This document shows, one piece after another, positions 1 through 64,000 of a stretch of DNA of 64,000 nucleotides. How positions within the stretch are numbered: position 1 is the stretch's first letter; every line of letters begins with the position of its first letter. The notes below the pieces were generated by a model. It had not been told where the DNA came from. It saw only the letters and a program-made list of their open reading frames with translations, and did not search any database. The translations under genes were made by a program, and so were the position numbers. This stretch comes from Acidobacteriota bacterium (GTDB taxonomy: Bacteria; Acidobacteriota; UBA6911; RPQK01; JAJDTT01): NCBI GenBank assembly GCA_965217775.1, contig CBDCJH010000002.1:1760001-1824000 (forward strand). Direction: 5' to 3'.

Positions 1-1123
1 GTTCCAGGGAGGTGGCATAGGAAAGACGCAGGTAGCCCTGTCCCATGGTTCCAAAGGAGGTCCCGGAAAGGAGCGCGACGCCCCCTTTCTGCAGCAGGAA
101 ATCAGCCAGCTTTGGAGAATCGCCGGATAGCGCTCTGGTGTTGGGAAAAACGTAAAAGGCGCCTTTTGGCAGCCGGCAGGAGACCCCCTCGACGCTGTTC
201 AGAAGATCGACGATTCGATCTCTCCGAGTCTGGAAGATCTTCACCATCTCGTGGACCGGCTTCGGATCCTGCTGGAGCGCCTGGATTCCGGCCATCTGGG
301 TGAAGGCAGCCGTACAGGAATTGGAGTTGACCATGAGCTTGGTCACGTGCCCGGCCAGCTCCTTGGGCATGATGCCGTAACCCAACCGCCAGCCGGTCAT
401 GGCGTAGGTCTTGGAGAACCCGTCGAGCAGAACGGTCCGCTCCTTCATGCCGGGGAACGAAGCGATACTCACATGGGGTTCGTCGTAAACGATGCGGTTG
501 TAGACCTCGTCGGAGAGAAAGAGAACGTCCGTATCCGCGAACGCGTCGACGATGGCGGCGAGATCTCCCCGGTTCAGCACCGAACCGGTGGGGTTGTTGG
601 GAGAGTTGAGAATGATGAGACGGGTGCGCGGACTGGACAAGTCGACCAGTTCCTGGATATCGATCCGAAAATCCAGCTCCTCGCGCAAGGGAACGGGCAC
701 CGGACGCGCCCCCACATACCGGATCATCGACTCGTAGATGGGGAACCCCGGATCGGGATAGATCACCTCGTCCCCCTTCTGGGCCAGGGCCAGCAGGGAA
801 AAGAATATGATCGGCTTGGCGCCGGGCGTCACCACGACCTCATCCGGATCGACTGCGATCTGCCTGGTCTGCGAGATCTCTCGGGCGATGGCCTGGCGCA
901 AAGGAAGGATGCCCGCCGACGGAGTGTAGTGGTGATGGCCGTCTCTCAAGGCCTTGACAGCCGCCTCGACGATGTCTTCATGGGTATTGAAGTCGGGCTC
1001 CCCGATCTCCAGGTGGACGATGTCCCGGCCTTGCGCTTCCAGGCCCTTGGCCCGGGCCAGCACCTCAAATGCCGTTTCGGTGCCCAAATTGGACATTCGA
1101 TTCGCCAGCCGCATTCCGGTCAT
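1..1123 (-). CDS. PLP-dependent class I/II aminotransferase (aspartate aminotransferase-like); 3' end runs off the window
   Basis: Absent from the ORF track (no stop in window). Manual translation from ATG 1123 gives MTGMRLANRMSNLGTETAFEVLARAKGLEAQGRDIVHLEIGEPDFNT..., followed by ILNSPNNPTG, LSDEVY and FSKTYAMTGWRLG (PLP lysine) motifs. Confidence 0.9.
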   Translation of the reverse strand, partial: MTGMRLANRMSNLGTETAFEVLARAKGLEAQGRDIVHLEIGEPDFNTHEDIVEAAVKALRDGHHHYTPSAGILPLRQAIAREISQTRQIAVDPDEVVVTPGAKPIIFFSLLALAQKGDEVIYPDPGFPIYESMIRYVGARPVPVPLREELDFRIDIQELVDLSSPRTRLIILNSPNNPTGSVLNRGDLAAIVDAFADTDVLFLSDEVYNRIVYDEPHVSIASFPGMKERTVLLDGFSKTYAMTGWRLGYGIMPKELAGHVTKLMVNSNSCTAAFTQMAGIQALQQDPKPVHEMVKIFQTRRDRIVDLLNSVEGVSCRLPKGAFYVFPNTRALSGDSPKLADFLLQKGGVALLSGTSFGTMGQGYLRLSYATSLE

Positions 1124-1186
1124 TCTCGGGGTGCGAACCTCGTTTCGTCAAGTAGTCAACAGTGGAGCGGGTCTTCGCACCGGAAC

Positions 1187-1195
1187 TGCTATAAT
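1187..1195 (+). promoter_or_regulatory. Extended -10 promoter (TGCTATAAT) for the GNAT/symporter genes
   Basis: Perfect TGnTATAAT about 30 bp upstream of ATG 1225. Confidence 0.55.
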
Positions 1196-1224
1196 CCGGC
1201 GGCGCACCCGGACGGGAGCCGACC

Positions 1225-2139
1225 ATGGCTGATCTCCTACCTGAACGGACGGTTCAGACCGGCATTCAAACCATTCGCCTCAGAGCCCTCACCGCAATCG
1301 GAGAAATGGATCGGGTCGTCGACCTGGAGGAACAGATCTGGGGGTACGGCACACCCGGCTCCGATTCCCCCTACCCGGCCCGAGCCCTGTTCGCCGTGGC
1401 CGAGAGTGGCGGGCTAGTGGCCGGAGCCTTTGCCGGCAGCGATCTGGTCGGGTTCGCTCTCGCCTGGCTGGGGTCGGAAAACGGGACGCGAGTCCCCTAC
1501 CTCCACAGCCAACTCATGGGCGTCCTCCCAGCTTTCCGTTCCCACGGCATCGGGTACCACTTGAAGCTGTTCCAGAGGGACTACGCATTGGGTTCGGGGC
1601 TGGATCTGATCAAGTGGACCTTTGATCCGCTCCTTGCGGCGAACGCCCACCTGAACCTGAAGAAGCTGGGAGCCGTGATTCGGTCGTACCTCCCCAACTA
1701 CTATGGGAACCTGCAGAGTCACTTCACCAGGGGGATCGCTTCCGACCGGGTGTGGGTCTCCTGGTTCGTCAAGTCGCAACGCGTCCGGCAAAGGATCGAC
1801 CGGTCGTCCTCATCCACGTCAACGGGTGCCGGCCGGCCCTGGGCCACCCGGGTGAAACCTGATCCGATCAGCGGTCTTGCACGTCTGTCCGGGTTCCGGA
1901 TCGACCTGGATTCGAAACGGCTGTTGGTCGAGGTGCCCGGCGACTTCAACACGCTTCGGAGAACGGAGCCGAAGCTGGCTCGAGAGTGGCAGCGGAAGAT
2001 CCGCGAGATCTTCGTCCACTACCTGAACCGGAGCTATTGCGCCTCGGATTTCTTCTTCATGGATGGACAAAGCGCCTACCTGCTGGATCGCTCACCCCTG
2101 CCTCGGATCCTGAATTCGGAACAGGAGTCTGCGCGGTAG
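1225..2139 (+). CDS. GNAT-superfamily acyltransferase (COG3375-like)
   Basis: YLHSQLMGVLPAFRSHGIGYHLK acyl-CoA motif; WTFDPL..NAHLNLKKLG; NYYG...SDR. Confidence 0.8.
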   Translation: MADLLPERTVQTGIQTIRLRALTAIGEMDRVVDLEEQIWGYGTPGSDSPYPARALFAVAESGGLVAGAFAGSDLVGFALAWLGSENGTRVPYLHSQLMGVLPAFRSHGIGYHLKLFQRDYALGSGLDLIKWTFDPLLAANAHLNLKKLGAVIRSYLPNYYGNLQSHFTRGIASDRVWVSWFVKSQRVRQRIDRSSSSTSTGAGRPWATRVKPDPISGLARLSGFRIDLDSKRLLVEVPGDFNTLRRTEPKLAREWQRKIREIFVHYLNRSYCASDFFFMDGQSAYLLDRSPLPRILNSEQESAR

Positions 2140-2234
2140 AAATGATCGTAGCGAGAAAGCAGTAGATCAATTTCTGCGACGCAGCCTCCCAGCCCGATTG
2201 ACCCCGGTCCGGGAACATAGGACCATAAGCCGCC

Positions 2235-3680
2235 GTGGGCTTTTCGCTCCTGGACTACACCATCCTGGTGCTCTATCTCCTGGCTACGGCCCTCCTGGGC
2301 ATCCTGCTGGGCCGAGGCCGCAAGGACCTGGGGCAGTACTTCCTGGCCGGCCGCAACCTTTCCTGGTGGGTCGTCTGCCTCTCCATCGTCGCTACCGAGA
2401 CCAGCACCCTCACCTTCATCGGGGTCCCGGCCCTCTCCTACACCGGAAATTTCACTTTCCTCCAGTTGGTCCTGGGATACGTGGTGGGCCGTGTACTGGT
2501 CAGTTTTCTGCTGGTCCCCGCCTACTTCAAACAGCGGCTGCAGACCGCCTACGAGCTCTTGGCCTACCGGCTGGGGAAAGGGGTGAGAAGCTTCTCTGCT
2601 CTCCTTTTTCTCGGCACCCGTTCCCTGGCGGACGGGGTCCGTCTGTTTTCCACCGGGCTGGTCCTTTCGGTGGTCACGGGACTCTCCGATTTTTGGGCCG
2701 TGCTCCTGATCGGCGCCGTCACCGTCGCCTACACGTTCTACGGGGGCATGCTCTCGGTCATCTTCAATGACGTCGTTCAACTCGTCGTCTATCTGTCGGG
2801 AGCCGCCATCGCCCTCTACGTCCTGCTGGAAAAGATTCCCGGAGGATGGTCCCAGGCCATCAGTGAGGCGCAGCTCCACGGCAAGCTGCAGGTCTTCGAC
2901 TTCGATCTGGCTCTGGCCACCCCCTACACCTTTTGGGCGGGTCTGTTGGGCGGCGCCTTTCTGACACTGGCGACCCACGGCACGGACCAGATGATGGTCC
3001 AGCGCTATCTCTCGAGCGGCACTCCCCGACGCAGCCAGATCGCTCTGATCGCCAGCGGCGTGGTGATCCTGGCACAGTTCGGACTCTTCCTGCTGCTGGG
3101 AGCTCTGCTCTTCGTCTTCTACCGGAATTTCCCTCTGGAGCAGGAACTGGTCCAGACCGACCGGATATTTCCCATCTTCATCGTCCAGGAGTTGCCCTCG
3201 GGAATCTCGGGGCTGATCATCGCAGCCATCTTCGCCGCTGCCATGTCGACCCTCAGCAGCTCTCTGAACTCCCTGTCCGCCTCCTCCATCCACGACTTCT
3301 ACCGCCGGTGGCGGCGGCGCGGAACCGAAGCCCACTACCTGCGGGTGTCCCGGCTGTTGACCCTGGGATGGTGCGGGATTCTGGTGGTCATCGCTCTTTT
3401 GGCCAGGAACTGGGGATCCGTCCTGGAAGCGGGCCTGACCATACCCAGCCTGACCATGGGAAGCGTGCTGGGTGTCTTTCTGCTGGCCCTGCGCCGTCGC
3501 GGCATCACCCAGAGAGGGGCCCTGACGGGAATGGCGGCGGGCCTCGCCACCATGCTCGTGATTCACTGGACGGGAGAAGTGGCGTGGCCCTGGTACGTTC
3601 TGGTGGGTACCGCCGTGACCTTTGCGACGGGACGGATTGTCTCACAAATGGGAAGTGGCAACCCGGCCGCGGGTCAATGA
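2235..3680 (+). CDS. Sodium:solute symporter (SSS family)
   Basis: Many TM helices; YFLAGRNLSWW, SIVATETSTLTFIG, HGTDQMMVQRYL, AAAMSTLSSSLNS. Confidence 0.9.
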   Translation: MGFSLLDYTILVLYLLATALLGILLGRGRKDLGQYFLAGRNLSWWVVCLSIVATETSTLTFIGVPALSYTGNFTFLQLVLGYVVGRVLVSFLLVPAYFKQRLQTAYELLAYRLGKGVRSFSALLFLGTRSLADGVRLFSTGLVLSVVTGLSDFWAVLLIGAVTVAYTFYGGMLSVIFNDVVQLVVYLSGAAIALYVLLEKIPGGWSQAISEAQLHGKLQVFDFDLALATPYTFWAGLLGGAFLTLATHGTDQMMVQRYLSSGTPRRSQIALIASGVVILAQFGLFLLLGALLFVFYRNFPLEQELVQTDRIFPIFIVQELPSGISGLIIAAIFAAAMSTLSSSLNSLSASSIHDFYRRWRRRGTEAHYLRVSRLLTLGWCGILVVIALLARNWGSVLEAGLTIPSLTMGSVLGVFLLALRRRGITQRGALTGMAAGLATMLVIHWTGEVAWPWYVLVGTAVTFATGRIVSQMGSGNPAAGQ

Positions 3681-3698
3681 GAAACCGGAATTTCCGGG

Positions 3699-4391
3699 CT
3701 ATTCGATCTCACCGTGGCCGAGCATCACCAGGCCCATCGTCAGAGAACCGGACTGGACGACCAGAGTCCACTGGTCCATATCGTTCTTCATGAGCTTGGG
3801 GCCGGTGACCTCGTCGTAGATCGGGAAGAGGCTGAGAGTGGCGGGATGCCTGCCGACGGCGGCTTCGGCGCTGGCTTTCACCAACTCGTCCGGTCCGTAT
3901 TCCAGATCCGGATCTCCATCCATCTTGGCAGGGATCAGTAGGAGGAAATCCCGGTACATGGCCACCCCCATGTGGGCGCCGTCCTGCGGCTGGATGGCAT
4001 AGCGGAGGGTATAGACGCCAGGTACAATCGGCAGATCCTTGTAGTCGGACCACTTCGCCGGAAAGCGGACGGCGCCGACCAGGGTTCCGACCTTCCACTG
4101 GCCGAAACTGACTCCCAACTCGGTGGACGGCGACGATGCCTCCGGCACGTCCGCTCTCAGCCAGAACTCGGCAAATGGTTGTCCGCCCTGCATGACGCGC
4201 AGAGCTTCCGGCTGGAGAGTGTTCCGAACCTCCTGGGAAAGTTCCGGCGGCGGGTCGACCTTGGCCGCCTCCACGGTCAAGGGCCCGTCCGCACCGAGGG
4301 CCGGCGTCAAACCGGCACCGAACAGGACGATCCCCAGCAGCCGACGGGACAAGAACCAAGTTCTTTCGCGAACTCGCCGTCCGATCCGCAC
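3699..4391 (-). CDS. Conserved exported hypothetical protein, last gene of the molybdoenzyme operon
   Basis: GTG 4391 follows a GAGGAG RBS just after the upstream stop; signal-like segment; GVYTLRYAIQPQDGAHMG..RDFLLL. Confidence 0.65.
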   Translation of the reverse strand: MRIGRRVRERTWFLSRRLLGIVLFGAGLTPALGADGPLTVEAAKVDPPPELSQEVRNTLQPEALRVMQGGQPFAEFWLRADVPEASSPSTELGVSFGQWKVGTLVGAVRFPAKWSDYKDLPIVPGVYTLRYAIQPQDGAHMGVAMYRDFLLLIPAKMDGDPDLEYGPDELVKASAEAAVGRHPATLSLFPIYDEVTGPKLMKNDMDQWTLVVQSGSLTMGLVMLGHGEIE

Positions 4392-4399
4392 CGAGCTCC

Positions 4400-5062
4400 T
4401 CAGCGGGTGAAGCTCCCGACGAACGCCCCGCGGGTTCCGTAGGTTGCCCAACTGCTTCCCAGCCCCTCTCCCTGGAATCTATGGGAGAGAGTGAAGGCGG
4501 GACGGGCATCGGCCACCTCGGTCAACGGCGGATAATAGACCGTCTCGTTGCCGCAGATATGGTCGTGGTGATTCAGGGCCCGGGTCCGGAGGGAGGCGAT
4601 GTCTCCAGCCTGCAGGCGCGCAAACGCCTTGGAAGCGCCGAATTCAAGAGCGATGGGCGCACGTTGGACCTGGACCAGATCCTCCGTCAGGTGGGGAGCT
4701 TCCGCCCGGACGAAAGCCAACAGGGCCTCCTCCTGATCGGCGTCCGCCCGCTCATCCACGATGATCAGGGACCGGGAAGAACGGTCCACGGCATGAGGAT
4801 CACCCAAGGTGGACGCGGACTTCACGATGGCAATCACGCTGAGTCCATGCAGCGAAACGCCGTTCCAACTCCCCTGGCGGACCCGCCAGGCGAGCATGGC
4901 CTCTTTTCCCGTCAGATTGACTTCCGCGTTGGCGAAACAGGGCCCGGTGTAAACGTCCGTCGTCCTCACCTCCAGATAATCTCCGGCGATGGTGGCATCG
5001 GCGGCAACCAGAGGCATCATGACCACGGCCAAGGTCAAGCAAGCAACGATTCCTGTTCTCAT
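4400..5062 (-). CDS. Exported DUF1326-like protein
   Basis: Signal peptide; GDYLEVRTTDVYTGPCFANAE and HHDHICGNETVYYPPL; ATG 5062 with AGGGGG RBS. Confidence 0.7.
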   Translation of the reverse strand: MRTGIVACLTLAVVMMPLVAADATIAGDYLEVRTTDVYTGPCFANAEVNLTGKEAMLAWRVRQGSWNGVSLHGLSVIAIVKSASTLGDPHAVDRSSRSLIIVDERADADQEEALLAFVRAEAPHLTEDLVQVQRAPIALEFGASKAFARLQAGDIASLRTRALNHHDHICGNETVYYPPLTEVADARPAFTLSHRFQGEGLGSSWATYGTRGAFVGSFTR

Positions 5063-5213
5063 AACTGACCCCCTATGTGATTGAGTCCTTATCCTATCAG
5101 ATGTACCCGTCGGACCAACTTGACCGCTCCAATCCGAACCGGAAGCCACGGTCGGTGTGCAACTCACCGATTCCGGATCGAGCCCAGCCGGGATCTTTCG
5201 CCCTGAGCAACGA

Positions 5214-5429
5214 CTACAAGGGCTCGTGGCAGCCCCGGTCCGACTGGCACCTCTCCTCGTTCGCCAAGTCCCCGTCGGGTCCCAGGCAGGTCATGGTCTC
5301 GTTGCACCAGAAGTAAGCGTCATTGCTTGGAGGCACCGTGAGGTCCGGCTCCGCCTCGACGTACATTCCCTTCCACCGCAAACGTCGGCAAAGTTGAAAC
5401 TTGATCTGCTCCACGTCCAACATGATCAA
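5214..5429 (-). CDS. Small Cys-rich hypothetical protein (71 aa, 5 Cys)
   Basis: Overlaps the stop of the FAD-subunit gene by 4 bp; C14, C42, C48, C61, C67. Confidence 0.7.
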   Translation of the reverse strand: MIMLDVEQIKFQLCRRLRWKGMYVEAEPDLTVPPSNDAYFWCNETMTCLGPDGDLANEERCQSDRGCHEPL

Positions 5430-6415
5430 CTCCCCTCCATCCCGGCTGCCCGGAGCACGGCACGTTTGACGGCCACTCGAGCCAACTGGATCTTGTATTT
5501 GTTCCGGCTCAGAGCCCGGGCCCCTTCGACGGCCGCGTCACCGGCACTCTCCGCCGCTTCCCGGCTGACGGCTTTGCCTTGCAGAGCCATGGCGGCCTTC
5601 TCGGAAACCCAGGGCACAGGAGCCACGTGTCCCAAGACGACACGGGCTTGACCGACACCCCCTCCATTCCGGGTCAGAGAGACGGCCGCCGCCGCCAGCG
5701 GCCAGTCCAGTGCCTCCTTCTCCCGAACTTCGTAGGTTGCGTTCTGGGCCCCTGAAGCCGCCGGAACCATGATCCGGGTCAGAATCTCGTTGGGAGCCAG
5801 GACGTTTTCCCGCTCACCTTGGGACCCGGGAGTTTGGAAAAAATTCTTGAGGTCGACTTCCCGGGAACCGGAGGCTCCTTGGATCGCGACCTTGGCCCCG
5901 AGTGCAATCAAAGCGGGGGCCAGACTCGAGGCATTGACGAATTGCGCCGCGCCGTCATTGCCCAGAATGGCGTGGTAGCGGTTGTCTCCAGCCGCGACCA
6001 TGGACTTGCCGTCCATCTGCGCCAACAGTCCGAAGCCGCGGCGAAAATACCAGCAGCGAGGCCGCTGACAGAGGTCTCCCCCGACGGTTCCGGCAGCCTG
6101 GATCTGCGGACTGCGAATGCCGTCAAGCGCCTGCGCCAGCGCCGGATAGTGGGTCTGCACGAAAGTCTGGGCGGCCAATTCGTCCAAGGTCACAACGGCG
6201 CCGATGCTGAGCCCGTTCCCGGAGTCGTAACTCACCCCCTGCAGCTCTTCGATGGACTTGATGTTCACGAGACGGCCGGGAGTCACCACATAGTCCTTCA
6301 TCAGACTCAGGAGATCGGTTCCGCCGGCCAGCACCGCCGACTCTCCATCGTTACTTCCCAGGAGCCGTACAGCCTCCTGGATCGAGGTTGGGTTGGCATA
6401 TTCGAAGGCTCGCAT
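5426..6415 (-). CDS. Xanthine dehydrogenase-family FAD-binding subunit (PaoB/YagS-like)
   Basis: AGGTDLL, SPQIQAAGTVGGDLCQRPRCWYFR, VLGHVAPVPW, NKYK. Confidence 0.92.
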   Translation of the reverse strand: MRAFEYANPTSIQEAVRLLGSNDGESAVLAGGTDLLSLMKDYVVTPGRLVNIKSIEELQGVSYDSGNGLSIGAVVTLDELAAQTFVQTHYPALAQALDGIRSPQIQAAGTVGGDLCQRPRCWYFRRGFGLLAQMDGKSMVAAGDNRYHAILGNDGAAQFVNASSLAPALIALGAKVAIQGASGSREVDLKNFFQTPGSQGERENVLAPNEILTRIMVPAASGAQNATYEVREKEALDWPLAAAAVSLTRNGGGVGQARVVLGHVAPVPWVSEKAAMALQGKAVSREAAESAGDAAVEGARALSRNKYKIQLARVAVKRAVLRAAGMEGS

Positions 6416-8547
6416 CAGGCAGTTCCTCCCTTCTCAAGGGCTTCCAACACGCGATTGGGGGTAACGGGCATATACGGAACGCGTACACCGATGGCGTTGG
6501 CCACGGCATTGGCCACAGCCGCGCCGGTGGAGATCACCGGAGGCTCACCCAATCCGATCACGCCCCGCTTTTCGTATTCGGGGCCCGTCATCATGTGCAC
6601 GACCAACTCGCCGATGTCCCCGATCCCGGGCAGCTTGTAGAACTCCATGTCCGGGTTCAACATCTTGCCGCTCACCGGATCCAGGACCTTCTCCTCGATC
6701 AAGGCGTAGGCGATTCCCATGATCAGGGAACCATAGACTTGGCTCTCGGCAAGTTTCATGTCGATGATCAGGCCGCAGTCCTGAACCGCCACCACCTTGT
6801 TGATCTTGACGATCCCCGTCTCCACGTCCACGGAAACGTCCGCCATCTGAACACCGCCCACGCCGCTGTCGCTGAGCTTGCCGGGACCGGGGTTCTTGCC
6901 CGACGCACTCAGGGGGCTGGGACCGATACGGGCAGCGGCCTGTCGCCAGGAAAGACTGCGGGCCGGGTTCCCCTTGACCTGAATCCTCCCGCCGACGGCT
7001 TCCAGTTCATCGGCAGCCGCTCCCAGTGACGGAGCCACCCGTTCCAGTAGCTGTTCCAGCGCGTTGACCGCCGCCCGGCGGGTCGAAGAGGTCACGCCAC
7101 CGACGGTGGTGCTTCCTCCGGAACCTCCCGACGCGGGAAACCGGCTGTCGCCGATCCGCACGTTCACGGCGTCGAGGGGAAGGCTCAAGGTCTCGCCCAG
7201 GATCATGGCGATGACCGTAATGGTGCCGGTGCCCAGGTCCTGACTCCCCAACCGTGCTTCCACGTTTCCGTCGGGAAAGACCACGACTTCGCAGTTGCTC
7301 TGATGCGCTCTCCCGCCCCAGGTATGAATGCCCAACCCGAGACCCCGCTTGACGGGGCCGCGTCCACTGTCTCCCCGGGGGTGCCAGTTGCGTTTCCAAT
7401 CGATGAGCGCGGCCCCGACTTCCAATTCCTCGGCATAGGTGTCGGCTCGGGGTCCGGTAATGGAGACGTTCTTGAGAAACAGATCCAGGGGATCCATCTT
7501 CAACTCGGCGGCCAGGTCCTCCAGGGCGCTCATGGTCAGGAAGCAGGCCTGAGGATGGTTGGGCGCCCGCCAGGCTCGTGCCGTGGCCTTGTTGATGACG
7601 ATCGAATGGTGTGTCTGCTTCCGGTTGGGAACCTGGAAAATGTAGGGGACGGGCGGACTGCCGCGCGAACCTGAGATCCCGCCGGAGCCCCACGTTTCCG
7701 AAGACCAGGCCACGATGGTTCCGTCGGATTTGGCGCCGACCTCGATTTTGGCGTAAGCCGAGGGGCGGTCTCCCGCAACGGCCAACTCCGCGTCCCGCTC
7801 CAGGAACAGTTTGACGGCGGCGTTTTCCTGACGGGCCAGCTCGGCACATTCGATGCCCCAGCGATCGGCGCTGAACTTGCTTCCGAATCCACCGCCCATG
7901 TAGGGAGTGATCACCCGCACGTTGGCGGTCGGCAGGCCCAGCTTGTCGGCGAACTGACCGGGCAGACCCGAAACCGCCTGGGTGGAGCACCAGGCGTTGA
8001 GCTTGTCTTCGCCTTCCCACTCGCAGACCTGACCATGAGACTCCATGCAGCAATGGGTGATGGCGGCAATGCCATAAAAGCCCTTGCTCCGGACGTCCGC
8101 CGAGGCCATGGCCCCCGCCGGCTCTCCTTCGGTCTCCTCCCTTGCAATCTCCTGGTCCGGAGCGTTGGCCCGATCCTCTTCCGTGACGAAGTGGGAAAGC
8201 ACCTCGTAATCGATCCGGATTGCCCGGACTCCATCCTCAGCCGCCTCTTCCGTCTCGGCGGCGACGGTCAACACCTCGTCCAGCTCCCACTTGATCTCGG
8301 AGCCGACCCCCTGAATCACGCGGACCGCCTTGACACCGGGTACGGCTTCCGCCGCCGAAGTGTCCAGGCTAGTGATCCGAGCGTGGGCATGAGGACAGCG
8401 AAGGATCTTGGCGAACAGCATCCCGGAGCGGTTGACGTCGTAGGAATACTTGGCGACTCCCGTAACCTTGAGAGGCCCATCCAGACGAGAGACACGTTTG
8501 CCGATGTATTTCCTCTTGGAAGCTTCCGGCCATGAGTAATCAGCCAT
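6415..8547 (-). CDS. Xanthine dehydrogenase-family molybdopterin-binding subunit (PaoC/YagR-like)
   Basis: RLDGPLKVTG, MGGGFGSK, AWRAP, QDLGTG, GGSGGS, GVIGLGEPP. Confidence 0.93.
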   Translation of the reverse strand: MADYSWPEASKRKYIGKRVSRLDGPLKVTGVAKYSYDVNRSGMLFAKILRCPHAHARITSLDTSAAEAVPGVKAVRVIQGVGSEIKWELDEVLTVAAETEEAAEDGVRAIRIDYEVLSHFVTEEDRANAPDQEIAREETEGEPAGAMASADVRSKGFYGIAAITHCCMESHGQVCEWEGEDKLNAWCSTQAVSGLPGQFADKLGLPTANVRVITPYMGGGFGSKFSADRWGIECAELARQENAAVKLFLERDAELAVAGDRPSAYAKIEVGAKSDGTIVAWSSETWGSGGISGSRGSPPVPYIFQVPNRKQTHHSIVINKATARAWRAPNHPQACFLTMSALEDLAAELKMDPLDLFLKNVSITGPRADTYAEELEVGAALIDWKRNWHPRGDSGRGPVKRGLGLGIHTWGGRAHQSNCEVVVFPDGNVEARLGSQDLGTGTITVIAMILGETLSLPLDAVNVRIGDSRFPASGGSGGSTTVGGVTSSTRRAAVNALEQLLERVAPSLGAAADELEAVGGRIQVKGNPARSLSWRQAAARIGPSPLSASGKNPGPGKLSDSGVGGVQMADVSVDVETGIVKINKVVAVQDCGLIIDMKLAESQVYGSLIMGIAYALIEEKVLDPVSGKMLNPDMEFYKLPGIGDIGELVVHMMTGPEYEKRGVIGLGEPPVISTGAAVANAVANAIGVRVPYMPVTPNRVLEALEKGGTA

Positions 8548-9175
8548 TGGTCCCTCCTTTCAGGACCCCTGCCGCCTGCATCACGGCCGGGCGAATTCCG
8601 ACGTAGGTTCCACAGCGACAGAGATTGCCCCCCAGACCCGTATTGATCTGTTCCAGCGTGGGATTGGGATGGCGGTCGAGGAATGCCTTGCAGGCAACGA
8701 CGAACCCTGGCGTACAGAAGCCGCACTGCTGGGCATCGTTGTCGACGAACGCTTCCTGAACCGGATGCATTCGCTCCGGAGTCCCCAGTCCCTCCACGGT
8801 GGTGACGTCCTTGCCTTGGGCCTCGATGGCCAGGGTCGAGCAGGAGTAGACCGGCTTTCCATCCACCAGGACCGTACAGGAACCGCAGGTTCCCCGATCG
8901 CAGACCTTTTTTGCTCCGGTCAGATCCAGATGGTTCCGGAGCGCATCCAGCAGGGTCGTTCTCGGTTCCAATTCCACCCGATGTTTGCGTCCGTTCACCT
9001 GGAGCTTCATGCTCAAGGCTCCCGGACCCTCGACCCCATGGCCCGACATCGCGGACGGAGCGCCGCTGATACGCTGCAGCAGTCCCGTGGTTACGGCGCC
9101 GGCGGCGCCTCCTCTCAAGAAGTCACGCCGCGAAACGTTCGCGGTCACGTGTTCTTCTTCCCTCTCTTTGCTCAT
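8540..9175 (-). CDS. 2Fe-2S subunit of the molybdoenzyme with a Tat signal (PaoA/YagT-like)
   Basis: SRRDFL twin-arginine motif; CDRGTCGSC, QCGFCTPG, NLCRCG. Confidence 0.93.
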   Translation of the reverse strand: MSKEREEEHVTANVSRRDFLRGGAAGAVTTGLLQRISGAPSAMSGHGVEGPGALSMKLQVNGRKHRVELEPRTTLLDALRNHLDLTGAKKVCDRGTCGSCTVLVDGKPVYSCSTLAIEAQGKDVTTVEGLGTPERMHPVQEAFVDNDAQQCGFCTPGFVVACKAFLDRHPNPTLEQINTGLGGNLCRCGTYVGIRPAVMQAAGVLKGGTNG

Positions 9176-9425
9176 GTAGCCTCCTTCACCACTTTGTCGC
9201 TGTCGGCAGGAACTTCGCTCACACTATAGAACCTGTTTCCGTCCCCATGCAAGCCTTTGGAGCCTCAATTCCGGGCATCGCCGGTCCGAGGCGCACTGAG
9301 GCTCCCGGTGCGAAGCGGAGACAGGTCAGAGCAGGACAAAACGCTTCGTCAGCGGGCGGACGAAGCCTGCTTACTGCGAGGAGTCAAGTTTCCCGAAACC
9401 TCAAAGCGGAAGTCGAAGACCGCGC

Positions 9426-9518
9426 TTACTTGGAGTGGGAGTTCTTGCGGATCTGGTGACGGCGCTTCCGGCGAAGCTTGCCGCGCCGTTTTTTCTTCTT
9501 CTTGAGTACGCTACCCAT
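9426..9518 (-). CDS. 30-aa very basic protein, bS22/COX24/AURKAIP1-like ribosomal protein
   Basis: Manual translation MGSVLKKKKKRRGKLRRKRRHQIRKNSHSK*; MGSVxKK start resembles actinobacterial bS22. Confidence 0.7.
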   Translation of the reverse strand: MGSVLKKKKKRRGKLRRKRRHQIRKNSHSK

Positions 9519-9660
9519 AATGGAATCTAAGGCCGCGATAATAGCAGATGACGGCGTTTCTCCACAAGTCGGAGCGTTTGAACGGATTCCAGACTGTTCC
9601 CACCCCGAGGGATTTTTGGGAACGCTGCTCGTTCCATCCGGGAGGGGATCTCCATACGTC

Positions 9661-9669
9661 TGCTATGAT
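9661..9669 (+). promoter_or_regulatory. Possible extended -10 (TGCTATGAT) upstream of rnhA
   Basis: TGn plus a 5/6 match to TATAAT in the intergenic region. Confidence 0.3.
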
Positions 9670-9779
9670 GAGCTTTCCTACCACCTTCTCCGATGCCACG
9701 TCGATCCGCATAGCTGCGACGGCGCAGTCGGGACGTCGCCCGGAAGGTAAACCGGAGGTCGAGCGCGGGGAGCAGATCA

Positions 9780-10277
9780 ATGACAAGGGGTGCAGCATCC
9801 CAGGCTGTTTCGGGCGATGTGGAGGTCGTTGTGTATACCGACGGTGCCTGCAGCGGCAATCCCGGCCCAGGCGGTTGGGCATTCATCCTGGAACACCGGT
9901 CGTCGGGCAGGACGCTGGAGGACAGCGGTGCCCAATGGCAGACGACCAACAATCGAATGGAGCTTCAAGCGGTCATTCAGGGTCTCTCCCGGGTGAGCCG
10001 CCCCGCTCGTGTCCACGTGGTGACGGACAGTTCCTACGTCCAGCAGGGAGCCACGGATTGGATCTACAAATGGAAGGCCCGGGGATGGAAGAGGAAAACC
10101 TCCTCCGGAAAGAAGCCGGTCAAGAACCAGGATCTCTGGGAGCGACTGGACCGGATTCGGAACCGGCATGAGGTGAGCTTCGAGCGCGTTCGCGGCCATG
10201 CCGGACACCCCATGAACGAACGTTGCGACCAACTGGCGGTGGCGGCATACCAACGGCTCAAGGCGGGCCGGCTGTGA
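9780..10277 (+). CDS. rnhA: Ribonuclease HI
   Basis: YTDGACSGNPGPGGW, TNNRMEL, VTDSSYV, VKNQDLW, GHAGHPMNERCD. Confidence 0.95.
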   Translation: MTRGAASQAVSGDVEVVVYTDGACSGNPGPGGWAFILEHRSSGRTLEDSGAQWQTTNNRMELQAVIQGLSRVSRPARVHVVTDSSYVQQGATDWIYKWKARGWKRKTSSGKKPVKNQDLWERLDRIRNRHEVSFERVRGHAGHPMNERCDQLAVAAYQRLKAGRL

Positions 10278-10355
10278 ATGGGAACGGCGCCGTCCGCGTT
10301 TGGGTACGTGCGTACGCAGGCCTGTTTGAGCTGGGAGACCGGCCAAACCACCTCT

Positions 10356-11561
10356 TCAGAGAGACCGGAGGAAGGCCAGCAGCGCCTCGCGTTCCTCCGT
10401 GGTCAGGGCTTCGAACAGGGTTCGGCTGCCTTCGGCCTCGACGCGGTGTCTCAGAATCGCCGCCTCGATGGTTGCCGCGGAACCGTCGTGCAAATATGGG
10501 GCCCGAGCCGCGACGCCCCACAAGGGTGCCGTCCGGATCTCCGTTGGGCCGGCGTCTCCGTCCCGAATCCCGTCTCCGGTTCCGATGTCATGGAGCAGGA
10601 AATCCCCAAACGGACTGAAGGTCTTGTGGCTGAGGGCTTCGAACGGACTGGCCCCGGTCTGTAGAGTCGGCACGTGACAGGCGGAACATTGAACCTCCTC
10701 GAAGAGTTCTTCCCCGCTTCGCGTCCGGTCGTTTTCCGCACCTCTCGGCGGCGGGCCCAGCAGGCGCATGAAATTGGCGAAGTTGTCGATCCCCCGCAGG
10801 CCCGTGGACGGTTCAGGCCCATCCTCAGGATCGGCGACGGCGTCGATGAGTTCCAACGGCTCGCAGTCTCCGGCAGGACACATCTCGTTGGGGAACAGGT
10901 CGCTGGTGATCCCCATTTCGTTGCGGTAGGCCTCTGCTCCGAAGGTGAACAGGGATGATTGCTGCGCCTTCCAACCGAAGCGCCCGGCGCGGGTCTCCCC
11001 GGAGTCCCGATCCACGACCCAATGGACACGCCCGCTGACCCCGTCCCCGTCCTGGTCTTCCGGATCCTCCAAAGCCGCCAGGACTTCATCCGGAACCGAT
11101 TCCACCAGACCGTCTCCGAACAGGGGGATCGGCTGCCGCTTGGCCACCACGTTGGCGCCCGCGGGGATCGCCGCCTGGATCGCATGGTTGGGGATGGAGA
11201 AGAGATGGATCAGGGACCCTCCCGGCGGGTCCTGAAAGGTTCCGTCAGCGTGCAGAGTCCCGGCCCGGACCTCGGTGATGGTGCTGGTCCCCCCGATGGC
11301 GGGAATGACGTGGCATTCGGCGCAGGAGCGGCCGTTGTACAGGGGCCCCAGTCCTTCGTCCGCGTCCTCCACTTCCAGGAAGTCCTCGAGTCCCAGGCGG
11401 AAGAGTTCGAACTCCACGCCTCCTATTCCCTGGATGGGTTCGCCGAACTCGGTCCCCTGCACGTCGGTTCCCTGTCCGGCCCCCGGACCGGCCATGGCCG
11501 CAAGGACCAGCATCATCGCCAGGATGGTCCCCCCTTTCACCACCCCGGGTCGTTTCCACAT
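10356..11561 (-). CDS. Exported di-haem oxidoreductase-family protein (DHOR/DUF1111-like)
   Basis: Signal peptide; two CxxCH (CAECH, CSACH); GLGPLYN, GRFGWKA, LLHDIG, RTAPLWG, YLHDG. Confidence 0.88.
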   Translation of the reverse strand: MWKRPGVVKGGTILAMMLVLAAMAGPGAGQGTDVQGTEFGEPIQGIGGVEFELFRLGLEDFLEVEDADEGLGPLYNGRSCAECHVIPAIGGTSTITEVRAGTLHADGTFQDPPGGSLIHLFSIPNHAIQAAIPAGANVVAKRQPIPLFGDGLVESVPDEVLAALEDPEDQDGDGVSGRVHWVVDRDSGETRAGRFGWKAQQSSLFTFGAEAYRNEMGITSDLFPNEMCPAGDCEPLELIDAVADPEDGPEPSTGLRGIDNFANFMRLLGPPPRGAENDRTRSGEELFEEVQCSACHVPTLQTGASPFEALSHKTFSPFGDFLLHDIGTGDGIRDGDAGPTEIRTAPLWGVAARAPYLHDGSAATIEAAILRHRVEAEGSRTLFEALTTEEREALLAFLRSL

Positions 11562-11580
11562 GGCATTCCCTCCGCAGGCC

Positions 11581-11964
11581 TTATTCGACAATGATGGTTC
11601 CCCGCATCATGGTGTGGCCGGCGCCGCAAGGACGGGAGCATTCGAACGGAAAGCTCCCCGCCTTGCGAGATCGGAATCGGATCTTGACCGTTCCCTGACC
11701 CCGCGCCGGAATCGTGACGTCGACGTCGGCCTTGGGTATGCGAAATCCGTGGAAGGTGTCCTGGCTGCTCAACTCGATCTCCAGCAGCGTGCCCCTCTTG
11801 ACCCGAATCCTGGAGGGAATGAAATGAAATCTCTCCGCGGAGATTCGGACCTTCTGCACCTTCGGCTCGCCATTTTTCTTCGCTTTGGGAAGGGCCGGAA
11901 CCAGAGCCGCTCCCAGCCCGATCAGGAGCAATCCGAGGCCCCATGGGATCATCCGGTAATTCAC
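11581..11964 (-). CDS. Exported cupredoxin (CuA-type, COX2-like soluble domain)
   Basis: Signal peptide; D..HGF...CSRPCGAGHTMM; GTG start after an AGGAGG RBS. Confidence 0.85.
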   Translation of the reverse strand: MNYRMIPWGLGLLLIGLGAALVPALPKAKKNGEPKVQKVRISAERFHFIPSRIRVKRGTLLEIELSSQDTFHGFRIPKADVDVTIPARGQGTVKIRFRSRKAGSFPFECSRPCGAGHTMMRGTIIVE

Positions 11965-11975
11965 GGCCGTTCCTC

Positions 11976-13403
11976 CTAAAACCACCAGCCGATGCCCAGG
12001 TTCCACCGGTTGCGGGCCCGGACGACCCGGCTGGCGTTCCTCATGATGTTGTAGTCAACTTTCAGCACCACGTCCGGGTGGGGAAAGTAGGAAAGACCCA
12101 GAACCTGGGCCGAACGGTCGAACTGGCTCAGGGGGAAGAACCCTTCAGCCATTCTGTGCTGGGTGTCGAAGTTCTCGTAGCGATAGAAGCCGACCAGGTC
12201 ATGGCTGGAACCGGACGGCACCAGGCTGCTGGAGCCTTCCAGATAGAATCCTCGCATTCCCCGGGCAATGTTGGGGTTGATTCCGGCGCTGCGTCGAATC
12301 GAAGCGTTGACCTCAGCCGCCTGGTCCAGATGGGTCAGGGCAAATTGTCCCCGTGCCTCGAAGCGATCGAACCGATACCGGCCGTCGAACTCGAAGACCC
12401 GCAATCGGGCGTCCAGATCCCTGAACTGGAATCCGGTCTCTCCGGTCCAGAAGCTGGTGCCCAGATTCAGTCCCGGAAGCGGCCCGTATTCGACTCGCCC
12501 GACCCAGGCCAGATTGCGAGCGTTCTCCAGAAAGGATTTCTGCCTTCCCTCCCGGAAACCCTCCTCCGCCGAAAAGAGGGAGCCGTCCACCGAACTCATG
12601 ACATAGGTCTTGTAGGAGAAACCTCCGCCCAAGTCTCCCACCAGGCCTCCGCCGCCGGCAAACCAGGTCGTGGGCAGGATCACCTCATCCACGAAGGGAC
12701 GCTCCACCCCGTGAAACGCCGTCGGCTCATGCCTTTCGTTGATGATTCCCACCGGCGTCAACAAGATCCCGGCCCGAAAGTTGAATCTCGGGTCGATGAG
12801 GAAGTCCAGGTAGGCCTGTTCCAACTCCAACTCACCGGTGGGGGCGCCCCCCTCGATCAGGCCGTGCTCCAATTCCAGCTCCGACCAGAAGCGGACTCGA
12901 TCCCCGAACATGTGGCCCAGGTTCAGAACGAAGCGGTGGAAGTCGAGAGTCGTCGGGTTCAAGCCGTCGTGGTTGACATGCATCTCCATGTACCCGGACA
13001 TGGGCATGCTGCCGCCGAACATTCCCGCCGTCGCGCCGGGAGCGTCAGGCGCCGCGACTACCTCGGCGACCACCATCGCTTCCACCTCCGGGACCGCCTC
13101 GTGTTTCGGAGCCGGCTCCTCGACCCGGGACGCTTGCCGGCGAATCGTCTTCAATTCAGCGGCCAGAGACTGCAGTTCACCTTTCACATCCTCGCCGAGA
13201 GTGCCTCCCAGCGCGTCGGCCAAGAGTCCGATCAACCGCTCCAGGTTGGACTCCACCCGGTCGAGACGGTCTCCAAGGGACTCCTCGGGGGGGTTGGCCA
13301 CCGCCGGCACGGTCCCGATCCCGATCAGGACGATCGCCAGGAGCAGCATGGGGAAGTTAGGGCCAAGGCGCGCGGCCGTGGCGGCGGGGGGGGAATATTT
13401 CAT
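11976..13403 (-). CDS. Outer-membrane beta-barrel/porin with an N-terminal coiled coil
   Basis: Signal peptide; DFHRFVL, SELELEH, ELEQAYLDF, GIINERHEP, VERP; C-terminal aromatic GWWF. Confidence 0.8.
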   Translation of the reverse strand: MKYSPPAATAARLGPNFPMLLLAIVLIGIGTVPAVANPPEESLGDRLDRVESNLERLIGLLADALGGTLGEDVKGELQSLAAELKTIRRQASRVEEPAPKHEAVPEVEAMVVAEVVAAPDAPGATAGMFGGSMPMSGYMEMHVNHDGLNPTTLDFHRFVLNLGHMFGDRVRFWSELELEHGLIEGGAPTGELELEQAYLDFLIDPRFNFRAGILLTPVGIINERHEPTAFHGVERPFVDEVILPTTWFAGGGGLVGDLGGGFSYKTYVMSSVDGSLFSAEEGFREGRQKSFLENARNLAWVGRVEYGPLPGLNLGTSFWTGETGFQFRDLDARLRVFEFDGRYRFDRFEARGQFALTHLDQAAEVNASIRRSAGINPNIARGMRGFYLEGSSSLVPSGSSHDLVGFYRYENFDTQHRMAEGFFPLSQFDRSAQVLGLSYFPHPDVVLKVDYNIMRNASRVVRARNRWNLGIGWWF

Positions 13404-13418
13404 GGCGCTAAGTTGAAG

Positions 13419-13434
13419 TTTAGTCCAGACTAAA
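13419..13434. promoter_or_regulatory. 16-bp palindrome TTTAGTC-CA-GACTAAA, candidate metal-repressor operator
   Basis: Perfect 7-bp arms, 16 bp upstream of the porin start codon. Confidence 0.55.
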
Positions 13435-13530
13435 TCCAAGGTCAACGCGCAGAGAGCCGATTTCTGACCCGAGAGGTGGACAAAAAGCCCTCGGTCTCAA
13501 GAGGGACGGAAATTAAGCCCTGGTATGGGG

Positions 13531-15957
13531 TCAGGTGCCGGGTGCGGTTTCGGAAACGATTAGATCGTAGACGCGGCGGGCATGATCGTAAGCCCTGCGG
13601 GCCGCGTCTTGCTCCGAGTCGCGGATCCTGGCGTGCTTCATCTTCCAGCATTGATCCACGGCCTGGCGACACCATTCGGCGCTTCTGCGTGAAGCCCGGA
13701 CCGGCTTGTCTCCCACCAGGACGAAGATGGGATTGGTGTGGGAACTGCCAAGAACCCGCAGGGCGACCCAACTGGACCGGGTGAGCTCATGGTCGAACTC
13801 GATCTCGTTCCAGTCGCCGTCAGCCGTCACGACCCGGGTTGACACGGACTGGCCATTGACCACCAGGTCCACGGGAACGTTTCGGCTGGTCCCCTTTCGG
13901 GCCCGCTCCAGATGCCAATAGGGAGGCTGAGTCATGCCGCGGGAGGCGATCAGCGCGCCCACGTCATCCTGCCGTTCCGTAAGATAGGCGGCGACTCGGG
14001 CTCGGACCTTCACCTTGCCGGGAGCGGCCAGCCGGAGCTCGCTTCCCTCGGCACCCAGTTCCCGGTCCTGCACCTGAAACCCGATAAGGTGGGATCTGCC
14101 GTCGGAGACGTAGCTCCTACCGGCGCGGATCTGCTCCATGTAGCGGTCGAAGTCCAACTCCCCTTCCAGCTTCGCGTAGCTGCGGGCCATCCCGATGCGG
14201 TCATCGTAGATACAGGGGAAATCCGTCTCTCCACTGATGCGGGTCCGGAACCCGGAATTCAGGGTGTGGTACCAGATGTTGAGCTCCCAGGGCAGCGGCG
14301 TGTCTCCGGCGGAGATGAAGTCCACCGCGTCGTGGGTCACCGACACGATGTATTCATTGGCGCCGATCCCGTCGAATTTGGCCATCACGTAGTTGGGCAG
14401 CTCGGTGGTGAATTCCTTCGGCTCCAGGCCCCATCCCGAGTGGGAGTAGCCGACGACGGCTCCCTGCCCCTGACCCCACTGGAGGACGGGGAGGGTCCAA
14501 CTGGGCCATTGCTGGACCCGGGTCGTCCCGGGGTAGTCGTCTTCCCGGAGCCGCAGAAGACAGAGATGGCCCGCGTGCGAGGAGGGAAAGCCGGAGACCT
14601 CCACGTCATAACGCATCAGGTTGTTCCGGGTGGAGAGGGAGTGCACCCGACCCTCGAAGTTCTGTTTCTGGTGATACCAGCACGGTCCCCAGGTCAGGAC
14701 GCAGGCGATGTTCAAATCTTCACCCAGCGCCTGGCGCCACATGTGAGACGGCTGGACGCCCTCGTCGGGACTCTCGTAATGGCTGCATCCGGCGGCGTGG
14801 ACATGATGGTCGGCGCTGTACCAGCCCAGAGCCGCCAAATGCGTCCAGCGCTCGAGCCGGAAACCGATCTCCTGCTCTTCGACACCGGGACGAACGCGGA
14901 CTCTCCGGTTCCGGACCAGATATTCCGGACCGCGGCTGACCTGAATTTCGTATTCGCCAGCCGGCAGGAAGACATGCTCGCCGTCAGCACGGTAGACCTG
15001 CGGATGGAAGTAGAAATCGGGATATTCTCCGCGGGAGAGCCGCCGCGACGGCAGCGGATAGACGCCTACCAGACGGCCGGCGCGGGCGGGAGTATCGCCG
15101 ATGCCCCGGGTCCGGTCCCACGGACGCCTCAGCGCCCGCGCCAACCGGTAGTCGGACGGCAAACGATTCAACTCCGGATCTTCGATCACCCGTTCGATGC
15201 CGTCGGTGATGACGAACGAGGCCATGGTGGGAGTACCGTCGTGATCCTTGACCCGGAGCCGGACCCGGACCGCAGGACGGCAGTCGAAGAGGACGTCCAC
15301 GCTGTTGCGAAAGCCCAAATCCTGGGTCCCCTGCCCCACGTGGAATCCGATCTTGGCTTCGCGCAACCCTTGTTCCCGGGTGTAGATCTGGATGATGGCG
15401 TACTCCAGCTTCAGACCCGAAAGCTGGCTCCGCAGGGGGCGGCGGCCATAGACGGCCAGTTCCAGGAAACGATTGGCCACGTCTCCGTCCGAGAGCACGT
15501 TCTCCGGTTTGACCCGTTTCGCCCCCGTCGACTTGTGAAACAGCGGCAGCGCGTTGGGGCTTTCGGCGTGGAGCTGGGCGTTGACGGCGGCGTCGTTTTC
15601 TATCTTGACCATAAAGCTGGTCCACCCGCCCTGGACCAGAAGCGGAGCCGCCGGGCCACGCAACACTTTGACCCGAGCCTCCGGGTTGATCGACACCATG
15701 GCCAGGCAATACGGATCCAACAGGGTCTGGATCTCACGAACCACCGAGTCGGAAGGAGACTGATCCCTCAAGGCCTGGATCCGCTCCCAGTCCCGGCTGT
15801 CCAAACGGCTGCCCAGGAACGAGAGGGCTTCCCCCAAGCGGACGACCTGCGCCACCAGAGGCTGGGGCTCGACGTCCTGAACCAGTGGAAGCGCCTGTCC
15901 CGGGAGAAATGACGGAAACGATGCAAAGAGGACGATCAACGCCAGGGCCGGTTTCAC
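13531..15957 (-). CDS. Exported CehA/McbA-family (PHP-like) metallohydrolase
   Basis: Signal peptide; WYSADHHVHAAGC, GYSHSGWG, WYHTLNSG, SGETDFPC, SHTNPIFV. Confidence 0.8.
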   Translation of the reverse strand: MKPALALIVLFASFPSFLPGQALPLVQDVEPQPLVAQVVRLGEALSFLGSRLDSRDWERIQALRDQSPSDSVVREIQTLLDPYCLAMVSINPEARVKVLRGPAAPLLVQGGWTSFMVKIENDAAVNAQLHAESPNALPLFHKSTGAKRVKPENVLSDGDVANRFLELAVYGRRPLRSQLSGLKLEYAIIQIYTREQGLREAKIGFHVGQGTQDLGFRNSVDVLFDCRPAVRVRLRVKDHDGTPTMASFVITDGIERVIEDPELNRLPSDYRLARALRRPWDRTRGIGDTPARAGRLVGVYPLPSRRLSRGEYPDFYFHPQVYRADGEHVFLPAGEYEIQVSRGPEYLVRNRRVRVRPGVEEQEIGFRLERWTHLAALGWYSADHHVHAAGCSHYESPDEGVQPSHMWRQALGEDLNIACVLTWGPCWYHQKQNFEGRVHSLSTRNNLMRYDVEVSGFPSSHAGHLCLLRLREDDYPGTTRVQQWPSWTLPVLQWGQGQGAVVGYSHSGWGLEPKEFTTELPNYVMAKFDGIGANEYIVSVTHDAVDFISAGDTPLPWELNIWYHTLNSGFRTRISGETDFPCIYDDRIGMARSYAKLEGELDFDRYMEQIRAGRSYVSDGRSHLIGFQVQDRELGAEGSELRLAAPGKVKVRARVAAYLTERQDDVGALIASRGMTQPPYWHLERARKGTSRNVPVDLVVNGQSVSTRVVTADGDWNEIEFDHELTRSSWVALRVLGSSHTNPIFVLVGDKPVRASRRSAEWCRQAVDQCWKMKHARIRDSEQDAARRAYDHARRVYDLIVSETAPGT

Positions 15958-16151
15958 GGTGGGCCTCCTTTCAGGGTAAGAATTGCGGTTTCAGGCTACC
16001 ACAGGGGAAAGGGACGACTCCTCCGATTCCTTGAAATGCCCCTCAGGGGCCGATATTCTTCTGGCGGAACGGTCGGCGGCGCCACGCCGCCGGACACGGC
16101 GGCAACCGCCGTCCGGGATCCGTCCAACGCCAGTGAAAGGAGCAACGAGTC

Positions 16152-17045
16152 ATGCCCGACGCAGACCGGCCAGGCGAGGCCAAGCAATTCTATACAGACA
16201 TCCCCGCAACCAGTGAACCCTTCTTTCTGAAGGGATCCAACTCTCTGGATTGGGGAATGCAGAACCGCCTCTCGCGGATCTTCAATCCGGCCTCGGGGCG
16301 CACCGTCATGCTGGCCGTCGACCATGGCTACTTCATGGGACCGACCACCGGCCTGGAGCGGATCGACGTTCGCATCGTCCCCCTCCTGGACTATTGCGAC
16401 GCCCTGATGCTGACCCGGGGGATCCTCCGCACCACCATCCCCTCCAGTTTCGGACGGGGCACGGTGCTCCGCGCCAGCGGAGGCCCCAGCATCCTCAAGG
16501 AGCTTTCCGACGAACAGCTCGCCCTGGGCATCGAGGACGGTCTCAGAGCCAACGCCGCGGCCCTGGCGGTCCAGGTCTTCATCGGAGGCGAATACGAGAG
16601 CCAATCGGTCCTGAACATGACCCGGCTGGTGGATCTGGGCAATCGCTACGGAATGCCGGTGCTGGCGGTGACCGCGGTGGGCAGAGAGATGGAGCGGAAC
16701 GCCAAGTACTTTCGTCTTGCTTGCAGGATGTGCGCCGAGCTGGGGGCCCATATCGTCAAGAGTTACTATATTCCCGACGGTTTCGAGACCGTGACCGCCT
16801 CGTGTCCCGTCCCCATGGTCATGGCCGGCGGAAAGAAGCTCCCCGAGCTGGATGCCCTCACCATGGCGTACAACGCGATCCAACAGGGGGCTTCAGGCGT
16901 GGACATGGGCCGAAACATCTTCCAGAGCGACACTCCACGAGCGATGATCAAGGCGATCCGCCAAGTGGTCCACAACCAACTGAAACCCAGCCACGCCTAC
17001 GAGCTCTACCAGGATCTGAGAGCGGAGAGTCTGGCCTCGACCTGA
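16152..17045 (+). CDS. lsrF: LsrF-like thiolase/class I aldolase
   Basis: [39 protein letters not shown]; [12 protein letters not shown]; [11 protein letters not shown]. Confidence 0.9.
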
Positions 17046-17143
17046 TGTTCTGCCGCGCAGGCTCCTAGGCTCGGCTTCGACGATCCGATTCCGTCCGGCG
17101 GCCGCTGGGGCCGGGACGGTCCGGAAACCACGGAACACGGAAC

Positions 17144-19252
17144 ATGAAAAGCCGTTGGTCCGACCAGGAGGCCGAGCGGTTCGTCGCCCGGTACGCTCGC
17201 CGCTGGGGCCGGGACCTGGCGCTGAGAACGTATGCTTCTCGCCTCTTGGGAGGGGAATCCGCGCTCGTCCTTCACGGGGGCGGCAACACCTCGGTCAAAA
17301 CGGAAATCACGAATCTGCTGCAAGACCGGATCTCCGCCCTCATGGTGAAGGCCTCCGGACACGACCTCGCTCGGATCGAGCCCGAGGGACATACGGGACT
17401 GGACCTGAGCCACCTGGTCCGCCTCGAAAGTCTGGAGCAGCTCGACGACCGCCGGATGGTGGACGAGTTCATGACCCACCGGCTGGATCCCAGGTCTCAG
17501 GTCCCTTCCATCGAAACCCTGGTGCATGCCTTCCTTCCTCCCAAATTCATCGATCATTGTCACGCCGACGCCATTCTGGCTCTGACCAATCAACCTAACG
17601 GAGATGCACTGGTCCGGGAAGCTCTCGGCGACGGTGTTCTGGTCCTGGACTACTTCGAACCGGGCTTCACCCTGGCCAAGGCGTCGGCCGAGGCGTTTCG
17701 CCAAGATCGACGCGGGACGGGCATGGTCTGGATGCGGCACGGTCTGGTCACTTGGGGTGAGACGGCCCGGGAGTCGTACGAAGCCACCATCGATCTGGTG
17801 AATCGAGCCGAAGCCTTTCTGGCCAGGAAGGAGTCGCGATCCCTTTCGCCGCCAGTCCGAACCTCGCCGGAAACGGTTCTCTCCCGATGGAACCGGGTGG
17901 CGCCTATCCTGAGAGGACTTCTGGCCCGGGCGACGGGTCACCCCGACCGGCCCTGGGAGCGCGTGATCCTGATTCCTCTCCTTTCCCGGGACACGTTGGA
18001 TCTTCTGGACTCCCATGAAGGCCGGTCGCTGGCCATCACTCCGCCACTGACCGCGGACCACTTGATCCGAGTCCGAAACCTTCCGCTCTGGATCGAACCG
18101 CCGGAGAGCGGCGACTCCTGCGCGTGGAGAACCCGTATCCGGAAGGCATTGAGCGATTACGCCGATGAATACGAGTCATTCGTCCGGCGCCACCGGGAAC
18201 CGGGCCCGGAGGCCGAGTCCGCCGCCGACCTCGCACCTCGCCTCATCCTGATTCCCGGAATTGGAGCCGCCTGTGCCGGACGTGACGTCAAGGCAGCCGG
18301 AATCGCACGGGACATTGCCCGGCAGACCTTCATGGTCAAGGCCCGAATAGCCCGCATGGAGGGAACTTACCAGGGACTTGACGAGTCTCACCTGTTCCTG
18401 ATGGAGCACCGCGGCATCCAACAGGCCAAGCTGGCCCGCGATGAGAAACCCTTGCGCAGCCATGTCGCCGTCGTGACCGGCGCCGCGGGAGCCATCGGTT
18501 CGGGCGTCAGCCGCGGACTGCTGGAGGAAGGTTGCCACGTGGCCGTGACGGATCTCCCCGGCGATCGGCTGGATGGTCTGGCCGCGGAGTTGAACCGCCG
18601 GTTCCCCAACCGGGTGACGGCCGTGCCCTTGGACGTCACCAGCACCCGATCCGTGGCCGAAGCCTTCGACTCGATCGTTCTCGAATGGGGAGGCGTCGAT
18701 CTCGTCGTCATCAATGCCGGCATCGCCCTGACCGGTTCACTCGCCGAGATGGACAGCGGGGAGTTTCGGAAATCGGAGAGAGTCAACGTCGAGGGGACGC
18801 TTCACCTGCTGTCGCGGGCCGCTCGCCATTTTCGCCTCCAGGGCACCGGCGGAGACGTGGTCCTGGTCTCCACCAAGAACGTCTTCGCTCCCGGCGCCGG
18901 CTTCGGCGCCTACAGCGCCACCAAGGCGGCCTCCCATCAGTTGGCCCGCATCGCCAGCCTGGAGTTGGCCGAGATGGGCGTCCGCGTCAACATGGTGGCT
19001 CCGGACGCCGTTTTCTCCCATGGGGACCGAAGATCAGGCCTGTGGGAGCAGGTGGGTCCCGACCGCATGCGCGCCCGGGGACTGGACCAGGAAGGCTTGG
19101 AGGAATACTACCGGAAGCGAAACCTCCTCCAGGCCCGGGTCACCGCGGAACACGTGGCCCGCGCGGTCCTCTTCTTCGCTTCCCGCCAGACGCCCACCAC
19201 CGGGGCGACCCTTCCGGTGGACGGGGGATTGCCCGACGCCACCCCGAGGTGA
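17144..19252 (+). CDS. Bifunctional class II aldolase / short-chain dehydrogenase (RhaAD-like)
   Basis: LVLHGGGNTSVK, PSIETLVH, DHCHAD; C-terminal TGAAGAIG and YSATK. Confidence 0.9.
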   Translation: MKSRWSDQEAERFVARYARRWGRDLALRTYASRLLGGESALVLHGGGNTSVKTEITNLLQDRISALMVKASGHDLARIEPEGHTGLDLSHLVRLESLEQLDDRRMVDEFMTHRLDPRSQVPSIETLVHAFLPPKFIDHCHADAILALTNQPNGDALVREALGDGVLVLDYFEPGFTLAKASAEAFRQDRRGTGMVWMRHGLVTWGETARESYEATIDLVNRAEAFLARKESRSLSPPVRTSPETVLSRWNRVAPILRGLLARATGHPDRPWERVILIPLLSRDTLDLLDSHEGRSLAITPPLTADHLIRVRNLPLWIEPPESGDSCAWRTRIRKALSDYADEYESFVRRHREPGPEAESAADLAPRLILIPGIGAACAGRDVKAAGIARDIARQTFMVKARIARMEGTYQGLDESHLFLMEHRGIQQAKLARDEKPLRSHVAVVTGAAGAIGSGVSRGLLEEGCHVAVTDLPGDRLDGLAAELNRRFPNRVTAVPLDVTSTRSVAEAFDSIVLEWGGVDLVVINAGIALTGSLAEMDSGEFRKSERVNVEGTLHLLSRAARHFRLQGTGGDVVLVSTKNVFAPGAGFGAYSATKAASHQLARIASLELAEMGVRVNMVAPDAVFSHGDRRSGLWEQVGPDRMRARGLDQEGLEEYYRKRNLLQARVTAEHVARAVLFFASRQTPTTGATLPVDGGLPDATPR

Positions 19253-19260
19253 TCGCCGGA

Positions 19261-21093
19261 TCACGGATCGAGTTCGGAAAAATCCGGAACCGGAGAGGCC
19301 TCCACGGCTCGAGGCTCCAGAGACAATGCGGTCCGGGAACGGCTCAAACGGTCCCGCAATTCGCTGCTGGCTTCAAGATCCAGATCCCCACCAGCGGATC
19401 GGAGCACCACCCCATACGCGGAACGCGCCTTTTCGACGCTCACCTTTCCTTGCCGGACGTCTTCCCGGACGGCCTCGGGGTCCCGGCAAAGGGGATCGCC
19501 GTAGCCTCCGCCTCCGGCCTGGACCAGATGGTAGACGTCCCCCTCCTTCATGCGAAGCAGGAATTTGGAAGGCAGCGATCTGGCTTCGGTAGCGGGGTTG
19601 AGGGTGTTGCGGGTGGGAGTCCCCGGGCTCCCTCCCTGGCTGCCCCAGGGGAGGAAACGCGTCCGGTCCGACCGGACTTGCAGCGTCGCCTCAGGAGCCA
19701 GCAGCTGAAACTCCCGGACCATCCCCAACCCACCTCGATACCGGCCAGCCCCCCCGGAATCGGTCACGAATCCATAGCGCCGGATCAGGAGCGGCTGATC
19801 GGCCTCGACGGTCTCCACCGGAGTGTTGGCCATGTTGGTGATGGGGGCGGTGACCCCGTCTGCCCCGTCGGCCGCAGGACCGCCGCCTCGAGGTCCGTCA
19901 TTGTTGAACTCCAGATAGACAAAAGGTTTCCCGTCCGGATAGTAGCCCCCGACACTGATGCCGACGTCTCCTCCACCCCAGGCCGCCGGCACCCGATGGG
20001 GCAGCGCCTTCGCGAAGGCGCCGAAAACGGCATGGCCGACCCGGAACCCGCCCAGACCTCGAGCCGCCACCGCCCCGGGATGCCGCGGATTGACGAAACA
20101 GCCCTCCGGCGCCACCACGTGAATGGGCCGGAAGAAACCCGCGTTGGCGTTGATGCCAGGGTCGGTCAAGCACTTGAAGACCGCGTAGACCGTGGACTGG
20201 GTGAAGGCGAAATTGGGGTTGATGGAGCCGCGAGCCTGCGGCGAGGTGCCGGTGAAATCCACCACCATCTCATCGCCTTCGACGGTGATTCGAACTCGGA
20301 TGGCGATGGGATCGGGGTCCAGGCCGTCGGTGTCGATGTAGTCCTGAAATTCCCAGGAACCGTCGGGCAACTCCCGGATCTCGGCTCGAGTCAGACGCTC
20401 CGTGTGATCTACAATGCCGCGCATGTGCTCCTGGAGCCGATCGAAGCCGTACTCCCGGGACAGCCGCAGCAGTTCCTTCTCTCCCTGAGCCAGGGCGGAG
20501 ATCTGAGAACGGAGATCCCCCAATACTTTGTCCGGCACCCGAACGTTGCGTTCCACGATGCGCCAGACGGACCTGTTCAGAGAACCGGCCTCGAACAGCT
20601 TAAGGGGAGGAAGCCTCAATCCCTCCTGATAGATCTCGGTGTTGTCACAGGCATTCCCTCCGGCCACCCGCCCCCCGATGTCGGTGTGGTGAGCGATCAC
20701 ACAGGTCCAGGCCAGGAGCCGGCTCTCCTCGAAGACCGGCTTGAACAGGAAGATGTCGGGGAGATGGCTGGCTCCGTCGTAGGGATCGTTGTTGGCGAAG
20801 ATGTCTGCGGGTTGAACGTCGTTCCCGAATTGGCGGCGAACCGCATCCAGGGCCGGTTGCATGGCGCCCATATGGAAGGGGAGCGTCAATCCCTGGGCCA
20901 CTTGTTGCCCCTCCGGGTCGAAGATGGCAGTGGAGAAGTCCATCCCGTCCTTGACCACGGACGACGACGCCGTTCGCACCACCGTGACGGCCATGGTGTC
21001 CGCGGCGCTGTAGAGATAGTTCTTGACGATCTCCCGGGTCCACGGATCCGGGGACGACTTCTGCTTCGCTTTCTCGCCCCTGCTGCTCATCAC
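19261..21093 (-). CDS. Hydantoinase B / oxoprolinase family protein
   Basis: DFSTAIFD, NDPYDGASHLPD, HHTDIGG, EIYQEGLRLPP, SGGAGRYRGGLG, GGGGYGDP. Confidence 0.92.
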   Translation of the reverse strand: MMSSRGEKAKQKSSPDPWTREIVKNYLYSAADTMAVTVVRTASSSVVKDGMDFSTAIFDPEGQQVAQGLTLPFHMGAMQPALDAVRRQFGNDVQPADIFANNDPYDGASHLPDIFLFKPVFEESRLLAWTCVIAHHTDIGGRVAGGNACDNTEIYQEGLRLPPLKLFEAGSLNRSVWRIVERNVRVPDKVLGDLRSQISALAQGEKELLRLSREYGFDRLQEHMRGIVDHTERLTRAEIRELPDGSWEFQDYIDTDGLDPDPIAIRVRITVEGDEMVVDFTGTSPQARGSINPNFAFTQSTVYAVFKCLTDPGINANAGFFRPIHVVAPEGCFVNPRHPGAVAARGLGGFRVGHAVFGAFAKALPHRVPAAWGGGDVGISVGGYYPDGKPFVYLEFNNDGPRGGGPAADGADGVTAPITNMANTPVETVEADQPLLIRRYGFVTDSGGAGRYRGGLGMVREFQLLAPEATLQVRSDRTRFLPWGSQGGSPGTPTRNTLNPATEARSLPSKFLLRMKEGDVYHLVQAGGGGYGDPLCRDPEAVREDVRQGKVSVEKARSAYGVVLRSAGGDLDLEASSELRDRLSRSRTALSLEPRAVEASPVPDFSELDP

Positions 21094-21099
21094 GACAGT

Positions 21100-23220
21100 T
21101 CAAGCCTCCCGTTCCAGGATGATGTTCAACCGCCGGTCGAGGCGGGCGCTCCAGCCGCTCGGGACCAGGGTCGTGGAGTCGTATTCTTCGATCAGTGCTG
21201 GACCGGGGAGGGCCTTCCCTTCCAAGTCCAACCGGCCCCGGACGGGAGCTTCGATCCACTCCGATTGCGACGGCCCTTGATAGATCCGCCGGGACCGCAC
21301 CTGGGGCCGAAAACCGTCGCTGGACAGCGAGAGGGTCTCGGGAACTCGGGCCACCTGGTCCAGGCCGCGCGCCCGGACCCGGAGATTGACCAGTTCCAGC
21401 TCGGAATCGAGACGATATCCGTAGTTGGCCTCATGCTCCCGGTGGAATGCAGCCTCCAGCGCCTCCAGTCCGTCCCGATCCAGGTTCGGACCGTTGAAAC
21501 GCACTCTCAAATGTGAGGTCTGCCCCTGGTACTTCAAGTCCGCTTCGGTGACCAACTGCCGGCGGCCGGCCGCAAACCCTTCCTGATGCAGGAGATTGTG
21601 GGCCTGCTCCCTCAGGCGGTCCAGCGTCCGGTTCATGGACGCGATCCCCAATTGGGAGAGGGACTTCACCTGAGCCTGAACCAGGTGGTGCTCCACGTCC
21701 GAGAAGAGGAGGCCGAAGCAGCTGAACACCCCCGGAGATGGAGGGATGATGATCCGGGTCATTTGCAACAGCCGGGCCAGGCCCGCGGCGTGGAGAGGAC
21801 CGCCGCCGCCGAAGGCCATGAGGGTGAAACGGCGCGGGTCGCGGCCCCGTTCGCTGGAGACGGCGGCGACGGCCCGGGCCATGTTGGAATTGGCCAGTTG
21901 ATGGACACCCCAGGCCGCTTCGACGGCGGAGACACCGAGCGGGCCCGCCAGCCGGCGATCGATGACCGCCCGCGCCTGGTCGGCGAAGACGGGAAAGTCT
22001 CCGCCCAGCAGGTATCGGCTGTTGAGAAACCCCAGGACCAGGTTGGCATCGGTGACCGTGGGAAGGTCGCCTCCCTGGCCGTAGCAGGCCGGACCCGGGA
22101 CCGCGCCCGCGCTGTCGGGCCCGCAGACGAGCGAGCCACCCTTGTCCACTCGAGCCACACTGCCGCCGCCGGCACTCACTTCCGCCAGGTCGATGGAGGG
22201 AACCCTCAAGATATAGCCGGCGCCTTTCATCAATCGATGTCCCGAGCTCATTCCCCCGCCCACTTCGTACTCGCGGGCGAGCAGGAGCTCCCCCTCCTCG
22301 ATGATGGAGGATTTCGCGGTGGTGCCCCCCATGTCCAGGGTCAGAACGTCGGGCAGATTCAACCGTGCCGCCAGATGATGAGCCCCGACCACGCCGGCGG
22401 CGGGCCCCGACTCGACACAATGGATCGGCTCCTCGGCCGCCAGCCGGACCGACGCCCTTCCCCCGTTGGATTGCATCACGGTCAAGGGGACACCGACTCC
22501 CAGGTCTCGAAGCCCCTGATCGAGGCGTCCCAGGTAGCGAGCGACGATGGGACGGATGTAGGAGTTGATCACCGTGGTGCTGGTTCGCTCGTACTCTCCG
22601 GTCTCGGCCAGAAGCCGGCTGGAGAGCGACAGGCTCAGGCCGGGGATCTTCTCCTCCAGGATTTCGCCAATCCGGGTCTCGTGACGAGGATTGGCGTAGG
22701 AGTGAAGGAGGCAGACCGCCACCGAGCGAATCCCCTCATCCAGCAGCACTTCGGCCGCCTTCTCCACGTCGGATTCCACCAGAGGCGCCAATATCTCGCC
22801 CCGGTAGTCCATGCGCTCCCGCACTTCCAGCCGCAGACGGCGTTCCACCAGCGGGGGCGGCTTGCGATAGTAGAGATCGTAGAGACGCGGCATACGGAGA
22901 CGCGAGATCTCCAGAACGTCCCGGAACCCTTCGGTCGTGATCAGCGCCGTCCTCACCCCCCGGCCCTCCAGGATGGCGTTGGTGGCCAAGGTAAAGGCGT
23001 GGCTGACCTCCGAGAGACGGCCGGCCGTCAATTCCAACTCCCGCAAGCCCGCGTCAAGAGCTTCCAGTACAGCTCGACTGTAGTCGTCGGGCGTACTCAC
23101 CAGCTTCTTGACGTGGACGCCTCCCCGCTCCGAAAGGAAGACGACGTCGGTGAAGGTCCCCCCGATATCCACTCCCACCCGGTAACCGGGCGTGTCGGAC
23201 CCGACGTTCTTCTCCTGCAT
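21100..23220 (-). CDS. Hydantoinase A / oxoprolinase family protein
   Basis: VDIGGTFTD, EYERTSTT, ESGPAAG, DMGGTT, SAGAVPGPACY, AFGGGGPLH. Confidence 0.92.
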   Translation of the reverse strand: MQEKNVGSDTPGYRVGVDIGGTFTDVVFLSERGGVHVKKLVSTPDDYSRAVLEALDAGLRELELTAGRLSEVSHAFTLATNAILEGRGVRTALITTEGFRDVLEISRLRMPRLYDLYYRKPPPLVERRLRLEVRERMDYRGEILAPLVESDVEKAAEVLLDEGIRSVAVCLLHSYANPRHETRIGEILEEKIPGLSLSLSSRLLAETGEYERTSTTVINSYIRPIVARYLGRLDQGLRDLGVGVPLTVMQSNGGRASVRLAAEEPIHCVESGPAAGVVGAHHLAARLNLPDVLTLDMGGTTAKSSIIEEGELLLAREYEVGGGMSSGHRLMKGAGYILRVPSIDLAEVSAGGGSVARVDKGGSLVCGPDSAGAVPGPACYGQGGDLPTVTDANLVLGFLNSRYLLGGDFPVFADQARAVIDRRLAGPLGVSAVEAAWGVHQLANSNMARAVAAVSSERGRDPRRFTLMAFGGGGPLHAAGLARLLQMTRIIIPPSPGVFSCFGLLFSDVEHHLVQAQVKSLSQLGIASMNRTLDRLREQAHNLLHQEGFAAGRRQLVTEADLKYQGQTSHLRVRFNGPNLDRDGLEALEAAFHREHEANYGYRLDSELELVNLRVRARGLDQVARVPETLSLSSDGFRPQVRSRRIYQGPSQSEWIEAPVRGRLDLEGKALPGPALIEEYDSTTLVPSGWSARLDRRLNIILEREA

Positions 23221-23226
23221 TCTTTT

Positions 23227-24795
23227 TTAGCGTCTCCAAGCGAACCAGCGGGACAGGACTCGCCGCGCCCGGGGAGTGAGCCGGGTTCGGTTGTACGCAT
23301 CGCCGACCTGTTTGATGGCCTCGGCCTGCGTCGGATACGGGTGGATCACCTGGGAGAGGGTCCCGAGGCCCAGCCCGGCGACCATGGCCAGCGTGATCTC
23401 GTTGATCATCTCACCGGCGTGCCGGGCGACCACGGTGGCGCCGAGAATCTTGTCGGTCCCCTTCTCCACCAGGACGCTGACCATACCCTCTTCCTCACCA
23501 TCGGTGATCGCCCGGTCCACTTCCGCGAATTCCCGTAGGTAGAGATCGTATTCGATCCCCTGGCGAGAAGCCTCCCTGGAGTTCAGGCCCACATGGGCCA
23601 CTTCCGGGTCGGTGTAGGTGCACCAGGGGATGGTGAGGGTGCTGGCCTTCTTCCGTCCCATGAAGAGAGCGTTCTGGATGACGATTCGAGCCAGGGCATC
23701 GGCGGCGTGGGTGAACTTGTACCGGGAGCAGACGTCCCCGGCAGCGTAGATCCGTTTGTTGCTGGTCTGGAGCTGATCGTTCACCAGGACGCCGCGGCGC
23801 CGGTCGTAATCGACGCCGGCCGCATCCAGGCCCAGTCCCTCCACGTTGGGAGCCCGCCCGGCGGCCACCAGGACCGCGTCGACGGAGACCTGCCGAGTCT
23901 GCCCGTTGCACTTGAGATGAACCTGTTTCTCACCTGCCCGGCTCTCCACTCGAAACACTCTCGAATCGAGGAAGAGTTCGATCCCTTCCCGGCGAAACGC
24001 GTCCTGGACCCTGCGGCCGGCTTCCGCGTCTTCCCGGTCCAGGATCTGCGGATGGCACTGGAAAACGGAAACCCGGGATCCGAAGCGCCCAAACGCCTGG
24101 GCCATTTCGCACCCGATGGGACCGCCGCCGATGACTCCCAACCGCGGGGGCAGCTCAGTCAAGGAGAACAACGTCTCGTTGGTGAGATAGCCGGCTTCCG
24201 CCAGACCCTCGATGGGTGGCGCCGCCGCCCGGCCGCCGGTGGCGATCACCGCCCGCGCGAAGCGCAATGTCTGCCCTCCCACCTGAACCGTATCCCGGCT
24301 CACGAAACGAGCTGCTCCCAGAAAAACGTCCACGCCGAGCTTCCGGAAACGCTCGGCCGAGTCGTGTTCGGCGATCCCGGTGCGCAGCCGGCGCATGCGC
24401 TCCATGACGGATCCGAAGTCCACTTCCTTGGCAACGGAAACGTCGACGCCGAAAGCGCCCGCATCGCGGGCATCGGCGACGGCCCGCGAGGACCGGATCA
24501 GAGCCTTGGAGGGAACGCACCCCACGTTGAGGCAGTCGCCTCCCAACAGGTGCTTCTCGATCAGGGCACAGCGGGCTCCGAGCCCGGTGGCTCCAGCCGC
24601 CGAAACCAGCCCCGCGGTTCCGCCTCCGATGGCCACCAGGTTGTAGCGGCCCGCCGGCTCGGGGTTGGTCCAATCCCCCGGATGGACCCGGGAGACCAGG
24701 AGCCGGTTATGAGAATCCATGGGTAGAACTTCAACGGATTTCGATTCAGGCATGACACGGTTCCATTGTTCGGATACGGATTGCTTAAGGTTCAC
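23227..24795 (-). CDS. Pyridine nucleotide-disulfide oxidoreductase (MerA/LpdA-like, no C-terminal Cys pair)
   Basis: GGGTAG, GGDCLNVGCVPSK, GGGPIG, IHPYPT. Confidence 0.88.
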   Translation of the reverse strand: MNLKQSVSEQWNRVMPESKSVEVLPMDSHNRLLVSRVHPGDWTNPEPAGRYNLVAIGGGTAGLVSAAGATGLGARCALIEKHLLGGDCLNVGCVPSKALIRSSRAVADARDAGAFGVDVSVAKEVDFGSVMERMRRLRTGIAEHDSAERFRKLGVDVFLGAARFVSRDTVQVGGQTLRFARAVIATGGRAAAPPIEGLAEAGYLTNETLFSLTELPPRLGVIGGGPIGCEMAQAFGRFGSRVSVFQCHPQILDREDAEAGRRVQDAFRREGIELFLDSRVFRVESRAGEKQVHLKCNGQTRQVSVDAVLVAAGRAPNVEGLGLDAAGVDYDRRRGVLVNDQLQTSNKRIYAAGDVCSRYKFTHAADALARIVIQNALFMGRKKASTLTIPWCTYTDPEVAHVGLNSREASRQGIEYDLYLREFAEVDRAITDGEEEGMVSVLVEKGTDKILGATVVARHAGEMINEITLAMVAGLGLGTLSQVIHPYPTQAEAIKQVGDAYNRTRLTPRARRVLSRWFAWRR

Positions 24796-24804
24796 CGCGA
24801 ACGG

Positions 24805-25518
24805 CTACGATACTCTCTTGTCCAGGGCCCGGCGGGCCAAGCGGGTCACGTAGACGGTCACTGCCACCGCCGCCAGAAGACCAACGATATAGAAAGCGAA
24901 TTCCTCCGGCGTCCGGGCTCGTCCCTCCTCTCCCAGCGTCGCGAGATCACCCGCCAGGGAACCGATATATACATAAAGTATTGTCCCGGGAAGCATGCCC
25001 AGCCAGGACGCCAACACGTAATGCCGAACCTTGACCTGAGTGATTCCAAACGCGTAGTTGAGCAGATTGAAGGGAAATACAGGCGACAGACGGGTCAATC
25101 CCACGATCTTCCAGCCTTCGCCTGCGACCGCTTCGTCGACGGCGGCGAATCGGGGGTAGGCCTGCATCTTTTCGGCTACCCAGTCGCGTGCCAGGTGGCG
25201 GCCGATCAGGAAGGACGCCGTCGCTCCCAAAGTCGACGAAACGGAGACCAGAACCGTCCCCCAGCCGAGGCCGAAGACGAAACCGGCCCCGAGAGTGAGT
25301 ATGAAACCCGGCAGAAAAAGGACCGTGGCCGCCACGTAGACCAAGAGAAAGGCCACCGGTCCCCAAGGACCCAGTTCGGAAACGGTGTGCAGAACCTCTC
25401 TGAGAAACGGTCCGATATCGTTCCGGATCACCAGCAGCCCGGCGACGACCAGCGCGGCCAACAGCAATTTCCACCACTGATTTCGTTTACCCGGCGGCGA
25501 GTCGTGTCGAGCCATCAC
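24805..25518 (-). CDS. TVP38/TMEM64 (DedA/SNARE-associated) membrane protein
   Basis: LPGFILTLGAGFVFG, RLSPVFPFNLLNYAFG, GMLPGT. Confidence 0.9.
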   Translation of the reverse strand: MMARHDSPPGKRNQWWKLLLAALVVAGLLVIRNDIGPFLREVLHTVSELGPWGPVAFLLVYVAATVLFLPGFILTLGAGFVFGLGWGTVLVSVSSTLGATASFLIGRHLARDWVAEKMQAYPRFAAVDEAVAGEGWKIVGLTRLSPVFPFNLLNYAFGITQVKVRHYVLASWLGMLPGTILYVYIGSLAGDLATLGEEGRARTPEEFAFYIVGLLAAVAVTVYVTRLARRALDKRVS

Positions 25519-25527
25519 TTCCTTTCC

Positions 25528-25693
25528 TTAACAGCCCGTGGCAAAAGTCATCACGGCATTCGACCGTCCCTGCATCCCGGCGGACGGCGTTGCTATCGGC
25601 TCACATACTCCCGGTATGCACCCGAATCGCGCCTTGTCCGGCGGGCGCAGGAACGGTCTCGGTGCTCGCGGGACTTTCACCACGGACTGTTAA
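25528..25693. mobile_element. MITE-like palindromic element with terminal inverted repeats and a TTAA target duplication
   Basis: TTAACAGCCCGTGGCAAAAGTC ... GACTTTCACCACGGACTGTTAA (19/22 complementary); internal arms GACCGTCCCTGC/GCAGGAACGGTC. Confidence 0.8.
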
Positions 25694-26606
25694 CTGCTTG
25701 AGCGGATTCCCAACTGATCCGCTCGCCGTGTGCGTAGACGTTATATCGGCCCGGACGCACGAAGCCCACCAGCGTCATCCCGAAGTCGCGGGCGAGTGCG
25801 ACGGCCAGGCTCGAGGGAGCACTCACCGCCACCACCATGGCGATTCCGGCCATCACCGCCTTCTGAAGGATCTCGAAGCTGGTCCGGCCGCTGACCATCA
25901 TCAGGCGGTCTTCCAACGGCAGCCGGCCTCCCAGAACCTCCCGGCCGATCAGCTTGTCGACAGCGTTGTGCCGGCCCACGTCCTCCCGCAGCGAGAGAAG
26001 ATTCCCGCCCGAATCGAACAAGCCGGCCGCGTGCAGGCCTCCCGTCTGCCGGAACACCTTCTGTCCGGCCCTCAACGTCGGACCCAGCCCTTCGATCACC
26101 CGGCTGTCCACCCGGGGCCGATCCGCCAGGATCTTCCGGGACGGATGGACCCGCAGAGTCTGGAGCGAAGCCTTTCCGCAGACACCGCAACTGGAGGTGG
26201 TGTAGAAGTGCCGGTCGAGTTGCGTGTCGTCGAATTCGACTCCAGGCCGCAGGTCGACCCGGATCCCGTTGTGAAGATCGCCCTCCGAATTCCTGGAAGG
26301 AAAGACTCCCTCGATGTCCTGCTGTTTGAGAATGATTCCCTCGGTGTAGAGGAATCCGCACGCCAACTCCCGGTCGTGACCTGGCGTGCGCATGGTGATG
26401 GAAAGGGTCTTCTCCAAGCGTCTCCCCTGAGAGTAGACTCCCAGGAGAATCTCCAGGGGCTCCTCGACCGCCACCAGATCCGACTCGAGCCGGGCCGATC
26501 CCTTCGCTACCTTTTGGACCTGAACGAACCGGACTCGGGCAGGAAGGGTCTTGGGGCTGTCCGCAAGCTGTAAGTCGGGGCCTCGGTTCGGGTCATCCAG
26601 ATGCAT
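25677..26606 (-). CDS. fdhD: Formate dehydrogenase accessory sulfurtransferase
   Basis: EEPLEI, MRTPGHD, SSCGVCGK, TGGLHAA, REDVGRHNAVDK, SAPSSLA. Confidence 0.93.
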   Translation of the reverse strand: MHLDDPNRGPDLQLADSPKTLPARVRFVQVQKVAKGSARLESDLVAVEEPLEILLGVYSQGRRLEKTLSITMRTPGHDRELACGFLYTEGIILKQQDIEGVFPSRNSEGDLHNGIRVDLRPGVEFDDTQLDRHFYTTSSCGVCGKASLQTLRVHPSRKILADRPRVDSRVIEGLGPTLRAGQKVFRQTGGLHAAGLFDSGGNLLSLREDVGRHNAVDKLIGREVLGGRLPLEDRLMMVSGRTSFEILQKAVMAGIAMVVAVSAPSSLAVALARDFGMTLVGFVRPGRYNVYAHGERISWESAQAVNSPW

Positions 26607-26760
26607 ATTTCGCTCACCAGCGCAATGCGCCTGTCACGCAATGGCAATTATCATAACAACCCTCGGCTTCATAGACTGTCCGAACGCCGCAGGATCGGCT
26701 GCGTTCGGCGGTCCGGCCCGCTCCAAACTCGAGTATCCATCAGACTGATAGACTCGGTGG

Positions 26761-27138
26761 ATGGTGGTGCGCTTGGACAAGTGGCTCCAAGTGGCCCGCG
26801 TCTTCAAGACTCGGAGCCAAGCCACCCGGGCCTGTGTTCGGGGAAGGGTCCGAGTGGGAGGTGTCGCGGCCAAGGCTCACCGGAAGGTTTCGGTGGACGA
26901 TCGCATCGAGGTCCGGCTCAAAGCCCGGACCCGGGTCTTGCTGGTCAAGGAACTCCGGAACAAGCCGGTCCCCAAAGCCCAGGCCCGCACCCTTTATGAA
27001 GATCTGAGCGTTGAGCCGCCCCGCCCCGCATTCGACCCGTACTCGGCAATACTGCCGCCCGAACGAATCGTCAAGGGTCGTCCCTCCAAGCGGGATCGAA
27101 GGCGCATCGACCGCTGGCGCCGAGACTCTTCTTCGTGA
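26761..27138 (+). CDS. hslR: S4-domain ribosome-associated heat-shock protein Hsp15
   Basis: RLDKWLQVARVFKTRSQA...GRPSKRDRR. Confidence 0.88.
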   Translation: MVVRLDKWLQVARVFKTRSQATRACVRGRVRVGGVAAKAHRKVSVDDRIEVRLKARTRVLLVKELRNKPVPKAQARTLYEDLSVEPPRPAFDPYSAILPPERIVKGRPSKRDRRRIDRWRRDSSS

Positions 27139-27140
27139 GT

Positions 27141-27770
27141 TCAGCCGGCCTGATAGACGAGGAGGTCTTTCCGTTCCGGTTCGTCCGGCTGCGGAATCCT
27201 GACCCGGGCGGCGTCCAGGTCCATGCTGGCGATATACGGCAGATTGCGGTATCGGTCCCGGTAGTCCAGACCGTATCCGATCAGGAATTCCGCACTGGCC
27301 TGAAACCCGGCGTACCGGATGGGAACCTCCACCAGTCGAAGATCTCGCCGGTCCAGCAGAGTGCATACCGTGATGGAGGCCGGTTTCCGCCGGGAGAGCA
27401 GCCCGAAAAGGGAATGGACCGTCAGCCCCGTGTCGATGATGTCCTCGACCAGCAGCAGGTGCCTTCCGGCGATCTCTCCCTGCAGGTCCTTGAGAATTCT
27501 GACCCGGTCTTGATCCCGCCCGGGGTGGTAACGGCTCACGGAAATAAAATCGAGACCGACGGGCGAGGGGATGCTCCGGATCAGGTCGCAGGTAAAGACG
27601 AAGGCGCCCTTCAGTATTCCAACGACCAACAGGTCCCTTCCCCGGTAGTCCGAATCGATTCGGCGCCCCAGTTCGCCCACCCGTCTCAGAATCGTAGCTT
27701 GGTCATAGACGATCTCCCTCACGACGGACAGGAACGACTCCTTTACCGTGGGCACGAGAGTCTTGCTCAT
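27141..27770 (-). CDS. hpt: Hypoxanthine phosphoribosyltransferase
   Basis: GILKGAFVF, LLVEDIIDTGLT, FLIGYGLDY..YRNLPYI; ATG 27770 overlaps the upstream stop (ATGA). Confidence 0.9.
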   Translation of the reverse strand: MSKTLVPTVKESFLSVVREIVYDQATILRRVGELGRRIDSDYRGRDLLVVGILKGAFVFTCDLIRSIPSPVGLDFISVSRYHPGRDQDRVRILKDLQGEIAGRHLLLVEDIIDTGLTVHSLFGLLSRRKPASITVCTLLDRRDLRLVEVPIRYAGFQASAEFLIGYGLDYRDRYRNLPYIASMDLDAARVRIPQPDEPERKDLLVYQAG

Positions 27771-28120
27771 GCCAGGATTCCGAACTTGAAGAGGAGCTTC
27801 CGATAGTCCCGGCCGTAGAGAATCTTCAGCTTCACGTCGGGATACAACGCGCGCATCTGGCGTATTTTTCGGTTCTTCGGCGTGACCAGACTCTGTTTCA
27901 TGGTGGTCAGTTCCACATAGAGCTCGAACTGCGGAAGGTAGAAATCCGGCGTAAAACTCCGGATGACCCGGCCTTGGGCATCGCGGTGCAAAGGGAAACT
28001 GACCGGTTCGTAGCGCCACTCGATCCGGTAGAAGTCCAGAAAACGGGCGAAGTTGACCTCACTCTCGTGAGCAAAGTGAAGCTGTCGTACGGGGCGGCCT
28101 GCCTTGACCATGCTGGCCAC
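27767..28120 (-). CDS. Small PD-(D/E)XK-like putative nuclease
   Basis: FAHESE..F..F, WRYEPVSF, FTPDFYLP..LYVELTT. Confidence 0.65.
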   Translation of the reverse strand: MASMVKAGRPVRQLHFAHESEVNFARFLDFYRIEWRYEPVSFPLHRDAQGRVIRSFTPDFYLPQFELYVELTTMKQSLVTPKNRKIRQMRALYPDVKLKILYGRDYRKLLFKFGILA

Positions 28121-28157
28121 TTGTTTTTACCAGAATGCTCTGACGGGTCTTGGGATC

Positions 28158-31100
28158 TCAGTGTCCGGAAGAGGGCGGAACCGACGAAAGGAACGTCCGG
28201 CCGTTTCCGAACAGCTCCTGGGCGACCACTCGGCCCGGAGTCGACTCCAGGACCACGAATCCGCCCAGGAGACCTCGGGATTGAGGAACCAGGTTCTGGA
28301 TCAGGTCGGAGAATCTGGCTTTCGGCTCCAGCATTTTCCTGGCGGCCTCACCCTGCAGGGTTCCCTGCGAGTCGAATACCTTGAGGTTCACTTCCGTGGT
28401 GACGTCGCCCGGATTGAAGACCGCGATCCCCGTAAAGATAGGTGGCAACGTATCTCCGGGCTGGCGCTCACCGTTGGCCACCTGGCTGAAGACGGCCCGT
28501 CTGAGAGGCTCGGTCTGCAGCGTCAGGGCAGCCGCGTACTCTCCGCCGACGGGGTCTCCGAAAATGACGTCGCCGATCAATCCGGGTTGGGTGCTGTCGA
28601 CTTCGACGGAACCGACGAGTATGGATTGCGGCGGCACCTCGAGGGCGAAGATCTCCGACGCGTTCCCCCGAAAGCTCTCCTGGGGTGCGAGCCGAAGCCG
28701 GTAGGATCGGCCCAATCTGTTCCCGTCCGAGAGAAACGCAGCCAGCCGGACCTCCGTCTCCTCCTCCCCCGAGTTGATCAGCTTGATGCTGGTGAAATAC
28801 CCCCCGGCGTCTCCGGTCCCTTCCCCGCTCGCCAATTGGGCCGAGTAGAGCCTGCGTGCCTCGCCGGTTTCGGTTGCGTTGAGTCCCAGGACCGTATCTC
28901 CCAGCTCGATCAATTGGAACCCGACCACACCGGAACCCTGTGTGACCTCAACTTGGACGTGACCGTGGGAAACGCCCCCCAGGGAACCGAACAGGTCCGT
29001 AATCGACCCCGCCAGCCGGCTGTAGCCTGCGAGGGTGAAGGTTATCGGTCCCCCCATCGGAGCGCCGTCCGCTCCGTACAGGGTCAGGCGTACTTCAGTC
29101 GTTTGATCCGTGGTATTCGCCAGGGCCAGGGTCGTCCTCGCGGTCTGGTCGCTGCTTCCGGAAGGGAACGCCCCCGGACCTTCGAAGATCCGCGTGAAAT
29201 AGAGCAGCCGGGACCCGGAGGAGAACGCCACCGCTCCGTCCATCTTGGTGGAGGGTCCCGTGAGGCCGTTGCCGTAGAGGAAGAAGCCGGCCAGCTCGGG
29301 CGTCGAGGATCGTATCCGCATCCAGCCCTCACGACGTGCGTTCAGTTGGGCCTCGAAGAACTCCCGGCCCAGCCGCGCCAACTGTTGACCGGCCCCGACC
29401 TGACGGACGCTGGGGCTCAAGGGAAAGAGTGGATCACCGTCGTCCGAGAACACCTCCAGCGCCATGACGGCGTCGGTCTTGGAATCGTTGGTCACGGCGA
29501 AACCGCTGAAATCGTTCAGGTCCCCGCGATAGAACGGAAAGAGCAGCTCCCGGCCGGGAGCAGTGAAGAGGACCTGCCGCCCCGACAGATCAAAATCGAA
29601 TTCCGAGAAAACCTGGAAAAGACCTGACGGCCCGAACTCGTAAGCTACGGGGTCCTCGCTGAAGTCGACAGCCCGTGCCGAGGCACCGGAGCCGGGAGTG
29701 ATGCCCACGATGGCCTGGATATCCTCCGGGTCCGGCGTCACGTCCACCTCCCCGTAATCCAGGAGGATGTCGCCGTTGGAGAACAGGGTCACGGAAAAAT
29801 CATTTCCGGGACGGGTCCCCGCCAAGGTGAACTCCGGAACACCGTCCCAGATGAAGGTCAAAGACCCTGCGCCGGCCTCGGCCCGGACCTCGCCGCCGGC
29901 CTCCGGGTCCAGATCGCTGAAGAAAAGGGCGATACGTGGAGGCCCGGAGAGGAAGCGCCTTCGGCTTCGACTGACTCCGGGCTGACCGTCCCCGATCCCG
30001 AACGTCAGGTTCCCATCGCTGTTGACCACAACCTGGGTATAGGTGGTGCCAAAGAACGGGAAGGAGAATCCCTCCGGGAACTCGTAAATCATCTCGTCGT
30101 CGTCCTCGAGGAGCGAGAGCTGGTTGACTTCTTCGTTGGTCTGCAGATCGATTCCGGAGACCACCTCGCCCGCGGCGACCTCCACGACCACCTTCTCCGT
30201 CGGATCGTCCTCCGACGTTCCCGACTCACCGTCGCCGTTGTAGTAATCCTTGGGAAAATCGGAGAAACGGACATCGTAAGGACCCACGGAGCTGCCCTCC
30301 GTGAAATCCGGGTCCAGCGGTTCGATGAAGACCACGTAGGTCCCGGGCGGCAGACCCGGCAGTTGGTAGGCACCGTCGTCGGTGACCAGAAAATCGGAGA
30401 CCACACCAACCTGTTCACCCGGGACTTCCGTCAGGTTGCCTTCCGCGTCACGTTCTACTGCCGCGGCCACGACGTTGGCGCCAAGGACGGGGGCTCCGGT
30501 CCGCCTCAGCACCCGGCCCCGGATGGTTCCGGTCTCCGCGGCAAAGGACTCCTCCGGATAAAGCCAGGAGATCCAGATCGCATCGTCCCGCAACGGTTCA
30601 TCGGTGCCAAAGAACGTGCCCACGGGGTACATGACCGGAACCAAGGCGACATCCCCGAGATCGTCGCTTTCGAACCATTCCCTGCCCGCTTGGGTATGGT
30701 CCAGTCCCAAGAGGTGGCCGACCTCGTGCATGGTCGCACGGTAGAAAAAGTCCGGCTGGGATGCCGGACTCTTGCCGATCACGGTGTACCCAAACGAATA
30801 CTCCAGAGCTTCTTCGTCGACAAACCTGATAGCGGCAAACCCCAGAATGTTATCGGCGGCCCCCTCTCCCAGAATGCTGTTCGCGATCTCGCCGTCCTGA
30901 TCGAAGATGACGAGGTTCTCGCGGCGCTCACTCTGGAAATATTCGGAGAAGTTGGAGCCATCGACGTTCTCGTCCAAAAACCGGGGCTCGGGATTTTGAA
31001 CCTGGAGCGAGGAGGTCTCCACGTCCACCCAGGCCTGGAGCGCCTCGTGGACCCGCCTCCCCAGGTGGGCCCAGCGAGTTTCGGAAAACTCCTGATCGAT

Positions 31101-31268
31101 CAGGTACAGGACCGGCCTGTCGGTGTTCCACTTGAAAACCCGGCCTCCCGGGAGAACGTCTCGGGGACCGCCGCCGAAGAGGGATGATCCCAGCGCAATA
31201 ATCAGGCCAGTGACCAGGACGGCACCGAAAGCTGGAGCCGGGCGGGCATCGACGTCCCGGCTGTTCAT
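28158..31268 (-). CDS. Large exported metzincin (matrixin-like) metalloprotease with carboxypeptidase-regulatory, NIDO-like and C-terminal beta domains
   Basis: HEVGHLLGLDH plus Met-turn VMYP; GTIRGRV..GAPVLGANVVA; VNSDGNLTFG..IALFFSDLDP. Confidence 0.8.
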   Translation of the reverse strand: MNSRDVDARPAPAFGAVLVTGLIIALGSSLFGGGPRDVLPGGRVFKWNTDRPVLYLIDQEFSETRWAHLGRRVHEALQAWVDVETSSLQVQNPEPRFLDENVDGSNFSEYFQSERRENLVIFDQDGEIANSILGEGAADNILGFAAIRFVDEEALEYSFGYTVIGKSPASQPDFFYRATMHEVGHLLGLDHTQAGREWFESDDLGDVALVPVMYPVGTFFGTDEPLRDDAIWISWLYPEESFAAETGTIRGRVLRRTGAPVLGANVVAAAVERDAEGNLTEVPGEQVGVVSDFLVTDDGAYQLPGLPPGTYVVFIEPLDPDFTEGSSVGPYDVRFSDFPKDYYNGDGESGTSEDDPTEKVVVEVAAGEVVSGIDLQTNEEVNQLSLLEDDDEMIYEFPEGFSFPFFGTTYTQVVVNSDGNLTFGIGDGQPGVSRSRRRFLSGPPRIALFFSDLDPEAGGEVRAEAGAGSLTFIWDGVPEFTLAGTRPGNDFSVTLFSNGDILLDYGEVDVTPDPEDIQAIVGITPGSGASARAVDFSEDPVAYEFGPSGLFQVFSEFDFDLSGRQVLFTAPGRELLFPFYRGDLNDFSGFAVTNDSKTDAVMALEVFSDDGDPLFPLSPSVRQVGAGQQLARLGREFFEAQLNARREGWMRIRSSTPELAGFFLYGNGLTGPSTKMDGAVAFSSGSRLLYFTRIFEGPGAFPSGSSDQTARTTLALANTTDQTTEVRLTLYGADGAPMGGPITFTLAGYSRLAGSITDLFGSLGGVSHGHVQVEVTQGSGVVGFQLIELGDTVLGLNATETGEARRLYSAQLASGEGTGDAGGYFTSIKLINSGEEETEVRLAAFLSDGNRLGRSYRLRLAPQESFRGNASEIFALEVPPQSILVGSVEVDSTQPGLIGDVIFGDPVGGEYAAALTLQTEPLRRAVFSQVANGERQPGDTLPPIFTGIAVFNPGDVTTEVNLKVFDSQGTLQGEAARKMLEPKARFSDLIQNLVPQSRGLLGGFVVLESTPGRVVAQELFGNGRTFLSSVPPSSGH

Positions 31269-31957
31269 CTTGAGGTGGGCTCCTGCTTCGTCCAATAGCG
31301 GTCGATTCTACGAACCACCGACTCGAACCGATCCAACGAGATCGGCGCTCCAGGCCGCAATGCCGCCTGTTCTTGGGAGTTGAGAGTCGAACCGCGAATC
31401 TGCAGTGGACTCGCACGATGCAGGAGATTGGCGTTTCCCACCCGATTCAGTACGGTCCGGCCCTCTCGGCCACCCTTTCCGACCCGGAACATGCCCTGGG
31501 CCAAGCCTACGGGACTGGTGAGACCCAACCGGCTGTCAGGATAGAGGAACAGGAGGATTTCCTGGCCCTGGGAAAACTCGGGCAGACCCCGGATGGCTCC
31601 GGTCGCACCGCCGCTCAATTGCCGAAACCGGATAGACTCCCCGGTGTGCGCTCCCTTGATCCCACGAAGGACTTCGAAGGTGTAGGCCGTGACCGGTAGA
31701 CCGGTGGAGGGTTCCCGTCCCGGCTCGGTCTGGAGACACCTGCCCCAGAAGATGCGGTCTGCGGCGCGGACCATTTCGAAAAGATTGATGCGATCGACGC
31801 TCGCGGCTCCAAGCCCGGAAAACCAAAGCAGGAGAATGGCGGTGATCCAGCAGACCGACAGAACCAGAGTTCGAGCCCGCCTGACGCGAACCGACCCTCG
31901 AATCGGACCTGCCGCCACTATCTTGTTTCGGACGTTTCCATTTCCTATGCTGACCAT
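31265..31957 (-). CDS. Exported hypothetical protein coupled to the metalloprotease
   Basis: Signal-like segment; MVRAADRIFWGRC, LPEFSQGQEILLFLYPDSRLGLTSPVGLAQG; ATGA overlap with the protease; start uncertain. Confidence 0.65.
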   Translation of the reverse strand: MVSIGNGNVRNKIVAAGPIRGSVRVRRARTLVLSVCWITAILLLWFSGLGAASVDRINLFEMVRAADRIFWGRCLQTEPGREPSTGLPVTAYTFEVLRGIKGAHTGESIRFRQLSGGATGAIRGLPEFSQGQEILLFLYPDSRLGLTSPVGLAQGMFRVGKGGREGRTVLNRVGNANLLHRASPLQIRGSTLNSQEQAALRPGAPISLDRFESVVRRIDRYWTKQEPTSR

Positions 31958-32049
31958 GTCGCTTGTCCTGATTCCGTCCCGCTTCGCCCAATTCCATACC
32001 TATAGATTCTATTACTGATGCATTCCGCAGGAGCCGGTTTCAAAATCCC

Positions 32050-33306
32050 ATGACCGAACCTACCCTGGAAGAGACGGCTCAGAGGATCTTTGGAACCGAA
32101 GATCCGTCCGCAGTCGCCCATTGGGTCGAGTACTGGAATCAGGGGCGCGAGCGCAACACCGAGCTGCTCACGGCCTTCGAGGAGGTGTTTCTCCTGGACC
32201 TCGGCAAGCGGTGGGCCCTGGACGCCGGCTGCGGCGTCGGCAGCATGGGAGAGGTCCTCGGAGAGCGTTGCGGTCACTACGTCGGCGTGGATCTGAATCA
32301 CCACGTCCTCCGGTTCTCGGCCCCGGCGGCCCGGAGATCGTACGTTCAAACCAGCGGTCTGTCGCTCCCCTTCGTGGAGCGCTCATTCGATTGCATCTTC
32401 GCGTTCGACGTCCTGGAGCATCTCCCGGGGGGATTCCCGGACCAGGTTCGTTTCCTGACCGAGTTGCGGCGCGTCCTCAGACCCATGGGGACCATTCTCT
32501 TCACGACTCCCAACTTCTGGTATCCCTACGACGCCCATTCCCGCAGCTACTTCGCGCATTATCTTCCGGTGCGGCTGGCCGACTGGATCCATCGGCGCCG
32601 CCATCCTGCTTTCCTGAAGGAGCACGGTTCGACCGCCGACATTCCCCTGCTCACGCCTCGCCGTCTCCGGAAGTGTGTCGGCGCCAGCGGCCTCGCCCTC
32701 TTGCACGAGCTGCCCTGCTGCCTGGATCGGGATCAACTGTCCCAGCTCTCACCGCTGAAATCCATCCCCGCCTATCTGGGCTTGGGATGGTACCCCCATG
32801 CCGAGTTCTGGGGCATCCTCTGCCGTCCCGACGCCCGCTCCGGACTGCGTCTGAAGCTCAAGACCCGGCTGGTTCAGTTGGACGGGGACTCTTCCCAGGT
32901 GGTGTGGCAGGACTTCGAATCGAGGATCGACTTCGCGCGGAAATCCTTTTCCCATCAGTTGGACCGGGGCTGGTACGCCCACGAGCCAGGCCCCCCGGGT
33001 TATCGGTGGATCGCGAGGGAAGCCGTCTGCTATCTCCAGCTCGGCGGACCCGTCTCGCGCCTCCGCATTCGAGGCTTCAGTCCTCAGGGGAATCGCATCC
33101 GATTCTGGGTCGACGAGATTTGCGTGGGCGAACATCCGATGCGCCCGAAAAGCAGATTCGATCTCACTTTTTTCCTTCCTTTCACACCACCTGAGGACAG
33201 AATGGTAAGGGTTCTTCTCAACTGCGACCGGACCTATCGTCTGGAACAATCAGACGATAGGAGGGACCTGGGAGCCGTCGTCTCGTCCCTGGAACTGTTG
33301 CCATGA
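32050..33306 (+). CDS. Class I SAM-dependent methyltransferase with a C-terminal beta domain
   Basis: ALDAGCGVG, LPFVERSFDCIFAFDVLEHL, RVLRPMG..TPN. Confidence 0.85.
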   Translation: MTEPTLEETAQRIFGTEDPSAVAHWVEYWNQGRERNTELLTAFEEVFLLDLGKRWALDAGCGVGSMGEVLGERCGHYVGVDLNHHVLRFSAPAARRSYVQTSGLSLPFVERSFDCIFAFDVLEHLPGGFPDQVRFLTELRRVLRPMGTILFTTPNFWYPYDAHSRSYFAHYLPVRLADWIHRRRHPAFLKEHGSTADIPLLTPRRLRKCVGASGLALLHELPCCLDRDQLSQLSPLKSIPAYLGLGWYPHAEFWGILCRPDARSGLRLKLKTRLVQLDGDSSQVVWQDFESRIDFARKSFSHQLDRGWYAHEPGPPGYRWIAREAVCYLQLGGPVSRLRIRGFSPQGNRIRFWVDEICVGEHPMRPKSRFDLTFFLPFTPPEDRMVRVLLNCDRTYRLEQSDDRRDLGAVVSSLELLP

Positions 33307-35609
33307 TCGTCAAGTTCCTCTTGTGGCTGGGCCTGTTGCCCATGCAGTTGGGGTTGGGCCTGCTGCTGATCCTCACGGATCTGGCGCGCCATCTGGGGCT
33401 GAGATCGGTCAGGCGCCCGGGACAGACGGACCCATCGCCGGGCTCCGGAGACTGCTCCATCGTCGTGCTCAACCACAACGGAAAGGCATTGCTGCAGGAG
33501 AGTCTTCCCGCTCTGGAACGAGCCGTGGCCTACACGGAGAAACCTCATGAGGTGATCCTGGTGGACAACGGAAGTTCGGATGGCAGCGTCTCCTGGGTCA
33601 GGAATCATCTGCCCCGAATCCGCATCCTGGAGCTGGACTCCAATTTGGGGTTCGGTGAAGGCAACAACCAAGGGGTTTCCCTGGCACAGCACGAAATCGT
33701 GGTTCTCCTGAACAACGACATGGTGGTCGAAGAGGATTTCCTTCAGCCTCTGCTGGAACCGTTTTCCGACGAGCAGGTGTTCGCCGTTTCCAGCCAGATC
33801 CACTTCCCGCCGGAAAAACGGCGGGAAGAAACGGGAAACACCCAGGCCCGGATGCTCCGGGGTTTCCTCCATCTGTCCCATGAGCCGCTGAAAAAATCCC
33901 ACCGGACCCGGAAAACCCTTCCGGTCTTCTGGGCGGGCGGGGGCTCCTCGGCGTTCCGCCGCTCCCGGTTTCTGGAACTGGGCGGATTCTCCCGAATCTT
34001 CTCTCCCGCCTATCTGGAAGACACGGACCTGAGCTATCGGGCCTGGCGGCGGGGCTGGACCGTTCTCTTGGCGGCCGAGAGCCGGGTCCTCCACCGCCAC
34101 CGGAGCACCAGTTCCCGGCTCTACTCACCCGCGTTTCTGACGCGACTCCTGGGTGAGCGGAAACTGTGGTACCTGTGGAAGAACTTCCAGCTCCGGACCC
34201 TCCTGCCCCATATCCTGCTCTATCCCTGGCATCTGGGAAAAGAGTTGAGCCCGGGAGAGTATCTCCGGGCTTTAAGACGGCTTCCGGACATCCTGAGGCT
34301 CCGTTGGCGCGAACCGCCCCGGCGGCAATCGGACCGCGCCCTCATGGACGCTTGCCGAAGACCCTTGACCTACGTGCATCGGAGGGTCGAACGCTCCGCC
34401 CGGTCCGACTCGCCTCCGGACTTTCTCAAGGTACTGGTGGTCAGCGCCTATCTCCCGGTTCTGGGACGCCACGGAGGAGCCGGCCGCGTCTTCCAGTTCC
34501 TCAGCCGCGTCTCGGCACGGCACCGGATTCATCTGATCTCGTTCGTGGAGAGTGATGACGAGTCCGAGGGCGTCGATCGCCTGCGCCCCTATTGCACGAG
34601 GTTGGAGTTGGTTCCCCGGAGAGATTTCGAGCCGGTCTCCCCCTATCCCTATGAACCCTTCGAGGAATTCAACTGCCCCGATTTCCGCCGCCGATTCGAA
34701 ATGGTTCTGGAAGAGGAGGAATTCGACCTGGTTCACTACGAGTGGCCCCAGATGGCCCAGTACGACGATCTGGTTCCGGTCCGCGTGCCCAGGATCCTCA
34801 CGGAGATGGAAGTCAACTATGCCGCCCACTACAGCCGCGTTCGCCTGGCCGCCAATTTCTTTTCCAGAGTCAAGAGACATTACGATACGCTGCAGACCCT
34901 TTTCCGGGAGGTGGGGCTGTGCCGCCGCATGGACCAAGTGGTTTGCGTCACTTCCGTCGACCGCACCTACCTGGAAGGATTCTTGCCGGGAGCGAGACTG
35001 AAGATCTTGCCCACGGGCGTCGATACCTCCTACTTCATTCCCGGGAATGGCATAGTCGAGCCCAACAGCGTTCTCTACGTCGGCGCCTTTCGACATGAAC
35101 CGAACGTGGACGCCATGCTGTTTTTCGTCAGCCAGGTTCTGCCACTGCTGCTGGAGGAAATTCGGGAGACACACCTCTATATCGTAGGGTCCTCTCCCAC
35201 ACCGGAGATCCTGGCCATGGACGACCACCCGGCCATCACCGTCACCGGATTCGTGCCCGACCTGAGGGAATATTATGCCCGCGCCCAGGTCGTGGCGGTT
35301 CCCGTTCGTACCGGGGTCGGGATACGAGGCAAGGTCCTCGAAGCCTGGGCCTGCGGCAAGCCGGTCGTGGGGACTCCACTCGCCTTCCAGGGAATTCGCG
35401 CCGTCCACGGGCGGAACGCCCTCGTTGCCGAGAACCCCAAGGAGTTCGCCCTTTGGATCTCGGCTCTGATGAGGAACCCGGCATTCACGGCTCATTTGGC
35501 GGAATCAGGCCGCCGCACCGTGACCGAACACTACGATTGGGAACCAATGGCTGAACGTCTGGCAGACCTCTACGAGGAAACTGCGCGATTCAAGAGGAGT
35601 GGGAACTGA
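33303..35609 (+). CDS. Fused GT2 + GT4 glycosyltransferase
   Basis: VDNGSSDGS, LLNND, EDTDLSYR (GT2); PTGVD, GIRGKVLEAWACG (GT4). Confidence 0.9.
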   Translation: MIVKFLLWLGLLPMQLGLGLLLILTDLARHLGLRSVRRPGQTDPSPGSGDCSIVVLNHNGKALLQESLPALERAVAYTEKPHEVILVDNGSSDGSVSWVRNHLPRIRILELDSNLGFGEGNNQGVSLAQHEIVVLLNNDMVVEEDFLQPLLEPFSDEQVFAVSSQIHFPPEKRREETGNTQARMLRGFLHLSHEPLKKSHRTRKTLPVFWAGGGSSAFRRSRFLELGGFSRIFSPAYLEDTDLSYRAWRRGWTVLLAAESRVLHRHRSTSSRLYSPAFLTRLLGERKLWYLWKNFQLRTLLPHILLYPWHLGKELSPGEYLRALRRLPDILRLRWREPPRRQSDRALMDACRRPLTYVHRRVERSARSDSPPDFLKVLVVSAYLPVLGRHGGAGRVFQFLSRVSARHRIHLISFVESDDESEGVDRLRPYCTRLELVPRRDFEPVSPYPYEPFEEFNCPDFRRRFEMVLEEEEFDLVHYEWPQMAQYDDLVPVRVPRILTEMEVNYAAHYSRVRLAANFFSRVKRHYDTLQTLFREVGLCRRMDQVVCVTSVDRTYLEGFLPGARLKILPTGVDTSYFIPGNGIVEPNSVLYVGAFRHEPNVDAMLFFVSQVLPLLLEEIRETHLYIVGSSPTPEILAMDDHPAITVTGFVPDLREYYARAQVVAVPVRTGVGIRGKVLEAWACGKPVVGTPLAFQGIRAVHGRNALVAENPKEFALWISALMRNPAFTAHLAESGRRTVTEHYDWEPMAERLADLYEETARFKRSGN

Positions 35610-35656
35610 GAGGGACGATACCGGAAGCAGGCGGAGACCGGGTTCGCCACTGCCTC

Positions 35657-36049
35657 CTAATTGAAGGGGTCAGGAGAGGAATGGAAGTGAGTGAGTTTCC
35701 ATTCTCCGTTCGCCCGCTGATAAATCTCGGTCCAACGGCCCGTCTCCCGCTGCAGCCGTCCCTTGGCCTGATAGGCCATCAGATACTGGGAAGTGATCCA
35801 TCCGACGTCACCGCTGAACTCGATCTGGATGTTGTCCGTAAGTATCGTTATGTCGTGGACCCGACTGAAGTATTGATGGAGCGTATTCTCGAAGGTCTTG
35901 AAATCGGAGAAGCGGGGAGGCGGCACCTTCTCGAATACCACCGCCTGTTCCGCATAGACGCCCCTCAACGTCAGCATGTCCTTCTGCTGCCAGCCGCTGA
36001 CATGCTGCCGATGCATATTCAATAAAAGTTCTCTTGGGTTATTGCGCAT
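35657..36049 (-). CDS. NTF2/SnoaL-like (DUF4440) protein
   Basis: C-terminal GRWTEIYQRANGEWKLTHFHSS. Confidence 0.75.
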   Translation of the reverse strand: MRNNPRELLLNMHRQHVSGWQQKDMLTLRGVYAEQAVVFEKVPPPRFSDFKTFENTLHQYFSRVHDITILTDNIQIEFSGDVGWITSQYLMAYQAKGRLQRETGRWTEIYQRANGEWKLTHFHSSPDPFN

Positions 36050-36136
36050 AATTTGCTGGGGATAATACCATAATTTCTGACTTATGCCTAGTTTCCGGGC
36101 GCCGGCGCGCCCGCGGACCTTGTTTTTTGGGCAATC

Positions 36137-37243
36137 TCACCGGATAGAAGTCAGATCGGCCTCCAGCGCTTCCAGCACTCTTGCGGTCATGGCCCGTGTC
36201 CCGATGGCTCCCTCGCCGGCCGCCACCAGATCGGCCGTCCGGTGGCCCTGCAGCAGGCATGTCTCCACCGCCGCATCGATCCGGCGGGCGATGTCCTCCC
36301 GTCCCAGGGAATAACGAAACATCAGCGCCACACTGGAGATGGCGGCGAGGGGGTTCGCCTGCCCCCGTCCGGCGATGTCCGGCGCCGTTCCATGGACCGG
36401 TTCGTAGAGCCCCTTCCGGACACCCTCGGCCGGAGCTCCCAGACTGGCGGACGGCAACAGACCGATGGACCCGGCCAGCACGGCCGCCTCATCACTGAGG
36501 ATGTCCCCGAACAAGTTGGTGGACAGGAGCACGTCGAAATGCCGGGGCCGCGAGATCAACTGCATGGAGCAGTTGTCCACCAGCATGTGCTCCAATTCCA
36601 CGCCGGGGTATTCCGGTGCGACCTCCTCCACCACCGTACGCCAGAGCAGTGAGCTCTCCATGACGTTGGATTTGTCCACGCTGGTGACCAGGCGACTCCG
36701 TTCTCCGGCCAATTGGAAGGCGACCCGGGCGATCCGTTCGATCTCGTAGTCGTGGTAGATCTCCATGTTGTAGGCGCACCTGACGCCGGAACGCCGCTCG
36801 GCGCCCCGAGGTTCGCCGAAATAGATCCCGCCCGTGAGCTCTCGAACGATCATTATGTCGACGTTTTCGATGATGGATTTCTTGAATGGCGAAGTATCCA
36901 ACAGAGACGGATGGGTCTTTACGGGGCGAAGATTGGTGAACAGCCCCAACTCCTTGCGCAGTCGAAGCAGGGCCTGTTCGGGGCGCATCGGGGCGGGATT
37001 GGAGTCGAACCGGGAATCCCCCGCGGCCCCGACCAGTACGGCGTCCGCTTCTCTGCAGGCAGCGAGAACGAAATCAGGCAGGGGGTCGCCGTAGCGCTCC
37101 AAGGCGGTGCCTCCGGCCGGGAAGGTCCGAACCTCCAGTTCGAGTCCGTGGTGCCGTGCGCACCACTTCAGCACCTCGACGGCCGCAGCGATCACCTCCG
37201 GACCGATACCGTCCCCCGGCAGCACAGCGATCACGTGGGTCAT
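36137..37243 (-). CDS. leuB: 3-isopropylmalate dehydrogenase
   Basis: LPGDGIGPE, NLRPVK, VRELTGGIYFG, NLFGDILSDE, EPVHGTAPDIAG. Confidence 0.95.
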   Translation of the reverse strand: MTHVIAVLPGDGIGPEVIAAAVEVLKWCARHHGLELEVRTFPAGGTALERYGDPLPDFVLAACREADAVLVGAAGDSRFDSNPAPMRPEQALLRLRKELGLFTNLRPVKTHPSLLDTSPFKKSIIENVDIMIVRELTGGIYFGEPRGAERRSGVRCAYNMEIYHDYEIERIARVAFQLAGERSRLVTSVDKSNVMESSLLWRTVVEEVAPEYPGVELEHMLVDNCSMQLISRPRHFDVLLSTNLFGDILSDEAAVLAGSIGLLPSASLGAPAEGVRKGLYEPVHGTAPDIAGRGQANPLAAISSVALMFRYSLGREDIARRIDAAVETCLLQGHRTADLVAAGEGAIGTRAMTARVLEALEADLTSIR

Positions 37244-37393
37244 GGTTCATCCTCTCCCGCCGGCTCCTCCGGAACGAAGGGAGACTACCATAGCCCGCAT
37301 TTCTCACCAGGTCGCTACGCGTATGATGAAAAATAATCTGTTTTTGAGCATTTACGCGGAATTTTCCAAGATTTCTCCGGGACAGACTGCGCT

Positions 37394-37515
37394 GGGCGCG
37401 CGCTCGCTGGTCTTTTCGCCCTCAGCGCGTACATGCTCCCTCAAACGTAGTCACCACTATGCTCTCGGTCGCGAGCACGCGCTGAGAGCGAAAATCCTGC
37501 GCGATCGTCACGCCC
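37394..37515. repeat. Long imperfect intergenic palindrome (REP/MITE-like)
   Basis: TTTTCGCCCTCAGCGCGT (37413) pairs with ACGCGCTGAGAGCGAAAA (to 37494), 17/18; inner GTAGT/ACTAT stem; weaker outer arms. Confidence 0.7.
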
Positions 37516-37581
37516 CCTGATGAGAAATGCGGGATAGCCCCCTCCACCAGCGTCCCGGCAGGCCGACTCCCTTCCGGCGGG

Positions 37582-37590
37582 TGCTATACT
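37582..37590 (+). promoter_or_regulatory. Extended -10 promoter (TGCTATACT) for the DtxR/MntR operon
   Basis: TGnTATACT about 80 bp upstream of ATG 37668. Confidence 0.45.
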
Positions 37591-37667
37591 GTGGCGTCTC
37601 CGGCCGGATTTCGCGCTTCGGCCGGCATCGTTTCGGCAAGAAAGTCGGAGTTGGACAGACCAGAATC

Positions 37668-38342
37668 ATGGCGGCCAAGTCGACACCGGTGATCAGCCGA
37701 GCAATGGAAGATTACCTCAAGGCCATCTACCAGTTGGCCGCCGGAGACTCGCCGGTCACGACCTCCAGGGTCGCCGCCGCCATGTCTTGCCGGCCGGCCA
37801 GCGTGACCAACATGGTCCAGCGGCTTTCCGACCTCAAGCTGGTGGAATACCAGCGCTACAAGGGAGTCCGTCCGACCCCGGCCGGAATCCGGATCGCACT
37901 CGAGATCATCCGGCATCACCGGCTGCTGGAGCTGTACCTGTCCGAGGTTCTGGGTTACACCTGGGACAAGGTGCACGAGGAAGCGGAAGTCCTGGAGCAC
38001 GTCATCTCCGAGGAGTTCGAGGAAAAGATCGATCAGGCTCTGGGATACCCCAGTAAGGACCCCCACGGCGATCCCATTCCCACCAAGAAAGGCGAGATCG
38101 ACCCGGAACGGCTGGCGAGACTCTGGGATATGGTCGCCGGACAGGAAACCCGGGTGCGGAGGGTCAGCGACAGAGACCCCAATGTCCTGCGCCATCTGGC
38201 CTCCATCGGCATCTTCCCCGACGTCAAGCTGGATCTGGTGAGGCGGGACCCCTTCAACGGACCCGTCTATGTCCGGGTCAATGGAGTCGAGCACGGACTC
38301 AGCGAGGAGCTGGCGCGCCAGATCTTCGTCAGCCTGCCATGA
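37668..38342 (+). CDS. DtxR/MntR-family metal-dependent repressor with a FeoA domain
   Basis: EDYLKAIY, ASVTNMV, RHHRLLELYL, VHEEAEVLEH, DPHGDPIP. Confidence 0.93.
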   Translation: MAAKSTPVISRAMEDYLKAIYQLAAGDSPVTTSRVAAAMSCRPASVTNMVQRLSDLKLVEYQRYKGVRPTPAGIRIALEIIRHHRLLELYLSEVLGYTWDKVHEEAEVLEHVISEEFEEKIDQALGYPSKDPHGDPIPTKKGEIDPERLARLWDMVAGQETRVRRVSDRDPNVLRHLASIGIFPDVKLDLVRRDPFNGPVYVRVNGVEHGLSEELARQIFVSLP

Positions 38343-39898
38343 GGGTGCCGCTCACTCCCTTGCGGTTTCTGTACCGGGCCAGGGACCAATTCGGGGCCAA
38401 GGTCGGCATCGTCGACGGCGGGCGAAGCTGGACCTACCGAGATTTTTCCCGGCGCTGTCATCGATTCGCCGCCATCCTCTCGCCCTGGCGGCTTCCCGCC
38501 GGCTCCCGGGTGGCTCTACTCTCCTACAACCAGCACCCGCTGCTGGAGGCCTATTACGGAGTCCCCCTGGCCGGCTGTATCCTCCTTCCTCTGAATACCC
38601 GGCTCCGGGCCGGCGACTTCCGCCACATCCTGAACCACGCGGAAGCTCGGGTCCTCATATTCCATCCGGACTTTCTCCCCATCGTCGAGGAGATTCGTCA
38701 AGATCTCCACAGCGTCCGGCGCTTCCTGGTTCTGGAGCCCGGTCCCTCCCGCGACTGGATCGAACCGGTCTCCTACGCGGACCTGATGGAGACCGGCGAG
38801 AGCGCGCCGGACCGGGATATCGCCGAGGTCGACGAGGAGGACGTCGCCGAGTTGTTCTATACCTCCGGCACCACGGCTCTTCCCAAGGGCGTCATGCTCA
38901 CCCATCGCAACCTCTACCTTCACGCCCTGGAGGTGTCCCTGGCGCTGGGGATCCGGGAAGAGGACACCCAACTGCACACCATCCCCCTGTTCCACGTCAA
39001 CGGTTGGGGAACGCCCCAGTTCCTGACCTGTCTGGGAGGGCGCCACGTCCTCATGAAACGCTTCCATCCCGGAGACGCGTTTCGGCTGATCCAGGAACAC
39101 GGCGTCACCTTCTTTTTTCTGGTTCCGACCATGGCCAATGCGCTCCTGAACCATTCCGAACGGAATCGATTCGACACCTCCTCGGTCCGGTTGATCAATC
39201 TGGGCGGTGCCGCCGCCAATCCCGGACTCGTGGAGCAATTGGAGAAAGCCTTCGATTGCCGGTGTGTCGCCGGCTACGGTCTCACGGAATGTTCGCCCGT
39301 GGTGACGCTTTCGTTTCCAAAGAGCCATCTTGCGGCCCGGGGCGAGCGCCGCCTGGCCCTCCAGTCCATGACCGGCTATCCCATCCCCGGCGTGGAGCTG
39401 GCGTTGCTGGACCAGCAGGGTCGTTCCCTTCCCTGGAACGGCAGCGATCTGGGGGAGATCGCAATCCGGGGAGATGGTGTCATGAAGGGCTATTGGGGAC
39501 AGACGGAGAAGGAGGCGACGGCCGGGAACTGGTTGCGGACCGGCGATCTGGCCACCATCGACCCGGACGGCTACGTTCAGATCGTCGATCGCAAGAAGGA
39601 CATCATCGTCAGCGGCGGCGAGAATATCTCCAGTCTGGAGGTGGAGAGGACGCTTCTTACCCATCCCGGCGTCCTGGAGTGCGCCGTGATTCCGGTTCCC
39701 GACGCACACTGGGGAGAGATCCCCAAGGCGGTGGTCGTGCCCAGAACTCCGGGCCGCGTCACCGGGAAGGAACTCGTCTCCTACTGCCGGCGCCGCCTCG
39801 CCTCATTCAAGGTGCCCCGGATCGTCGAACTCGTGTCCGACCTGCCCAAGGGCGGAACCGGCAAGATTCTGAAGCGGGAGCTCAGGAAGCGGGGCTGA
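38339..39898 (+). CDS. Acyl-CoA synthetase (long-chain-fatty-acid--CoA ligase-like)
   Basis: YTSGTTALPKG, GYGLTE, RTGD, DRKKDIIVSGGENI, LPKGGTGK. Confidence 0.92.
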   Translation: MRVPLTPLRFLYRARDQFGAKVGIVDGGRSWTYRDFSRRCHRFAAILSPWRLPAGSRVALLSYNQHPLLEAYYGVPLAGCILLPLNTRLRAGDFRHILNHAEARVLIFHPDFLPIVEEIRQDLHSVRRFLVLEPGPSRDWIEPVSYADLMETGESAPDRDIAEVDEEDVAELFYTSGTTALPKGVMLTHRNLYLHALEVSLALGIREEDTQLHTIPLFHVNGWGTPQFLTCLGGRHVLMKRFHPGDAFRLIQEHGVTFFFLVPTMANALLNHSERNRFDTSSVRLINLGGAAANPGLVEQLEKAFDCRCVAGYGLTECSPVVTLSFPKSHLAARGERRLALQSMTGYPIPGVELALLDQQGRSLPWNGSDLGEIAIRGDGVMKGYWGQTEKEATAGNWLRTGDLATIDPDGYVQIVDRKKDIIVSGGENISSLEVERTLLTHPGVLECAVIPVPDAHWGEIPKAVVVPRTPGRVTGKELVSYCRRRLASFKVPRIVELVSDLPKGGTGKILKRELRKRG

Positions 39899-39942
39899 AA
39901 CCGCCTGTCCCAAACTGCGAGACGTTCGGTCGGACGCACCTC

Positions 39943-40866
39943 TCAGCCCGAATGGGCCAGATTCTCCAGATACTTCTCGGCGTCGATGGCCGCCCGGCAA
40001 CCCGCCCCGGCGGCGGTGACGGCCTGCCGGTAGACATGGTCGTGAATGTCCCCGGCGGCAAAGACTCCCTCGACGCTGGTCCGGGAGCCGCCGTCGACGG
40101 AGATGTAGCCGCCGTGGGTCTTCACCTTGTCTCGAAAGGCCTGGGAGTTGGGCGTGTGACCGATGGCGACGAACACTCCTTCCATGGGGATCTGACTTTC
40201 CTCGCCGGTCTTCACGTTTCGGACCCGGATCGACTCCACCCGTTTCTTTCCCGGGTCCAGGATATCGGTCACGACCGTGTCCCAGAGGAATTTGATCTTG
40301 GGATGGTTCAGGGCGCGGGCCGCCATGATCTTGGACGCTCTCAGCTCGTCCCGCCGGTGGATGATGGTGACGCTGTCGGCAAATTTGGTGAGGAAGAGAG
40401 ATTCCTCCATGGCGCTGTCGCCCCCGCCGACCACGGCGACGCGCTGACCCCTGAAGAAGAAGCCGTCACAGGTCGCGCAGGTGGATACGCCGTAGCCGAT
40501 GAGCCGTTTTTCCGACTCCAGTCCCAGGAGCCGGGCCGACGCGCCCGAGGCGACGATCAAGGAGAGGGTCCGATAGGTGGCCTCTTCGGTTCGAACCGTG
40601 AAGGGATGGTTCAAATCCGTCTCGACCACCGTCTCCATCCGGTATTCGGCCCCGAAGCGCTGGGCCTGCTCCTTCATTCTCCGGACCAGGTCCGGACCAT
40701 CGATCCCATCGGGAAAGCCAGGGTAGTTCTCGACCAGAGTGGTCAGCGAGAGCTGCCCTCCCGGTTCGTGCCCTTCCAGCACCAGCGGAGACAAGTTGGC
40801 TCTGGCAGCATAGATGGCGGCCGTCGAACCGGCGCAGCCCGAACCCAGAATGATCACCTTGTACAC
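39943..40866 (-). CDS. trxB: Thioredoxin reductase
   Basis: GSGCAG, VENYPGF, CATCDG, GGGDSA, YRQAVTAAGAG. Confidence 0.95.
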   Translation of the reverse strand: MYKVIILGSGCAGSTAAIYAARANLSPLVLEGHEPGGQLSLTTLVENYPGFPDGIDGPDLVRRMKEQAQRFGAEYRMETVVETDLNHPFTVRTEEATYRTLSLIVASGASARLLGLESEKRLIGYGVSTCATCDGFFFRGQRVAVVGGGDSAMEESLFLTKFADSVTIIHRRDELRASKIMAARALNHPKIKFLWDTVVTDILDPGKKRVESIRVRNVKTGEESQIPMEGVFVAIGHTPNSQAFRDKVKTHGGYISVDGGSRTSVEGVFAAGDIHDHVYRQAVTAAGAGCRAAIDAEKYLENLAHSG

Positions 40867-41078
40867 GGAATCGCCCCTCCCTCGCTCATCCGGCGAATTT
40901 GCTCATGTTCAGTTCCATACTCCCGCAGCCGTTTCCCGAATCGGGACACCCGCCTCGGAGCGGGGTACGATAAAGTAACGGATGGCGCCACGGCTTGGCA
41001 ACGGAGGGCCGGCGGCCGGCGGTTGTTCCGGCTGGCCCGACCGAGTTGGGCCAGGGACATTCAGGTAAGGCTGAAGCG

Positions 41079-42164
41079 ATGCTCGATCAGGATTGGATGG
41101 CTCCCCTGGACACGCTGATACAGAGCTTGACCGAACTGTCGGTCGAGCGAATCTCGTGGGCGCTGCTGATCGCGTTGATCGGACTCCTGTCGGGCCGTCT
41201 CGTCGACAAGGTGATCACCAAGCTACTCTACCGGTTGGCTCGGCGCACCGAGACCGAACTGGACGATCTCATCATCGAGCATCTCCACCGCCCCGTCATG
41301 CGGAGCACGGTTCTCCTCGGTTTCTACATTGCCCTTAAAGTGTCCGGCCTGCACGACCAGGTGGTGAATCTCCTGGCTCACTTGATCCAGACTATTGCCG
41401 TCCTGATCTGGCTGTTTGCGGCGATGCCCCTCGCCGGACTCGTCTTCCGATGGATGAGCCAACATCAAACCCGGTTTCGGGCGATCCAACCGGCGAGCCT
41501 TCCCCTGTTTTCCATCGGAAGCCAGGTCGCCCTCGTCAGCGCTGCGGTTTATGTGGGCATGCTGGCCTGGGAGATCGACATCGCGGCCTGGGTGGCTTCG
41601 GCTGGCATCCTGGGCCTCGCCGTCGGTTTTGCCGCGCGCGACACCCTGGCCAACCTCTTCGCGGGCGTTTCCATTCTTGCCGACGCCCCCTACAAGATCG
41701 GCGACTACATCGTGCTCATCGACGGGAACAAACGGGGCATGGTGACGCAGATCGGACTTCGCAGCACCCGCATCCTGACGCGTGACGACATCGAGATCAC
41801 GATTCCCAACGCCGCCATCGCCAATTCGACTCTCGTCAACGAGAGCGGTGGGCCCTCGATTCGCCAGCGAGTTCGCCTGCGGGTCTCCGTGGCCTATGGA
41901 TCGGACGTGGACCAGGTGCGCGACCTGCTCCTGGCCGTGGCTCAGGACGAACCCATGGTCCGCCCCGAACCCACGCCCAGCGTGCGGTTCCGCCAATTCG
42001 GCGACTCGGGATTGAACTTCGAGCTACTCTGCTGGATTGCGGAAGCGGAATTGAGGGGCAGGGCCGTCGACGCCCTCCACACCCGAGCCTACAAAGCCCT
42101 GGGCGACGCCGGCATCGAGATTCCGTTTCCCCAACGGGACGTTCATATCAGGCCGCCGGCGTGA
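41079..42164 (+). CDS. Small-conductance mechanosensitive channel (MscS family)
   Basis: GLAVGFAARDTLANLFAG, YKIGDYI, IGLRSTR, VAYGSD, IEIPFPQRDV. Confidence 0.9.
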   Translation: MLDQDWMAPLDTLIQSLTELSVERISWALLIALIGLLSGRLVDKVITKLLYRLARRTETELDDLIIEHLHRPVMRSTVLLGFYIALKVSGLHDQVVNLLAHLIQTIAVLIWLFAAMPLAGLVFRWMSQHQTRFRAIQPASLPLFSIGSQVALVSAAVYVGMLAWEIDIAAWVASAGILGLAVGFAARDTLANLFAGVSILADAPYKIGDYIVLIDGNKRGMVTQIGLRSTRILTRDDIEITIPNAAIANSTLVNESGGPSIRQRVRLRVSVAYGSDVDQVRDLLLAVAQDEPMVRPEPTPSVRFRQFGDSGLNFELLCWIAEAELRGRAVDALHTRAYKALGDAGIEIPFPQRDVHIRPPA

Positions 42165-42220
42165 AAGCCTCCGGGACCTCGGCATCGCCGTCAGCGGCCT
42201 GCTCTGGTTCGGACCGAAGC

Positions 42221-42245
42221 GGGCGCCCACAAGGGGCGCCCCGAC
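42221..42245. repeat. REP-like hairpin GGGCGCCCACAAGGGGCGCCCCGAC
   Basis: Palindrome with terminal CGAC (GTCG on the other strand) between convergent genes; related copy at 49267-49290. Confidence 0.55.
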
Positions 42246-42261
42246 TGTCGAGTCCTGCGGG

Positions 42262-43305
42262 TCAGATCGAATCGATCTCGGACAGCTTGACCGGCCGGCC
42301 TTCCCGGGCCGACAGATCCGCCGCGAACACCACCTTGTGACTCTCCCACGCCTCCTGGACCCCCGTCAGTGGCATGGCCCGGCCCTCCCCCACGCTGTCC
42401 GCGAAGGCTTGGAACTGGGGCTCGTAAGGATGGTGGCTCACATCTCCGGAATCGATCAGCTGAGTCTCCAGCGTACTCCAAGCCTCCTTGCTCAACCCCT
42501 TTAATTTGGCGCTGTAGATCCGGTTGTCCAGAAGGCTTCCTTCACTCCCCACCAGGTGGATATGGAAGTAGTAGGGCTGGAGACAATCCACTACCGAGGC
42601 GACCTTGCCCAAGCGGCCGTCCTCGAATCTGAGTAGGGTGACACTGGTGGTGTCATACTCGTAGGGAGCGAAAATGGAGTTGGAGGAACGAGTCCCGTGG
42701 GACACGACCTCCTCGACCCGGCCTCCCATGAACATCAGCAGCCCGTCCAAGGCGTGGCAGCCGGCCGTGAGCAGGCTGCTACCCGCGTAACTCTTCTTGA
42801 CGTTCCACTCGAATTGGCCGTACCAGGGTCCGATCCCGTGGTAATAGTCCACTTCCCCGTAGTGGACCCGGCCCAGGAGACCTTCCGAAAGACAGGACTG
42901 AATCATGGTGAAATGCTCGCTGAAACGGCATTCGAAGCAGACGCAGACCCCGACACCGGCGTCTTCGATGGCCCGCTTCATGGCTGCAAGATCCGCGACC
43001 GTCAGGCAGAGGGGTTTCTCGATGATGAGGTGTTTGCCGGCCTCGGCCGCCGCGATGGACTGCTCGGCGTGCAGATGGTGCGGGGTGCAGATGTCCACGA
43101 TGTCGATGTCAGGGTCGGCCAGCATTTCCTCGTAGCTGCCGTAGACCTTCAGCGGGACCCCGTACGTGGCCTCCAGTTCCGACTCATCCAGCCGGCGTCT
43201 GGAAGAGACGCCGCTGACACGGGCGCCCGAGACGGTCTTGAAGGTTTCGATGTGGGCTCCCGCGACCCATCCCAGTCCCACGATTCCGACGTTCAATTCG
43301 CTCAT
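42262..43305 (-). CDS. Gfo/Idh/MocA family oxidoreductase
   Basis: [26 protein letters not shown]. Confidence 0.9.
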
Positions 43306-43473
43306 TTTCACTCCCTCCTGGTCTGATGGGATCGAATCCCCTCCGGTGACGCCTGCTCCTTTGAAGTCCCGCGCCTCAGGGTGCAAGAGATTGGACGATA
43401 TCTGCTATATTTGGACCTTAAACCGGAAAATACAACCGGATAGCGTTGCAAAAGACTCCCCGATAGCGGAACT

Positions 43474-44256
43474 GTGGAGACGCGGAAGCCTACCCTTCAG
43501 ATGACGACACCGGGAATCGTCAACCGGAACCCGCCACGCTCCGCCAGCCGGTCAGCCGGGATCGGACTCCTCCCGATCTTGGGAATCCTCGCCGGGTTGA
43601 CCGCCCTGACACTCGCCGGCCTCTACGTCAAAGACCGCTTCGAGACACTGGAGGAGCGGATCTCCGTGAATCGGGAGTACCTCCACGCCGAGCGGGAGGA
43701 ATTGAAACGCCTCAGCTCACGGTTGCTGGGCCTCAGCGGCGACTCCCAGCGATTGGAGGGGGAGTTGGAAAAGGAGGACCAGAAGCTTCGGAACACCGTC
43801 AGGTCCAGTTTTCAGCAGGCTCGGAAGAGAATCGAGGAAAGCCGCGGGGATATCGAGAAGCTGAGTGCCGCCTTGGAGGCTCTGGCCGACACGGTGGAAC
43901 AACTGAATCAAAGCTATCAGGACGCCGTGGCGCAGTCCCAGACTCGGCACACGGAAACCGAGAAGAATACGGAGTCCAACCGAGCAGCGGTCAGGACCGT
44001 CAGGACCAATGTGGAGCGGATCCAGGGCCGGTTGGGAACCCACCTCGAACGGCTGAACCGGCTGGGCAAGACGCTGGAGGGTCTGACCGCTCAGTTGCAG
44101 TCCGTGGAGGAGTCCAACAAGAGCACTCTGGTGTCGTTGGATTCCAATCTTCAGGCCCTGTCGGAACGGGTCAGTCTGGCCCTCAATGACTTCCGGGCCC
44201 GCCTGGACGACCTTTCCGCCAAATTGGACCGGTTGGGCGGCCAGGAGGTCTTTTAG
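43474..44256 (+). CDS. Membrane-anchored coiled-coil hypothetical protein
   Basis: One TM segment then heptad-rich helical sequence; start may be 43501. Confidence 0.6.
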   Translation: METRKPTLQMTTPGIVNRNPPRSASRSAGIGLLPILGILAGLTALTLAGLYVKDRFETLEERISVNREYLHAEREELKRLSSRLLGLSGDSQRLEGELEKEDQKLRNTVRSSFQQARKRIEESRGDIEKLSAALEALADTVEQLNQSYQDAVAQSQTRHTETEKNTESNRAAVRTVRTNVERIQGRLGTHLERLNRLGKTLEGLTAQLQSVEESNKSTLVSLDSNLQALSERVSLALNDFRARLDDLSAKLDRLGGQEVF

Positions 44257-44283
44257 CAGTTCGCCCGCCGATTTCGCCGCCCC

Positions 44284-45426
44284 TTAATCAATCGTCACCC
44301 ACTCCAGGTTCTGGGCGGAACGGAGAACCGCTTCCTGGGTTTTCTGGGTGGCCAGCGCCTCCCGGAAGCTGGGGTGGGTCCCCTCGCCCGATTCCAACCC
44401 CTTCAAGAAATCGGCCAGGGCGTTGATGAAGGTGTGCTCGTAGCCGATCACGCAGCCCGGAACCCACCAGTTCTTCATGTAGGGGTGCTCGAAAGCGGTC
44501 ACCAGGATGGTGCGCCAACCCTGGAGGTGGGACGGGTCGTCATGATTGAAGTACTGGAGCTGGTGCATGTTCTCCAGGTCGAAGTAGAGCGATCCCTTCT
44601 CCCCGTTGATCTCGAACGAGTTCTTGTTCTTGCGCCCGCGAGCGTAACGGGTGGCTTCGAAGGTTCCGTTGGACCCGTTGGAAAAGCGGGCCATGAAGGT
44701 GCAGACGTCGTCGATCTCCACGGCCTTCCGCTCCGTCGGGCTTCCCTGCACCGGGCGCTCCTTGACGAAGATCTCCGTCATCCCCGACACCGATGCGACA
44801 GGGCCGTTGAGCCAGATCGCGGTGTCGATGCTGTGGCTCGCCAGATCACCCGAGACGCCGGCCCCGGCCACCTCCTTCTCGAGCCGCCAAAGCGTGGGAC
44901 CACCCAGCGGGACGTCCGCCGAAATGGTCCAGTCCTGCAGGTAGGTGGACCGGTAGTGGAAAATCCGTCCCAGGCGGCCCTCATCGATCATCTGGCGGGC
45001 CAACGCGATGGCCGGAACCCTGCGATAGTTGAACCAGACCATGTTGGCGACCCCCGCCGCCTCCACGGCCTCCACCATCTCCACGGCCTCATCCACATCG
45101 ATGGCCAGCGGTTTCTCGCACAGCACCATCTTTCCCCGGCTCGCGGCGGCCAGAGCGATCTCATGATGGGTGTTGTTGGGACTGCAGATGTCGATGACGT
45201 CGATGTCGTCCCGCTCCACCAGCCGCCGCCAGTCCGTCTCCGTCGATTCCCAGCCCCAATTGCGGGCGAACGGCTCCAACTTGTCCGAGTTCCGGGCCGC
45301 CACCGCCTTGAGAACCGGGGTCTGGTCCAGATCGAAGAACTGGCTGACCTTCCGGTAAGCGTTGGAGTGGGCTCGACCCATGAAGCCGTAGCCGATCATT
45401 CCTACGTTCAGAGTCTTTTTTGCCAT
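44284..45426 (-). CDS. Gfo/Idh/MocA family oxidoreductase
   Basis: GMIGYGFMGRAHS, LCEKPLA, WFNYRRVPA, YLQDW. Confidence 0.92.
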   Translation of the reverse strand: MAKKTLNVGMIGYGFMGRAHSNAYRKVSQFFDLDQTPVLKAVAARNSDKLEPFARNWGWESTETDWRRLVERDDIDVIDICSPNNTHHEIALAAASRGKMVLCEKPLAIDVDEAVEMVEAVEAAGVANMVWFNYRRVPAIALARQMIDEGRLGRIFHYRSTYLQDWTISADVPLGGPTLWRLEKEVAGAGVSGDLASHSIDTAIWLNGPVASVSGMTEIFVKERPVQGSPTERKAVEIDDVCTFMARFSNGSNGTFEATRYARGRKNKNSFEINGEKGSLYFDLENMHQLQYFNHDDPSHLQGWRTILVTAFEHPYMKNWWVPGCVIGYEHTFINALADFLKGLESGEGTHPSFREALATQKTQEAVLRSAQNLEWVTID

Positions 45427-45613
45427 GAAATGTCTCCGGATCTGCCGAGGCCGGCTCGCTCATCCCACCGACTTGACGAGCCGATGTCCTCAATCTCTCA
45501 TGTAGAAAGAGTACGCCCGCACCGATCCGGGCCGCAAGCCCGTGGCAGGTGGCGACACGGCCACGACGGGTGGGATAATCGGGACCGTCACCAGCATGGG
45601 AGGTATCGCAAAC

Positions 45614-46453
45614 ATGCGTGTGGGAATGAATCTGCTCCTTTGGACCACCGAAGTCGGACCGTCCCATCGAAAACTGCTGACGCAGATTCGCGACTGGGGG
45701 TTCGACGGCGTCGAGATCCCCATTTTTTCGCCCCATCCACAGCGCGCACGGGAACTCGGCCTGCTCTTGGACGATCTGGGATTGGAGCGCACCGCCGTCA
45801 CCGTCGTCCCGCCGGACGCCAATCCCATTCACCCGGATCCGTCCGTCCGGACCAAGGCCCTGGAGTACTTGAAGTCGGTGGTGGAGGCCTGTCACCTCGC
45901 CGGCATTCATCTGCTCGCGGGCCCGATGCACTCCCCCGTCGGTCTCCTGGCGGGCCGGAGCCGCACTCCGGAGGAATGGGGATGGGCTCTGGAGATCCTG
46001 CAACAAACGGCGGATCTGGCCCGGTCCGCCCGCATCACGCTGGCGCTGGAATTCCTGAACCGGTTCGAATCCTATTTCCTGAACTGCGCCAAGGACACCG
46101 TCGAGTTCACGGCTCAGGCCGATCGGCCCAACCTGGGAATTCTCTACGACACCTACCACGCTCATCTGGAGGAAAAAAACGTCCGCGCGGCGATTCGCAC
46201 CTGTGCGGGCGCCCTTCGCCACGTCCACATCAGCGAAAACGACCGGGCGACCCCCGGCGAGGGCCAGGTCCGCTGGCAGGAGACCTTCGACACCCTCAAG
46301 GACGTCGAGTATGCGGACTGGCTGGTCATCGAGGCCTTCGGTCAGGCGATGCCGGAACTGGCCGCCGCCACCTGCATCTGGCGCCGCATGTTCCCGTCAG
46401 AGGAGCACCTGGCGCGCCACGGACTGGAATGGATCCGCTCCAATTGGGACTGA
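45614..46453 (+). CDS. Sugar phosphate isomerase/epimerase (D-psicose/D-tagatose 3-epimerase-like)
   Basis: GFDGVEIP, EFLNRFE, YDTYH, HVHISENDR, IEAF. Confidence 0.88.
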   Translation: MRVGMNLLLWTTEVGPSHRKLLTQIRDWGFDGVEIPIFSPHPQRARELGLLLDDLGLERTAVTVVPPDANPIHPDPSVRTKALEYLKSVVEACHLAGIHLLAGPMHSPVGLLAGRSRTPEEWGWALEILQQTADLARSARITLALEFLNRFESYFLNCAKDTVEFTAQADRPNLGILYDTYHAHLEEKNVRAAIRTCAGALRHVHISENDRATPGEGQVRWQETFDTLKDVEYADWLVIEAFGQAMPELAAATCIWRRMFPSEEHLARHGLEWIRSNWD

Positions 46454-46508
46454 TTTCCGTCTTGGGAGGGGCGACCATGGGGGACTTCCAATCTTCCGGA
46501 ACCGGAGC

Positions 46509-46615
46509 GGAAAAAGGGGACAGTCTCGTTTCCAGCAGCAGCGTTCGCCGGTTGCCCAACGCCCCCCGAAGGGGACAGTCGAAGTGAAAAAGGGGACAGT
46601 CTTTTTTCCGGGACG
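46509..46615 (+). repeat. Three GGGACAGTC hairpin-motif copies (cores at 46517, 46572, 46593)
   Basis: GGAAAAAGGGGACAGTCTCGTTTCC; GAAGGGGACAGTC; GAAAAAGGGGACAGTCTTTTTTCCGGGACG. Confidence 0.85.
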
Positions 46616-46648
46616 CTTCCGCTTGACCCATTCAGGAGGACAGAGACC

Positions 46649-47809
46649 ATGAAAATCACCGACGTCAAGGCTTACGTGGTCAAGCCCAGGTATCCGGACA
46701 AAGCCGGAACCTTCGAGGGGGACTGGACCTTCGTCCGCATCGACACCAACGAAGGCATCCATGGCTGGGGCGAGGCCAGCAACTCTCCTGGCGGCGGCTG
46801 CTTCCTGAGCGCCCGGACCATCGAGCTGCTGCGCCAAAGCCTCGTGGGGCAGGACCCTTTTGAGAGCGAGAGGTTGTGGCAGCAGAACTACCGGCGCTTC
46901 ACCTACCTGGGGGCGCAGGGCCTGCCGACCGTGGCCCTGAGCGGTGTGGACATCGCCCTGTGGGATATCAAGGGGAAGGCCCTGGGCCGCCCGGTCTACG
47001 ACCTGCTGGGCGGCAAGCTGCGCGACAGCATCCGGCTCTACGCCAACGGCTGGTTCTTCGGCTGCCACACCCCCGGGCAGTATGGCGCGGCCGCCAAAGC
47101 CACCGTCGAGGCCGGCCATCAAGCCCTCAAGCTGGATCCCTTCCTGGAGATGCTGCCCTTCCACACCGGCTATCTCTCCGGCCAGATTTCAGCCGAAGGG
47201 GAGGACCTGGGCTGCGCCATCGTGCAGGCGGTTCGGGAAGCCGTGGGAGACAAAGTGGAAATACTGATCGACGCCCACGGCCACTACAACGTGCCGACGG
47301 CCATCCGCCTGGCCAACCGCCTCTACGAGGAGTCGCAGATCGCCTGGTTCGAGGAGCCGGTGCCTCCCGAAAGCATCGATGCCCTGCGGGCAGTCCGAGA
47401 GCAGGTCGCGCCTTCCATTTGCGTGGGCGAACGCCTCTTCACCCGTTTCGACTTCCTGCCCATCCTGCAGCAGGGGCTGGCCGACTATCTGATGCCCGAC
47501 GTGCTCTGGACGGGAGGCATCACCGAGCTGCGCAAGATCTCCAGCCTGGCCGAAGCCTACTACGTCCCCATGAGCCCCCACAACGCCATGGGGCCGCTGC
47601 AGATCGTGGCCGGCTCCCACGTGATGATGAACACGCCCAACTTCTACCGGCTGGAACACAGCACCTCCTTCATCGAAGCCTACAACCGCCTGACGACCGA
47701 GCCCATGAACTTCCACGGCGGGGAGTTCAGCCTGAGCGGAAAACCCGGCCTGGGCGTGGATTTCGACATGGACGCCCTCCACTCCCATCTGCACCCGGAT
47801 TCGGCTTAA
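46649..47809 (+). CDS. Mandelate racemase/enolase-superfamily dehydratase (galactonate dehydratase-like)
   Basis: GWGEA, SGVDIALWDIKGK, LLGG, KLDP, IDAHG, WFEEP, GER, PHN. Confidence 0.9.
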   Translation: MKITDVKAYVVKPRYPDKAGTFEGDWTFVRIDTNEGIHGWGEASNSPGGGCFLSARTIELLRQSLVGQDPFESERLWQQNYRRFTYLGAQGLPTVALSGVDIALWDIKGKALGRPVYDLLGGKLRDSIRLYANGWFFGCHTPGQYGAAAKATVEAGHQALKLDPFLEMLPFHTGYLSGQISAEGEDLGCAIVQAVREAVGDKVEILIDAHGHYNVPTAIRLANRLYEESQIAWFEEPVPPESIDALRAVREQVAPSICVGERLFTRFDFLPILQQGLADYLMPDVLWTGGITELRKISSLAEAYYVPMSPHNAMGPLQIVAGSHVMMNTPNFYRLEHSTSFIEAYNRLTTEPMNFHGGEFSLSGKPGLGVDFDMDALHSHLHPDSA

Positions 47810-47839
47810 CCCGCATTTCTCAGCGGGGGGCGTGATGAT

Positions 47840-47891
47840 GACGGGGGAAAAAAGGGACGGGAAAAAGGGGACAGTCTATTTTTCCGGGACG
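47840..47891 (+). repeat. GGGACAGTC motif copy (core 47868) with an upstream stutter
   Basis: GACGGGGGAAAAAAGG-GACGGGAAAAAGGGGACAGTCTATTTTTCCGGGACG. Confidence 0.85.
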
Positions 47892-48105
47892 GAAGACACA
47901 GGGCAGACCACAAAGGTGTCGGCTCCTTCGCCTGCAAAGACAACTGAGGTGGTCACTTGGTCAAGTTTCCTCGGATGCTTCCGGAAACGCGAGATTTGCT
48001 GATTTTCTTGAGTTTCCTTCGCCTTTCTTAGTTCTGAATCGTTGTGGTCATCAGAGGTGCGAACCTATCCGCGCCGCGCCGAGTCCGAGTCGTTAACCGA
48101 GGACC

Positions 48106-49047
48106 GTGGCCATGGCCCGAACCGCACGACACAAAAGCACAGAAGCCGCCTTCTATCACCTCACCAATCGAGTCGCCGGCAATTCCGATTGGTTCCCCTT
48201 TAAAAACCACCAAGCCGGTCGCAAACTCCTGGACATGATGTCGTTCTACGTCAATGTCTACCGGTGTCGTTTGGCCGCTTTCCAGATCATGGGCAATCAC
48301 TTCCACTTCGTCATCCATTTTGAGAAACCCCGCCCCCTGTCCCGCGACGAGTTGATGGACAGCGCCCACAAGCTTTATGGACAACAGGCAGAGAAGAAAA
48401 CCGCCGATTGGACCGTCGCCCAGTGGGAGGCTTTCAACCAGCGTCTCTTTGACGTGTCGAAACTGATGGCGAACGTGGACGGGTTCTATGCCCGGTGGTT
48501 CAACCGCAATTTCGGACGACGAGGCCATCTTTGGGGTGATCGTTTCAAGAACCCGGAACTCTTGGGAAGCGAAGCCGTCCAGGACGCCATCCTCTACGTG
48601 GAACTCAATGCCGTCCGGGCCGGACTGGTCAAAAGGCCCGAGCAATGGCAGTGGGGCTCGGCCCGCTGGAGACTCACCGGCGAGGATCAAGATCTGATTC
48701 CACTGGAGGAACTGTTCCCCTCGGATCCCGGAGCGGACGTGTACAGAAGTTACCGGGCTCGCTTGTACTATCGAGGAGCCGTCCCCACCCGGGAGAACCA
48801 GGCTGCGATCCCCCGGTGGATCCTCCTTCAGGAGCAGCGACGTGGATTTACCCGTGCCGGAGCCTTTCTCCGGCGTTTGCGATTTCTGACGGACGGGTTG
48901 GCCGTCGGTCCGGCAGAGAAGGTGGCGCAGTTGCTGGAGACGTATCGAAAGCAAGGTCGATATCGGCGTCGCCGACACCCCATCCCCCAACTGGGCGGAG
49001 TGCTGTTTTCCCTGCGGGAGCAGCGCTCCCACGCCTTCGTCTCGTAG
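48106..49047 (+). mobile_element. RAYT-type (TnpA-REP / IS200-like Y1 HUH) transposase with a C-terminal extension
   Basis: FYHLTNR, MGNHFHFV (HUH), GHLWGDRFK, YVELNAVRAGLV (catalytic Tyr), WQWGS; tail RLRFLTDGLAVG. Confidence 0.88.
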
Positions 49048-49196
49048 ACTCGCCTGATCGCCGACCGTCGATTCTGCCACTCCGGCACCGAACGACCCAG
49101 ATCACGGGAACCACCCAATAGACTGAATTGTCCTCTTAGTGTGTGGAAAGTCCTCCGGACTTCCATCCATTTGCCATGGGTTCACTGCTCTGCTTC

Positions 49197-49290
49197 CGCA
49201 GTCTCTCGCAGTCTCTTCTCAAGACTGTCCCTTTCTGTCTCGACGGCTACCAGACGGCTACCAGACGGCTACCACAAGGGTCGCCCCGAC
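49197..49290. repeat. GACTGTCCC motif (49223) with tandem stutters and a REP-like end
   Basis: CGCAGTCTCT x2; AAGACTGTCCCTTTC; GACGGCTACCA x3 (49242-49274) running into CAAGGGTCGCCCCGAC. Confidence 0.8.
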
Positions 49291-49302
49291 GAACGGTGTC
49301 CC

Positions 49303-50061
49303 CTAGTCGTCCCGGAAACGATCGGCCGTGTCCTGCGGTTCGTATCCCAGGTCCCTCCGGGCGTTGTCCAGTGACCGGTAGTTCCACTTGTTGTCGGAGA
49401 CCACGTAGTAGATCCCGAACTTCAGATCCTCAGGCGCATCGATGCAGCGGCGGATCATCTGGGCGATGTCCGCGTGACTGCACCAGACCGAGAAATCCCG
49501 AACCTCGTTGGGCCGGTCGTTGTAGTGGACGCGGCCGATGCGGAGAGAGATCATGGACAGGCCCCATCGGTCGGAGAAGAACCGGGCCAACGTTTCGCCG
49601 AACGCCTTGCTGCAACCGTAGAGGCCGTTGGGCCGAATCAGCGACGTGTCCACCAAGTCCCAACCGGTCACCTCCTCGTACCGTCCCTCGACCAGGGCAG
49701 CGTAGGGCGGATGCCGTTCCCACTCGCTGACGGCGGCTCCGCTGCTGGCGAAAACAACCCTCTCGACACCCGCCGTCCGGGCCGCCTCGAACACGTTGTA
49801 GGTGCCGACGATGTTGTGCGGGAGCACGTCCTCCCAGGTGGGGTCCCCCTGGGCCATGGCGGCCAGGTGGACGACGGTCTCCACTCCCTCGAAGGCCGGC
49901 CGGATGGCCTCCAGATCGGCAATGTCCGCCTGCAGGCACGGGAGGCCCTCCACCGGACGCCGGTTCAAGGCGCTCAGCTCGTACGCATCTCCCAGTTCCC
50001 GCCGGCAAACCTGCCCGATGAGTCCGCTCATGCCCGTGATCAACACTCTTTTTTTGGCCAT
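49303..50061 (-). CDS. NAD-dependent epimerase/dehydratase (uronate dehydrogenase-like)
   Basis: TGMSGLIG, VHLAA, NIVGTYNV, YGCSK, SLRIG. Confidence 0.85.
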   Translation of the reverse strand: MAKKRVLITGMSGLIGQVCRRELGDAYELSALNRRPVEGLPCLQADIADLEAIRPAFEGVETVVHLAAMAQGDPTWEDVLPHNIVGTYNVFEAARTAGVERVVFASSGAAVSEWERHPPYAALVEGRYEEVTGWDLVDTSLIRPNGLYGCSKAFGETLARFFSDRWGLSMISLRIGRVHYNDRPNEVRDFSVWCSHADIAQMIRRCIDAPEDLKFGIYYVVSDNKWNYRSLDNARRDLGYEPQDTADRFRDD

Positions 50062-50199
50062 GCGGCGATTCTACCGCAGGGCCTCCCAACTCCGCCTGCC
50101 GGGTTTTACCGCCGGTTTTCATTCCCACTTCCAGCCCCTATGATGGGCTCTCGTCTCAACACCCAATTGAATCGGCATCCGGCGAAAGGGAGCGGCAAC

Positions 50200-50934
50200 A
50201 TGTTTCGAAACAAAATCCTCGAGAGAATCAAGAGAGGCGAGAAGGCTCTGGGCCTGTTCATGTCGGACCCTTCCGAAGAACTGGTGGAAATGGCCGGGCG
50301 CATGGGGCTGGATTTCGTCGGCTTCGACGGCCAGCACTCGCCCCTCACTCCGGAACGGGTCGGCACCCTGTGCACCATCGCGGACGGGTTCGACGTCACT
50401 CCCACCATGCGCGTCCCCGATGGGAATGAAAGCACGCTACTGTCCTATTTGGACCGTGGGATCCGCGGCATCACGGTTCCCAACATCCAGACCCGTGAAG
50501 AAGCCGAAAAACTGGTCAAATACACCTATTTCGCACCGCTGGGCCTGCGCAGCTCCACCAGCTACCGCATGGTCATGAACCAGGACGGAAAGGACCGCAA
50601 CACCCTCTTCCAGGAAGTCAACGCCAACCTGATGATCGTCCCCCAACTGGAGAGCGTGACTTCAATCCGGAATTTGGACGAGATCCTTCAGGTGGAGGGG
50701 ATCGACTACCTCGGAGGCGGCCCCGAAGACATGGCCCAGTCCATGGGGATTCCGGGCCGGCATGACGATCCCAGGGTGACCCGGATCTACAAGGAGATGG
50801 AACAGAAGGTCCATGCCGCCGGAAAGCTCATGGCGGGAGACTACATCGAGTCGGTGAACGTCTTCTGGAACGTCAAGGGCGCATTGGAGCAACTGCTTGA
50901 AAGCCACGGCCGCCGCTCTCGCATGACCTGGTAG
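50200..50934 (+). CDS. HpcH/HpaI aldolase/citrate lyase family protein
   Basis: GLDFVGFDGQH, RVPD, LDRGIRGITVP, PLGLRS, QLES, GPEDMAQSMG. Confidence 0.85.
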   Translation: MFRNKILERIKRGEKALGLFMSDPSEELVEMAGRMGLDFVGFDGQHSPLTPERVGTLCTIADGFDVTPTMRVPDGNESTLLSYLDRGIRGITVPNIQTREEAEKLVKYTYFAPLGLRSSTSYRMVMNQDGKDRNTLFQEVNANLMIVPQLESVTSIRNLDEILQVEGIDYLGGGPEDMAQSMGIPGRHDDPRVTRIYKEMEQKVHAAGKLMAGDYIESVNVFWNVKGALEQLLESHGRRSRMTW

Positions 50935-50950
50935 TGAAGACCCCCACCCC

Positions 50951-51904
50951 GTGAAGTACGTCGTCAATCTGCCCATCGCCGGCCCTCTGGCGACTCCCCG
51001 CAGTCTCTCGGCTCTCGCTCGAACCGCCGAGGCCCAGGGAGTCGACATCATCTCCTCCAGTGAGCGCCTGGTCCTGCCCTGCTCCGTCGAGACCCGCTAT
51101 CCGTACGGCGCCACGGGCAAGTTTCCCGGCGGAAGCGGCAGCCAGAAGAGCCTGGAGATGCTGATGACCCTGGCCTTCCTCTGCGGCCAGACCTCCCGGG
51201 TCCGCATCCTGACCTCGGTCCTGGTCCTGCCCTACCGGGATCCGATCCTGGCGGCCAAGATGCTGGCCACCCTGGACGTCCTCTCCGAAGGCCGGCTCAT
51301 CGTGGGCTGCGGCGTCGGCTGGATGCGGGAGGAGTTCGAAGCCCTGGGCCTGCCGGTCCGATTCGAGGACCGGGGCCGCGCCTCGGACGAGTACCTGAGG
51401 GGCATGCAGGAACTCTGGTGTAGCGAGAACCCTGAGTTCAAAGGCAACCACGTCCGTTTCTCCGGGATCGAATTCCATCCCCAGCCGGTACAGCGGCCTC
51501 ATCCGCCTTTCTGGTTCGGCGGCGAGAGCCCCGCGGCCCTCCGGCGCGTCGCCCGCTTCGGAGACGGATGGATGCCCATCGCCGGAAACCCGCGCCATCC
51601 GCTGGACGACGACCGGCAACTCGCCCGGGCGATTGAAAGACTGCGCCGAATGGTGGAGGCCGAAGGCCGGGACCCGGACAAGATTCACGTCCGGTTCGGC
51701 GGAGGGTGGAACGAGTCCCCGCGCCCGGGCCCGGCAGGAGAGAGACTGCCCATGAGCGGCACGGTCCAGCAGGTGGCCGGAGACATCCGCCGCTATCAGG
51801 ATCTGGGAGTCGACCACCTGGGAGTGGGTCTGTTGACGGAGGACCTGTCCGAGAGCCTGGAACGGATCGAGCGCTTCATGACCAGTGTCGTGCCGGTGGT
51901 CTAG
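50951..51904 (+). CDS. LLM-class flavin/F420-dependent oxidoreductase
   Basis: TSVLVLPYRDPILAAKMLATLDVLSEGRLIVGCGVGWMREEF; PVQRPHPPFWFGG. Confidence 0.9.
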   Translation: MKYVVNLPIAGPLATPRSLSALARTAEAQGVDIISSSERLVLPCSVETRYPYGATGKFPGGSGSQKSLEMLMTLAFLCGQTSRVRILTSVLVLPYRDPILAAKMLATLDVLSEGRLIVGCGVGWMREEFEALGLPVRFEDRGRASDEYLRGMQELWCSENPEFKGNHVRFSGIEFHPQPVQRPHPPFWFGGESPAALRRVARFGDGWMPIAGNPRHPLDDDRQLARAIERLRRMVEAEGRDPDKIHVRFGGGWNESPRPGPAGERLPMSGTVQQVAGDIRRYQDLGVDHLGVGLLTEDLSESLERIERFMTSVVPVV

Positions 51905-51917
51905 GAACTTGCGCGAT

Positions 51918-53150
51918 TCACACTCTCAGGAAGATCCTCCGCCGATACATCCACCAGCAGACCAGCCAGAACGTGAGCCCCACCATCACCGACTCGAGGG
52001 CGGGCTCATTGGCGGCTCCCCAGAGCTGGGAGATGTTCTGCCCCAGGTGTGTCCGCAAGGTTGCTGCGGTCCAGTCGGGTAGAAGCATGCTCATCGAGTA
52101 GATCGCTATGGAGTTGGTTCCCACCACCACCAGAGGGAAGGTCCAGCGACGGATCCTGGCGATGTCAATCAGGACGTAGAGTCCTCCCAGGATCAGGCAG
52201 CACCAGCCCGTCGAAAAGATTGCCCAGGAGGGTGTCCAGATCCGCTTGACAAGTGGACAGACACCCGTCCAATCGAGGATCAGCCCTACGGTCAGACCGA
52301 GAATCCCCGCTGCCAGAAGTGTTCTGAGCTTGGTTCTGGCCGAGCGGTGCGAGCGCAGGAACCCGCCCACCATCAGGCCGAAAAGCATGGTGGCCAGGGA
52401 GGGAATAAAATTGATGGTCTGATACCCTCCTCCGTTGTGGACGAACGGCTCCTGGCGTGGCAACTGGTTCAGCAACCAGCCGTCAACGGCATGACCGACG
52501 TTGGCGTTCTTATGCCAGGCTGGAGACACTTCCGCCAGATGTCGCTGAGCCCACTCCGGTTGAACACCCACCTCAGGCGAGCCGCTCGGAAGCTCGACAC
52601 CGGCTCCGGGATACAGGACGTACAACATCCAGGTCAGGATCAGGACGAACACTGCCCCAAGGGCCTGACTTCGAATTCTTCGACGCCAGAACAAAAAGAG
52701 GAAGGTGTAGCCCAGCCCGATCTGCGTCAGGACATTCATCAGTGACCAATTGGTGCCGGAGAGCGAATCGGAAATCAGGAAGATGCCCAGAAGGATGAGG
52801 ACGGCGGATCTCCCGAGGGCGTGGCGCAGCATCTTGCCGTACGAGTGCCCCAGTCCCGATCGTTTGGCATAGGAGTAGGCCATCGACACTCCCACCATGA
52901 ACATGAAGGAGGGTTGGATCAGATCCCAGTAGCCACATCCGGTCCAGGGGACGTGGGAAAACTGGTAATGAACCGTCTGCCAGAAGGAAGAGTCCGGGTT
53001 GGTTGCCAGATGATTCTCGGCCGTCTCCCTGAGACCGAAACCCTTGAAGGCGAGGGAGACCATGATCAGTCCACGATAGGCGTCAAGAGACAGCAACCTC
53101 TGTTGCTGCCGGTTGCTTTTCGCGACCTCGGATTCACCGTGGGATCCCAC
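51918..53150 (-). CDS. Membrane acyltransferase (DUF5009 / HGSNAT-like)
   Basis: RLLSLDAYRG, WDLIQPSFMFMVG, VKRIWTPSW, GTNSIAIY, MYRRRIFLRV. Confidence 0.88.
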   Translation of the reverse strand: MGSHGESEVAKSNRQQQRLLSLDAYRGLIMVSLAFKGFGLRETAENHLATNPDSSFWQTVHYQFSHVPWTGCGYWDLIQPSFMFMVGVSMAYSYAKRSGLGHSYGKMLRHALGRSAVLILLGIFLISDSLSGTNWSLMNVLTQIGLGYTFLFLFWRRRIRSQALGAVFVLILTWMLYVLYPGAGVELPSGSPEVGVQPEWAQRHLAEVSPAWHKNANVGHAVDGWLLNQLPRQEPFVHNGGGYQTINFIPSLATMLFGLMVGGFLRSHRSARTKLRTLLAAGILGLTVGLILDWTGVCPLVKRIWTPSWAIFSTGWCCLILGGLYVLIDIARIRRWTFPLVVVGTNSIAIYSMSMLLPDWTAATLRTHLGQNISQLWGAANEPALESVMVGLTFWLVCWWMYRRRIFLRV

Positions 53151-53640
53151 GAACGCCCCTCCGTCGAGTCGACATCAACAATCTACGATGATCAGCATGC
53201 TGGCACCGTCCGCATGGTGATTCAACTGACCATGGATGGCCTTTCTGCTGCTCAGTATCCCGGTGTGGCGAGCTTTTCTGTGCCGTTAGGCCCAATTCCT
53301 CGTCACCGACACGAAAATCGATTTGTTTAAAAGCATTTCAGTGGTTTTCTCAGCCATATGAATTCAAGCGCTGCCCTGCCGGCTCGAATGCGGTGATGAA
53401 AGCCGAAATCCGGCGATGTCCAGGGGTATTCGACCTTTCACGGGCACTCGTGAGCGATGGTTCTCCCCCAAGAGCCGGCTCCAGGGCAGAGTCCGTCCCG
53501 CAGACTTCCAACTTGGCGTCTTCCCAACGGCGGGTTCGCGGTAACAGCGAAGCGGATGGGTTTGCACTCGGGCCAGAACCGTCCGCAACCATGCCGCGTA
53601 CGGGTAGCTCTCGGAAAACGACAACCAGACCTTGCTCGCA

Positions 53641-53711
53641 CGCACACACAGAGAGGAGGTGCGCACACACAGAGAGGAGGTGACCAGAGAGGAGGTGACT
53701 GTCCCTTTCTC
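53641..53711. repeat. GACTGTCCC motif (53697) preceded by tandem stutters
   Basis: CGCACACACAGAGAGGAGGTG x2, then CAGAGAGGAGGTGACTGTCCCTTTCTC. Confidence 0.85.
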
Positions 53712-53914
53712 ATTCTGGTTTTTTGCGGGGAACACCACAGGAAAGAGTCCCCCTCGGCATCGGTCGGAATCCCCTGTCGCCTCTCTCGTGGCCGTTGTCC
53801 GCCGGTTCTGGTCCCCCGGGGCGACCGTTGGTATTCTCCAATGCACGCCTGACGGGTGGGGAAGTGCCCAGGACACGCCGTACCCATCCGGTCTAGGCTG
53901 GATCAGGAGTCCGT

Positions 53915-56290
53915 ATGATCAGTCCTCTACTTAGCTCATTCTCGAGTTCGTTTTTTGCTGGGTGGCTGTTTTTCGTTCTGTCACCGACGCAAACTGGCGG
54001 CCCCCCGTCAGAGAACGTCCGCCGACAGGCGGACGACTCGATTGTCCGACAGGAGCAGGAAGAGAAGGTTCTATACTTCCCGGATTATGTGGATGGCGGG
54101 GGCTGGTCGGTGCAACTAGTGCTCAGCAACGTCGACCCGAACGCCGCCGCCGAGATCCGGGTGGAAGTCTACGACCCGGACGGACAAAACCTTCGGGATC
54201 TATTCGATTCCGATTTGACGTTGGAGATTCCGGCGCTGGGCACTCGAGTCTTGAGAAGCGCCGGTTCAGGAGCCATTCGGCGGGGTTGGATCCGGATCGA
54301 GACCGATGCCGGCACCGTCAGTGGATTGTTGACCTACCGGCACGCCCAATCAGGGATCGAAGTCGTCGTCGAGCCCGCCCAATTGGGGAAGGAGTTCGCT
54401 CTGTTCGTGGAGGAATCAGAGACCGTCGGGGCGGGACTGGCCCTCTTCAAACCGGATGCGGAATCCAGGATCGAGGTGAGACTGCGCGACGAGGAGGGGA
54501 ACGATCCGTTGAACGGATTGTTCGTCCCCTGGGGGGATTTCCACCAGGCGGCGCGCACGCTCCCGGAATGGTTCGCCGTTGAAGGAATTGATATGGGATT
54601 TCTGGAGGACTTCCACGGCTTCCTGTTCCTACGAAGTGAGGACGGCACCCCCTTCGCTCCGCTCGGGCTGCGGTTCGGGAAGCGGACCTCTTCACTCTCG
54701 GCGGTGCCGGCGATTCGGGTCCCGGACGGAGGCGGGAACGACGGTGGCCATCCACCCCCGCCGACATCGATCGATCAGGGTCAGAGCACGACGTTGACGT
54801 GGCCGTCGACGAGTGCGGCGAGTGCGGAGATCACCCCGGACATCGGCGTGGTGCCCACTTCGGGTTCGCGGAAGGTGTCGCCGGACGTCACCCCGCCCTG
54901 CCACATCAACGTAACAGGGGCCGACGGACAGACCGCCATGGCGTCGGTCACGGTGACCGCCCTGACGGAATGTGATCGGGTCGGCGTCCCGGTCGAGCCG
55001 GTATCCGGAGAGCCGGCGGCCGCGATCCGCATTGTGGCAGGCGAGGGGCAACGCGCGTTCACCGAGCGCACCCTCGACAAGCCCCTTGTAGTTCGCGTTC
55101 TCGACACGTCAGATCTGCCTGTTTCCGGGGTGGCCGTGAACTTCGTACCAACGCCGGAAAGCGGTCGGGTGGATCCCTCGACCGCAGCCACGGATTCGAA
55201 CGGCGAGGTCGCGGTGGAGTGGACCATGGGCTCCGCGGCCGGTATCCAGACGCTCATAGTCGCCGCAGGCCTGGCTATTACGGGTGTCAACGTCTACGCG
55301 ATCGACCTCGAGTCCGAACTCGACAACGTTTTTGCCGCGCCGACCGCCGCGGAGATCGAGGCCGTTCGTGCAGACTGGGCCGCGCGTGACATCTCTGCGG
55401 TTGACGTGTTCGTTGAATTCACGGAGACGTATCCCCTGGGCGAAACCCCGGCGACCCTGCGCGTGGTGTCGCATCAGGTCGGGGAGGTGCGCCACTACGG
55501 GGCGATCCTTGCGCCCGACTCTGCGGCACCCGGGACGCTGCCCGTCCTGATGTACCTGCACGGCGGCGACAGCGGTGTCGACGTGGGCGACATCGATATC
55601 GTCGGGTATTCCTTGGGCGAGCTGCGAGACAGCTTCGTCTACGTAATCCCGTCTTTTCGCAGCGAACGGCTTGAATATGGCGATAGCGTGTGGGTCTCGA
55701 CCGGATCTGGCGGTCACTGGGACTACGATGTGGACGACGCCCTGGCGCTCTTGAACGTGGCTCTGGAGCTGACTCCGCAGGCGAAGTCCGAAGGTGTGAG
55801 CATCGTCGGCGGAAGTCGTGGAGCGGGCGTCGCCATGCTGGCCGGCATCCGCGACGAGCGCATCGAGAACATCGTCGCCTTCTTCGGTCCCACCGACTTC
55901 TTCGACGACTGGGTGCGGCAAATCGTGCGCGAGGCGGTCCTGGGGCGTCCGCGCCAGCTCACGGGCGTGGCCCACATGGACTCCACTTTCGTTCAGCCCT
56001 ACATGAGAGGCGAGATCGAACTGGCTGAGTTGCGCCTGGAGTTGGTGCGCCGCTCCTCCGTCCTGTTCGCCGAAGACCTGCCGGGCGTCCAGCTGCACCA
56101 TGGCGATTCCGACGAGACCGTCGCCGTCAGCCAAGCGTACTCGATGATCCGTACCATGGAGGCCTTGGGACGCGAGCCTCCCGAGTTCGAGGCCTTCATC
56201 TACGAGGGTGGAGGACACGAGGTGTTCGGTCTAAGGGGTGCCATTCCGCGGGCGGTGCGGTTCCTGTGGCGTGCCCTGGGAAGGGAATAA
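53915..56290 (+). CDS. Exported multidomain protein: beta-sandwich, Ig-like domains and an S9-like alpha/beta hydrolase
   Basis: YFPDYVDGGGWSVQLVLSN; GVAVNF..TDSNG (Big_1-like); YLHGG, GGSRG nucleophile, HGDSDETV, YEGGGH. Confidence 0.75.
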   Translation: MISPLLSSFSSSFFAGWLFFVLSPTQTGGPPSENVRRQADDSIVRQEQEEKVLYFPDYVDGGGWSVQLVLSNVDPNAAAEIRVEVYDPDGQNLRDLFDSDLTLEIPALGTRVLRSAGSGAIRRGWIRIETDAGTVSGLLTYRHAQSGIEVVVEPAQLGKEFALFVEESETVGAGLALFKPDAESRIEVRLRDEEGNDPLNGLFVPWGDFHQAARTLPEWFAVEGIDMGFLEDFHGFLFLRSEDGTPFAPLGLRFGKRTSSLSAVPAIRVPDGGGNDGGHPPPPTSIDQGQSTTLTWPSTSAASAEITPDIGVVPTSGSRKVSPDVTPPCHINVTGADGQTAMASVTVTALTECDRVGVPVEPVSGEPAAAIRIVAGEGQRAFTERTLDKPLVVRVLDTSDLPVSGVAVNFVPTPESGRVDPSTAATDSNGEVAVEWTMGSAAGIQTLIVAAGLAITGVNVYAIDLESELDNVFAAPTAAEIEAVRADWAARDISAVDVFVEFTETYPLGETPATLRVVSHQVGEVRHYGAILAPDSAAPGTLPVLMYLHGGDSGVDVGDIDIVGYSLGELRDSFVYVIPSFRSERLEYGDSVWVSTGSGGHWDYDVDDALALLNVALELTPQAKSEGVSIVGGSRGAGVAMLAGIRDERIENIVAFFGPTDFFDDWVRQIVREAVLGRPRQLTGVAHMDSTFVQPYMRGEIELAELRLELVRRSSVLFAEDLPGVQLHHGDSDETVAVSQAYSMIRTMEALGREPPEFEAFIYEGGGHEVFGLRGAIPRAVRFLWRALGRE

Positions 56291-56356
56291 AGTAGCTTAT
56301 GGGGCTGACCTTTTGCCGGAGTTGGAGGAATCTTTCGGAGAGGGAGGTGACGTCAC

Positions 56357-56683
56357 GTGAAAACACGCCGCAAGTTCCCCGCCGGTACAGTCCTCGTCAC
56401 GGCGATCCTGGGGGCAGTTTCTCTCAGCCCATCCAGAATGGCGCACGCGGGACCCGAGGAGTACGAGCGCGTCTATTGGGACAAGGGAGACGCGAGGAAG
56501 GTCATCGCCCGCGCGACAGCAATCGACATGGGGAACACCAGTGAGATGCTCCTTCGCATCACTGCAGCCGCATTCAATACCGAACCGAACAGAGACGAGA
56601 CCACTTCTGGCGTCTGGCTCACAGACGACGTCTGCTGGTCACTGGCTATTCTTGTGCAAGAGGAATTAACGACGGACCGATGA
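56357..56683 (+). CDS. Exported hypothetical protein, possibly frameshifted near its end
   Basis: GGAGG RBS, signal peptide ending in AHA; an alternative frame continues TDEEKEKFYESF. Confidence 0.4.
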   Translation: MKTRRKFPAGTVLVTAILGAVSLSPSRMAHAGPEEYERVYWDKGDARKVIARATAIDMGNTSEMLLRITAAAFNTEPNRDETTSGVWLTDDVCWSLAILVQEELTTDR

Positions 56684-57812
56684 GGAGAAGGAGAAATTTT
56701 ACGAGTCCTTCGTGGAAACGGGTGCATGCCGTGAAGCCCGACACCCCGCCCGAGCACCGGGATTGGTATCCGCAGGGGACAGACTCACCGACAACCGAAA
56801 CGGAACAAATGAAGCGACCTTATGATGCCTAAAAAGAATCTTCGAGGTGACCGCTGGGATACGGATTCGATGATTTGGAACGCCATTCGTATACGGGTCG
56901 TTGCCCGAGCTGTTGTGGTCTCATCGGGATTCCCATACCTACTGGACGCACCTCCACGAAAAGCGTTGGGGCGTGTTTCGAACCAGTGAACTCAGTCAGG
57001 CCTTAACGGTGATACTCAACGCCTACAGTAAGCGGTGGGGCGATTCCGCCTATAGCGCGGACACTTATGGGTGAGTCGCCTGCCGAGAGACAAGCCTGCG
57101 CTGCCCCGTCGCTGAAGAGGATTCTGCGTCGCCTCCTCTGTGGTGGAGCCTTTTCCTCCGCTGGATCGCAGTAACGTACTTTATCGACATTAATTCGAGG
57201 CCCCCGCCGCAGACCAATCCGGGCCGCCCACCCTCCACGCGGGGACTCCGCAAATCCGGCCGGCCCCGTAGAGGGCCTCTGCCGCGTCGGCTCCAGGCGC
57301 GCCCGCGCCCGGCCGGGCCGGATTTGGCCGGAACGGGGGATTTTCGGAAGATCCGGAGAAGAAAACGCGCTCAGAGGGCCTGTGCCGGCCTGGCGAGCCC
57401 GGACCAACGGTTAGGTGATAGGCCCTGGAGCTACACCCAGGCTCCGCCAGCGTCTCGCGGCGGAGGGGGAATTTTGCAGAACGGGCGCGCGGGTATTTTG
57501 TGGTCCGAGAGATCTGGACCTCGAGCGGTCTGAGAAACGCGATCCTGCTTCCGGAACTCGGCCGGGGATTCGTTTGTTTCCAGGGGGTTGCGGAAGCGTA
57601 CATCGTTCGCTCGAATGAATAATCCCCGCTCTCTGACTTGATACACAGGCCTCCGGCGGTCCGCGGCGGCCGGGGGGAGCTCCACCGGGTCAATTTGGAC
57701 GTCTCCGAGACCCTGCAGGGCCGACTTGAGGCGTGGAGTCCGCCCGATTTTGGCGAAAATCGGCCTACAGGACCTCGCTGACGACAGAACCTGACTCCGC
57801 CGGCGTTGGATC

Positions 57813-58151
57813 ATGTCTGAAACGATGCGAAAACGCCGGAAGCTCAACACCAGAGCCGGCCGGCTGGCGGCCCGCGAGCGAGTCCGTCAACTGGTGAGTG
57901 AGCACGATGACCAGATGGTGCTCCTGGTCTGGGGTGGCCGAGTGCTCGGCTGGTCGCTCCGCCGGATCGCAGCGGCCCTGGAGGGGTCAGTAGCTCCCCC
58001 CGGCCGCCGGGCGGGGTACGCGGCCGGGAAGTGGACGGCAGCCGCTGTCCAGCGGATTTGCCGCCGCCACGGCATTCCCACGGACCGGCCCGCCGAGCCG
58101 CCCCGTGCGTTCCTCGCGGACGTGAGGGGTTCTGAAGCGCGGGATTACTGA
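57813..58151 (+). CDS. Small protein with a serine-recombinase-type DNA-binding (recombinase) domain
   Basis: GWSLRRIAAALE...PPG......GKWTAAAVQRI. Confidence 0.5.
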   Translation: MSETMRKRRKLNTRAGRLAARERVRQLVSEHDDQMVLLVWGGRVLGWSLRRIAAALEGSVAPPGRRAGYAAGKWTAAAVQRICRRHGIPTDRPAEPPRAFLADVRGSEARDY

Positions 58152-58251
58152 ATCAGCGGAATGTTTGACTCCAAGGTGAAACTCCGGCCCGAGATCAGCA
58201 TCTAAGGGGAGGTCGATCACCCACGCATCCGGACCCGCGAGGAGGACCACC

Positions 58252-58590
58252 ATGGCGAGACCCACCGATGAGATCATGAACGGGCAAAGAGTGGTCCACG
58301 TCGAGAACGAGGACGAATTCTTCTACTACTCCGATCGGGGTCCGATAACACTTTCCCGCGAGCTGGCGGAATCCCTGGGCTTCAGGGAATACCCCGGCTC
58401 CGCGGAAGAACTGCACGCCGAGGAGTGGGAAGAGACATTGAACGGCGAGCGGGAGTGGGAGGAGTTGCAGAAAGAATGGGCCGAAGAGGAGCGGCGGGCC
58501 GAACACCCGACGGACCCCTCCAGCCCCTTCTATGAAAGAGATGACCGCCCCCTGGCTGTGGTGATCCCGTTCCCAACCAGGGTCCAATAA
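58252..58590 (+). CDS. Acidic hypothetical protein
   Basis: GAGGAGG RBS, ATG start, Glu/Trp-rich. Confidence 0.55.
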   Translation: MARPTDEIMNGQRVVHVENEDEFFYYSDRGPITLSRELAESLGFREYPGSAEELHAEEWEETLNGEREWEELQKEWAEEERRAEHPTDPSSPFYERDDRPLAVVIPFPTRVQ

Positions 58591-58604
58591 AATCAACTTA
58601 TTCT

Positions 58605-58663
58605 GAGAAAAGGTGACTGTCCCCTTCTCGGTCCTCGTCCCCTTCTCGGTCCTCGATCCCCTC
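58605..58663. repeat. GACTGTCCC motif (58615) with a downstream stutter
   Basis: GAGAAAAGGTGACTGTCCCCTTCTC; GTCCCCTTCTCGGTCCTC x2. Confidence 0.88.
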
Positions 58664-58765
58664 ATTTTTCCCAACCCGGTGAGCCCCTTCCGACGAGAAA
58701 TTCACATCTTCTGATGTGGAGCCGCTAATGAGGAGCGGAGTCACTCCATGGCAGTAGGAGGCACC

Positions 58766-59287
58766 ATGATGATTATTCTGACGATGAAATCGAGCCGGAC
58801 TCAGATCCTCGCCTTGTTCCTGGTGGGACTGACCTTCCAGCCGGCGCACGCGGAGGTGATCCCGGGACGCTGGGAGAAGGTCTCCGCCTTGGAAATGGCA
58901 TCAACCGTCACGGTGGAACTGAAAAACGGGGATCGAATTAAGGGCCAGTTCCGAGGCTTGGTGCCATCAGCTCTGGAACTCCGGAGCCCCGCTGGCCGGG
59001 CAGTGATTCCAAAATCGGACATCCAGATGATTGCCACTCTGGCGAAGGATGGTCTGGGCAACGGAGCCGGGATTGGAGCCGCGGTCGGGGCCGGCCTTGG
59101 ACTCGGGGCCTTCGTCCTCGCTGCTCGTACTCGAGGTGGTTTGGATTCGGCACCGGGGACTTTGTTGACCATTGGCGGAATCGGAGCAGGCATAGGGGCC
59201 GCAATAGGCGCGGCTGCCGATGCCGCCACGAAGGGCGAGACCATCGTACTCTACAAAGCCCCTGGAAGTTCTCAGCGTTCCAAATGA
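58766..59287 (+). CDS. Exported glycine-zipper hypothetical protein
   Basis: AGGAGG RBS, signal peptide ending in AHA; GAGIGAAVGAG and GIGAGIGAAIGA. Confidence 0.7.
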   Translation: MMIILTMKSSRTQILALFLVGLTFQPAHAEVIPGRWEKVSALEMASTVTVELKNGDRIKGQFRGLVPSALELRSPAGRAVIPKSDIQMIATLAKDGLGNGAGIGAAVGAGLGLGAFVLAARTRGGLDSAPGTLLTIGGIGAGIGAAIGAAADAATKGETIVLYKAPGSSQRSK

Positions 59288-59432
59288 AGGGGTTCGGAGT
59301 GGTGGCTACCCGATCCGCCGGCAGCCGAGACGCAAACAGCGAACCTTTCAAAATGATGGGGAATTGGCGGTTCTCTTCGGGAACGTCTATGTCCATTAAC
59401 GAAGTTAACGGAAGCACAGGGGTTCGACCCAT

Positions 59433-59557
59433 CAGATGTCGGGGACATCCGCCGCTACCAGGATCTCGAAGTCGACCACCTGGGAGCGGGTCTGTTGACG
59501 GATGACCTGTCCGAGAGTCTGGACCGGATCGAGTGCTTCATGACCACCGTGGCGCCG
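59433..59557 (+). pseudogene. Degenerate duplicate of the LLM oxidoreductase 3' end (51770-51904)
   Basis: GACATCCGCCGCTA...GTCGACCACCTGGGAG...CTTCATGACCA nucleotide similarity. Confidence 0.9.
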
Positions 59558-59559
59558 GG

Positions 59560-59997
59560 GGGGCTCCATTTTTAGAACCGGCATTCGTAGTGAAGGACCC
59601 GGCGTCACTGCCGCGTTCCACTGGGGAGTACGAGATCATCGGGCGAACCGGTGACGGGGACGTGTTGTTCTCGCTTCCATTCCAGATGCCGGAGGTGGCC
59701 GACGGAGATGGGAGATCCTCCTTCGCTTTCGTTCTGCCTGTGCAGCCAGAATGGGCCGATCAGTTGGCCAGCATCACCCTGTCCGGACCCGGTGGCTCGG
59801 TCACGCTGGATCAGGACACCAACCGCCCGGTCACTATCCTGCGAAATCCGCGGACCGGGCAGATTCGTGCCATCCTGCGCGGCGCGGCGGCCGCCCCCGA
59901 AAGCGTGGACGCCACAGTGTCGGCGCTGTCATTGGACCCGGGATTGGAGAGGTTGACCAGCCGCGGAATCCCGGACCCGGAAGGCTGGACACAATAA
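59560..59997 (+). pseudogene. C-terminal fragment of a large exported protein
   Basis: Reading frame PFLEPAFVV...SRGIPDPEGW starts abruptly, fused to the LLM fragment, with no RBS or signal peptide. Confidence 0.6.
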
Positions 59998-60075
59998 TAG
60001 AGGCGGATCGTTCACCCGGAGAACGAACTCCGTAAATTGACGTCCGTTAACTGCAATTAAAAAGGAAGCAGCGCA

Positions 60076-60129
60076 GCGAAAAGGTGACTGTCCCCTTCGC
60101 ATTCGCATTCGCATTCGCATTCGCATTCG
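60076..60129. repeat. GACTGTCCC motif (60086) followed by (TTCGCA)5
   Basis: GCGAAAAGGTGACTGTCCCCTTCGC, then TTCGCA x5. Confidence 0.88.
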
Positions 60130-60187
60130 GGGTCCCATGGAGAAGGTACTGGCGCTCTGCAAGAAGTACGGCGTGGCCTTCGGAACC

Positions 60188-60591
60188 CTACTTTGTGATC
60201 CCGCCAGATTGCCCCCAGCCGGTCGCTTGGCGCTCCCCCCCTTTGTGGTACTCCACTGATACATTGAACGCAGAACCAAAGACATGGGCGCTCACGTATA
60301 GAACTGGCCCGTCTGTCTTGGCTCGGTCATAAGGATCCGAGTAGAGGCCGACTGGCCGCAAGTGCGTTACCGCCGCCAGCCAGAGGCGATGCTCGGTTAA
60401 ACCAATTTTCCTCGCATCGTTGCTCAAGCGTTTCACCACTACTGCCATGGGACGGCAGGCGTTGTACAGCCTCCTCCGGTCCTGGTCGTTAATATGCTGG
60501 CCTTGATGGGGCCGAGCTGAAATACCGCGAAAACAGCGAGTGCAACGAACCAGGTTGGGAGTCTGACGGGCCGGCGATTGCGGGGACTCAT
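60188..60591 (-). pseudogene. Frameshifted exported hypothetical protein
   Basis: Signal peptide MSPRNRRPVRLPTWFVALAVFAVF in one frame; mature-like LYNACRPMAVVV...VSVEYHK in another. Confidence 0.45.
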
Positions 60592-60684
60592 GCGGTGGAA
60601 CCCTACTACACCCTCTCCCGTGGTCGGCATCATTCCATTCGTGACGGTTTACGGATATCATAAAGCTAGGTACTCTGGCGGTTC

Positions 60685-60963
60685 ATGATCCGAAGTTTCA
60701 GCGACCGAAACACCCGGCGCTTCTTCGAGGGCCGTCGGGTGGGAGCGTTCCAGGGATTCGCAGATCAGGCCGTGCGCCGTCTCACCCTGTTGGACAACGC
60801 GGAGTCCCTTCGAGACTTGGCCGGGTTGCCCAGCAACCGTCTGGAAGCGCTTCGGGGCAACCGGGCCGGCCAGTTCAGCATCCGGATCAATGCGCAGTGG
60901 CGAATCTGTTTTCGTTGGGGAGAGGATGGACCCTACGAAGTCGAGATCGTGGACTATCACTGA
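60685..60963 (+). CDS. higB: HigB/RelE-family toxin
   Basis: MIRSFSD..T..FF, PSNRLEALRGNRAGQFSIRINAQWRICF, VEIVDYH. Confidence 0.92.
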   Translation: MIRSFSDRNTRRFFEGRRVGAFQGFADQAVRRLTLLDNAESLRDLAGLPSNRLEALRGNRAGQFSIRINAQWRICFRWGEDGPYEVEIVDYH

Positions 60964-60973
60964 GGAGGTCGAG

Positions 60974-61315
60974 GTGACGAGCTTTAAAAATGGGATGCGA
61001 CCGGTGCATCCGGGAGAGATCTTGCGGGACGAGTTGGATGCGCTTGGCTTGTCGGCCAATGCGCTGTCGAAGGCACTGGGCGTGCCCGTGAATCGAATCA
61101 CGGCGATCCTGAATGGGCAGCGGGGTGTGACGGCCAACACGGCATTGCGCCTGGCGCGCTACTTCGGGACGACCCCGCAGGTTTGGCTGAATCTGCAGAA
61201 GACGTGGGAGCTGCGGCGGGAAGAGATCAGCGTTGGGAGCTTGATTGCCGAACGCGTCCAGCCCCGGCAAACGATGACGCCGATTGAAGTGACCAGTGTC
61301 GACACCCGATCCTGA
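60974..61315 (+). CDS. higA: HigA antitoxin (HTH)
   Basis: PVHPGEILRDEL, LGVPVNRITAILNGQRGVTANTALRLARYFGTTPQVWLNLQ. Confidence 0.92.
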   Translation: MTSFKNGMRPVHPGEILRDELDALGLSANALSKALGVPVNRITAILNGQRGVTANTALRLARYFGTTPQVWLNLQKTWELRREEISVGSLIAERVQPRQTMTPIEVTSVDTRS

Positions 61316-61435
61316 GTAAATGTCCGGTCAACTGTTCACCCAGTATTTTCTCACCGACGTCATAAAGACCACCTTTGAATGGAGAGCGTCACTCGCCCAA
61401 CCGGAGGACTTCCTCCAGTTCCGAGACAGAAGACG

Positions 61436-62095
61436 ATGATAACCACCAATGTCATCCAGCGGACCTTCTTCGTCAAGATCGGTAATATGACAGGCACTGC
61501 GTTCACCATTGACCGCAACGGTAGGCAATACCTCGTGACGGCCCGCCATATTGCTGGTGGCGCAGTGCAAAGCATGGAGGTCTTCCACAATGGCCGGTGG
61601 ACGTCGCTTAGTGTAAACGCCGTAGGCATTGGACGGAACGACGTCGACGTAGCTGTCTTCGCGCCCAATGTCATATTGTCGCCGCCACATCTTCTAGAGG
61701 CGACCTCTGCTGGATTGACCTACGGACAGCCAGTTTCCTTCCTCGGGTTCCCTTTCGATTGGCAAGGAGGCTTGGCCCACATGAACAACGGTTTCCCGTT
61801 TCCGTTCGTGAAGGCTGGAATCGTAAGTGCACCGCCCAGCCACCGGATTTGGACCGACACCCACGGCAACCGAGGGTTCAGCGGCGCCCCGGTGGTATTC
61901 AAATCGCTATCTGGCGCCGGCAACTCGCCATGGAAGGTCGCGGGCATCGTTGTTAAATCAAAGCCCGATCCTCAGACAGGCGGGAACGCTGGATTCGTCA
62001 TTGCTGAACCAATCAAGGCTGCGACAGCCTTGATGGACGAAAGGCCTATCGGAGCTACAATGTTCGGCGGAACTGCCTCCGGCAAGACATCCTGA
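61436..62095 (+). CDS. Trypsin-like serine protease
   Basis: GTAF, LVTARH (His), DVAV (Asp), FLGFP, GNRGFSGAPV (Ser); no signal peptide. Confidence 0.8.
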   Translation: MITTNVIQRTFFVKIGNMTGTAFTIDRNGRQYLVTARHIAGGAVQSMEVFHNGRWTSLSVNAVGIGRNDVDVAVFAPNVILSPPHLLEATSAGLTYGQPVSFLGFPFDWQGGLAHMNNGFPFPFVKAGIVSAPPSHRIWTDTHGNRGFSGAPVVFKSLSGAGNSPWKVAGIVVKSKPDPQTGGNAGFVIAEPIKAATALMDERPIGATMFGGTASGKTS

Positions 62096-62123
62096 TTAGA
62101 CCTTGCCGGGCGACGATTCACAC

Positions 62124-62158
62124 AGAGAAAAGGTGACTGTCCCCTTCTCACCTTTTCG
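62124..62158. repeat. GACTGTCCC motif (62135) with an inverted stutter
   Basis: AGAGAAAAGGTGACTGTCCCCTTCTCACCTTTTC; TCACCTTTTC is the reverse complement of GAAAAGGTGA. Confidence 0.88.
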
Positions 62159-62725
62159 AGAGGGAAGGTCCAGCGACGGATCCTGGCCACGTCAATCAGG
62201 ACGTAGAGTCCTCCCAGGATCAGGCAGCACCAGCCCGTCGAAAAGATTGCCCAGGAGGGTGTCCAGATCCGCTTGACAAGTGGACAGACACCCGTCCAAT
62301 CGAGGATCAGTCCTACGGTCAGACCAAGAATTCCCGCTGCCAGAAGTGTTCTGAGCTTGGTTTGGGCCGAGCGGTGCGAGCGCAGGAACCCGCCCACCAT
62401 CAGGCCGAAAAGCATGGTGGCCAGGGAGGGAATGAAGTTGATGGTCTGATACCCTCCTCCGTTGTGGACGAACGGCTCCTGGCGTGGCAACTGGTTCAGC
62501 AGCCAGCCGTCAACGGCATGACCGACGTTGGCGTTCTTATGCCAGGCTGGAGACACTTCCGCCAGATGTCGCTGAGCCCACTCCGGTTGAACACCCACCT
62601 CAGGCTAGCCGCTCGTAAGCTCGACACCGGTTCCGGGATACAGGACGTACAACATCCACGTCAGGATCAGGACGAACACTGCCCCAAGGGCCTGACTTCG
62701 AATTCTTCGACGCCAGAACAAAAAG
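62159..62725 (-). pseudogene. Near-identical 567-bp duplicate of acyltransferase segment 52132-52698
   Basis: Colinear nucleotide match with scattered substitutions; bounded by motif copies at both ends. Confidence 0.93.
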
Positions 62726-62804
62726 CGCAGAGCAAAGGTGACTGTCCCCTTTTCGCGACCCGCCCGTCACGCAGAGCAAAGGTGACTGTCCCCTTTTCGC
62801 GACC
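62726..62804. repeat. Two direct 35-bp repeats containing the GACTGTCCC motif (62740, 62784)
   Basis: CGCAGAGCAAAGGTGACTGTCCCCTTTTCGCGACC at 62726-62760 and 62770-62804. Confidence 0.9.
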
Positions 62805-62981
62805 GGTGGGTCATGCGCTGTGCGAACGGAGACATCTACGACGTTTCTTATGTGAAGGGGGAGGAGCGCAACCGAACGATCCGGAAACTGCAACAGTGAC
62901 ACCTTCCGGGGGATGTAACGAGGCAGTTTCTACTGAAGCGGATCTATCTTGCAATTGATCGTCGAACCGCTGGGAGGATGA

Positions 62982-63452
62982 ATGATCGACGAGCGGAAAC
63001 TAGCGGAACTCCTAATGCGTCCCTACAGACAGCGCATCATGAACAACGTCCACAGGTCGGAATACGTGGAGTGTCTGGTGGCTCTTGCGCTGGAGGACAC
63101 GTGGGAACGCCAAGAGCATTGGTCAGAGTACGATTTTAAACACAAGCGTTCCGGCAAGCGGCTCGAACTCAAACAGTCCGCCGTACGGCAAGCCTGGGAA
63201 CAAGCGGAGCCTTCGCAATCGCGATTCGAATTCAAGCCGCCCGGCACGACGGACATCTACCTCTTCGCTTGGCATGGGCACTGGCGAAACGCCGCCCACA
63301 GCGACATCATGCAGTGGCAGTTTTTCGTTGTCCCGGAACGGGACCTGCCAGAACAAAAGAGCATCGGCGTGAACCCGCTAACGGAGATCGTGGCGCCATG
63401 CACGTTTGAAGAACTGCGGGACGGAGCAGCAAGGGTAGAAGAATCACTCTGA
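62982..63452 (+). CDS. Hypothetical PD-(D/E)XK restriction-endonuclease-like protein
   Basis: RSEYVECLVA..., WSEYDF......RLELKQSA, DIYLFA, WQFFVVP. Confidence 0.6.
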   Translation: MIDERKLAELLMRPYRQRIMNNVHRSEYVECLVALALEDTWERQEHWSEYDFKHKRSGKRLELKQSAVRQAWEQAEPSQSRFEFKPPGTTDIYLFAWHGHWRNAAHSDIMQWQFFVVPERDLPEQKSIGVNPLTEIVAPCTFEELRDGAARVEESL

Positions 63453-63663
63453 CCTGCCAGCACGAGCGGACCGAGAAAGCTGAATGCCGAGCCCTTTACC
63501 GACGAACGCCTCGGCGAGGAGCTGCGAGTGGTGGCCACTGCCGGATGCCCTGAGTCGCGGTGCCCGTTGCCGTGACCGCCACCCCTTCTCTGAACAATGC
63601 CCGACAACCTGTCCGCGAGCGTCCCTTAACTGAAATTAACGGACGCACGGCGGCTCGGCCCAT

Positions 63664-63801
63664 CAGGTGTCCGGGGACATCCGCCGCTATCAGGATCTGG
63701 GAGTCGACTACCTGGGAGTGGTCCTTTTGACGGAAGATCTGTCCGAAAGTCTGGACCGGATCGAGCGCTTCATGACGACCGTGGCGCCGCTGGTCCAGTG
63801 A
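63664..63801 (+). pseudogene. Third copy of the LLM oxidoreductase 3' end (possible attR-side remnant)
   Basis: CAGGTGTCCGGGGACATCCGCCGCTATCAGGATCTGGGAGTCGAC...GCTGGTCCAGTGA. Confidence 0.9.
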
Positions 63802-63802
63802 A

Positions 63803-64000
63803 TCAGACCGACGCGACCGTTTCCCTCCGGCAGATTCCCGCCAAGAGCCCCATCCCCTCCCGAATGACCTGGGGAGGATCGTAGCCGAAACAGAGCCTGG
63901 CGCAGTTGTGACCCGAATTTCCCTCGGGCGACAGGCGAATGCCGGGAAAGATGATAATGCCCTCGTGAAGTGCCTGGTCGGCAACCGCCTGCATGTCGAC
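63803..64000 (-). CDS. C-terminus of a PLP-dependent aminotransferase (MocR/ARO8-like), partial
   Basis: GIIIFPG......NCARLCFGY....IREGMGLL. Confidence 0.65.
   Translation of the reverse strand, partial: VDMQAVADQALHEGIIIFPGIRLSPEGNSGHNCARLCFGYDPPQVIREGMGLLAGICRRETVASV

Follow-up and report, generated by a model that had tools for sequence, protein, structure and literature searches.

The analysed window, a 64-kb stretch of the genome of an Acidobacteriota bacterium (G000), carries in its last 18 kb a transposase gene and a series of short repeats built on the core GACTGTCCC (Table 1). In agreement with the original prediction the core occurs 11 times, all copies lying between 46517 and 62792, and the motif count found none in the first 46 kb. 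Dinucleotide shuffles gave an expectation of 1.07 copies (SD 1.05), and 11 copies were reached in none of 100 shuffles. The strands and positions were exactly as claimed, with four minus-strand cores to the left and seven plus-strand cores to the right of the transposase gene. The two motif subtypes described previously were both recognized, and the set was enlarged to four (A, B, C and D). The pair of cores preceding the enolase-superfamily gene represents a partial tandem ('stutter') duplicate.

Table 1. Features of the window (coordinates counted from its first nucleotide)
Position	Strand	Feature	Remarks
46509-46533	-	Solo motif copy, subtype A-like	Core 46517-46525
46566-46615	-	Partial copy, then full subtype B copy	Cores 46572-46580 and 46593-46601
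46649-47809	+	Enolase-superfamily gene (MR_MLE_N/C), block E	
47811-49307	+	Whole insertion/deletion unit, block R	47810 joined directly to 49308 in metagenome contigs
47860-47890	-	Left terminal inverted repeat, subtype B	Core 47868-47876; start of homology among 11 genomic units
47891-48111	+	Conserved 5' non-coding part of unit	
48112-49047	+	311-aa Y1 HUH tyrosine transposase, TIRYT-like	ORF between cores 47868 and 49223
49048-49240	+	Conserved 3' non-coding part, closed by right terminal inverted repeat	Core 49223-49231
53287-53635		~350-bp repeat	At least 7 places in genome, several beside a subtype C copy
53300-63650		Accessory island	Absent between same flanks in G006, G007, G001, G002
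53648-53715	+	Subtype C copy	Core 53697-53705; two partial left-arm duplications, ends GTG or GTGAC
58600-58660	+	Subtype C copy	Core 58615-58623; 18-nt tandem duplicate, start GTCCCC
60072-60110	+	Subtype C copy	Core 60086-60094
60685-61315	+	HigB-like toxin / HTH antitoxin pair	
62121-62150	+	Subtype C copy	Core 62135-62143
62159-62725	+	567-bp copy of gene segment	97.5% identical to 52132-52698 (inside 410-aa gene)
62726-62805	+	Two tandem subtype C copies	Cores 62740-62748 and 62784-62792

The 311-aa protein matched the Pfam family Y1_Tnp with 27.3 bits (cut-off 23). Its HUH motif is N62-H63-F-H65, and Y162-V-E-L-N166 is the motif of the catalytic tyrosine. NH[FY]H, a W and Y-x-E-L-N were invariant among 23 homologues, and residues N62, H63, H65, Y162 and N166 showed no variation in these sequences. 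An insertion of ~50 aa follows the HUH strand, and the C-terminal tail is ~130 aa long. The predicted fold was nearest to that of E. coli TnpA-REP (4er8_A; Foldseek, E 3e-6, TM 0.73 on target), followed by the IS608, IS200 and ISDra2 transposases. As foreseen, the gene codes for a RAYT-like Y1 HUH enzyme. The NCBIfam RAYT model (REP_Tyr_transpos, equivalog) was covered from position 3 to 145 of 146, its score of 50.2 bits being under the cut-off of 80. Several homologues carry the JGI label 'REP element-mobilizing transposase RayT'.

A tblastn search detected 11 full-length copies of the gene in G000 at 83-100% amino acid identity, four of them encoding proteins that are 97-100% identical. Ten of the 11 copies are free of stop codons, and 55 pairwise comparisons gave a median dN/dS of 0.34. 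Each copy is enclosed in a unit of ~1.4 kb, in which ~250 bp on the 5' side and ~190 bp on the 3' side of the gene are conserved. Homology among the units starts and stops, in all 11, at motif copies that belong to subtypes A and B and are inverted relative to each other, and these end-repeats are 25-40 nt long with the core GGGGACAGTC / GACTGTCCCC. In nine of the 11 units the motif copy nearest to the gene is on the minus strand at the left and on the plus strand at the right. The previously noted flip of orientation at the transposase thus recurs at most gene copies, but it is merely a consequence of the terminal-inverted-repeat architecture of a multi-copy unit. Gene-less remnants of the unit also occur in G000. 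The gene (3-11 matches) was found together with the repeat in all eight genomes of the same genus, and an inverted repeat containing GGGACAG was present, ~190-350 bp away on each side of the gene, in 8 of 13 homologue loci (45-80% identity).

According to the available text of PMC3733652 (2013), the end-repeats of TIRtrons, the elements carrying a TIRYT gene, share the sequence GGGGWSAS. Since the end-repeat core GGGGACAG(TC) agrees with this sequence, the transposase unit is an additional member of the already described, though little-studied, TIRtron (TIRYT) kind and not a classical REP/RAYT system. The locus as a whole is quite probably one TIRtron copy, that is, a TIRYT-type Y1 HUH gene closed by inverted repeats, which is present in multiple copies and accompanied by solo repeats. 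The likeness to TIRYT is one of repeat and architecture, and the 311-aa family may or may not belong to one of the four TIRYT groups distinguished in the accessible part of PMC3733652.

In a classical REP/RAYT system (REPtron or REPIN) a domesticated single-copy RAYT maintains hairpin-forming REPs. The predicted TnpA-REP-like fold, the JGI name of several homologues and the inverted repeats around the gene, which are common in intergenic DNA, would all suit such a system. However, the gene has 11 copies, the RAYT model score falls short of its cut-off, and, as had been predicted for a motif distinct from GTAG or CGTC REPs, the GT[AG]G tetranucleotide that forms the foot of REP hairpins is missing from the subtype consensus sequences. 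Moreover, NH[FY]H, Y[VI]ELN and the long C-terminal tail are consistent with TnpA-Y1 subclasses 2.1 and 2.3 of Quentin et al. (2018), which were found not to be REP-associated, at least in the portion of PMC6006769 dealing with them. The hairpin itself is weak: the mean DNA folding energy of the motif copies was -3.3 kcal/mol, compared to -2.99 +/- 0.13 kcal/mol for shuffled sequence. When the arms were swapped across all copies or within subtypes, the values were -3.02 +/- 0.11 (z -2.8) and -3.14 +/- 0.11 kcal/mol (z -1.3), respectively; the stem covariation originally noted is weak. A classical system is therefore a most improbable explanation. As a candidate class the REPtron was rejected on three defining features, namely the GT[AG]G hairpin foot, the single-copy, vertically inherited gene and the NCBIfam cut-off.

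Genome-wide 255 core copies were counted, compared to 26 for the reversed control. About 164 of them are members of the family, and 155 of these (95%) are intergenic as judged from the gene calls of a crude custom ORF caller. Besides the 11 units there are about 150 solo or clustered copies, nearly all between genes. Subtypes A and B cluster around the transposase genes, 46 of 81 copies being closer than 1.5 kb to a gene copy, whereas none of the 55 copies of subtype C on contig C2 is within this distance (median 301 kb). The expected clustering of the motif around RAYT loci fails for C, and the concept of a local RAYT-centred array had to be abandoned. Of 38 pairs of neighbouring subtype C copies, 36 have both members in the same orientation. 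Subtype C makes up at least nine co-oriented arrays, located in variable genome regions, of which only the one in the window is near a transposase gene, and the orientation of the arrays varies within one replichore. None of the current G000 gene copies has a subtype C end-repeat; in the relative G023 the right end-repeat of the gene is of subtype C.

The intergenic location might also reflect a host function of the motif, e.g. as an mRNA 3' stabiliser, terminator or protein-binding site selected at gene ends, the units carrying or targeting it. By the same ORF calls, 42 of the 60 copies of subtype C in intergenic DNA are downstream of a same-strand gene, and this, like the 95% share of intergenic copies in the family, is what a host element would lead one to expect. 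The available text of PMC3733652 reports that REPs elsewhere are mostly located downstream of coding regions and act as RNA elements. However, an Rfam search of the window gave zero matches, and the motif has a weak stem and lacks a T-run. Depending on the species, a single orthologous intergenic site contains 0 to 8 copies, partial stutter copies fit poorly with a selected site, and the motif delimits the transposase unit in every one of its 11 copies. These observations make a host function very improbable.

The unit is variable at its locus, in keeping with mobility. In contigs assembled from metagenomes the empty joint 47810>49308 was found twice in X2 and once in X6, and a mini-unit with an internal deletion (47884>49075) was seen in all four metagenome runs. 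At the window locus the unit has the same orientation in G001, G006 and G007, is inverted in G002, G003 and G005, and is missing in G004 and G008. The window's copy shares 93-95% DNA identity with three other copies in the same genome and 83-92% with the same-locus copies of relatives. The indel 47811-49307 extends 57 and 76 bp past the two end-repeats, which counts against the TIRtron explanation and leaves the end-repeats as only putative ends of the mobile unit.

Partial duplicates on the right side began at core offset 4 (GTCCC) in 12 of 26 cases, those on the left side finished at core offset 2 (GAC) in four of nine, and in two units the right end-repeat is broken off exactly after GACT. 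The strand reading GACTGTCCC may thus be broken around the T (GAC^T^GTCCC). Junctions of gene fragments are at the outer edges of the repeat units, 9-16 nt from the core, whereas stutter junctions are in the core, so that the two types of footprint do not converge on a single cut site. The TIRYT enzyme would act in trans on every subtype, an assumption in the case of subtype C, which is not found at the ends of the G000 gene copies. Breakage and rejoining at repeat units, whether by the enzyme or by host recombination, would spread the repeats and create local stutter copies, and could delete, duplicate and re-order the blocks between the repeats.

Solo copies of the repeat occupy the borders of gene blocks by which related species differ from one another. 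As foreseen, the distal region (~53.3-63.6 kb) is an accessory one: the four relatives named in Table 1 lack it at the syntenic site, where 0-3 motif copies replace the island, and G003 has eight motif copies and a 791-aa gene block at this site. The 106-aa minus-strand ORF of the ~350-bp repeat had no Pfam match. Block E adjoins the locus in G007 and G005, and remnants of 198 bp and ~55 bp were found in G001 and G002, respectively. No match to it was found at the locus in G003, G004, G006 and G008 among BLAST hits of at least 150 bp, a limit at which shorter remnants are missed. Gene fragments were seen to abut motif units.

When the array C2:2110349-2122562 was compared with eight relatives, ~11 of 19 homology-edge clusters, counted by hand, were no further than 35 bp from one of the 11 motif copies; such 35-bp stretches make up ~5% of the 19 kb. 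The same blocks were found in the same orientation, and their order was changed among G006, G004 and G007/G002/G003. Within G000 a GFO oxidoreductase block is duplicated together with the motifs on both its sides, and in relatives the GFO block has a motif (exact or one-mismatch core) at its 5' end in five of seven cases and at its 3' end in four of seven. Around the transposase unit, three joints in metagenome contigs (46453>47859, 49304>46587 and 47810>49308) give the order A-R-E-B, whereas G000 has A-E-R-B. In the comparison with relatives the blocks of two arrays thus differ or are re-ordered, with edges at motifs far above chance.

These rearrangements raise the question whether the co-oriented subtype C repeats could be working TIRYT recombination sites, and the arrays an integrase-free, HUH-driven cassette platform for accessory genes. 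Such a platform would capture, shuffle and delete genes. The Y1 enzyme would treat the DNA between co-oriented motifs as an IS608-type element, forming a single-stranded circle with one motif that is reinserted at another. Besides the block permutations and the duplicated GFO block, the 567-bp gene fragment enclosed by two motif units (edges 15-16 nt outside the cores) and the co-orientation of neighbouring subtype C copies, maintained although arrays of one replichore differ in orientation, are consistent with this idea. On the other hand, none of nine homologues of the HigBA block in relatives has a motif within 800 bp. In the second array the motif is 17, 27 and ~45 nt from the toxin-antitoxin block in G000, G004 and G003, respectively, and no upstream motif was found in G007, G002 and G006; with distances varying in this way, the joints are not constant as in integron cassettes. 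By hand count approximately half of the block edges in the window have no motif within 500 bp, at least eight of the ~9 subtype C arrays have no transposase gene, and the metagenome joints have short sides (30-62 nt), with what lies between them recorded as not known. Independent unit insertions, small repeats landing in permissive DNA and host recombination could give the same pattern. The integron-like shuffling originally proposed is partly supported by the permuted blocks with edges at motifs; the HigBA homologues and the varying distances speak against it, and a driving role of the enzyme is only putative. Circle formation in the IS608 manner is an unlikely route, and platforms for capture, shuffling and deletion are just as doubtful. 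We consider it rather improbable that subtype C repeats are recombination sites in use, and assembly of toxin-antitoxin pairs, oxidoreductases and gene fragments in this manner can be suggested only tentatively. If true, the platform would give a role to the functionally unexplained TIRYT/RAYT-like enzymes.

The arrays resemble integrons, or attC clusters without integrase, in having co-oriented short repeats between unrelated small genes, including toxin-antitoxin pairs, and in the variation of block content and order among close relatives. They differ in that the window has no tyrosine recombinase (PF00589 gave 26 matches in the genome, the nearest at C2:1689242-1691639, ~70 kb off), the repeat is only 25-40 nt with no attC-type structure in evidence, and blocks such as HigBA occur in other contexts without the repeat, although the GFO block keeps its flanking motifs in most relatives. 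The ends of IS608-type elements are subterminal hairpins on the same strand, without inverted repeats. With the IS200/IS605 family (IS608, ISDra2) the unit shares Y1 HUH chemistry and multiple copies, and cutting at two like-oriented sites on one strand followed by rejoining could, by analogy, serve as the template for cassette movement. In contrast, the ends of our unit are inverted and its Y motif is YVELN, where IS200/IS605 members have Y---Q (Quentin Table 1, PMC6006769, as far as available).

Like the REPtrons of E. coli and Pseudomonas, the system described here combines a Y1 HUH enzyme, with 4er8 as the nearest solved fold, and inverted, abundant intergenic repeats presumed to be mobilised in trans. 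It departs from them not only in foot, hairpin strength and multiple near-identical gene copies within the genome, but also in its repeats, most of which are single and share one orientation instead of forming inverted pairs. Compared by motif signatures, the protein is similar to subclasses 2.1 and 2.3 as presented in the available text of PMC6006769 in its NH[YF]H motif, its YVELNA (Y[IV]ELNP-like) and its C-terminal tail. Members of subclass 2.3 are described there as carrying a ~55-aa insertion between beta3 and alphaC, having a median length of 325 aa and being present more than once in a genome; those reported, from Chromatiales and Alteromonadales, have NHYH/YVDLNP and no flanking repeats, unlike the clear end-repeats and large repeat family found here. 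With TIRtrons, as portrayed in the accessible part of PMC3733652, the unit shares the Y1 HUH gene, inverted GGGGWSAS repeats at ~200 bp (here GGGGACAG), a moderately abundant repeat family with single, dimeric or clustered copies, and a host genome without GTAG REPs. It differs from them in having multiple copies of the gene (11 in G000 and 3-11 matches per genome in eight congeners) and a longer protein, and in the divergence of its repeat into subtypes, with long arrays of co-oriented subtype C copies at block joints, far from the gene copies.

The 9-mer core GACTGTCCC occurred 11 times in the window, against 1.07 copies expected from shuffled sequences, none of 100 of which reached 11. The recount confirmed the motif coordinates, the orientation and the two subtypes of the original prediction. 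The whole genome (G000, 6.43 Mb) contained 255 copies, 139 forward and 116 reverse; the same pattern read backwards, used as a control, was found 26 times. Family membership required C(0-2) and then a pyrimidine run after the core, which 164 of the 255 copies had. Almost all of these (155) were outside called genes, while 55 of the 91 non-family copies were inside genes, as judged by our own ORF and codon-usage caller, which marked 83% of G000 as coding. The family was divided into subtypes, listed in the table with the coordinates of the features. No match in the window attained the gathering score of any Rfam family.

Features of the locus and of related loci (window positions unless a contig, C1 or C2, is named; G001-G008, relatives; G023, genome from another family; X1, X2 and X6, metagenome runs)
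Feature	Position or sequence	Details
Window	G000:C2:1760001-1824000
Motif copies in window	46517-62792	relative to the transposase ORF, 4 left copies minus, 7 right copies plus
Transposase ORF	48112-49047 (+)	311 aa
Subtype A	TCGAGACTGTCCCTTTCC	16 of 164 family copies
Subtype B	GGAAAAA[TC]AGACTGTCCCCTTTTT	66 of 164
Subtype C	GAGAGAAGGTGACTGTCCCCTTCTC	65 of 164
Subtype D	GGGGGACAAGACTGTCCCCC	8 of 164; different perfect hairpin
Other family copies		9 of 164
Unit between TIM-barrel and epimerase genes		same orientation in G001, G006, G007; inverted in G002, G003; inverted, on other side of enolase gene, in G005; absent in G004, G008 (the two genes abut in G008)
Empty joint	47810>49308	X2, X6 contigs
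Joint, enolase block lost	46453>47859/47861	X2, X6 contigs
Joint	49304>46587	X1, X6 contigs
Joint of internally deleted mini-unit	47884>49075	all four metagenome runs
Island	~53.3-63.6 kb	accessory
Copied gene piece	62159-62725	97.5% identical to 52132-52698, an internal gene piece 10 kb upstream; placed between two motif units
Second copied gene piece	55763-56807	copy begins 14 nt after motif at C2:1877686
~350-bp repeat	53287-53635; at least 6 other G000 places (e.g. C1:25350-25703, C2:2122671-2123022)	73-88% identical; one copy cut short by motif (C2:5279113)
179-aa ORF	58745-59283; family e.g. C1:26825-27363, C2:6210895-6213098	>10 DNA matches genome-wide, 66-78% identity
Second array	G000:C2:2110349-2122562	11 motif copies
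Tyrosine-recombinase fragment	G000:C2:2115579-2115773	Pfam model positions 102-166; ends beside subtype C copy C2:2115790
Nested unit	G000:C2:2873102-2874800	complete unit inside second unit copy
Short RAYT-like genes	G000:C2:4665597-4666268; C2:5635256-5635945	single-copy; 223 and 229 aa
Dense GACTGTCCCCTTCTC runs	G023:C1:1459209-1460750 and 1487644-1489814	35-200 bp spacing

Pairing is possible in the subtype consensus sequences (e.g. GAGAAGG with CCTTCTC, enclosing the loop TGACTGTCC), yet the resulting fold is weak. The mean DNA folding energy of the copies was -3.3 kcal/mol, with one third at or below -4 and one third above -2 kcal/mol, compared with -2.99 +/- 0.13 for mononucleotide shuffles and -3.02 +/- 0.11 (z -2.8) when arms were swapped across all copies. 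Swapping arms within subtypes gave -3.14 +/- 0.11 (z -1.3), and the perfect-stem covariation test yielded 3.72 observed against 3.69 +/- 0.07 permuted. Covariation of the stem arms, originally cited for a conserved hairpin, is therefore not demonstrated beyond the subtype consensus.

By tblastn, G000 encodes 11 full-length copies of the transposase gene (83-100% amino acid identity) plus two fragments. The reading frame was intact in 10 of the 11, and the median dN/dS over 55 gene pairs was 0.34. Alignment of the units revealed flank homology of ~250 bp upstream and ~190 bp downstream, bounded at either end by a motif copy (GGGACAGTC left, GACTGTCCC right). In nine of the 11 units the closest copy to the left was on the minus strand and the closest to the right on the plus strand; in the two exceptional units the right repeat was broken exactly after GACT by an inverted copy. 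Thus the flip of orientation at the gene, noted in the original prediction, does exist, but it reflects terminal inverted repeats closing a repeated ~1.4 kb unit rather than an array centred on a RAYT. Replication-strand bias was rejected as the cause of the flip: the extremes of cumulative GC skew (~1.65 Mb and ~4.95 Mb) lie away from the window, strand counts per replichore were only mildly skewed (subtypes B plus C, 20+/31- and 44+/25-), and array orientation varied inside one replichore. The host copy of the nested unit is split, its 5' leader and ~24 initial codons lying before the left repeat and its final codons and 3' flank beyond the right one.

The 311-aa product matched Pfam Y1_Tnp with 27.3 bits (cut-off 23); its match to the NCBIfam RAYT model spanned the entire model but, at 50.2 bits, was below the cut-off of 80. 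N62-H63-x-H65, W141 and Y162-x-E-L-N166 were invariant across 23 homologues down to 51% identity. A PDB sequence search with the protein returned nothing at E <= 1, and structural relatives were detected only by fold search. The nearest fold to the AlphaFold model (pLDDT 74, pTM 0.77) was E. coli TnpA-REP in complex with a REP hairpin (4er8_A, E 3e-6, TM 0.73 on target), followed by the IS608, IS200 and ISDra2 transposases. Relative to the two short RAYT-like genes of G000, the protein carries an inserted helical segment of ~50 aa following the HUH strand and a C-terminal tail of ~130 aa. The short genes, which lie outside the window, encode NHVH and YI-x-ENP and scored 78.6 and 70.8 bits with the RAYT model. 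A hairpin, GGGGGGACATCCCTGTCCCCC, just upstream of one of them resembles the subtype D repeats (about 12 copies). They were rejected as drivers of subtype C, since neither is adjoined by subtype C copies.

At the DNA level the window unit shared 93-95% identity with three other copies in G000, but 83-92% with the same-locus copies in relatives. Enolase gene remnants adjoin the unit in G002 (55 bp) and G001 (198 bp); these are adjacent deletions. Further rearrangements appeared as joints in assembled contigs of four metagenome runs. These joints had short sides, with unknown letters between them in some cases, and represent structural variation among related populations rather than observed excision events. 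Gene-less unit remnants are present in G000 itself. By sampled words, four RNA runs matched part of window 45800-50000: the sponge metatranscriptomes X11 and X12 with 21-22% of the words, and the metatranscriptome runs X17 and X18 with 13-14%, flagged as a small share.

In a survey of 156 copies (subtypes A, B, C and other), a partial tandem duplicate was found on the right in 26, starting at core offset 4 (GTCCC...) in 12 and at offset 5 in four. Nine copies had a partial duplicate on the left, ending at offset 2 (...GAC) in four and just before the core in four. At the site that holds the island in G000, G003 has eight such stutter copies in 250 bp. The stutter endpoints and the GACT interruption of the two units suggest that the strand which reads GACTGTCCC may break around the T in GAC-T-GTCCC. 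Junctions of motif units with gene fragments were located 9-16 nt outside the core in five cases; neither microhomology nor pseudo-sites were consistent among these five.

The subtypes differed in their distance from transposase genes. Of the 81 copies of subtypes A and B, 46 were within 1.5 kb of one. For subtype C the count was 0 of 55 within 1.5 kb, one within 5 kb and seven within 20 kb, six of the seven being the window's own, and the median distance was 301 kb. These distances contradict a RAYT-centred arrangement of this subtype. G000 contains 23 motif clusters of at least three copies, eight of them with transposase genes. About nine are subtype C arrays, and the window's is the only one adjoining a unit. 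Adjacent subtype C copies had a common orientation in 36 of 38 pairs.

The island was absent between the same flanks in G006, G007, G001 and G002, which have 0-3 motif copies instead; G003 has eight motif copies and a 791-aa gene at this site. Pieces of the island were found elsewhere in relatives, and two gene pieces have copies within G000. The ~350-bp repeat often directly adjoins a subtype C copy, and G006 has many part copies; its 106-aa minus-strand ORF had no Pfam match, nor had the 179-aa ORF, a member of a paralogous family.

According to the original prediction, the enzyme itself moves the repeat-bounded blocks, with breakpoints in relatives falling at motifs. The second array supports the cassette idea more strongly than the window island does. 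By hand count about 11 of its 19 block-edge clusters were within 35 bp of a motif copy, although such stretches make up only ~5% of the 19 kb compared, and its blocks had changed order, in the same orientation, in G006, G004 and G007/G002/G003. A motif-oxidoreductase-motif block is duplicated within G000. With an exact or one-mismatch core, its 5' motif was found in five of seven relatives (G002, G004, G005, G006, G007) and its 3' motif in four (G002, G003, G004, G007); in G001 there was none within ~700 bp of either end. This 1.4 kb block encodes a GFO/IDH/MocA oxidoreductase and no transposase, and subtype C was therefore rejected as the ends of a tnpB-type IS. The tyrosine-recombinase fragment is a further gene piece abutting a motif. 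In the window, however, roughly half of the block edges had a motif no more than 100 bp away and the others were over 500 bp from one (hand count), and no motif lay within 800 bp of any of the nine HigBA block homologues in relatives. The spacing upstream of the second array's toxin-antitoxin block argues against a precise cassette mechanism: the motif stood 17, 27 or ~45 nt away in three genomes, and three others had none there. Unlike an integron, the window has no tyrosine recombinase gene. We consider movement of the blocks by the enzyme itself unlikely. The repeats mark the joints of a mosaic accessory genome, and probably help to make them.

In all eight same-genus genomes both the gene (3-11 matches per genome) and the 15-mer GACTGTCCCCTTCTC (4-32 copies) were present. 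In the sister genus the 15-mer was absent from all six genomes, despite homologues at 45-55% identity. G023, a 3.4 Mb genome of the same order but a different family, carries the gene (80% identity) and 55 15-mer copies; this identity and the dense 15-mer runs suggest that the whole system may have spread horizontally. The right end-repeat of the G023 gene is of subtype C, tying this subtype to the same system, although no G000 unit ends in it. Around more distant homologues, a GGGACAG-containing inverted repeat was found ~190-350 bp on each side of the gene at eight of 13 loci; one locus had a variant repeat and four had no inverted repeat of at least 10 nt. None of the conclusions depends on the unpublished genome G016.

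TIRYT and RAYT-like Y1 enzymes are common, and to our knowledge their action on DNA in the cell is largely unknown. The genomes of this genus preserve an exceptionally full natural record: numerous intact gene copies, repeats of three subtypes, empty sites, units that are inverted or relocated, internally deleted mini-units, stutter footprints, and arrays with repeat-bounded blocks swapped between species. This record makes the cut site of the enzyme and the movement of repeat-bounded blocks directly testable.

RAYT-like genes flanked by terminal inverted repeats, not GTAG REPs, were named TIRYTs or TIRtrons by Di Nocera et al. (2013, PMC3733652), who describe end-repeats sharing GGGGWSAS that sometimes form moderately abundant families, present singly, as dimers or in clusters. 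Here GGGGACAG matches this consensus. In the classification of Quentin et al. (2018, PMC6006769) most TIRYTs fall in subclass 2.1 (NH[YF]H, Y[IV]ELNP, C-terminal domain), and there is a derived subclass 2.3 with a median of 325 aa, a ~55-aa insertion between beta3 and alphaC and several copies per genome; compared with these published descriptions, the 311-aa protein has signatures of both. As RAYT groups have 1.3-1.8 copies per replicon according to Bertels et al. (2017, PMC5581495), the 11 copies in G000 are unusual. The feature is real and clearly delimited, and a TIRtron plus its repeat family is the best reading of the locus; in this genus, gene and repeats alike have multiplied.

Follow-up and report, generated by a model that had tools for sequence, protein, structure and literature searches.

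A weak 23-nt palindrome with the core GACTGTCCCC, found at 252 loci genome-wide, is a genuine hotspot of very short tandem duplications, which we call stutters. An 11-copy Y1-HUH transposase gene has this motif as its inverted repeat, and the stutters are motif-specific, lineage-specific and family-wide, with clustered breakpoints. They probably mark sites of enzyme action on DNA. The analyzed window, a stretch of 64,000 nucleotides from an Acidobacteriota bacterium, contains 11 motif cores, all beyond 46.5 kb (approximately at 46518, 46573, 46594, 47869, 49223, 53697, 58615, 60086, 62135, 62740 and 62784), and all of them except the core at 46518 belong to a local duplication.

The transposase gene (48106..49047, plus strand) encodes a TIRYT/RAYT-like protein of 313 aa, which matches Pfam PF01797 with a score of 27.2 bits (cut-off 23). 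With the curated RAYT model of NCBIfam (REP_Tyr_transpos, NF047646) it scores 50.2 bits, below the cut-off of 80. The H65-F-H67 residues and Y164 are invariant in an alignment of 40 sequences. Using the predicted structure of the transposase (pLDDT 80.5), Foldseek identified the E. coli REP-associated transposase 4ER8_A as the top match (E 2e-6), and also matched TnpA of IS200/IS608 (E ~2e-3). The protein is longer than the 146-position RAYT profile; the alignment shows conservation of its residues 190-300, for which the model is mostly helical, and residues 191-313 have no Pfam match at E up to 10. JGI annotates homologues of this transposase as 'RayT'.

The genome that contains the window, G000, possesses 11 full-length copies of the gene, with 83-100% amino-acid identity, and two fragments. 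In nine of the 11 copies, viewed in gene orientation, a minus-oriented motif is located ~235 nt upstream and a plus-oriented motif ~210 nt downstream of the gene. In the window, the segment 47813..49308 comprises the gene, both flanking motifs and their stutters. This segment is missing at the orthologous site of the sister genome G005, where the stop of a racemase-family gene directly adjoins the 3' end of an epimerase gene, and contigs of the sequencing runs X6, X11 and X8 connect 47810 straight to 49308. The limits of the element could not be sharply defined. The core complement GGGGACAG agrees with the GGGGWSAS box published for TIRYT/TIRtron elements; the element is of this kind, and its terminal inverted repeat is also spread as ~250 solo copies. 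An active, transferable element is suggested by the 11 gene copies, by the ~250 motif loci and by the presence of a copy with 80% identity in another family (G023).

The TIRYT transposases form subclass 2.1 of TnpA-Y1 proteins according to Quentin et al. 2018 (PMC6006769). As far as the accessible descriptions of TIRtrons extend (PMC3733652, PMC6006769), they share with our element a RAYT-like Y1-HUH protein that is longer than RAYTs and carries a conserved C-terminal extension, and a gene placed between inverted repeats with the box GGGG[AT][CG]A[CG], here represented by the core complement. In these descriptions the repeats likewise also occur as a moderately abundant dispersed family with dimers and clusters, and a sharply defined group from Acidobacteria is among the TIRYT/TIRtrons. 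Two differences concern the short partial-arm stutters and the mapping of breakpoints, neither of which was found in the TIRtron descriptions available, and the published C-terminal HTH-like similarity, which was not recovered here by the Pfam search.

All seven stutters listed in a preliminary description of this DNA were found again by TRF, by reading of the sequence and as repeat families. Their units are 6-44 nt long and often consist of a single arm plus flank. The leftmost group of motifs (46516..46601, minus strand) contains three cores (at 46516, 46571 and 46592), of which the last two are 21 nt apart. At the position matching this cluster, G005 has a copy of the transposase gene. Upstream of the window transposase gene, an exact 10-mer core lies in the inverted orientation (47867..47876, minus strand) and is accompanied by an imperfect 14-nt duplication of the C-rich arm and its flank (47845..47872, minus strand; TRF period 14, 2.0 copies, 92% matches), which was classed as a right-arm half copy at +15 and has a variant in G007. 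The core downstream of the gene (49223..49232, plus strand) is a variant ending in T that is flanked by perfect TRF arrays (100% matches) on both sides. The 10-mer CGCAGTCTCT is present twice just beyond the left edge of the motif (49197..49216, plus strand), and the 11-mer GACGGCTACCA three times just beyond the right edge (49242..49274, plus strand).

The five plus-strand sites further downstream illustrate the range of forms. A core ending in T at 53697..53706 is preceded by two nested 5'-side duplications detected by TRF (53641..53699), namely a 21-mer present twice (53641-53682) and an overlapping 15-mer present twice (53670-53699) that stops one base before the central T (exact periodic region -30..-1). 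The core at 58615..58624, located 25 nt past the stop of a small ORF, overlaps 2.4 copies of an 18-mer made of the C-rich arm and 7 nt of flank (58619..58662, TRF score 79); this array starts at the G after the central T (exact periodic region +1..+37). Right behind the C-run of the core at 60086..60095, TTCGCA is repeated 5.7 times (60096..60129, TRF score 68, periodic region +7..+40). The site at 62127..62157 consists of a core (62135-62144) and a 10-nt inverted copy of the left arm, as read from the sequence (the reverse complement of 62127-62136 recurs exactly at 62148-62157); single-stranded DNA of 62124-62160 is predicted to fold with -8.3 kcal/mol (z -3.8). Finally, the whole motif is duplicated with a 44-nt period at 62727..62804 (repeat family D3; cores at 62740 and 62784), where a 34-nt string, earlier given as a 35-mer, occurs at both 62727 and 62771.

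The claim that nearly every motif site is stuttered is valid only locally, for 10 of the 11 window sites, since genome-wide 94 of 252 loci (37%) are stuttered by any of four criteria and 158 have no local duplication. Comparable repeats had not been noticed earlier in the core part of the window; TRF does report 18 arrays in 1-47322, although with scores of just 31-45, whereas six of the eight arrays from 47845 onward score 49-84. That the stutters are artefacts of long-read consensus at repeats is scarcely credible. A contig of X6 covers 58368-58878 and a contig of X8 covers 61536-62188, each with 0 differences; both derive from short reads, and the runs may include the source sample. The assemblies of G005, G023, G003, G006 and G007 contain features of this class too, built from other units, and units of 6-44 nt are not homopolymers.

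Tandem repeats are indeed more common beside motifs than in control intergenic DNA. Exact tandem duplications were present within 25 nt at 49 of the 252 motif loci, some of which are paralogous and thus not all independent, compared with 46 of 2861 random intergenic positions, taken from a non-coding set defined by a crude in-house gene caller. Corresponding counts are 8 of 404 for other intergenic palindromes (hairpins with 10-bp arms), and 0 of 39 for composition-matched sites. TRF arrays were found within 40 nt of 73 of the 252 loci, and 200 draws of 252 random non-coding positions gave a mean of 14.0 (sd 3.6, maximum 26). Of the 162 non-coding TRF arrays scoring at least 50, 42 are within 40 nt of a motif. 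The motif itself folds weakly (-1.4 to -3.9 kcal/mol, z from +0.6 to -1.5, for five motif strands of four window sites). Thus, DNA structure alone is a poor cause, the excess being specific to a motif that folds poorly. No compensatory covariation was seen in the outer motif arms, and a hairpin substrate is therefore best regarded as unproven. A GTAG tag is present at 13 of 216 motif sites and at 6 of 216 in the control window.

The stutters are recent and subject to turnover, as indicated by three observations. First, perfect (100%-match) arrays are in excess near motifs (55 of 101 TRF rows, against 719 of 2862 genome-wide). Second, copy numbers differ between orthologous sites: the 10-mer at 49197..49216 and the 11-mer at 49242..49274 are both single-copy in G007, which has instead a doubled C-rich arm GTCCCTTTCT, and this arm occurs in G006 as three diverged copies, giving one, two or three arm copies among the window, G007 and G006. 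Third, the site at 53697 is stuttered here and not in G006, which has a single motif. This variability bears on a very improbable explanation, a selected function in which half-site arrays would bind the transposase or a regulator in an iteron-like manner or modulate termination downstream of the preceding gene. In favor of it, the C-rich arm copies are spaced 12-23 nt at most of the 23 half-copy sites, and the motifs in the window array lie 25-90 nt past stop codons. However, unit lengths, sequences and copy numbers vary per site and between orthologous sites, many stutters are flank alone without the arm, and no conservation was seen.

Stutters replicate in other genomes, at 23 of 81 motif sites in G005 and at 16 of 63 in G023. 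Homologues of the transposase with at least 73% identity are present in exactly the nine of 41 genomes that hold at least 19 motif copies; in the other 32 genomes the best identity is at most 58%, with at most 7 pattern matches. The sister genomes have 2-11 transposase matches each. Beyond this group, eight loci that encode homologues of 38-58% identity contain 12 exact tandem arrays, of which 10 are within 30 nt of a diverged motif, although the motif windows make up 6.7% of the DNA at these loci.

Breakpoints, analyzed in a de-duplicated set of events from G000, G005 and G023, cluster just ahead of the C-run in the motif center and at both outer edges. Among the 40 3'-side events, 16 start at 0 to +3, just ahead of the C-run (binomial p 8e-6), and 13 at +9 to +14; eight start at +1, five at +2, two at +3 and two at +4. 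Among the 35 5'-side events, six end at -1 to 0 and 18 at -16 to -11 (p 9e-6). The starts, which had been expected to reveal a fixed cut site once tabulated, are therefore non-random, but they define no single site, with a spread of ~4 nt and a second cluster at the outer edges. Half copies of the C-rich arm are downstream of the motif at 23 sites and upstream at 0.

The proposal that stutters are scars of HUH cut sites agrees with their association with the motif rather than with hairpins or low-complexity DNA at large, their variation between lineages, the non-random breakpoints and the family-wide occurrence. We consider the chances about evenly balanced that stutters are by-products of enzyme-linked nicking, short extension and rejoining at the motif; cleavage, its position and the extend-and-rejoin steps are what we infer from these patterns. 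The enzyme would nick one strand inside the motif or at its edge, the tyrosine keeping the 5' end, and a host polymerase would extend the freed 3'-OH by ~6-45 nt. Attack of this new 3' end on the tyrosine-linked 5' end would then leave a tandem duplication whose start marks the nick and whose far end varies. Further rounds of the reaction, followed by slippage inside the new repeats, could produce 3-6 copies and thickets. In earlier work, nicking, primer extension and rejoining were already proposed for BIME amplification in E. coli (PMC3333891), and the 3'-OH of an added oligonucleotide resolves the tyrosine-DNA link of TnpA-REP (PMC8266576). Counting against this mechanism, the starts are fuzzy, whereas a single position would be expected for a protected 5' end. 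The far ends of the duplications have no shared sequence marking a second cut, and 158 of the 252 loci are free of duplications. The near balance of 5'-side and 3'-side events (35 to 40) would require the enzyme to act on both strands, although only one of them carries the conserved C-run. In addition, IS608 and E. coli TnpA-REP are described as cutting outside hairpins, not centrally (PMC3333891, PMC8266576).

Polymerase pausing at the edges and center of a bound or folded site would also be expected to produce this breakpoint geometry. It is thus possible, though rather doubtful, that stutters arise by slippage without cleavage: the bound transposase, another factor or a transient fold of the motif would stall the polymerase at the edges and center, and the nascent end would realign backwards so that a short stretch is copied twice. 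Pausing predicts the mirror-symmetric breakpoints with a spread of a few nucleotides, and fits the near-equality of 5'-side and 3'-side events. Later expansions such as the TTCGCA array are ordinary slippage, and BIME-dependent stalling sites of polymerase were reported in vitro (PMC3333891). Microhomology, which does not separate cleavage from slippage, is no lower for motif-adjacent duplications (0 nt in 21 of 34) than for those elsewhere in the genome (199 of 335). However, more stable intergenic hairpins have no excess of duplications and the motif fold is weak, so slippage would still need a motif-specific protein, and a symmetric roadblock does not predict the polarity of the arm half copies.

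We consider it unlikely that stutters are mini-insertions, that is, short pieces cut out between the main site and a loose secondary one and re-inserted at a motif, or products of sister strands joined out of register. A cut-and-paste route of this type is the published model of BIME diversification (PMC3333891). Motifs are found at joints of gene fragments; for example, the segment between two motifs at 62145-62720 reproduces part of the gene at 52118 onward as a 95% copy, and G006 carries ~150 extra nt right behind the right arm of the motif at 53697. Nevertheless, the stutters form strict tandems that keep the register of their source, and no recurrent secondary-site sequence is seen at their far ends.

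Returning to nicking, extension and rejoining, a more specific and tentative reading, with the balance somewhat against it, is that stutters are natural in vivo records of TIRYT catalysis and that the enzyme nicks inside its own conserved box. The nick would fall at the A/C/A step beside the G-run, which is the complement of the positions just ahead of the C-run, and aborted or reversed reactions would write short templated duplications. If so, TIRYT elements would have an inbuilt capacity to generate new intergenic sequence and further motif copies, the origin of thickets like the block of roughly 300 nt in G003 would be explained, and cleavage sites could be read directly from genomes. If stutters reflect nothing more than slippage at a bound site, the finding is an ordinary one, yet still a useful marker of enzyme-occupied sites. 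The available TIRYT literature yielded no biochemistry of the transposase, and Di Nocera et al. 2013 propose assaying TIRYT binding and cleavage (PMC3733652, in the text available). The family-wide footprint and mapped breakpoints give a concrete prediction of the cut strand and positions for such assays, and stutters may offer a cheap genomic read-out of transposase activity. They also illustrate a route by which short motif families make intergenic DNA more diverse and tag the positions of island gain and loss between strains.

The footprint had been considered foreign to classical REP/REPIN systems, which is too strong, since tandem reiteration and the model of nicking, extension and rejoining are both published. 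REPs and REPINs are reiterated in tandem along with flanking DNA (PMC3116915, PMC3733652), although the available parts of the REP and TIRYT literature contain no description of small-scale stutters with 6-44 nt units, often of one arm plus flank. With the REP/BIME systems (E. coli TnpA-REP/RAYT, Pseudomonas REPINs) our element shares a Y1-HUH enzyme flanked by cognate inverted repeats, the best structural match, 4ER8, and the known tandem reiteration of repeat plus flank. It differs from RAYT/REPtron genes in being multi-copy rather than single-copy and vertically inherited, and in having a weak hairpin without the GTAG tag as its cognate repeat. The units here are not whole REP or BIME units, and the breakpoints occur at the motif center as well as at the edges.

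The IS200/IS605 elements (IS608, ISDra2) have the same catalytic fold and are likewise multi-copy and mobile, as the empty site in the sister genome indicates for our element. Their accounts describe subterminal hairpins in the same orientation and cutting outside them at guide-defined sites. Membership in this family was rejected, the flanking motifs being inverted at nine of the 11 copies. The array at 58.6-62.8 kb resembles an integron in its co-oriented motifs that follow small ORFs, including a HigB/HigA pair. The attC sites of integrons lie at cassette boundaries, after small ORFs. An integron was also rejected, as a scan of 17 ORFs between 46.6 and 63.5 kb revealed no tyrosine-recombinase domain; the motif here is 23 nt long and tied to an HUH enzyme.

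Short tandem duplications of a motif arm or its flank (units of 6 to 44 nt, termed stutters) were located in the window (G000:C2:1760001-1824000, from a 6.43-Mb genome in two contigs) by TRF and direct sequence reading, and all those listed in the preliminary description were confirmed at their positions. TRF identified an array at 47845-47872 (period 14, 92% matches), a 10-mer in two copies (49197-49216), an 11-mer in three copies (49242-49274), a 21-mer and a 15-mer in two copies each (53641-53682 and 53670-53699), an 18-mer in 2.4 copies (58619-58662) and a hexamer in 5.7 copies (60096-60129). Sequence reading gave a 10-nt inverted copy (62148-62157) and a duplication with a 44-nt period (62727/62771). 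All of the stutters border on copies of a single motif, a 23-nt imperfect palindrome with the core GACTGTCCCC, purine-rich on its left side and pyrimidine-rich on its right side. The window contains 11 motif cores, all beyond 46.5 kb, and ten of them are part of a local duplication. The proposal that nearly every motif site is stuttered is therefore true of the window but not of the genome, where 94 of 252 loci (37%) are affected when arrays, copies of an arm and nearby motif copies are counted together. In the core part of the window comparable tandem repeats had not been noticed; TRF places 18 arrays within the first 47 kb, although all are low-scoring (31-45), against 8 arrays from 47845 on, six of which score 49-84.

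The genome contains 148 occurrences of the motif core, where 24.5 would be expected. A weight-matrix scan yielded 252 motif loci, merged from 480 hits because the matrix had drifted and recognised the near-palindrome on either strand; each motif was then oriented by the strand that matched the 10-mer best. As a hairpin the palindrome is weak, with folding energies of -1.4 to -3.9 kcal/mol for five of the six motif strands tested, which does not surpass shuffled sequences. Covariation of the outer arms was rejected, as no position showed pairing clearly above column shuffles; A/G at -9 and C/T at +9 are independent, and the arms lack compensatory covariation. Among the matches listed in a 14-mer search of genome contigs were chance hits from many phyla.

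The ORF at 48106-49047 encodes a Y1-HUH transposase, scoring above the cut-off of the Pfam Y1_Tnp model and at 50 bits, below the cut-off of 80, with the NCBIfam REP-associated transposase model. Its HUH motif lies at residues 65-67 and its tyrosine at residue 164, and the predicted fold is closest to 4ER8, the REP-associated transposase of E. coli. The genome possesses 11 full transposase copies (83-100% identity), nine of which have an inverted motif ~235 nt upstream and a direct motif ~210 nt downstream. The ends of the mobile element are blurred in these comparisons: around each motif, homology among the paralogous copies fades in a variable zone; the segment missing in a sister genome, G005, reaches ~55-75 nt past both motifs. 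Transposase homologues of at least 73% identity are present in exactly those 9 of 41 related genomes that have 19-122 motif matches, namely eight from the genus (G000 among them) and one from another family, G023; the remaining 32 genomes have homologues of at most 58% identity and at most seven pattern matches. These tallies include one unpublished genome, G016, on which no result depends.

RAYT-like genes flanked by inverted repeats have been named TIRtrons, with GGGGWSAS as a box common to their repeats and an Acidobacteria group singled out (Di Nocera et al. 2013, PMC3733652); they were later equated with subclass 2.1, whose long proteins possess a C-terminal domain (Quentin et al. 2018, PMC6006769). 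The GGGGWSAS box is matched by GGGGACAG, the complement of the core, and the system is therefore a member of the known TIRtron kind rather than a REP with a GTAG tag. A reading of the motif array as an integron was rejected, a domain search of 17 ORFs in 46.6-63.5 kb giving no tyrosine-recombinase domain. The two transposase copies of G023 (C1:1471012-1471941 and 2594736-2595665), at 80% identity, are as close as some within-genus copies, and the 57 motif matches of this genome are packed in a few dense arrays; these features suggest horizontal transfer of the element.

The association of stutters with the motif exceeds chance. With non-coding sets defined by a crude in-house gene caller and some motif loci being paralogues, 73 of 252 motif loci have a TRF array no more than 40 nt away, against 14.0 +/- 3.6 at random non-coding positions. 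Tandem repeats are also commoner beside motifs than in other non-coding DNA when only exact duplications within 25 nt are counted (49 of 252 motif loci against 46 of 2861 random positions), and composition-matched sites without the core gave 0 of 39. A repeat finder that tolerates mismatches detected fewer loci than exact matching did (41 versus 49), and its counts were set aside except for a peak at +1. Among non-coding arrays scoring at least 50, 42 of 162 lie beside a motif. A stable hairpin as the cause of stuttering is unsupported, since other intergenic palindromes with 10-bp arms carry exact duplications at only 8 of 404 sites and the motif itself folds weakly.

Comparison of related genomes indicates that the stutters are young and subject to turnover. 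The site occupied by 47813-49308 in the window is empty in G005, and metagenome contigs from three runs join across the absent segment. Copy number of the C-rich arm at the right end varies among orthologous sites, with one copy in the window, two in G007 and three in G006 (both sister genomes), and the repeats of this region also vary, the 11-mer being found three times in the window and once in G007, the 10-mer twice and once. The 53697 site carries two nested duplications in the window and none in G006. At the corresponding spot in another sister genome (G003:C1, ~3898940-3899280), upstream of the orthologue of the 791-aa gene, ~300 nt consist almost wholly of overlapping partial copies of the right half of the motif, an extreme form of stutter. 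The motifs of the 11 paralogous transposase copies each have different stutters beside them, and perfect arrays make up 55 of 101 TRF rows near motifs, compared with 719 of 2862 overall.

The signature is family-wide, as seen at eight loci (20 kb) of transposase homologues with 38-58% identity that were sampled in other genera and families. A diverged motif flanks six of these eight genes on both sides in inverted orientation; in the neighbouring genus the core has one extra base and keeps the C run. Ten of 12 exact tandem arrays at these loci are within 30 nt of a motif, such windows making up 6.7% of the DNA, and right-hand events likewise begin at or just before the C-run.

Breakpoints were compiled from pooled, de-duplicated events of G000, G005 and G023; stutters are found at 23 of 81 motif sites in G005 and 16 of 63 in G023. 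On the 3' side, 16 of 40 duplications start at 0 to +3 from the central T, just before the C-run (p 8e-6), and a further 13 at +9 to +14, the outer edge of the right arm. On the 5' side, 6 of 35 duplications end at -1 to 0, and 18 end where the left arm has its outer edge (-16 to -11; p 9e-6). Lone copies of the C-rich arm are found on the downstream side only (23 sites), and lone left-arm copies upstream at seven sites and downstream at one. The breakpoints thus do not define one fixed cut site; they favour a small number of positions in a mirror-symmetric arrangement, each spread over a few nt.

The transposase is implicated because the excess is motif-specific and family-wide, and more stable hairpins are unaffected. 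Enzymatic nicking and rejoining is the favoured reading, at about even odds in our estimate. The transposase would nick at the motif, its tyrosine becoming linked to the 5' end; the 3'-OH would be extended by host polymerase, and the new 3' end would attack the tyrosine-linked 5' end. Such a cycle would yield a duplication starting at the nick with a variable far end, as observed. The same steps form a model of BIME amplification (Ton-Hoang et al. 2012, PMC3333891), and the 3'-OH of an added oligonucleotide can resolve the tyrosine-DNA link (Corneloup et al. 2021, PMC8266576). Against this proposal, starts are spread over ~4 nt, both motif sides are affected about equally, the far ends share no common site, and known relatives are described as cutting outside their hairpins (PMC3333891, PMC8266576). 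Slippage at a protein-bound site acting as a roadblock, which we regard as possible but less likely, predicts the same breakpoint geometry as nicking and rejoining, and microhomology does not differ in a way that separates slippage from enzymatic joining (it is 0 nt in 21 of 34 duplications beside motifs and in 199 of 335 elsewhere). Alternative-site cut-and-paste, selection and artefact jointly take the small remaining share of probability. Metagenome Logan contigs, in which rare variants are dropped, list no indel at any stutter, the 60096 array being covered by none of the listed pieces; their joints between motif copies have sides shorter than 30 nt and a repeat-induced appearance.

The view that this footprint is foreign to classical REP systems was too strong, because tandem reiteration of REPs and REPINs with their flanks is already known (PMC3116915, PMC3733652). 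What stands is the short partial-arm form: a search of largely open-access article texts found no description of such stutters with mapped breakpoints at repeats of TIRYTs (RAYT-like transposases with inverted repeats).

Several further features of the region were observed. G006 matches the window up to 53636 and resumes at 63612 after only ~900 bp, thus ~10 kb of the window is a strain-variable island. On the left it is bounded by the stuttered 53697 motif, and it encodes a trypsin-like peptidase, a HigB/HigA pair (60685-61315) and small ORFs for which Pfam gave no hit. For contigs of metagenome run X9, matches to the window begin at 53715, running rightwards, and extend no further than 62155, both breaks being at the outer edge of a motif right arm; the G006 assembly likewise breaks at 53715. 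The segment 62145-62720, framed by motifs at 62135 and 62740, is a 95% identical copy of 52118-52690, an internal part of an acyltransferase-like membrane-protein gene (51918-53150, minus strand). There are three occurrences of the terminal ~150 nt of a luciferase-like oxidoreductase gene (51756-51904, 59418-59566 and 63650-63798), with the copies 77% and 86% identical to the intact gene end; the arrangement looks like gene ends displaced by successive insertions at one site.

The motif strand is weakly biased relative to replication direction (~143 to 91, tallied over 0.5-Mb bins), with clustering. Cumulative GC skew of G000:C2 peaks near 1.69 Mb, and the window is therefore close to the likely terminus; the minimum is near 5.0 Mb. 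Within the window the skew switches sign at ~53-54 kb, where motif orientation also turns from minus to plus. Finally, a second repeat family, outside the 252 loci as far as checked, has the same 10-mer embedded in another, G/C-rich palindrome, with GGGGGACAA preceding the core and CCTCC following, and is probably another element, with G000:C2 sites at, for example, 179035, 825763, 1445675, 2132807, 2471408, 3528896, 3819081, 4176138 and 4379831.

Follow-up and report, generated by a model that had tools for sequence, protein, structure and literature searches.

A scrap of a resident acyltransferase-like gene between palindromic repeats of a RAYT/TIRYT-type transposase

The window, by which we mean the whole stretch of 64,000 nucleotides analysed, carries an intact acyltransferase-like gene, a dead copy of the inner part of that gene, a series of short palindromic repeat units and one gene of the transposase family that the repeats flank. 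The features on which the argument rests are as follows.

47863–47877, minus strand: upstream flanking repeat of the transposase gene, of the GGAAAAATAGACTGTCCCCTTTTTC type, on the strand opposite to the gene
48106–49047, plus strand: RAYT/TIRYT-type Y1 (HUH) transposase gene, one of 11 at full length (90% identical to the copy used as query; 50.2 bits with NCBIfam REP_Tyr_transpos, cut-off 80)
49223–49232, plus strand: downstream repeat core GACTGTCCCT, 179 nt past the transposase gene and on the same strand
51918–53150, minus strand: intact source gene, 410 aa, NagX-like transmembrane acyltransferase (profile matches below cut-offs), with the source segment at 52132–52698
53636–63610, no strand: hypervariable island between conserved flanks, a mosaic with relatives elsewhere in the genome (from sister-genome comparison)
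53640–53715, plus strand: motif copy after three partial left-half copies (CAGAGAGGAGGTG)
58605–58660, plus strand: motif copy with its right half tandemly repeated (two copies of GTCCCCTTCTCGGTCCTC)
60074–60127, plus strand: motif copy followed by five TTCGCA repeats
60685–61315, plus strand: HigA-type antitoxin gene (60926–61315; TIGR02607 92.7 bits, cut-off 47.7) and small upstream ORF (60685–60963), island cargo
62118–62158, plus strand: motif unit 1 (profile copy m29), core GTGACTGTCCCC at 62133–62144, directly left of the fragment and including TCACAC
62159–62725, minus strand: dead 567-bp acyltransferase copy, the inner part of the gene, an ungapped match to 52132–52698
62726–62804, plus strand: motif units 2 and 3, cores at 62738–62749 and 62782–62793, in tandem with a period of 44, directly right of the fragment

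The preliminary description of this DNA had presented 62159–62725 as a duplicate of 52132–52698, and global alignment with a base-by-base count confirms it: the two match over 567 bp without a gap and differ at 14 positions (97.5% identity). Read in the frame of the intact gene (51918–53150, minus strand), six codons differ synonymously, four by amino-acid replacement and one, a serine codon, has become TAG through a single mismatch (62605–62607, minus strand). The copy is a pseudogene scrap, and its source, about 10 kb away, is still intact. Since the source gene is only NagX-like (133 bits against a cut-off of 480 for the NCBIfam NagX model, transmembrane glucosamine N-acetyltransferase, with a full-length alignment) and matches Pfam Acyl_transf_3 weakly (18.3 bits, cut-off 31), the name acyltransferase is fair but unproven. 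Set against sister genomes G006 and G002, the fragment and its own source gene have four derived sites in common; from this comparison, the template of the fragment appears to have been the acyltransferase gene of the genome's own lineage. The intact gene has gained more private changes since the duplication (10) than the dead copy (4), an excess that could come from recombination with a foreign allele. A model of tandem duplication followed by deletion was ruled out, as 52699–62158 contains no second copy of 62726–63610 at the 97% level. Beyond the island, 63803–65008 had been taken for an acyltransferase paralogue, wrongly: it is a PLP aminotransferase/MocR-like gene.

The repeat that borders the scrap on both sides is a 25-nt near-palindrome of the form 12-1-12, GAGAGAAnGTGAC-T-GTCCCCTTCTC, according to a position matrix of 109 copies; it is directional owing to two asymmetric positions that are conserved. 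These 109 copies were found in the 6.43-Mb genome with an nhmmer profile (E<0.01), and 99 of them are intergenic by crude gene calls; the window alone has seven matches to the motif word where 0.01 would be expected. In the 11 arrays with at least three copies, 94% of the units are co-oriented, as expected from a strand-specific process. A 35-nt unit fills 62124–62158, as had already been correctly reported, and a doubled motif starts at 62726, with a period of 44. Many units have partial tandem copies of their left or right half alongside, and the TTCGCA microsatellite at 60098–60127 begins within the right arm of a motif unit. The spacing of the motif in the window, from 44 bp to about 4.9 kb, is unlike that of uniform CRISPR spacers, and Rfam gave no match in 44000–64000 at E≤1. 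An impression of compensatory changes in the palindrome arms was ruled out by a covariation test, base-pair covariation being equal to the shuffled expectation at every position. The predicted single-strand hairpins of five units are weak (−4 to −8 kcal/mol, z −1.9 to +0.2); with weak hairpins and no covariation beyond base composition, a hairpin substrate remains hypothetical.

The transposase was found through a genome search with Pfam Y1_Tnp, which gave three matches, one of them with motif-like repeats on both sides. The genome contains 11 full-length copies of this 311-aa protein gene, 83–100% identical and one with an internal TAG, as well as one scrap. A repeat core lies upstream of all 11 on the opposite strand (−128 to −297 nt), and downstream of 10 of the 11 on the same strand (+162 to +320 nt), and similarity among the 11 loci drops to background just beyond the flanking repeats. 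The protein scores 37.3 bits against Y1_Tnp (cut-off 23) and its translation contains HFH, the HUH motif, and YVELNAVRAGLV, the catalytic tyrosine motif; the catalytic domain ends at about residue 180, leaving a C-terminal extension. Nearly the whole of the NCBIfam RAYT model NF047646 aligns with it, at 50.7 or 50.2 bits and thus below the cut-off of 80. Pfam shows no helix-turn-helix match in it and PDB no sequence match. The name TIRYT has been given to RAYT-like genes flanked by inverted repeats that share GGGGWSAS (Di Nocera et al. 2013, PMC3733652), a consensus that the reverse complement of the core, GGGGACAG, fits; the same paper describes an Acidobacteria-specific TIRYT group, and a later study places most TIRYTs in TnpA_REP subclass 2.1 (Quentin et al. 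2018, PMC6006769). As judged from these sequence features, the motif is the REP-like terminal inverted repeat that belongs to a Y1 HUH transposase of the RAYT/TIRYT type, present in multiple copies.

The solo repeats are not gathered around these genes. Arrays lie no nearer to transposase genes than random positions do (median 282 kb vs 193 kb; 2 of 31 arrays within 20 kb), and they show no replichore bias (14 leading, 17 lagging). None of the 15 IS110 transposase copies in the genome was seen beside an array, and the IS91-type Y2 transposase profile PF04986 had no match, in a weak search whose control also had none. The 461 proteins encoded within 6 kb of 35 arrays include no recurring recombinase; the families that do recur there are cargo, among them BNR, GFO/IDH/MocA oxidoreductases, sulfatases, DUF1501 and HigA.

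Where, then, do the copies of the motif lie with respect to the DNA around them? For each of the 109 copies, the surrounding 812 bp, with the copy in the middle, were compared with the whole genome. A boundary of a homology block falls within 30 nt of the core in 63–65 of the 109, against 14–34 of 109 in windows offset by 60–366 nt. Homology runs through the motif in five of the 109, all of them pairs between contig C1 and its look-alike region of C2. Junction pairs of at least 100 bp and at least 80% identity number 91; in 69 of them a partner lacks the motif at the breakpoint, and in 22 both partners have it. Of the refined boundaries before the core, 16 of 17 lie 7–17 nt away from it; of those after the core, 16 of 16 lie at 3–24 nt. 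By manual count, a C opens 11 of the 17 left joints and CG closes 5 of the 16 right joints. The preliminary description had inferred that the arrival of the motif is mechanistically tied to the deletion or joining of DNA. Its concern that other motif copies might never coincide with breakpoints is answered by these figures, which tie the motif, as far as sequence comparison goes, to the joining of unrelated DNA; the element of arrival does not stand, as the units at this locus are older than the fragment (see below).

C1 (144 kb) is colinear with 5.15–5.31 Mb of C2 (C2:5150001–5310000) at 92–97% identity, and may be the haplotype of a second strain or a large diverged duplication; the contamination reported for the assembly is 7.47%. 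The two differ by 14 structural changes of at least 300 bp, seven of which involve motif copies and are mostly replacements of segments, and the 144 kb of pairing contain no bare motif insertion.

The island around the fragment is bounded on the left by the acyltransferase gene, and on the right by a scrap of a luciferase-like gene followed by the PLP aminotransferase-like gene, which are conserved. It differs in every sister genome examined (n=6):

This genome: 10 kb, six motif units
G001: 184 bp, no motif
G006: 912 bp, one unit
G002: 776 bp, three tandem units
G005: 1254 bp, several units
G003: 2996 bp, eight tandem units (in 336 bp), a 791-aa gene and a 186-bp spacer
G004: 3.1 kb, other DNA

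The tandem units of G002 and G003 have periods of 17–45 nt. The fragment itself is absent from 40 relatives: G001–G006 mostly have one match to it, which is the intact gene, with a few second, partial or weaker matches, and G007 has a match on a second contig of 58 bp at 91%. Unit 1 is identical at 33 of 34 positions (62118–62151), TCACAC included, to the single unit that G006 carries at the same locus, and units 2 and 3 are identical at 25 of 26 to units of G002 and G003 at the same locus, again where the fragment is missing. Since both flanking unit types are found at this locus in relatives that are free of the fragment, these alignments make the motif units older than the fragment, which came between them. 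The idea that the motif is a target duplication left by the insertion is ruled out here: units 1 and 2 differ from each other at several positions, and the fragment is only 2.5% diverged. The simplest history that the sequences allow would be a single insertion of the 567-nt copy between adjacent units, at ...CCTTTTCG^CGCAGAG..., and motifs would stand at both ends of the fragment because it was inserted exactly between units 1 and 2.

Other parts of the island have relatives elsewhere. The segment 55763–56807 (1045 bp) is a second young duplicate, 97.7% identical to C2:1877709–1878752, which itself lies inside another motif array. G023, which belongs to another family, has a counterpart of the HigA module (60602–61315) at 86% DNA identity, and sister genomes have several copies; this distribution suggests that the module has spread horizontally, perhaps together with the repeat system. 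Two multi-copy modules, 53287–53638 (350 bp, no accepted gene call) and 58745–59283 (a 179-aa ORF of no known family), adjoin motif units at several arrays and recur, for example, at C1:25350–27363 and C2:5273787–5279308. The 3' end of the luciferase-like gene (51756–51904) is present as scraps at 59391–59561 and 63621–63798, 86–88% identical to it. Both scraps have an extra 5' stretch in common and therefore descend from one older scrap; the right-hand one (63621–63798) is conserved in six of six sister genomes. Between the luciferase-like and acyltransferase genes, G006 has about 500 extra bases (L011 3100–3609) where this genome has 13.

How could a piece of a resident gene have come to lie between two repeat units? 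Y1 HUH enzymes cut single strands just outside a palindrome and rejoin them. By analogy with these enzymes, we infer the following course of events. A small array of motif units would already have been present at the hotspot, in keeping with the solo copies that form co-oriented arrays in hypervariable intergenic hotspots elsewhere. The transposase would cut at the palindrome's foot, on single-stranded DNA, and rejoin the ends, and would occasionally accept pseudo-sites that resemble an arm of the motif within ordinary genes, in this case AGAGGGAAGGT and AGAGGAAGGTG. Segments so excised or copied would then be pasted at motif units, and in this case the 567-nt copy of the nearby acyltransferase gene would have gone in exactly between units 1 and 2. 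We give about an even chance to this reading as a whole, in which the units are repeats of the transposase, the array pre-existed, the fragment was inserted between its units and the cutting and rejoining were enzymatic.

The use of pseudo-sites can be looked at in the source gene. The right source breakpoint had been described as similar to an arm of the motif, and so it is, as is the left one: purine runs like the left arm lie directly 3' of both, AGAGGGAAGGT at 52132 and AGAGGAAGGTG at 52697, and in arm-likeness both rank near the 98th percentile of random positions. Among the junctions, 6 of 33 are arm-like above the 95th percentile where about 1.7 would be expected, or 4 of 31 without the two of the fragment itself. 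The first and wider test, which looked up to 25 nt to either side of 40 source breakpoints for pseudo-sites resembling the motif, gave no enrichment, and the narrower one gave p 0.03–0.05, uncorrected and with several tests run. At most, arm-like breakpoints of this kind hint at sequence-directed cutting.

Chief among the rivals is a passive instability of the palindromes, to which we give a real but minor chance. Palindromes of 25–35 nt would in this case rearrange as fragile sites without a dedicated enzyme, by fork stalling and template switching or by recombination between units, and the link to the transposase would explain only the origin of the repeats. Several observations agree with it: the slippage-like tandems of half-units at 53640–53715, 58605–58660, 60098–60127 and many other places, the tandem unit arrays of G002 and G003, the placing of arrays away from transposase genes, the outcome of the wider pseudo-site test, and the 22 of 91 junction pairs whose two partners both carry the motif, an outcome expected of unit-to-unit recombination. 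However, 69 of the 91 pairs have a partner free of the motif at the breakpoint, and motif-to-motif recombination cannot make such junctions. Moreover, the predicted hairpins are weak, the joints keep to a short interval at the palindrome's outer foot, and no microhomology was seen at the two joints of the fragment.

An insertion between pre-existing units also replaces an earlier reading of the left joint, according to which a longer 3' duplicate that included the stop codon was made first, the landing of a motif then replaced 208 bp of it (the equivalent of 51924–52131), and a second landing truncated the copy. The exact 10-mer CGATTCACAC on which it was built does occur at both 62114–62123 and 51914–51923, a colinear place, and at the latter it covers the TGA stop codon of the gene at 51918–53150 (minus strand); the gene-like match around it extends to 13 of 14 with one gap (p about 0.03 in a shuffle test). 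But beyond CACAC nothing at the left side is significantly similar to the gene in the shuffle test, and TCACAC is part of the left motif unit. At the orthologous locus of G006, the counterpart of unit 1 has TCACACAGAG as its left flank, and a similar flank, TCACAC(AGAG), is found in G005 and at C2:5279089 of the genome itself. Because TCACACAGAG is thus the ancestral flank of unit 1, we reject both the retained stop codon and the replacement of 208 bp; the 10-mer is largely the unit's own flank. With both unit types at the locus in fragment-free relatives, and with seven motif-associated replacements against no motif-only insertion between C1 and C2, this earlier reading has become improbable.

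That the island is a cassette array of the integron or Xer-module kind, its cassettes exchanged by a tyrosine recombinase acting at the palindromes, is very improbable. Co-oriented arrays between small ORFs, a toxin-antitoxin module in the cargo and a cassette content that varies by strain would suit such a system, but an integron integrase is absent (best TIGR02249 match 80.6 bits, cut-off 265, none above), no recombinase family recurs among the neighbouring proteins, and most junction partners are without any site. As for an assembly artefact, in which the fragment would have been misplaced at the repeated motifs, the chance is slighter still in spite of the reported contamination and of a right joint that no Logan contig bridges, since the 14 differences from the source, a private stop codon among them, argue against a collapsed or misplaced repeat, and the flanks 61800–62156 and 62731–63100 are identical in runs of two studies. 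Support for the junctions, on which the preliminary description had made its claim depend, was checked with short Logan contigs and is secured in part. One X19 contig matches 61933–62188 exactly, crossing unit 1 and reaching 30 letters into the fragment past the left joint (threshold 31 letters); the right joint, 62725/62726, is the unbridged one. A joint from 62149 to 62782, which skips 632, appears in runs X22 and X24 with only 20 letters on one side and a depth of 3–5; it could be a form without the fragment, but carries no weight here.

The transposase and the motif occur in the same genomes. Homologues of at least 73% identity were found, among 41 relatives searched, only in the nine genomes of the genus (3–12 matches each) and in G023 (79% identity, three matches); in the sister genus they reach at most 54% identity. 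Sister genomes hold 3–11 full-length copies. The motif pattern has 30–121 matches in the same ten genomes and 0–9 in the other 127 of the 137 class genomes, and a reversed control pattern has 0–2 per genome; an unpublished genome, G016, was counted in the homologue and motif tallies only. Kin genomes are not independent, so that this co-occurrence represents, on the evidence of these searches, at most two independent lineages. The transposase homologues of G023, G006, G001, G011 and G017 are likewise flanked by core inverted repeats, and in G023 six tandem units of the array type lie downstream of the transposase gene.

Several known systems resemble this one in part. Like the REP/BIME-RAYT systems of Proteobacteria (REPtrons, REPINs), it has short extragenic palindromes that flank a linked Y1 transposase gene, and one palindrome dispersed in many extragenic copies, here 109. 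Unlike them, it has neither a GTAG nor a CGTC tag in its position matrix, its units are co-oriented rather than arranged as inverted doublets, and its transposase is multi-copy and below the NCBIfam RAYT cut-off, whereas the REPtron gene is single-copy per repeat family. In the IS200/IS605 elements that move by 'peel and paste', such as IS608 and ISDra2, subterminal palindromes define the ends, the cuts fall a few bases outside the foot of the hairpin and no target duplication is made. These elements use a Y1 HUH enzyme as well and serve as the model for the mechanism that we infer here; the flanking repeats of our transposase are, however, inverted and not direct, its copies are 83–91% identical and not near-identical, and the DNA moved is apparently arbitrary, lying between or beside solo ends. 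In Neisseria, the inverted-repeat dRS3 units of intergenic mosaic elements bracket variable intergenic segments and are linked to rearrangement, which is a likeness to our arrays; they differ from the motif in sequence and in enzyme class.

There is also a close likeness to the TIRtrons or TIRYTs as described in two papers (PMC3733652, PMC6006769): the protein is RAYT-like, of the Y1 HUH class and with a long extension at its C terminus, the gene is bracketed by inverted repeats whose core fits GGGGWSAS, and repeat families also occur in dimers or clusters. Compared with these descriptions, the present family has 11 diverged gene copies and more than 100 solo repeats in long co-oriented arrays, and its repeats lie at the joints of strain-variable mosaic DNA that includes scraps of resident genes. 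The kind is thus a known one, repeats of a RAYT/TIRYT-type transposase. In the passages of the TIRYT/RAYT literature that we consulted, we found no description of co-oriented arrays acting as joints between the pieces of strain-specific mosaics, a recent fragment of a resident gene among them; a full-text search found no paper on REP-like repeats at the breakpoints of gene scraps, and the TIRYT lists in the supplements of PMC3733652 and PMC6006769 may include the family.

The locus bears on what RAYT-like transposases and their palindromes do for their hosts or to them. Our analysis adds the transposase of the motif, the series of haplotypes and the order of events. If the enzyme does make the joints, the repeats would drive mosaicism of the accessory genome in a poorly studied soil phylum. 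One may go further and imagine that the transposase and its co-oriented solo repeats constitute a gene-shuffling system acting on single-stranded DNA, integron-like without an integrase, in which any DNA between units or pseudo-sites could be moved to the foot of a unit. We regard this wider proposal as distinctly doubtful; were it true, strain-specific accessory islands would be built in this way, and 'domesticated' transposases of the RAYT-like type would have a concrete role. In the enzymatic cut-and-rejoin reading, the predicted cut sites are narrow, a few bases outside the palindrome. The insertion of the resident gene scrap is young and datable, with its source intact 10 kb away, and the genus offers natural before-and-after states of the locus: empty, with one unit, with tandem units, and with units and cargo.
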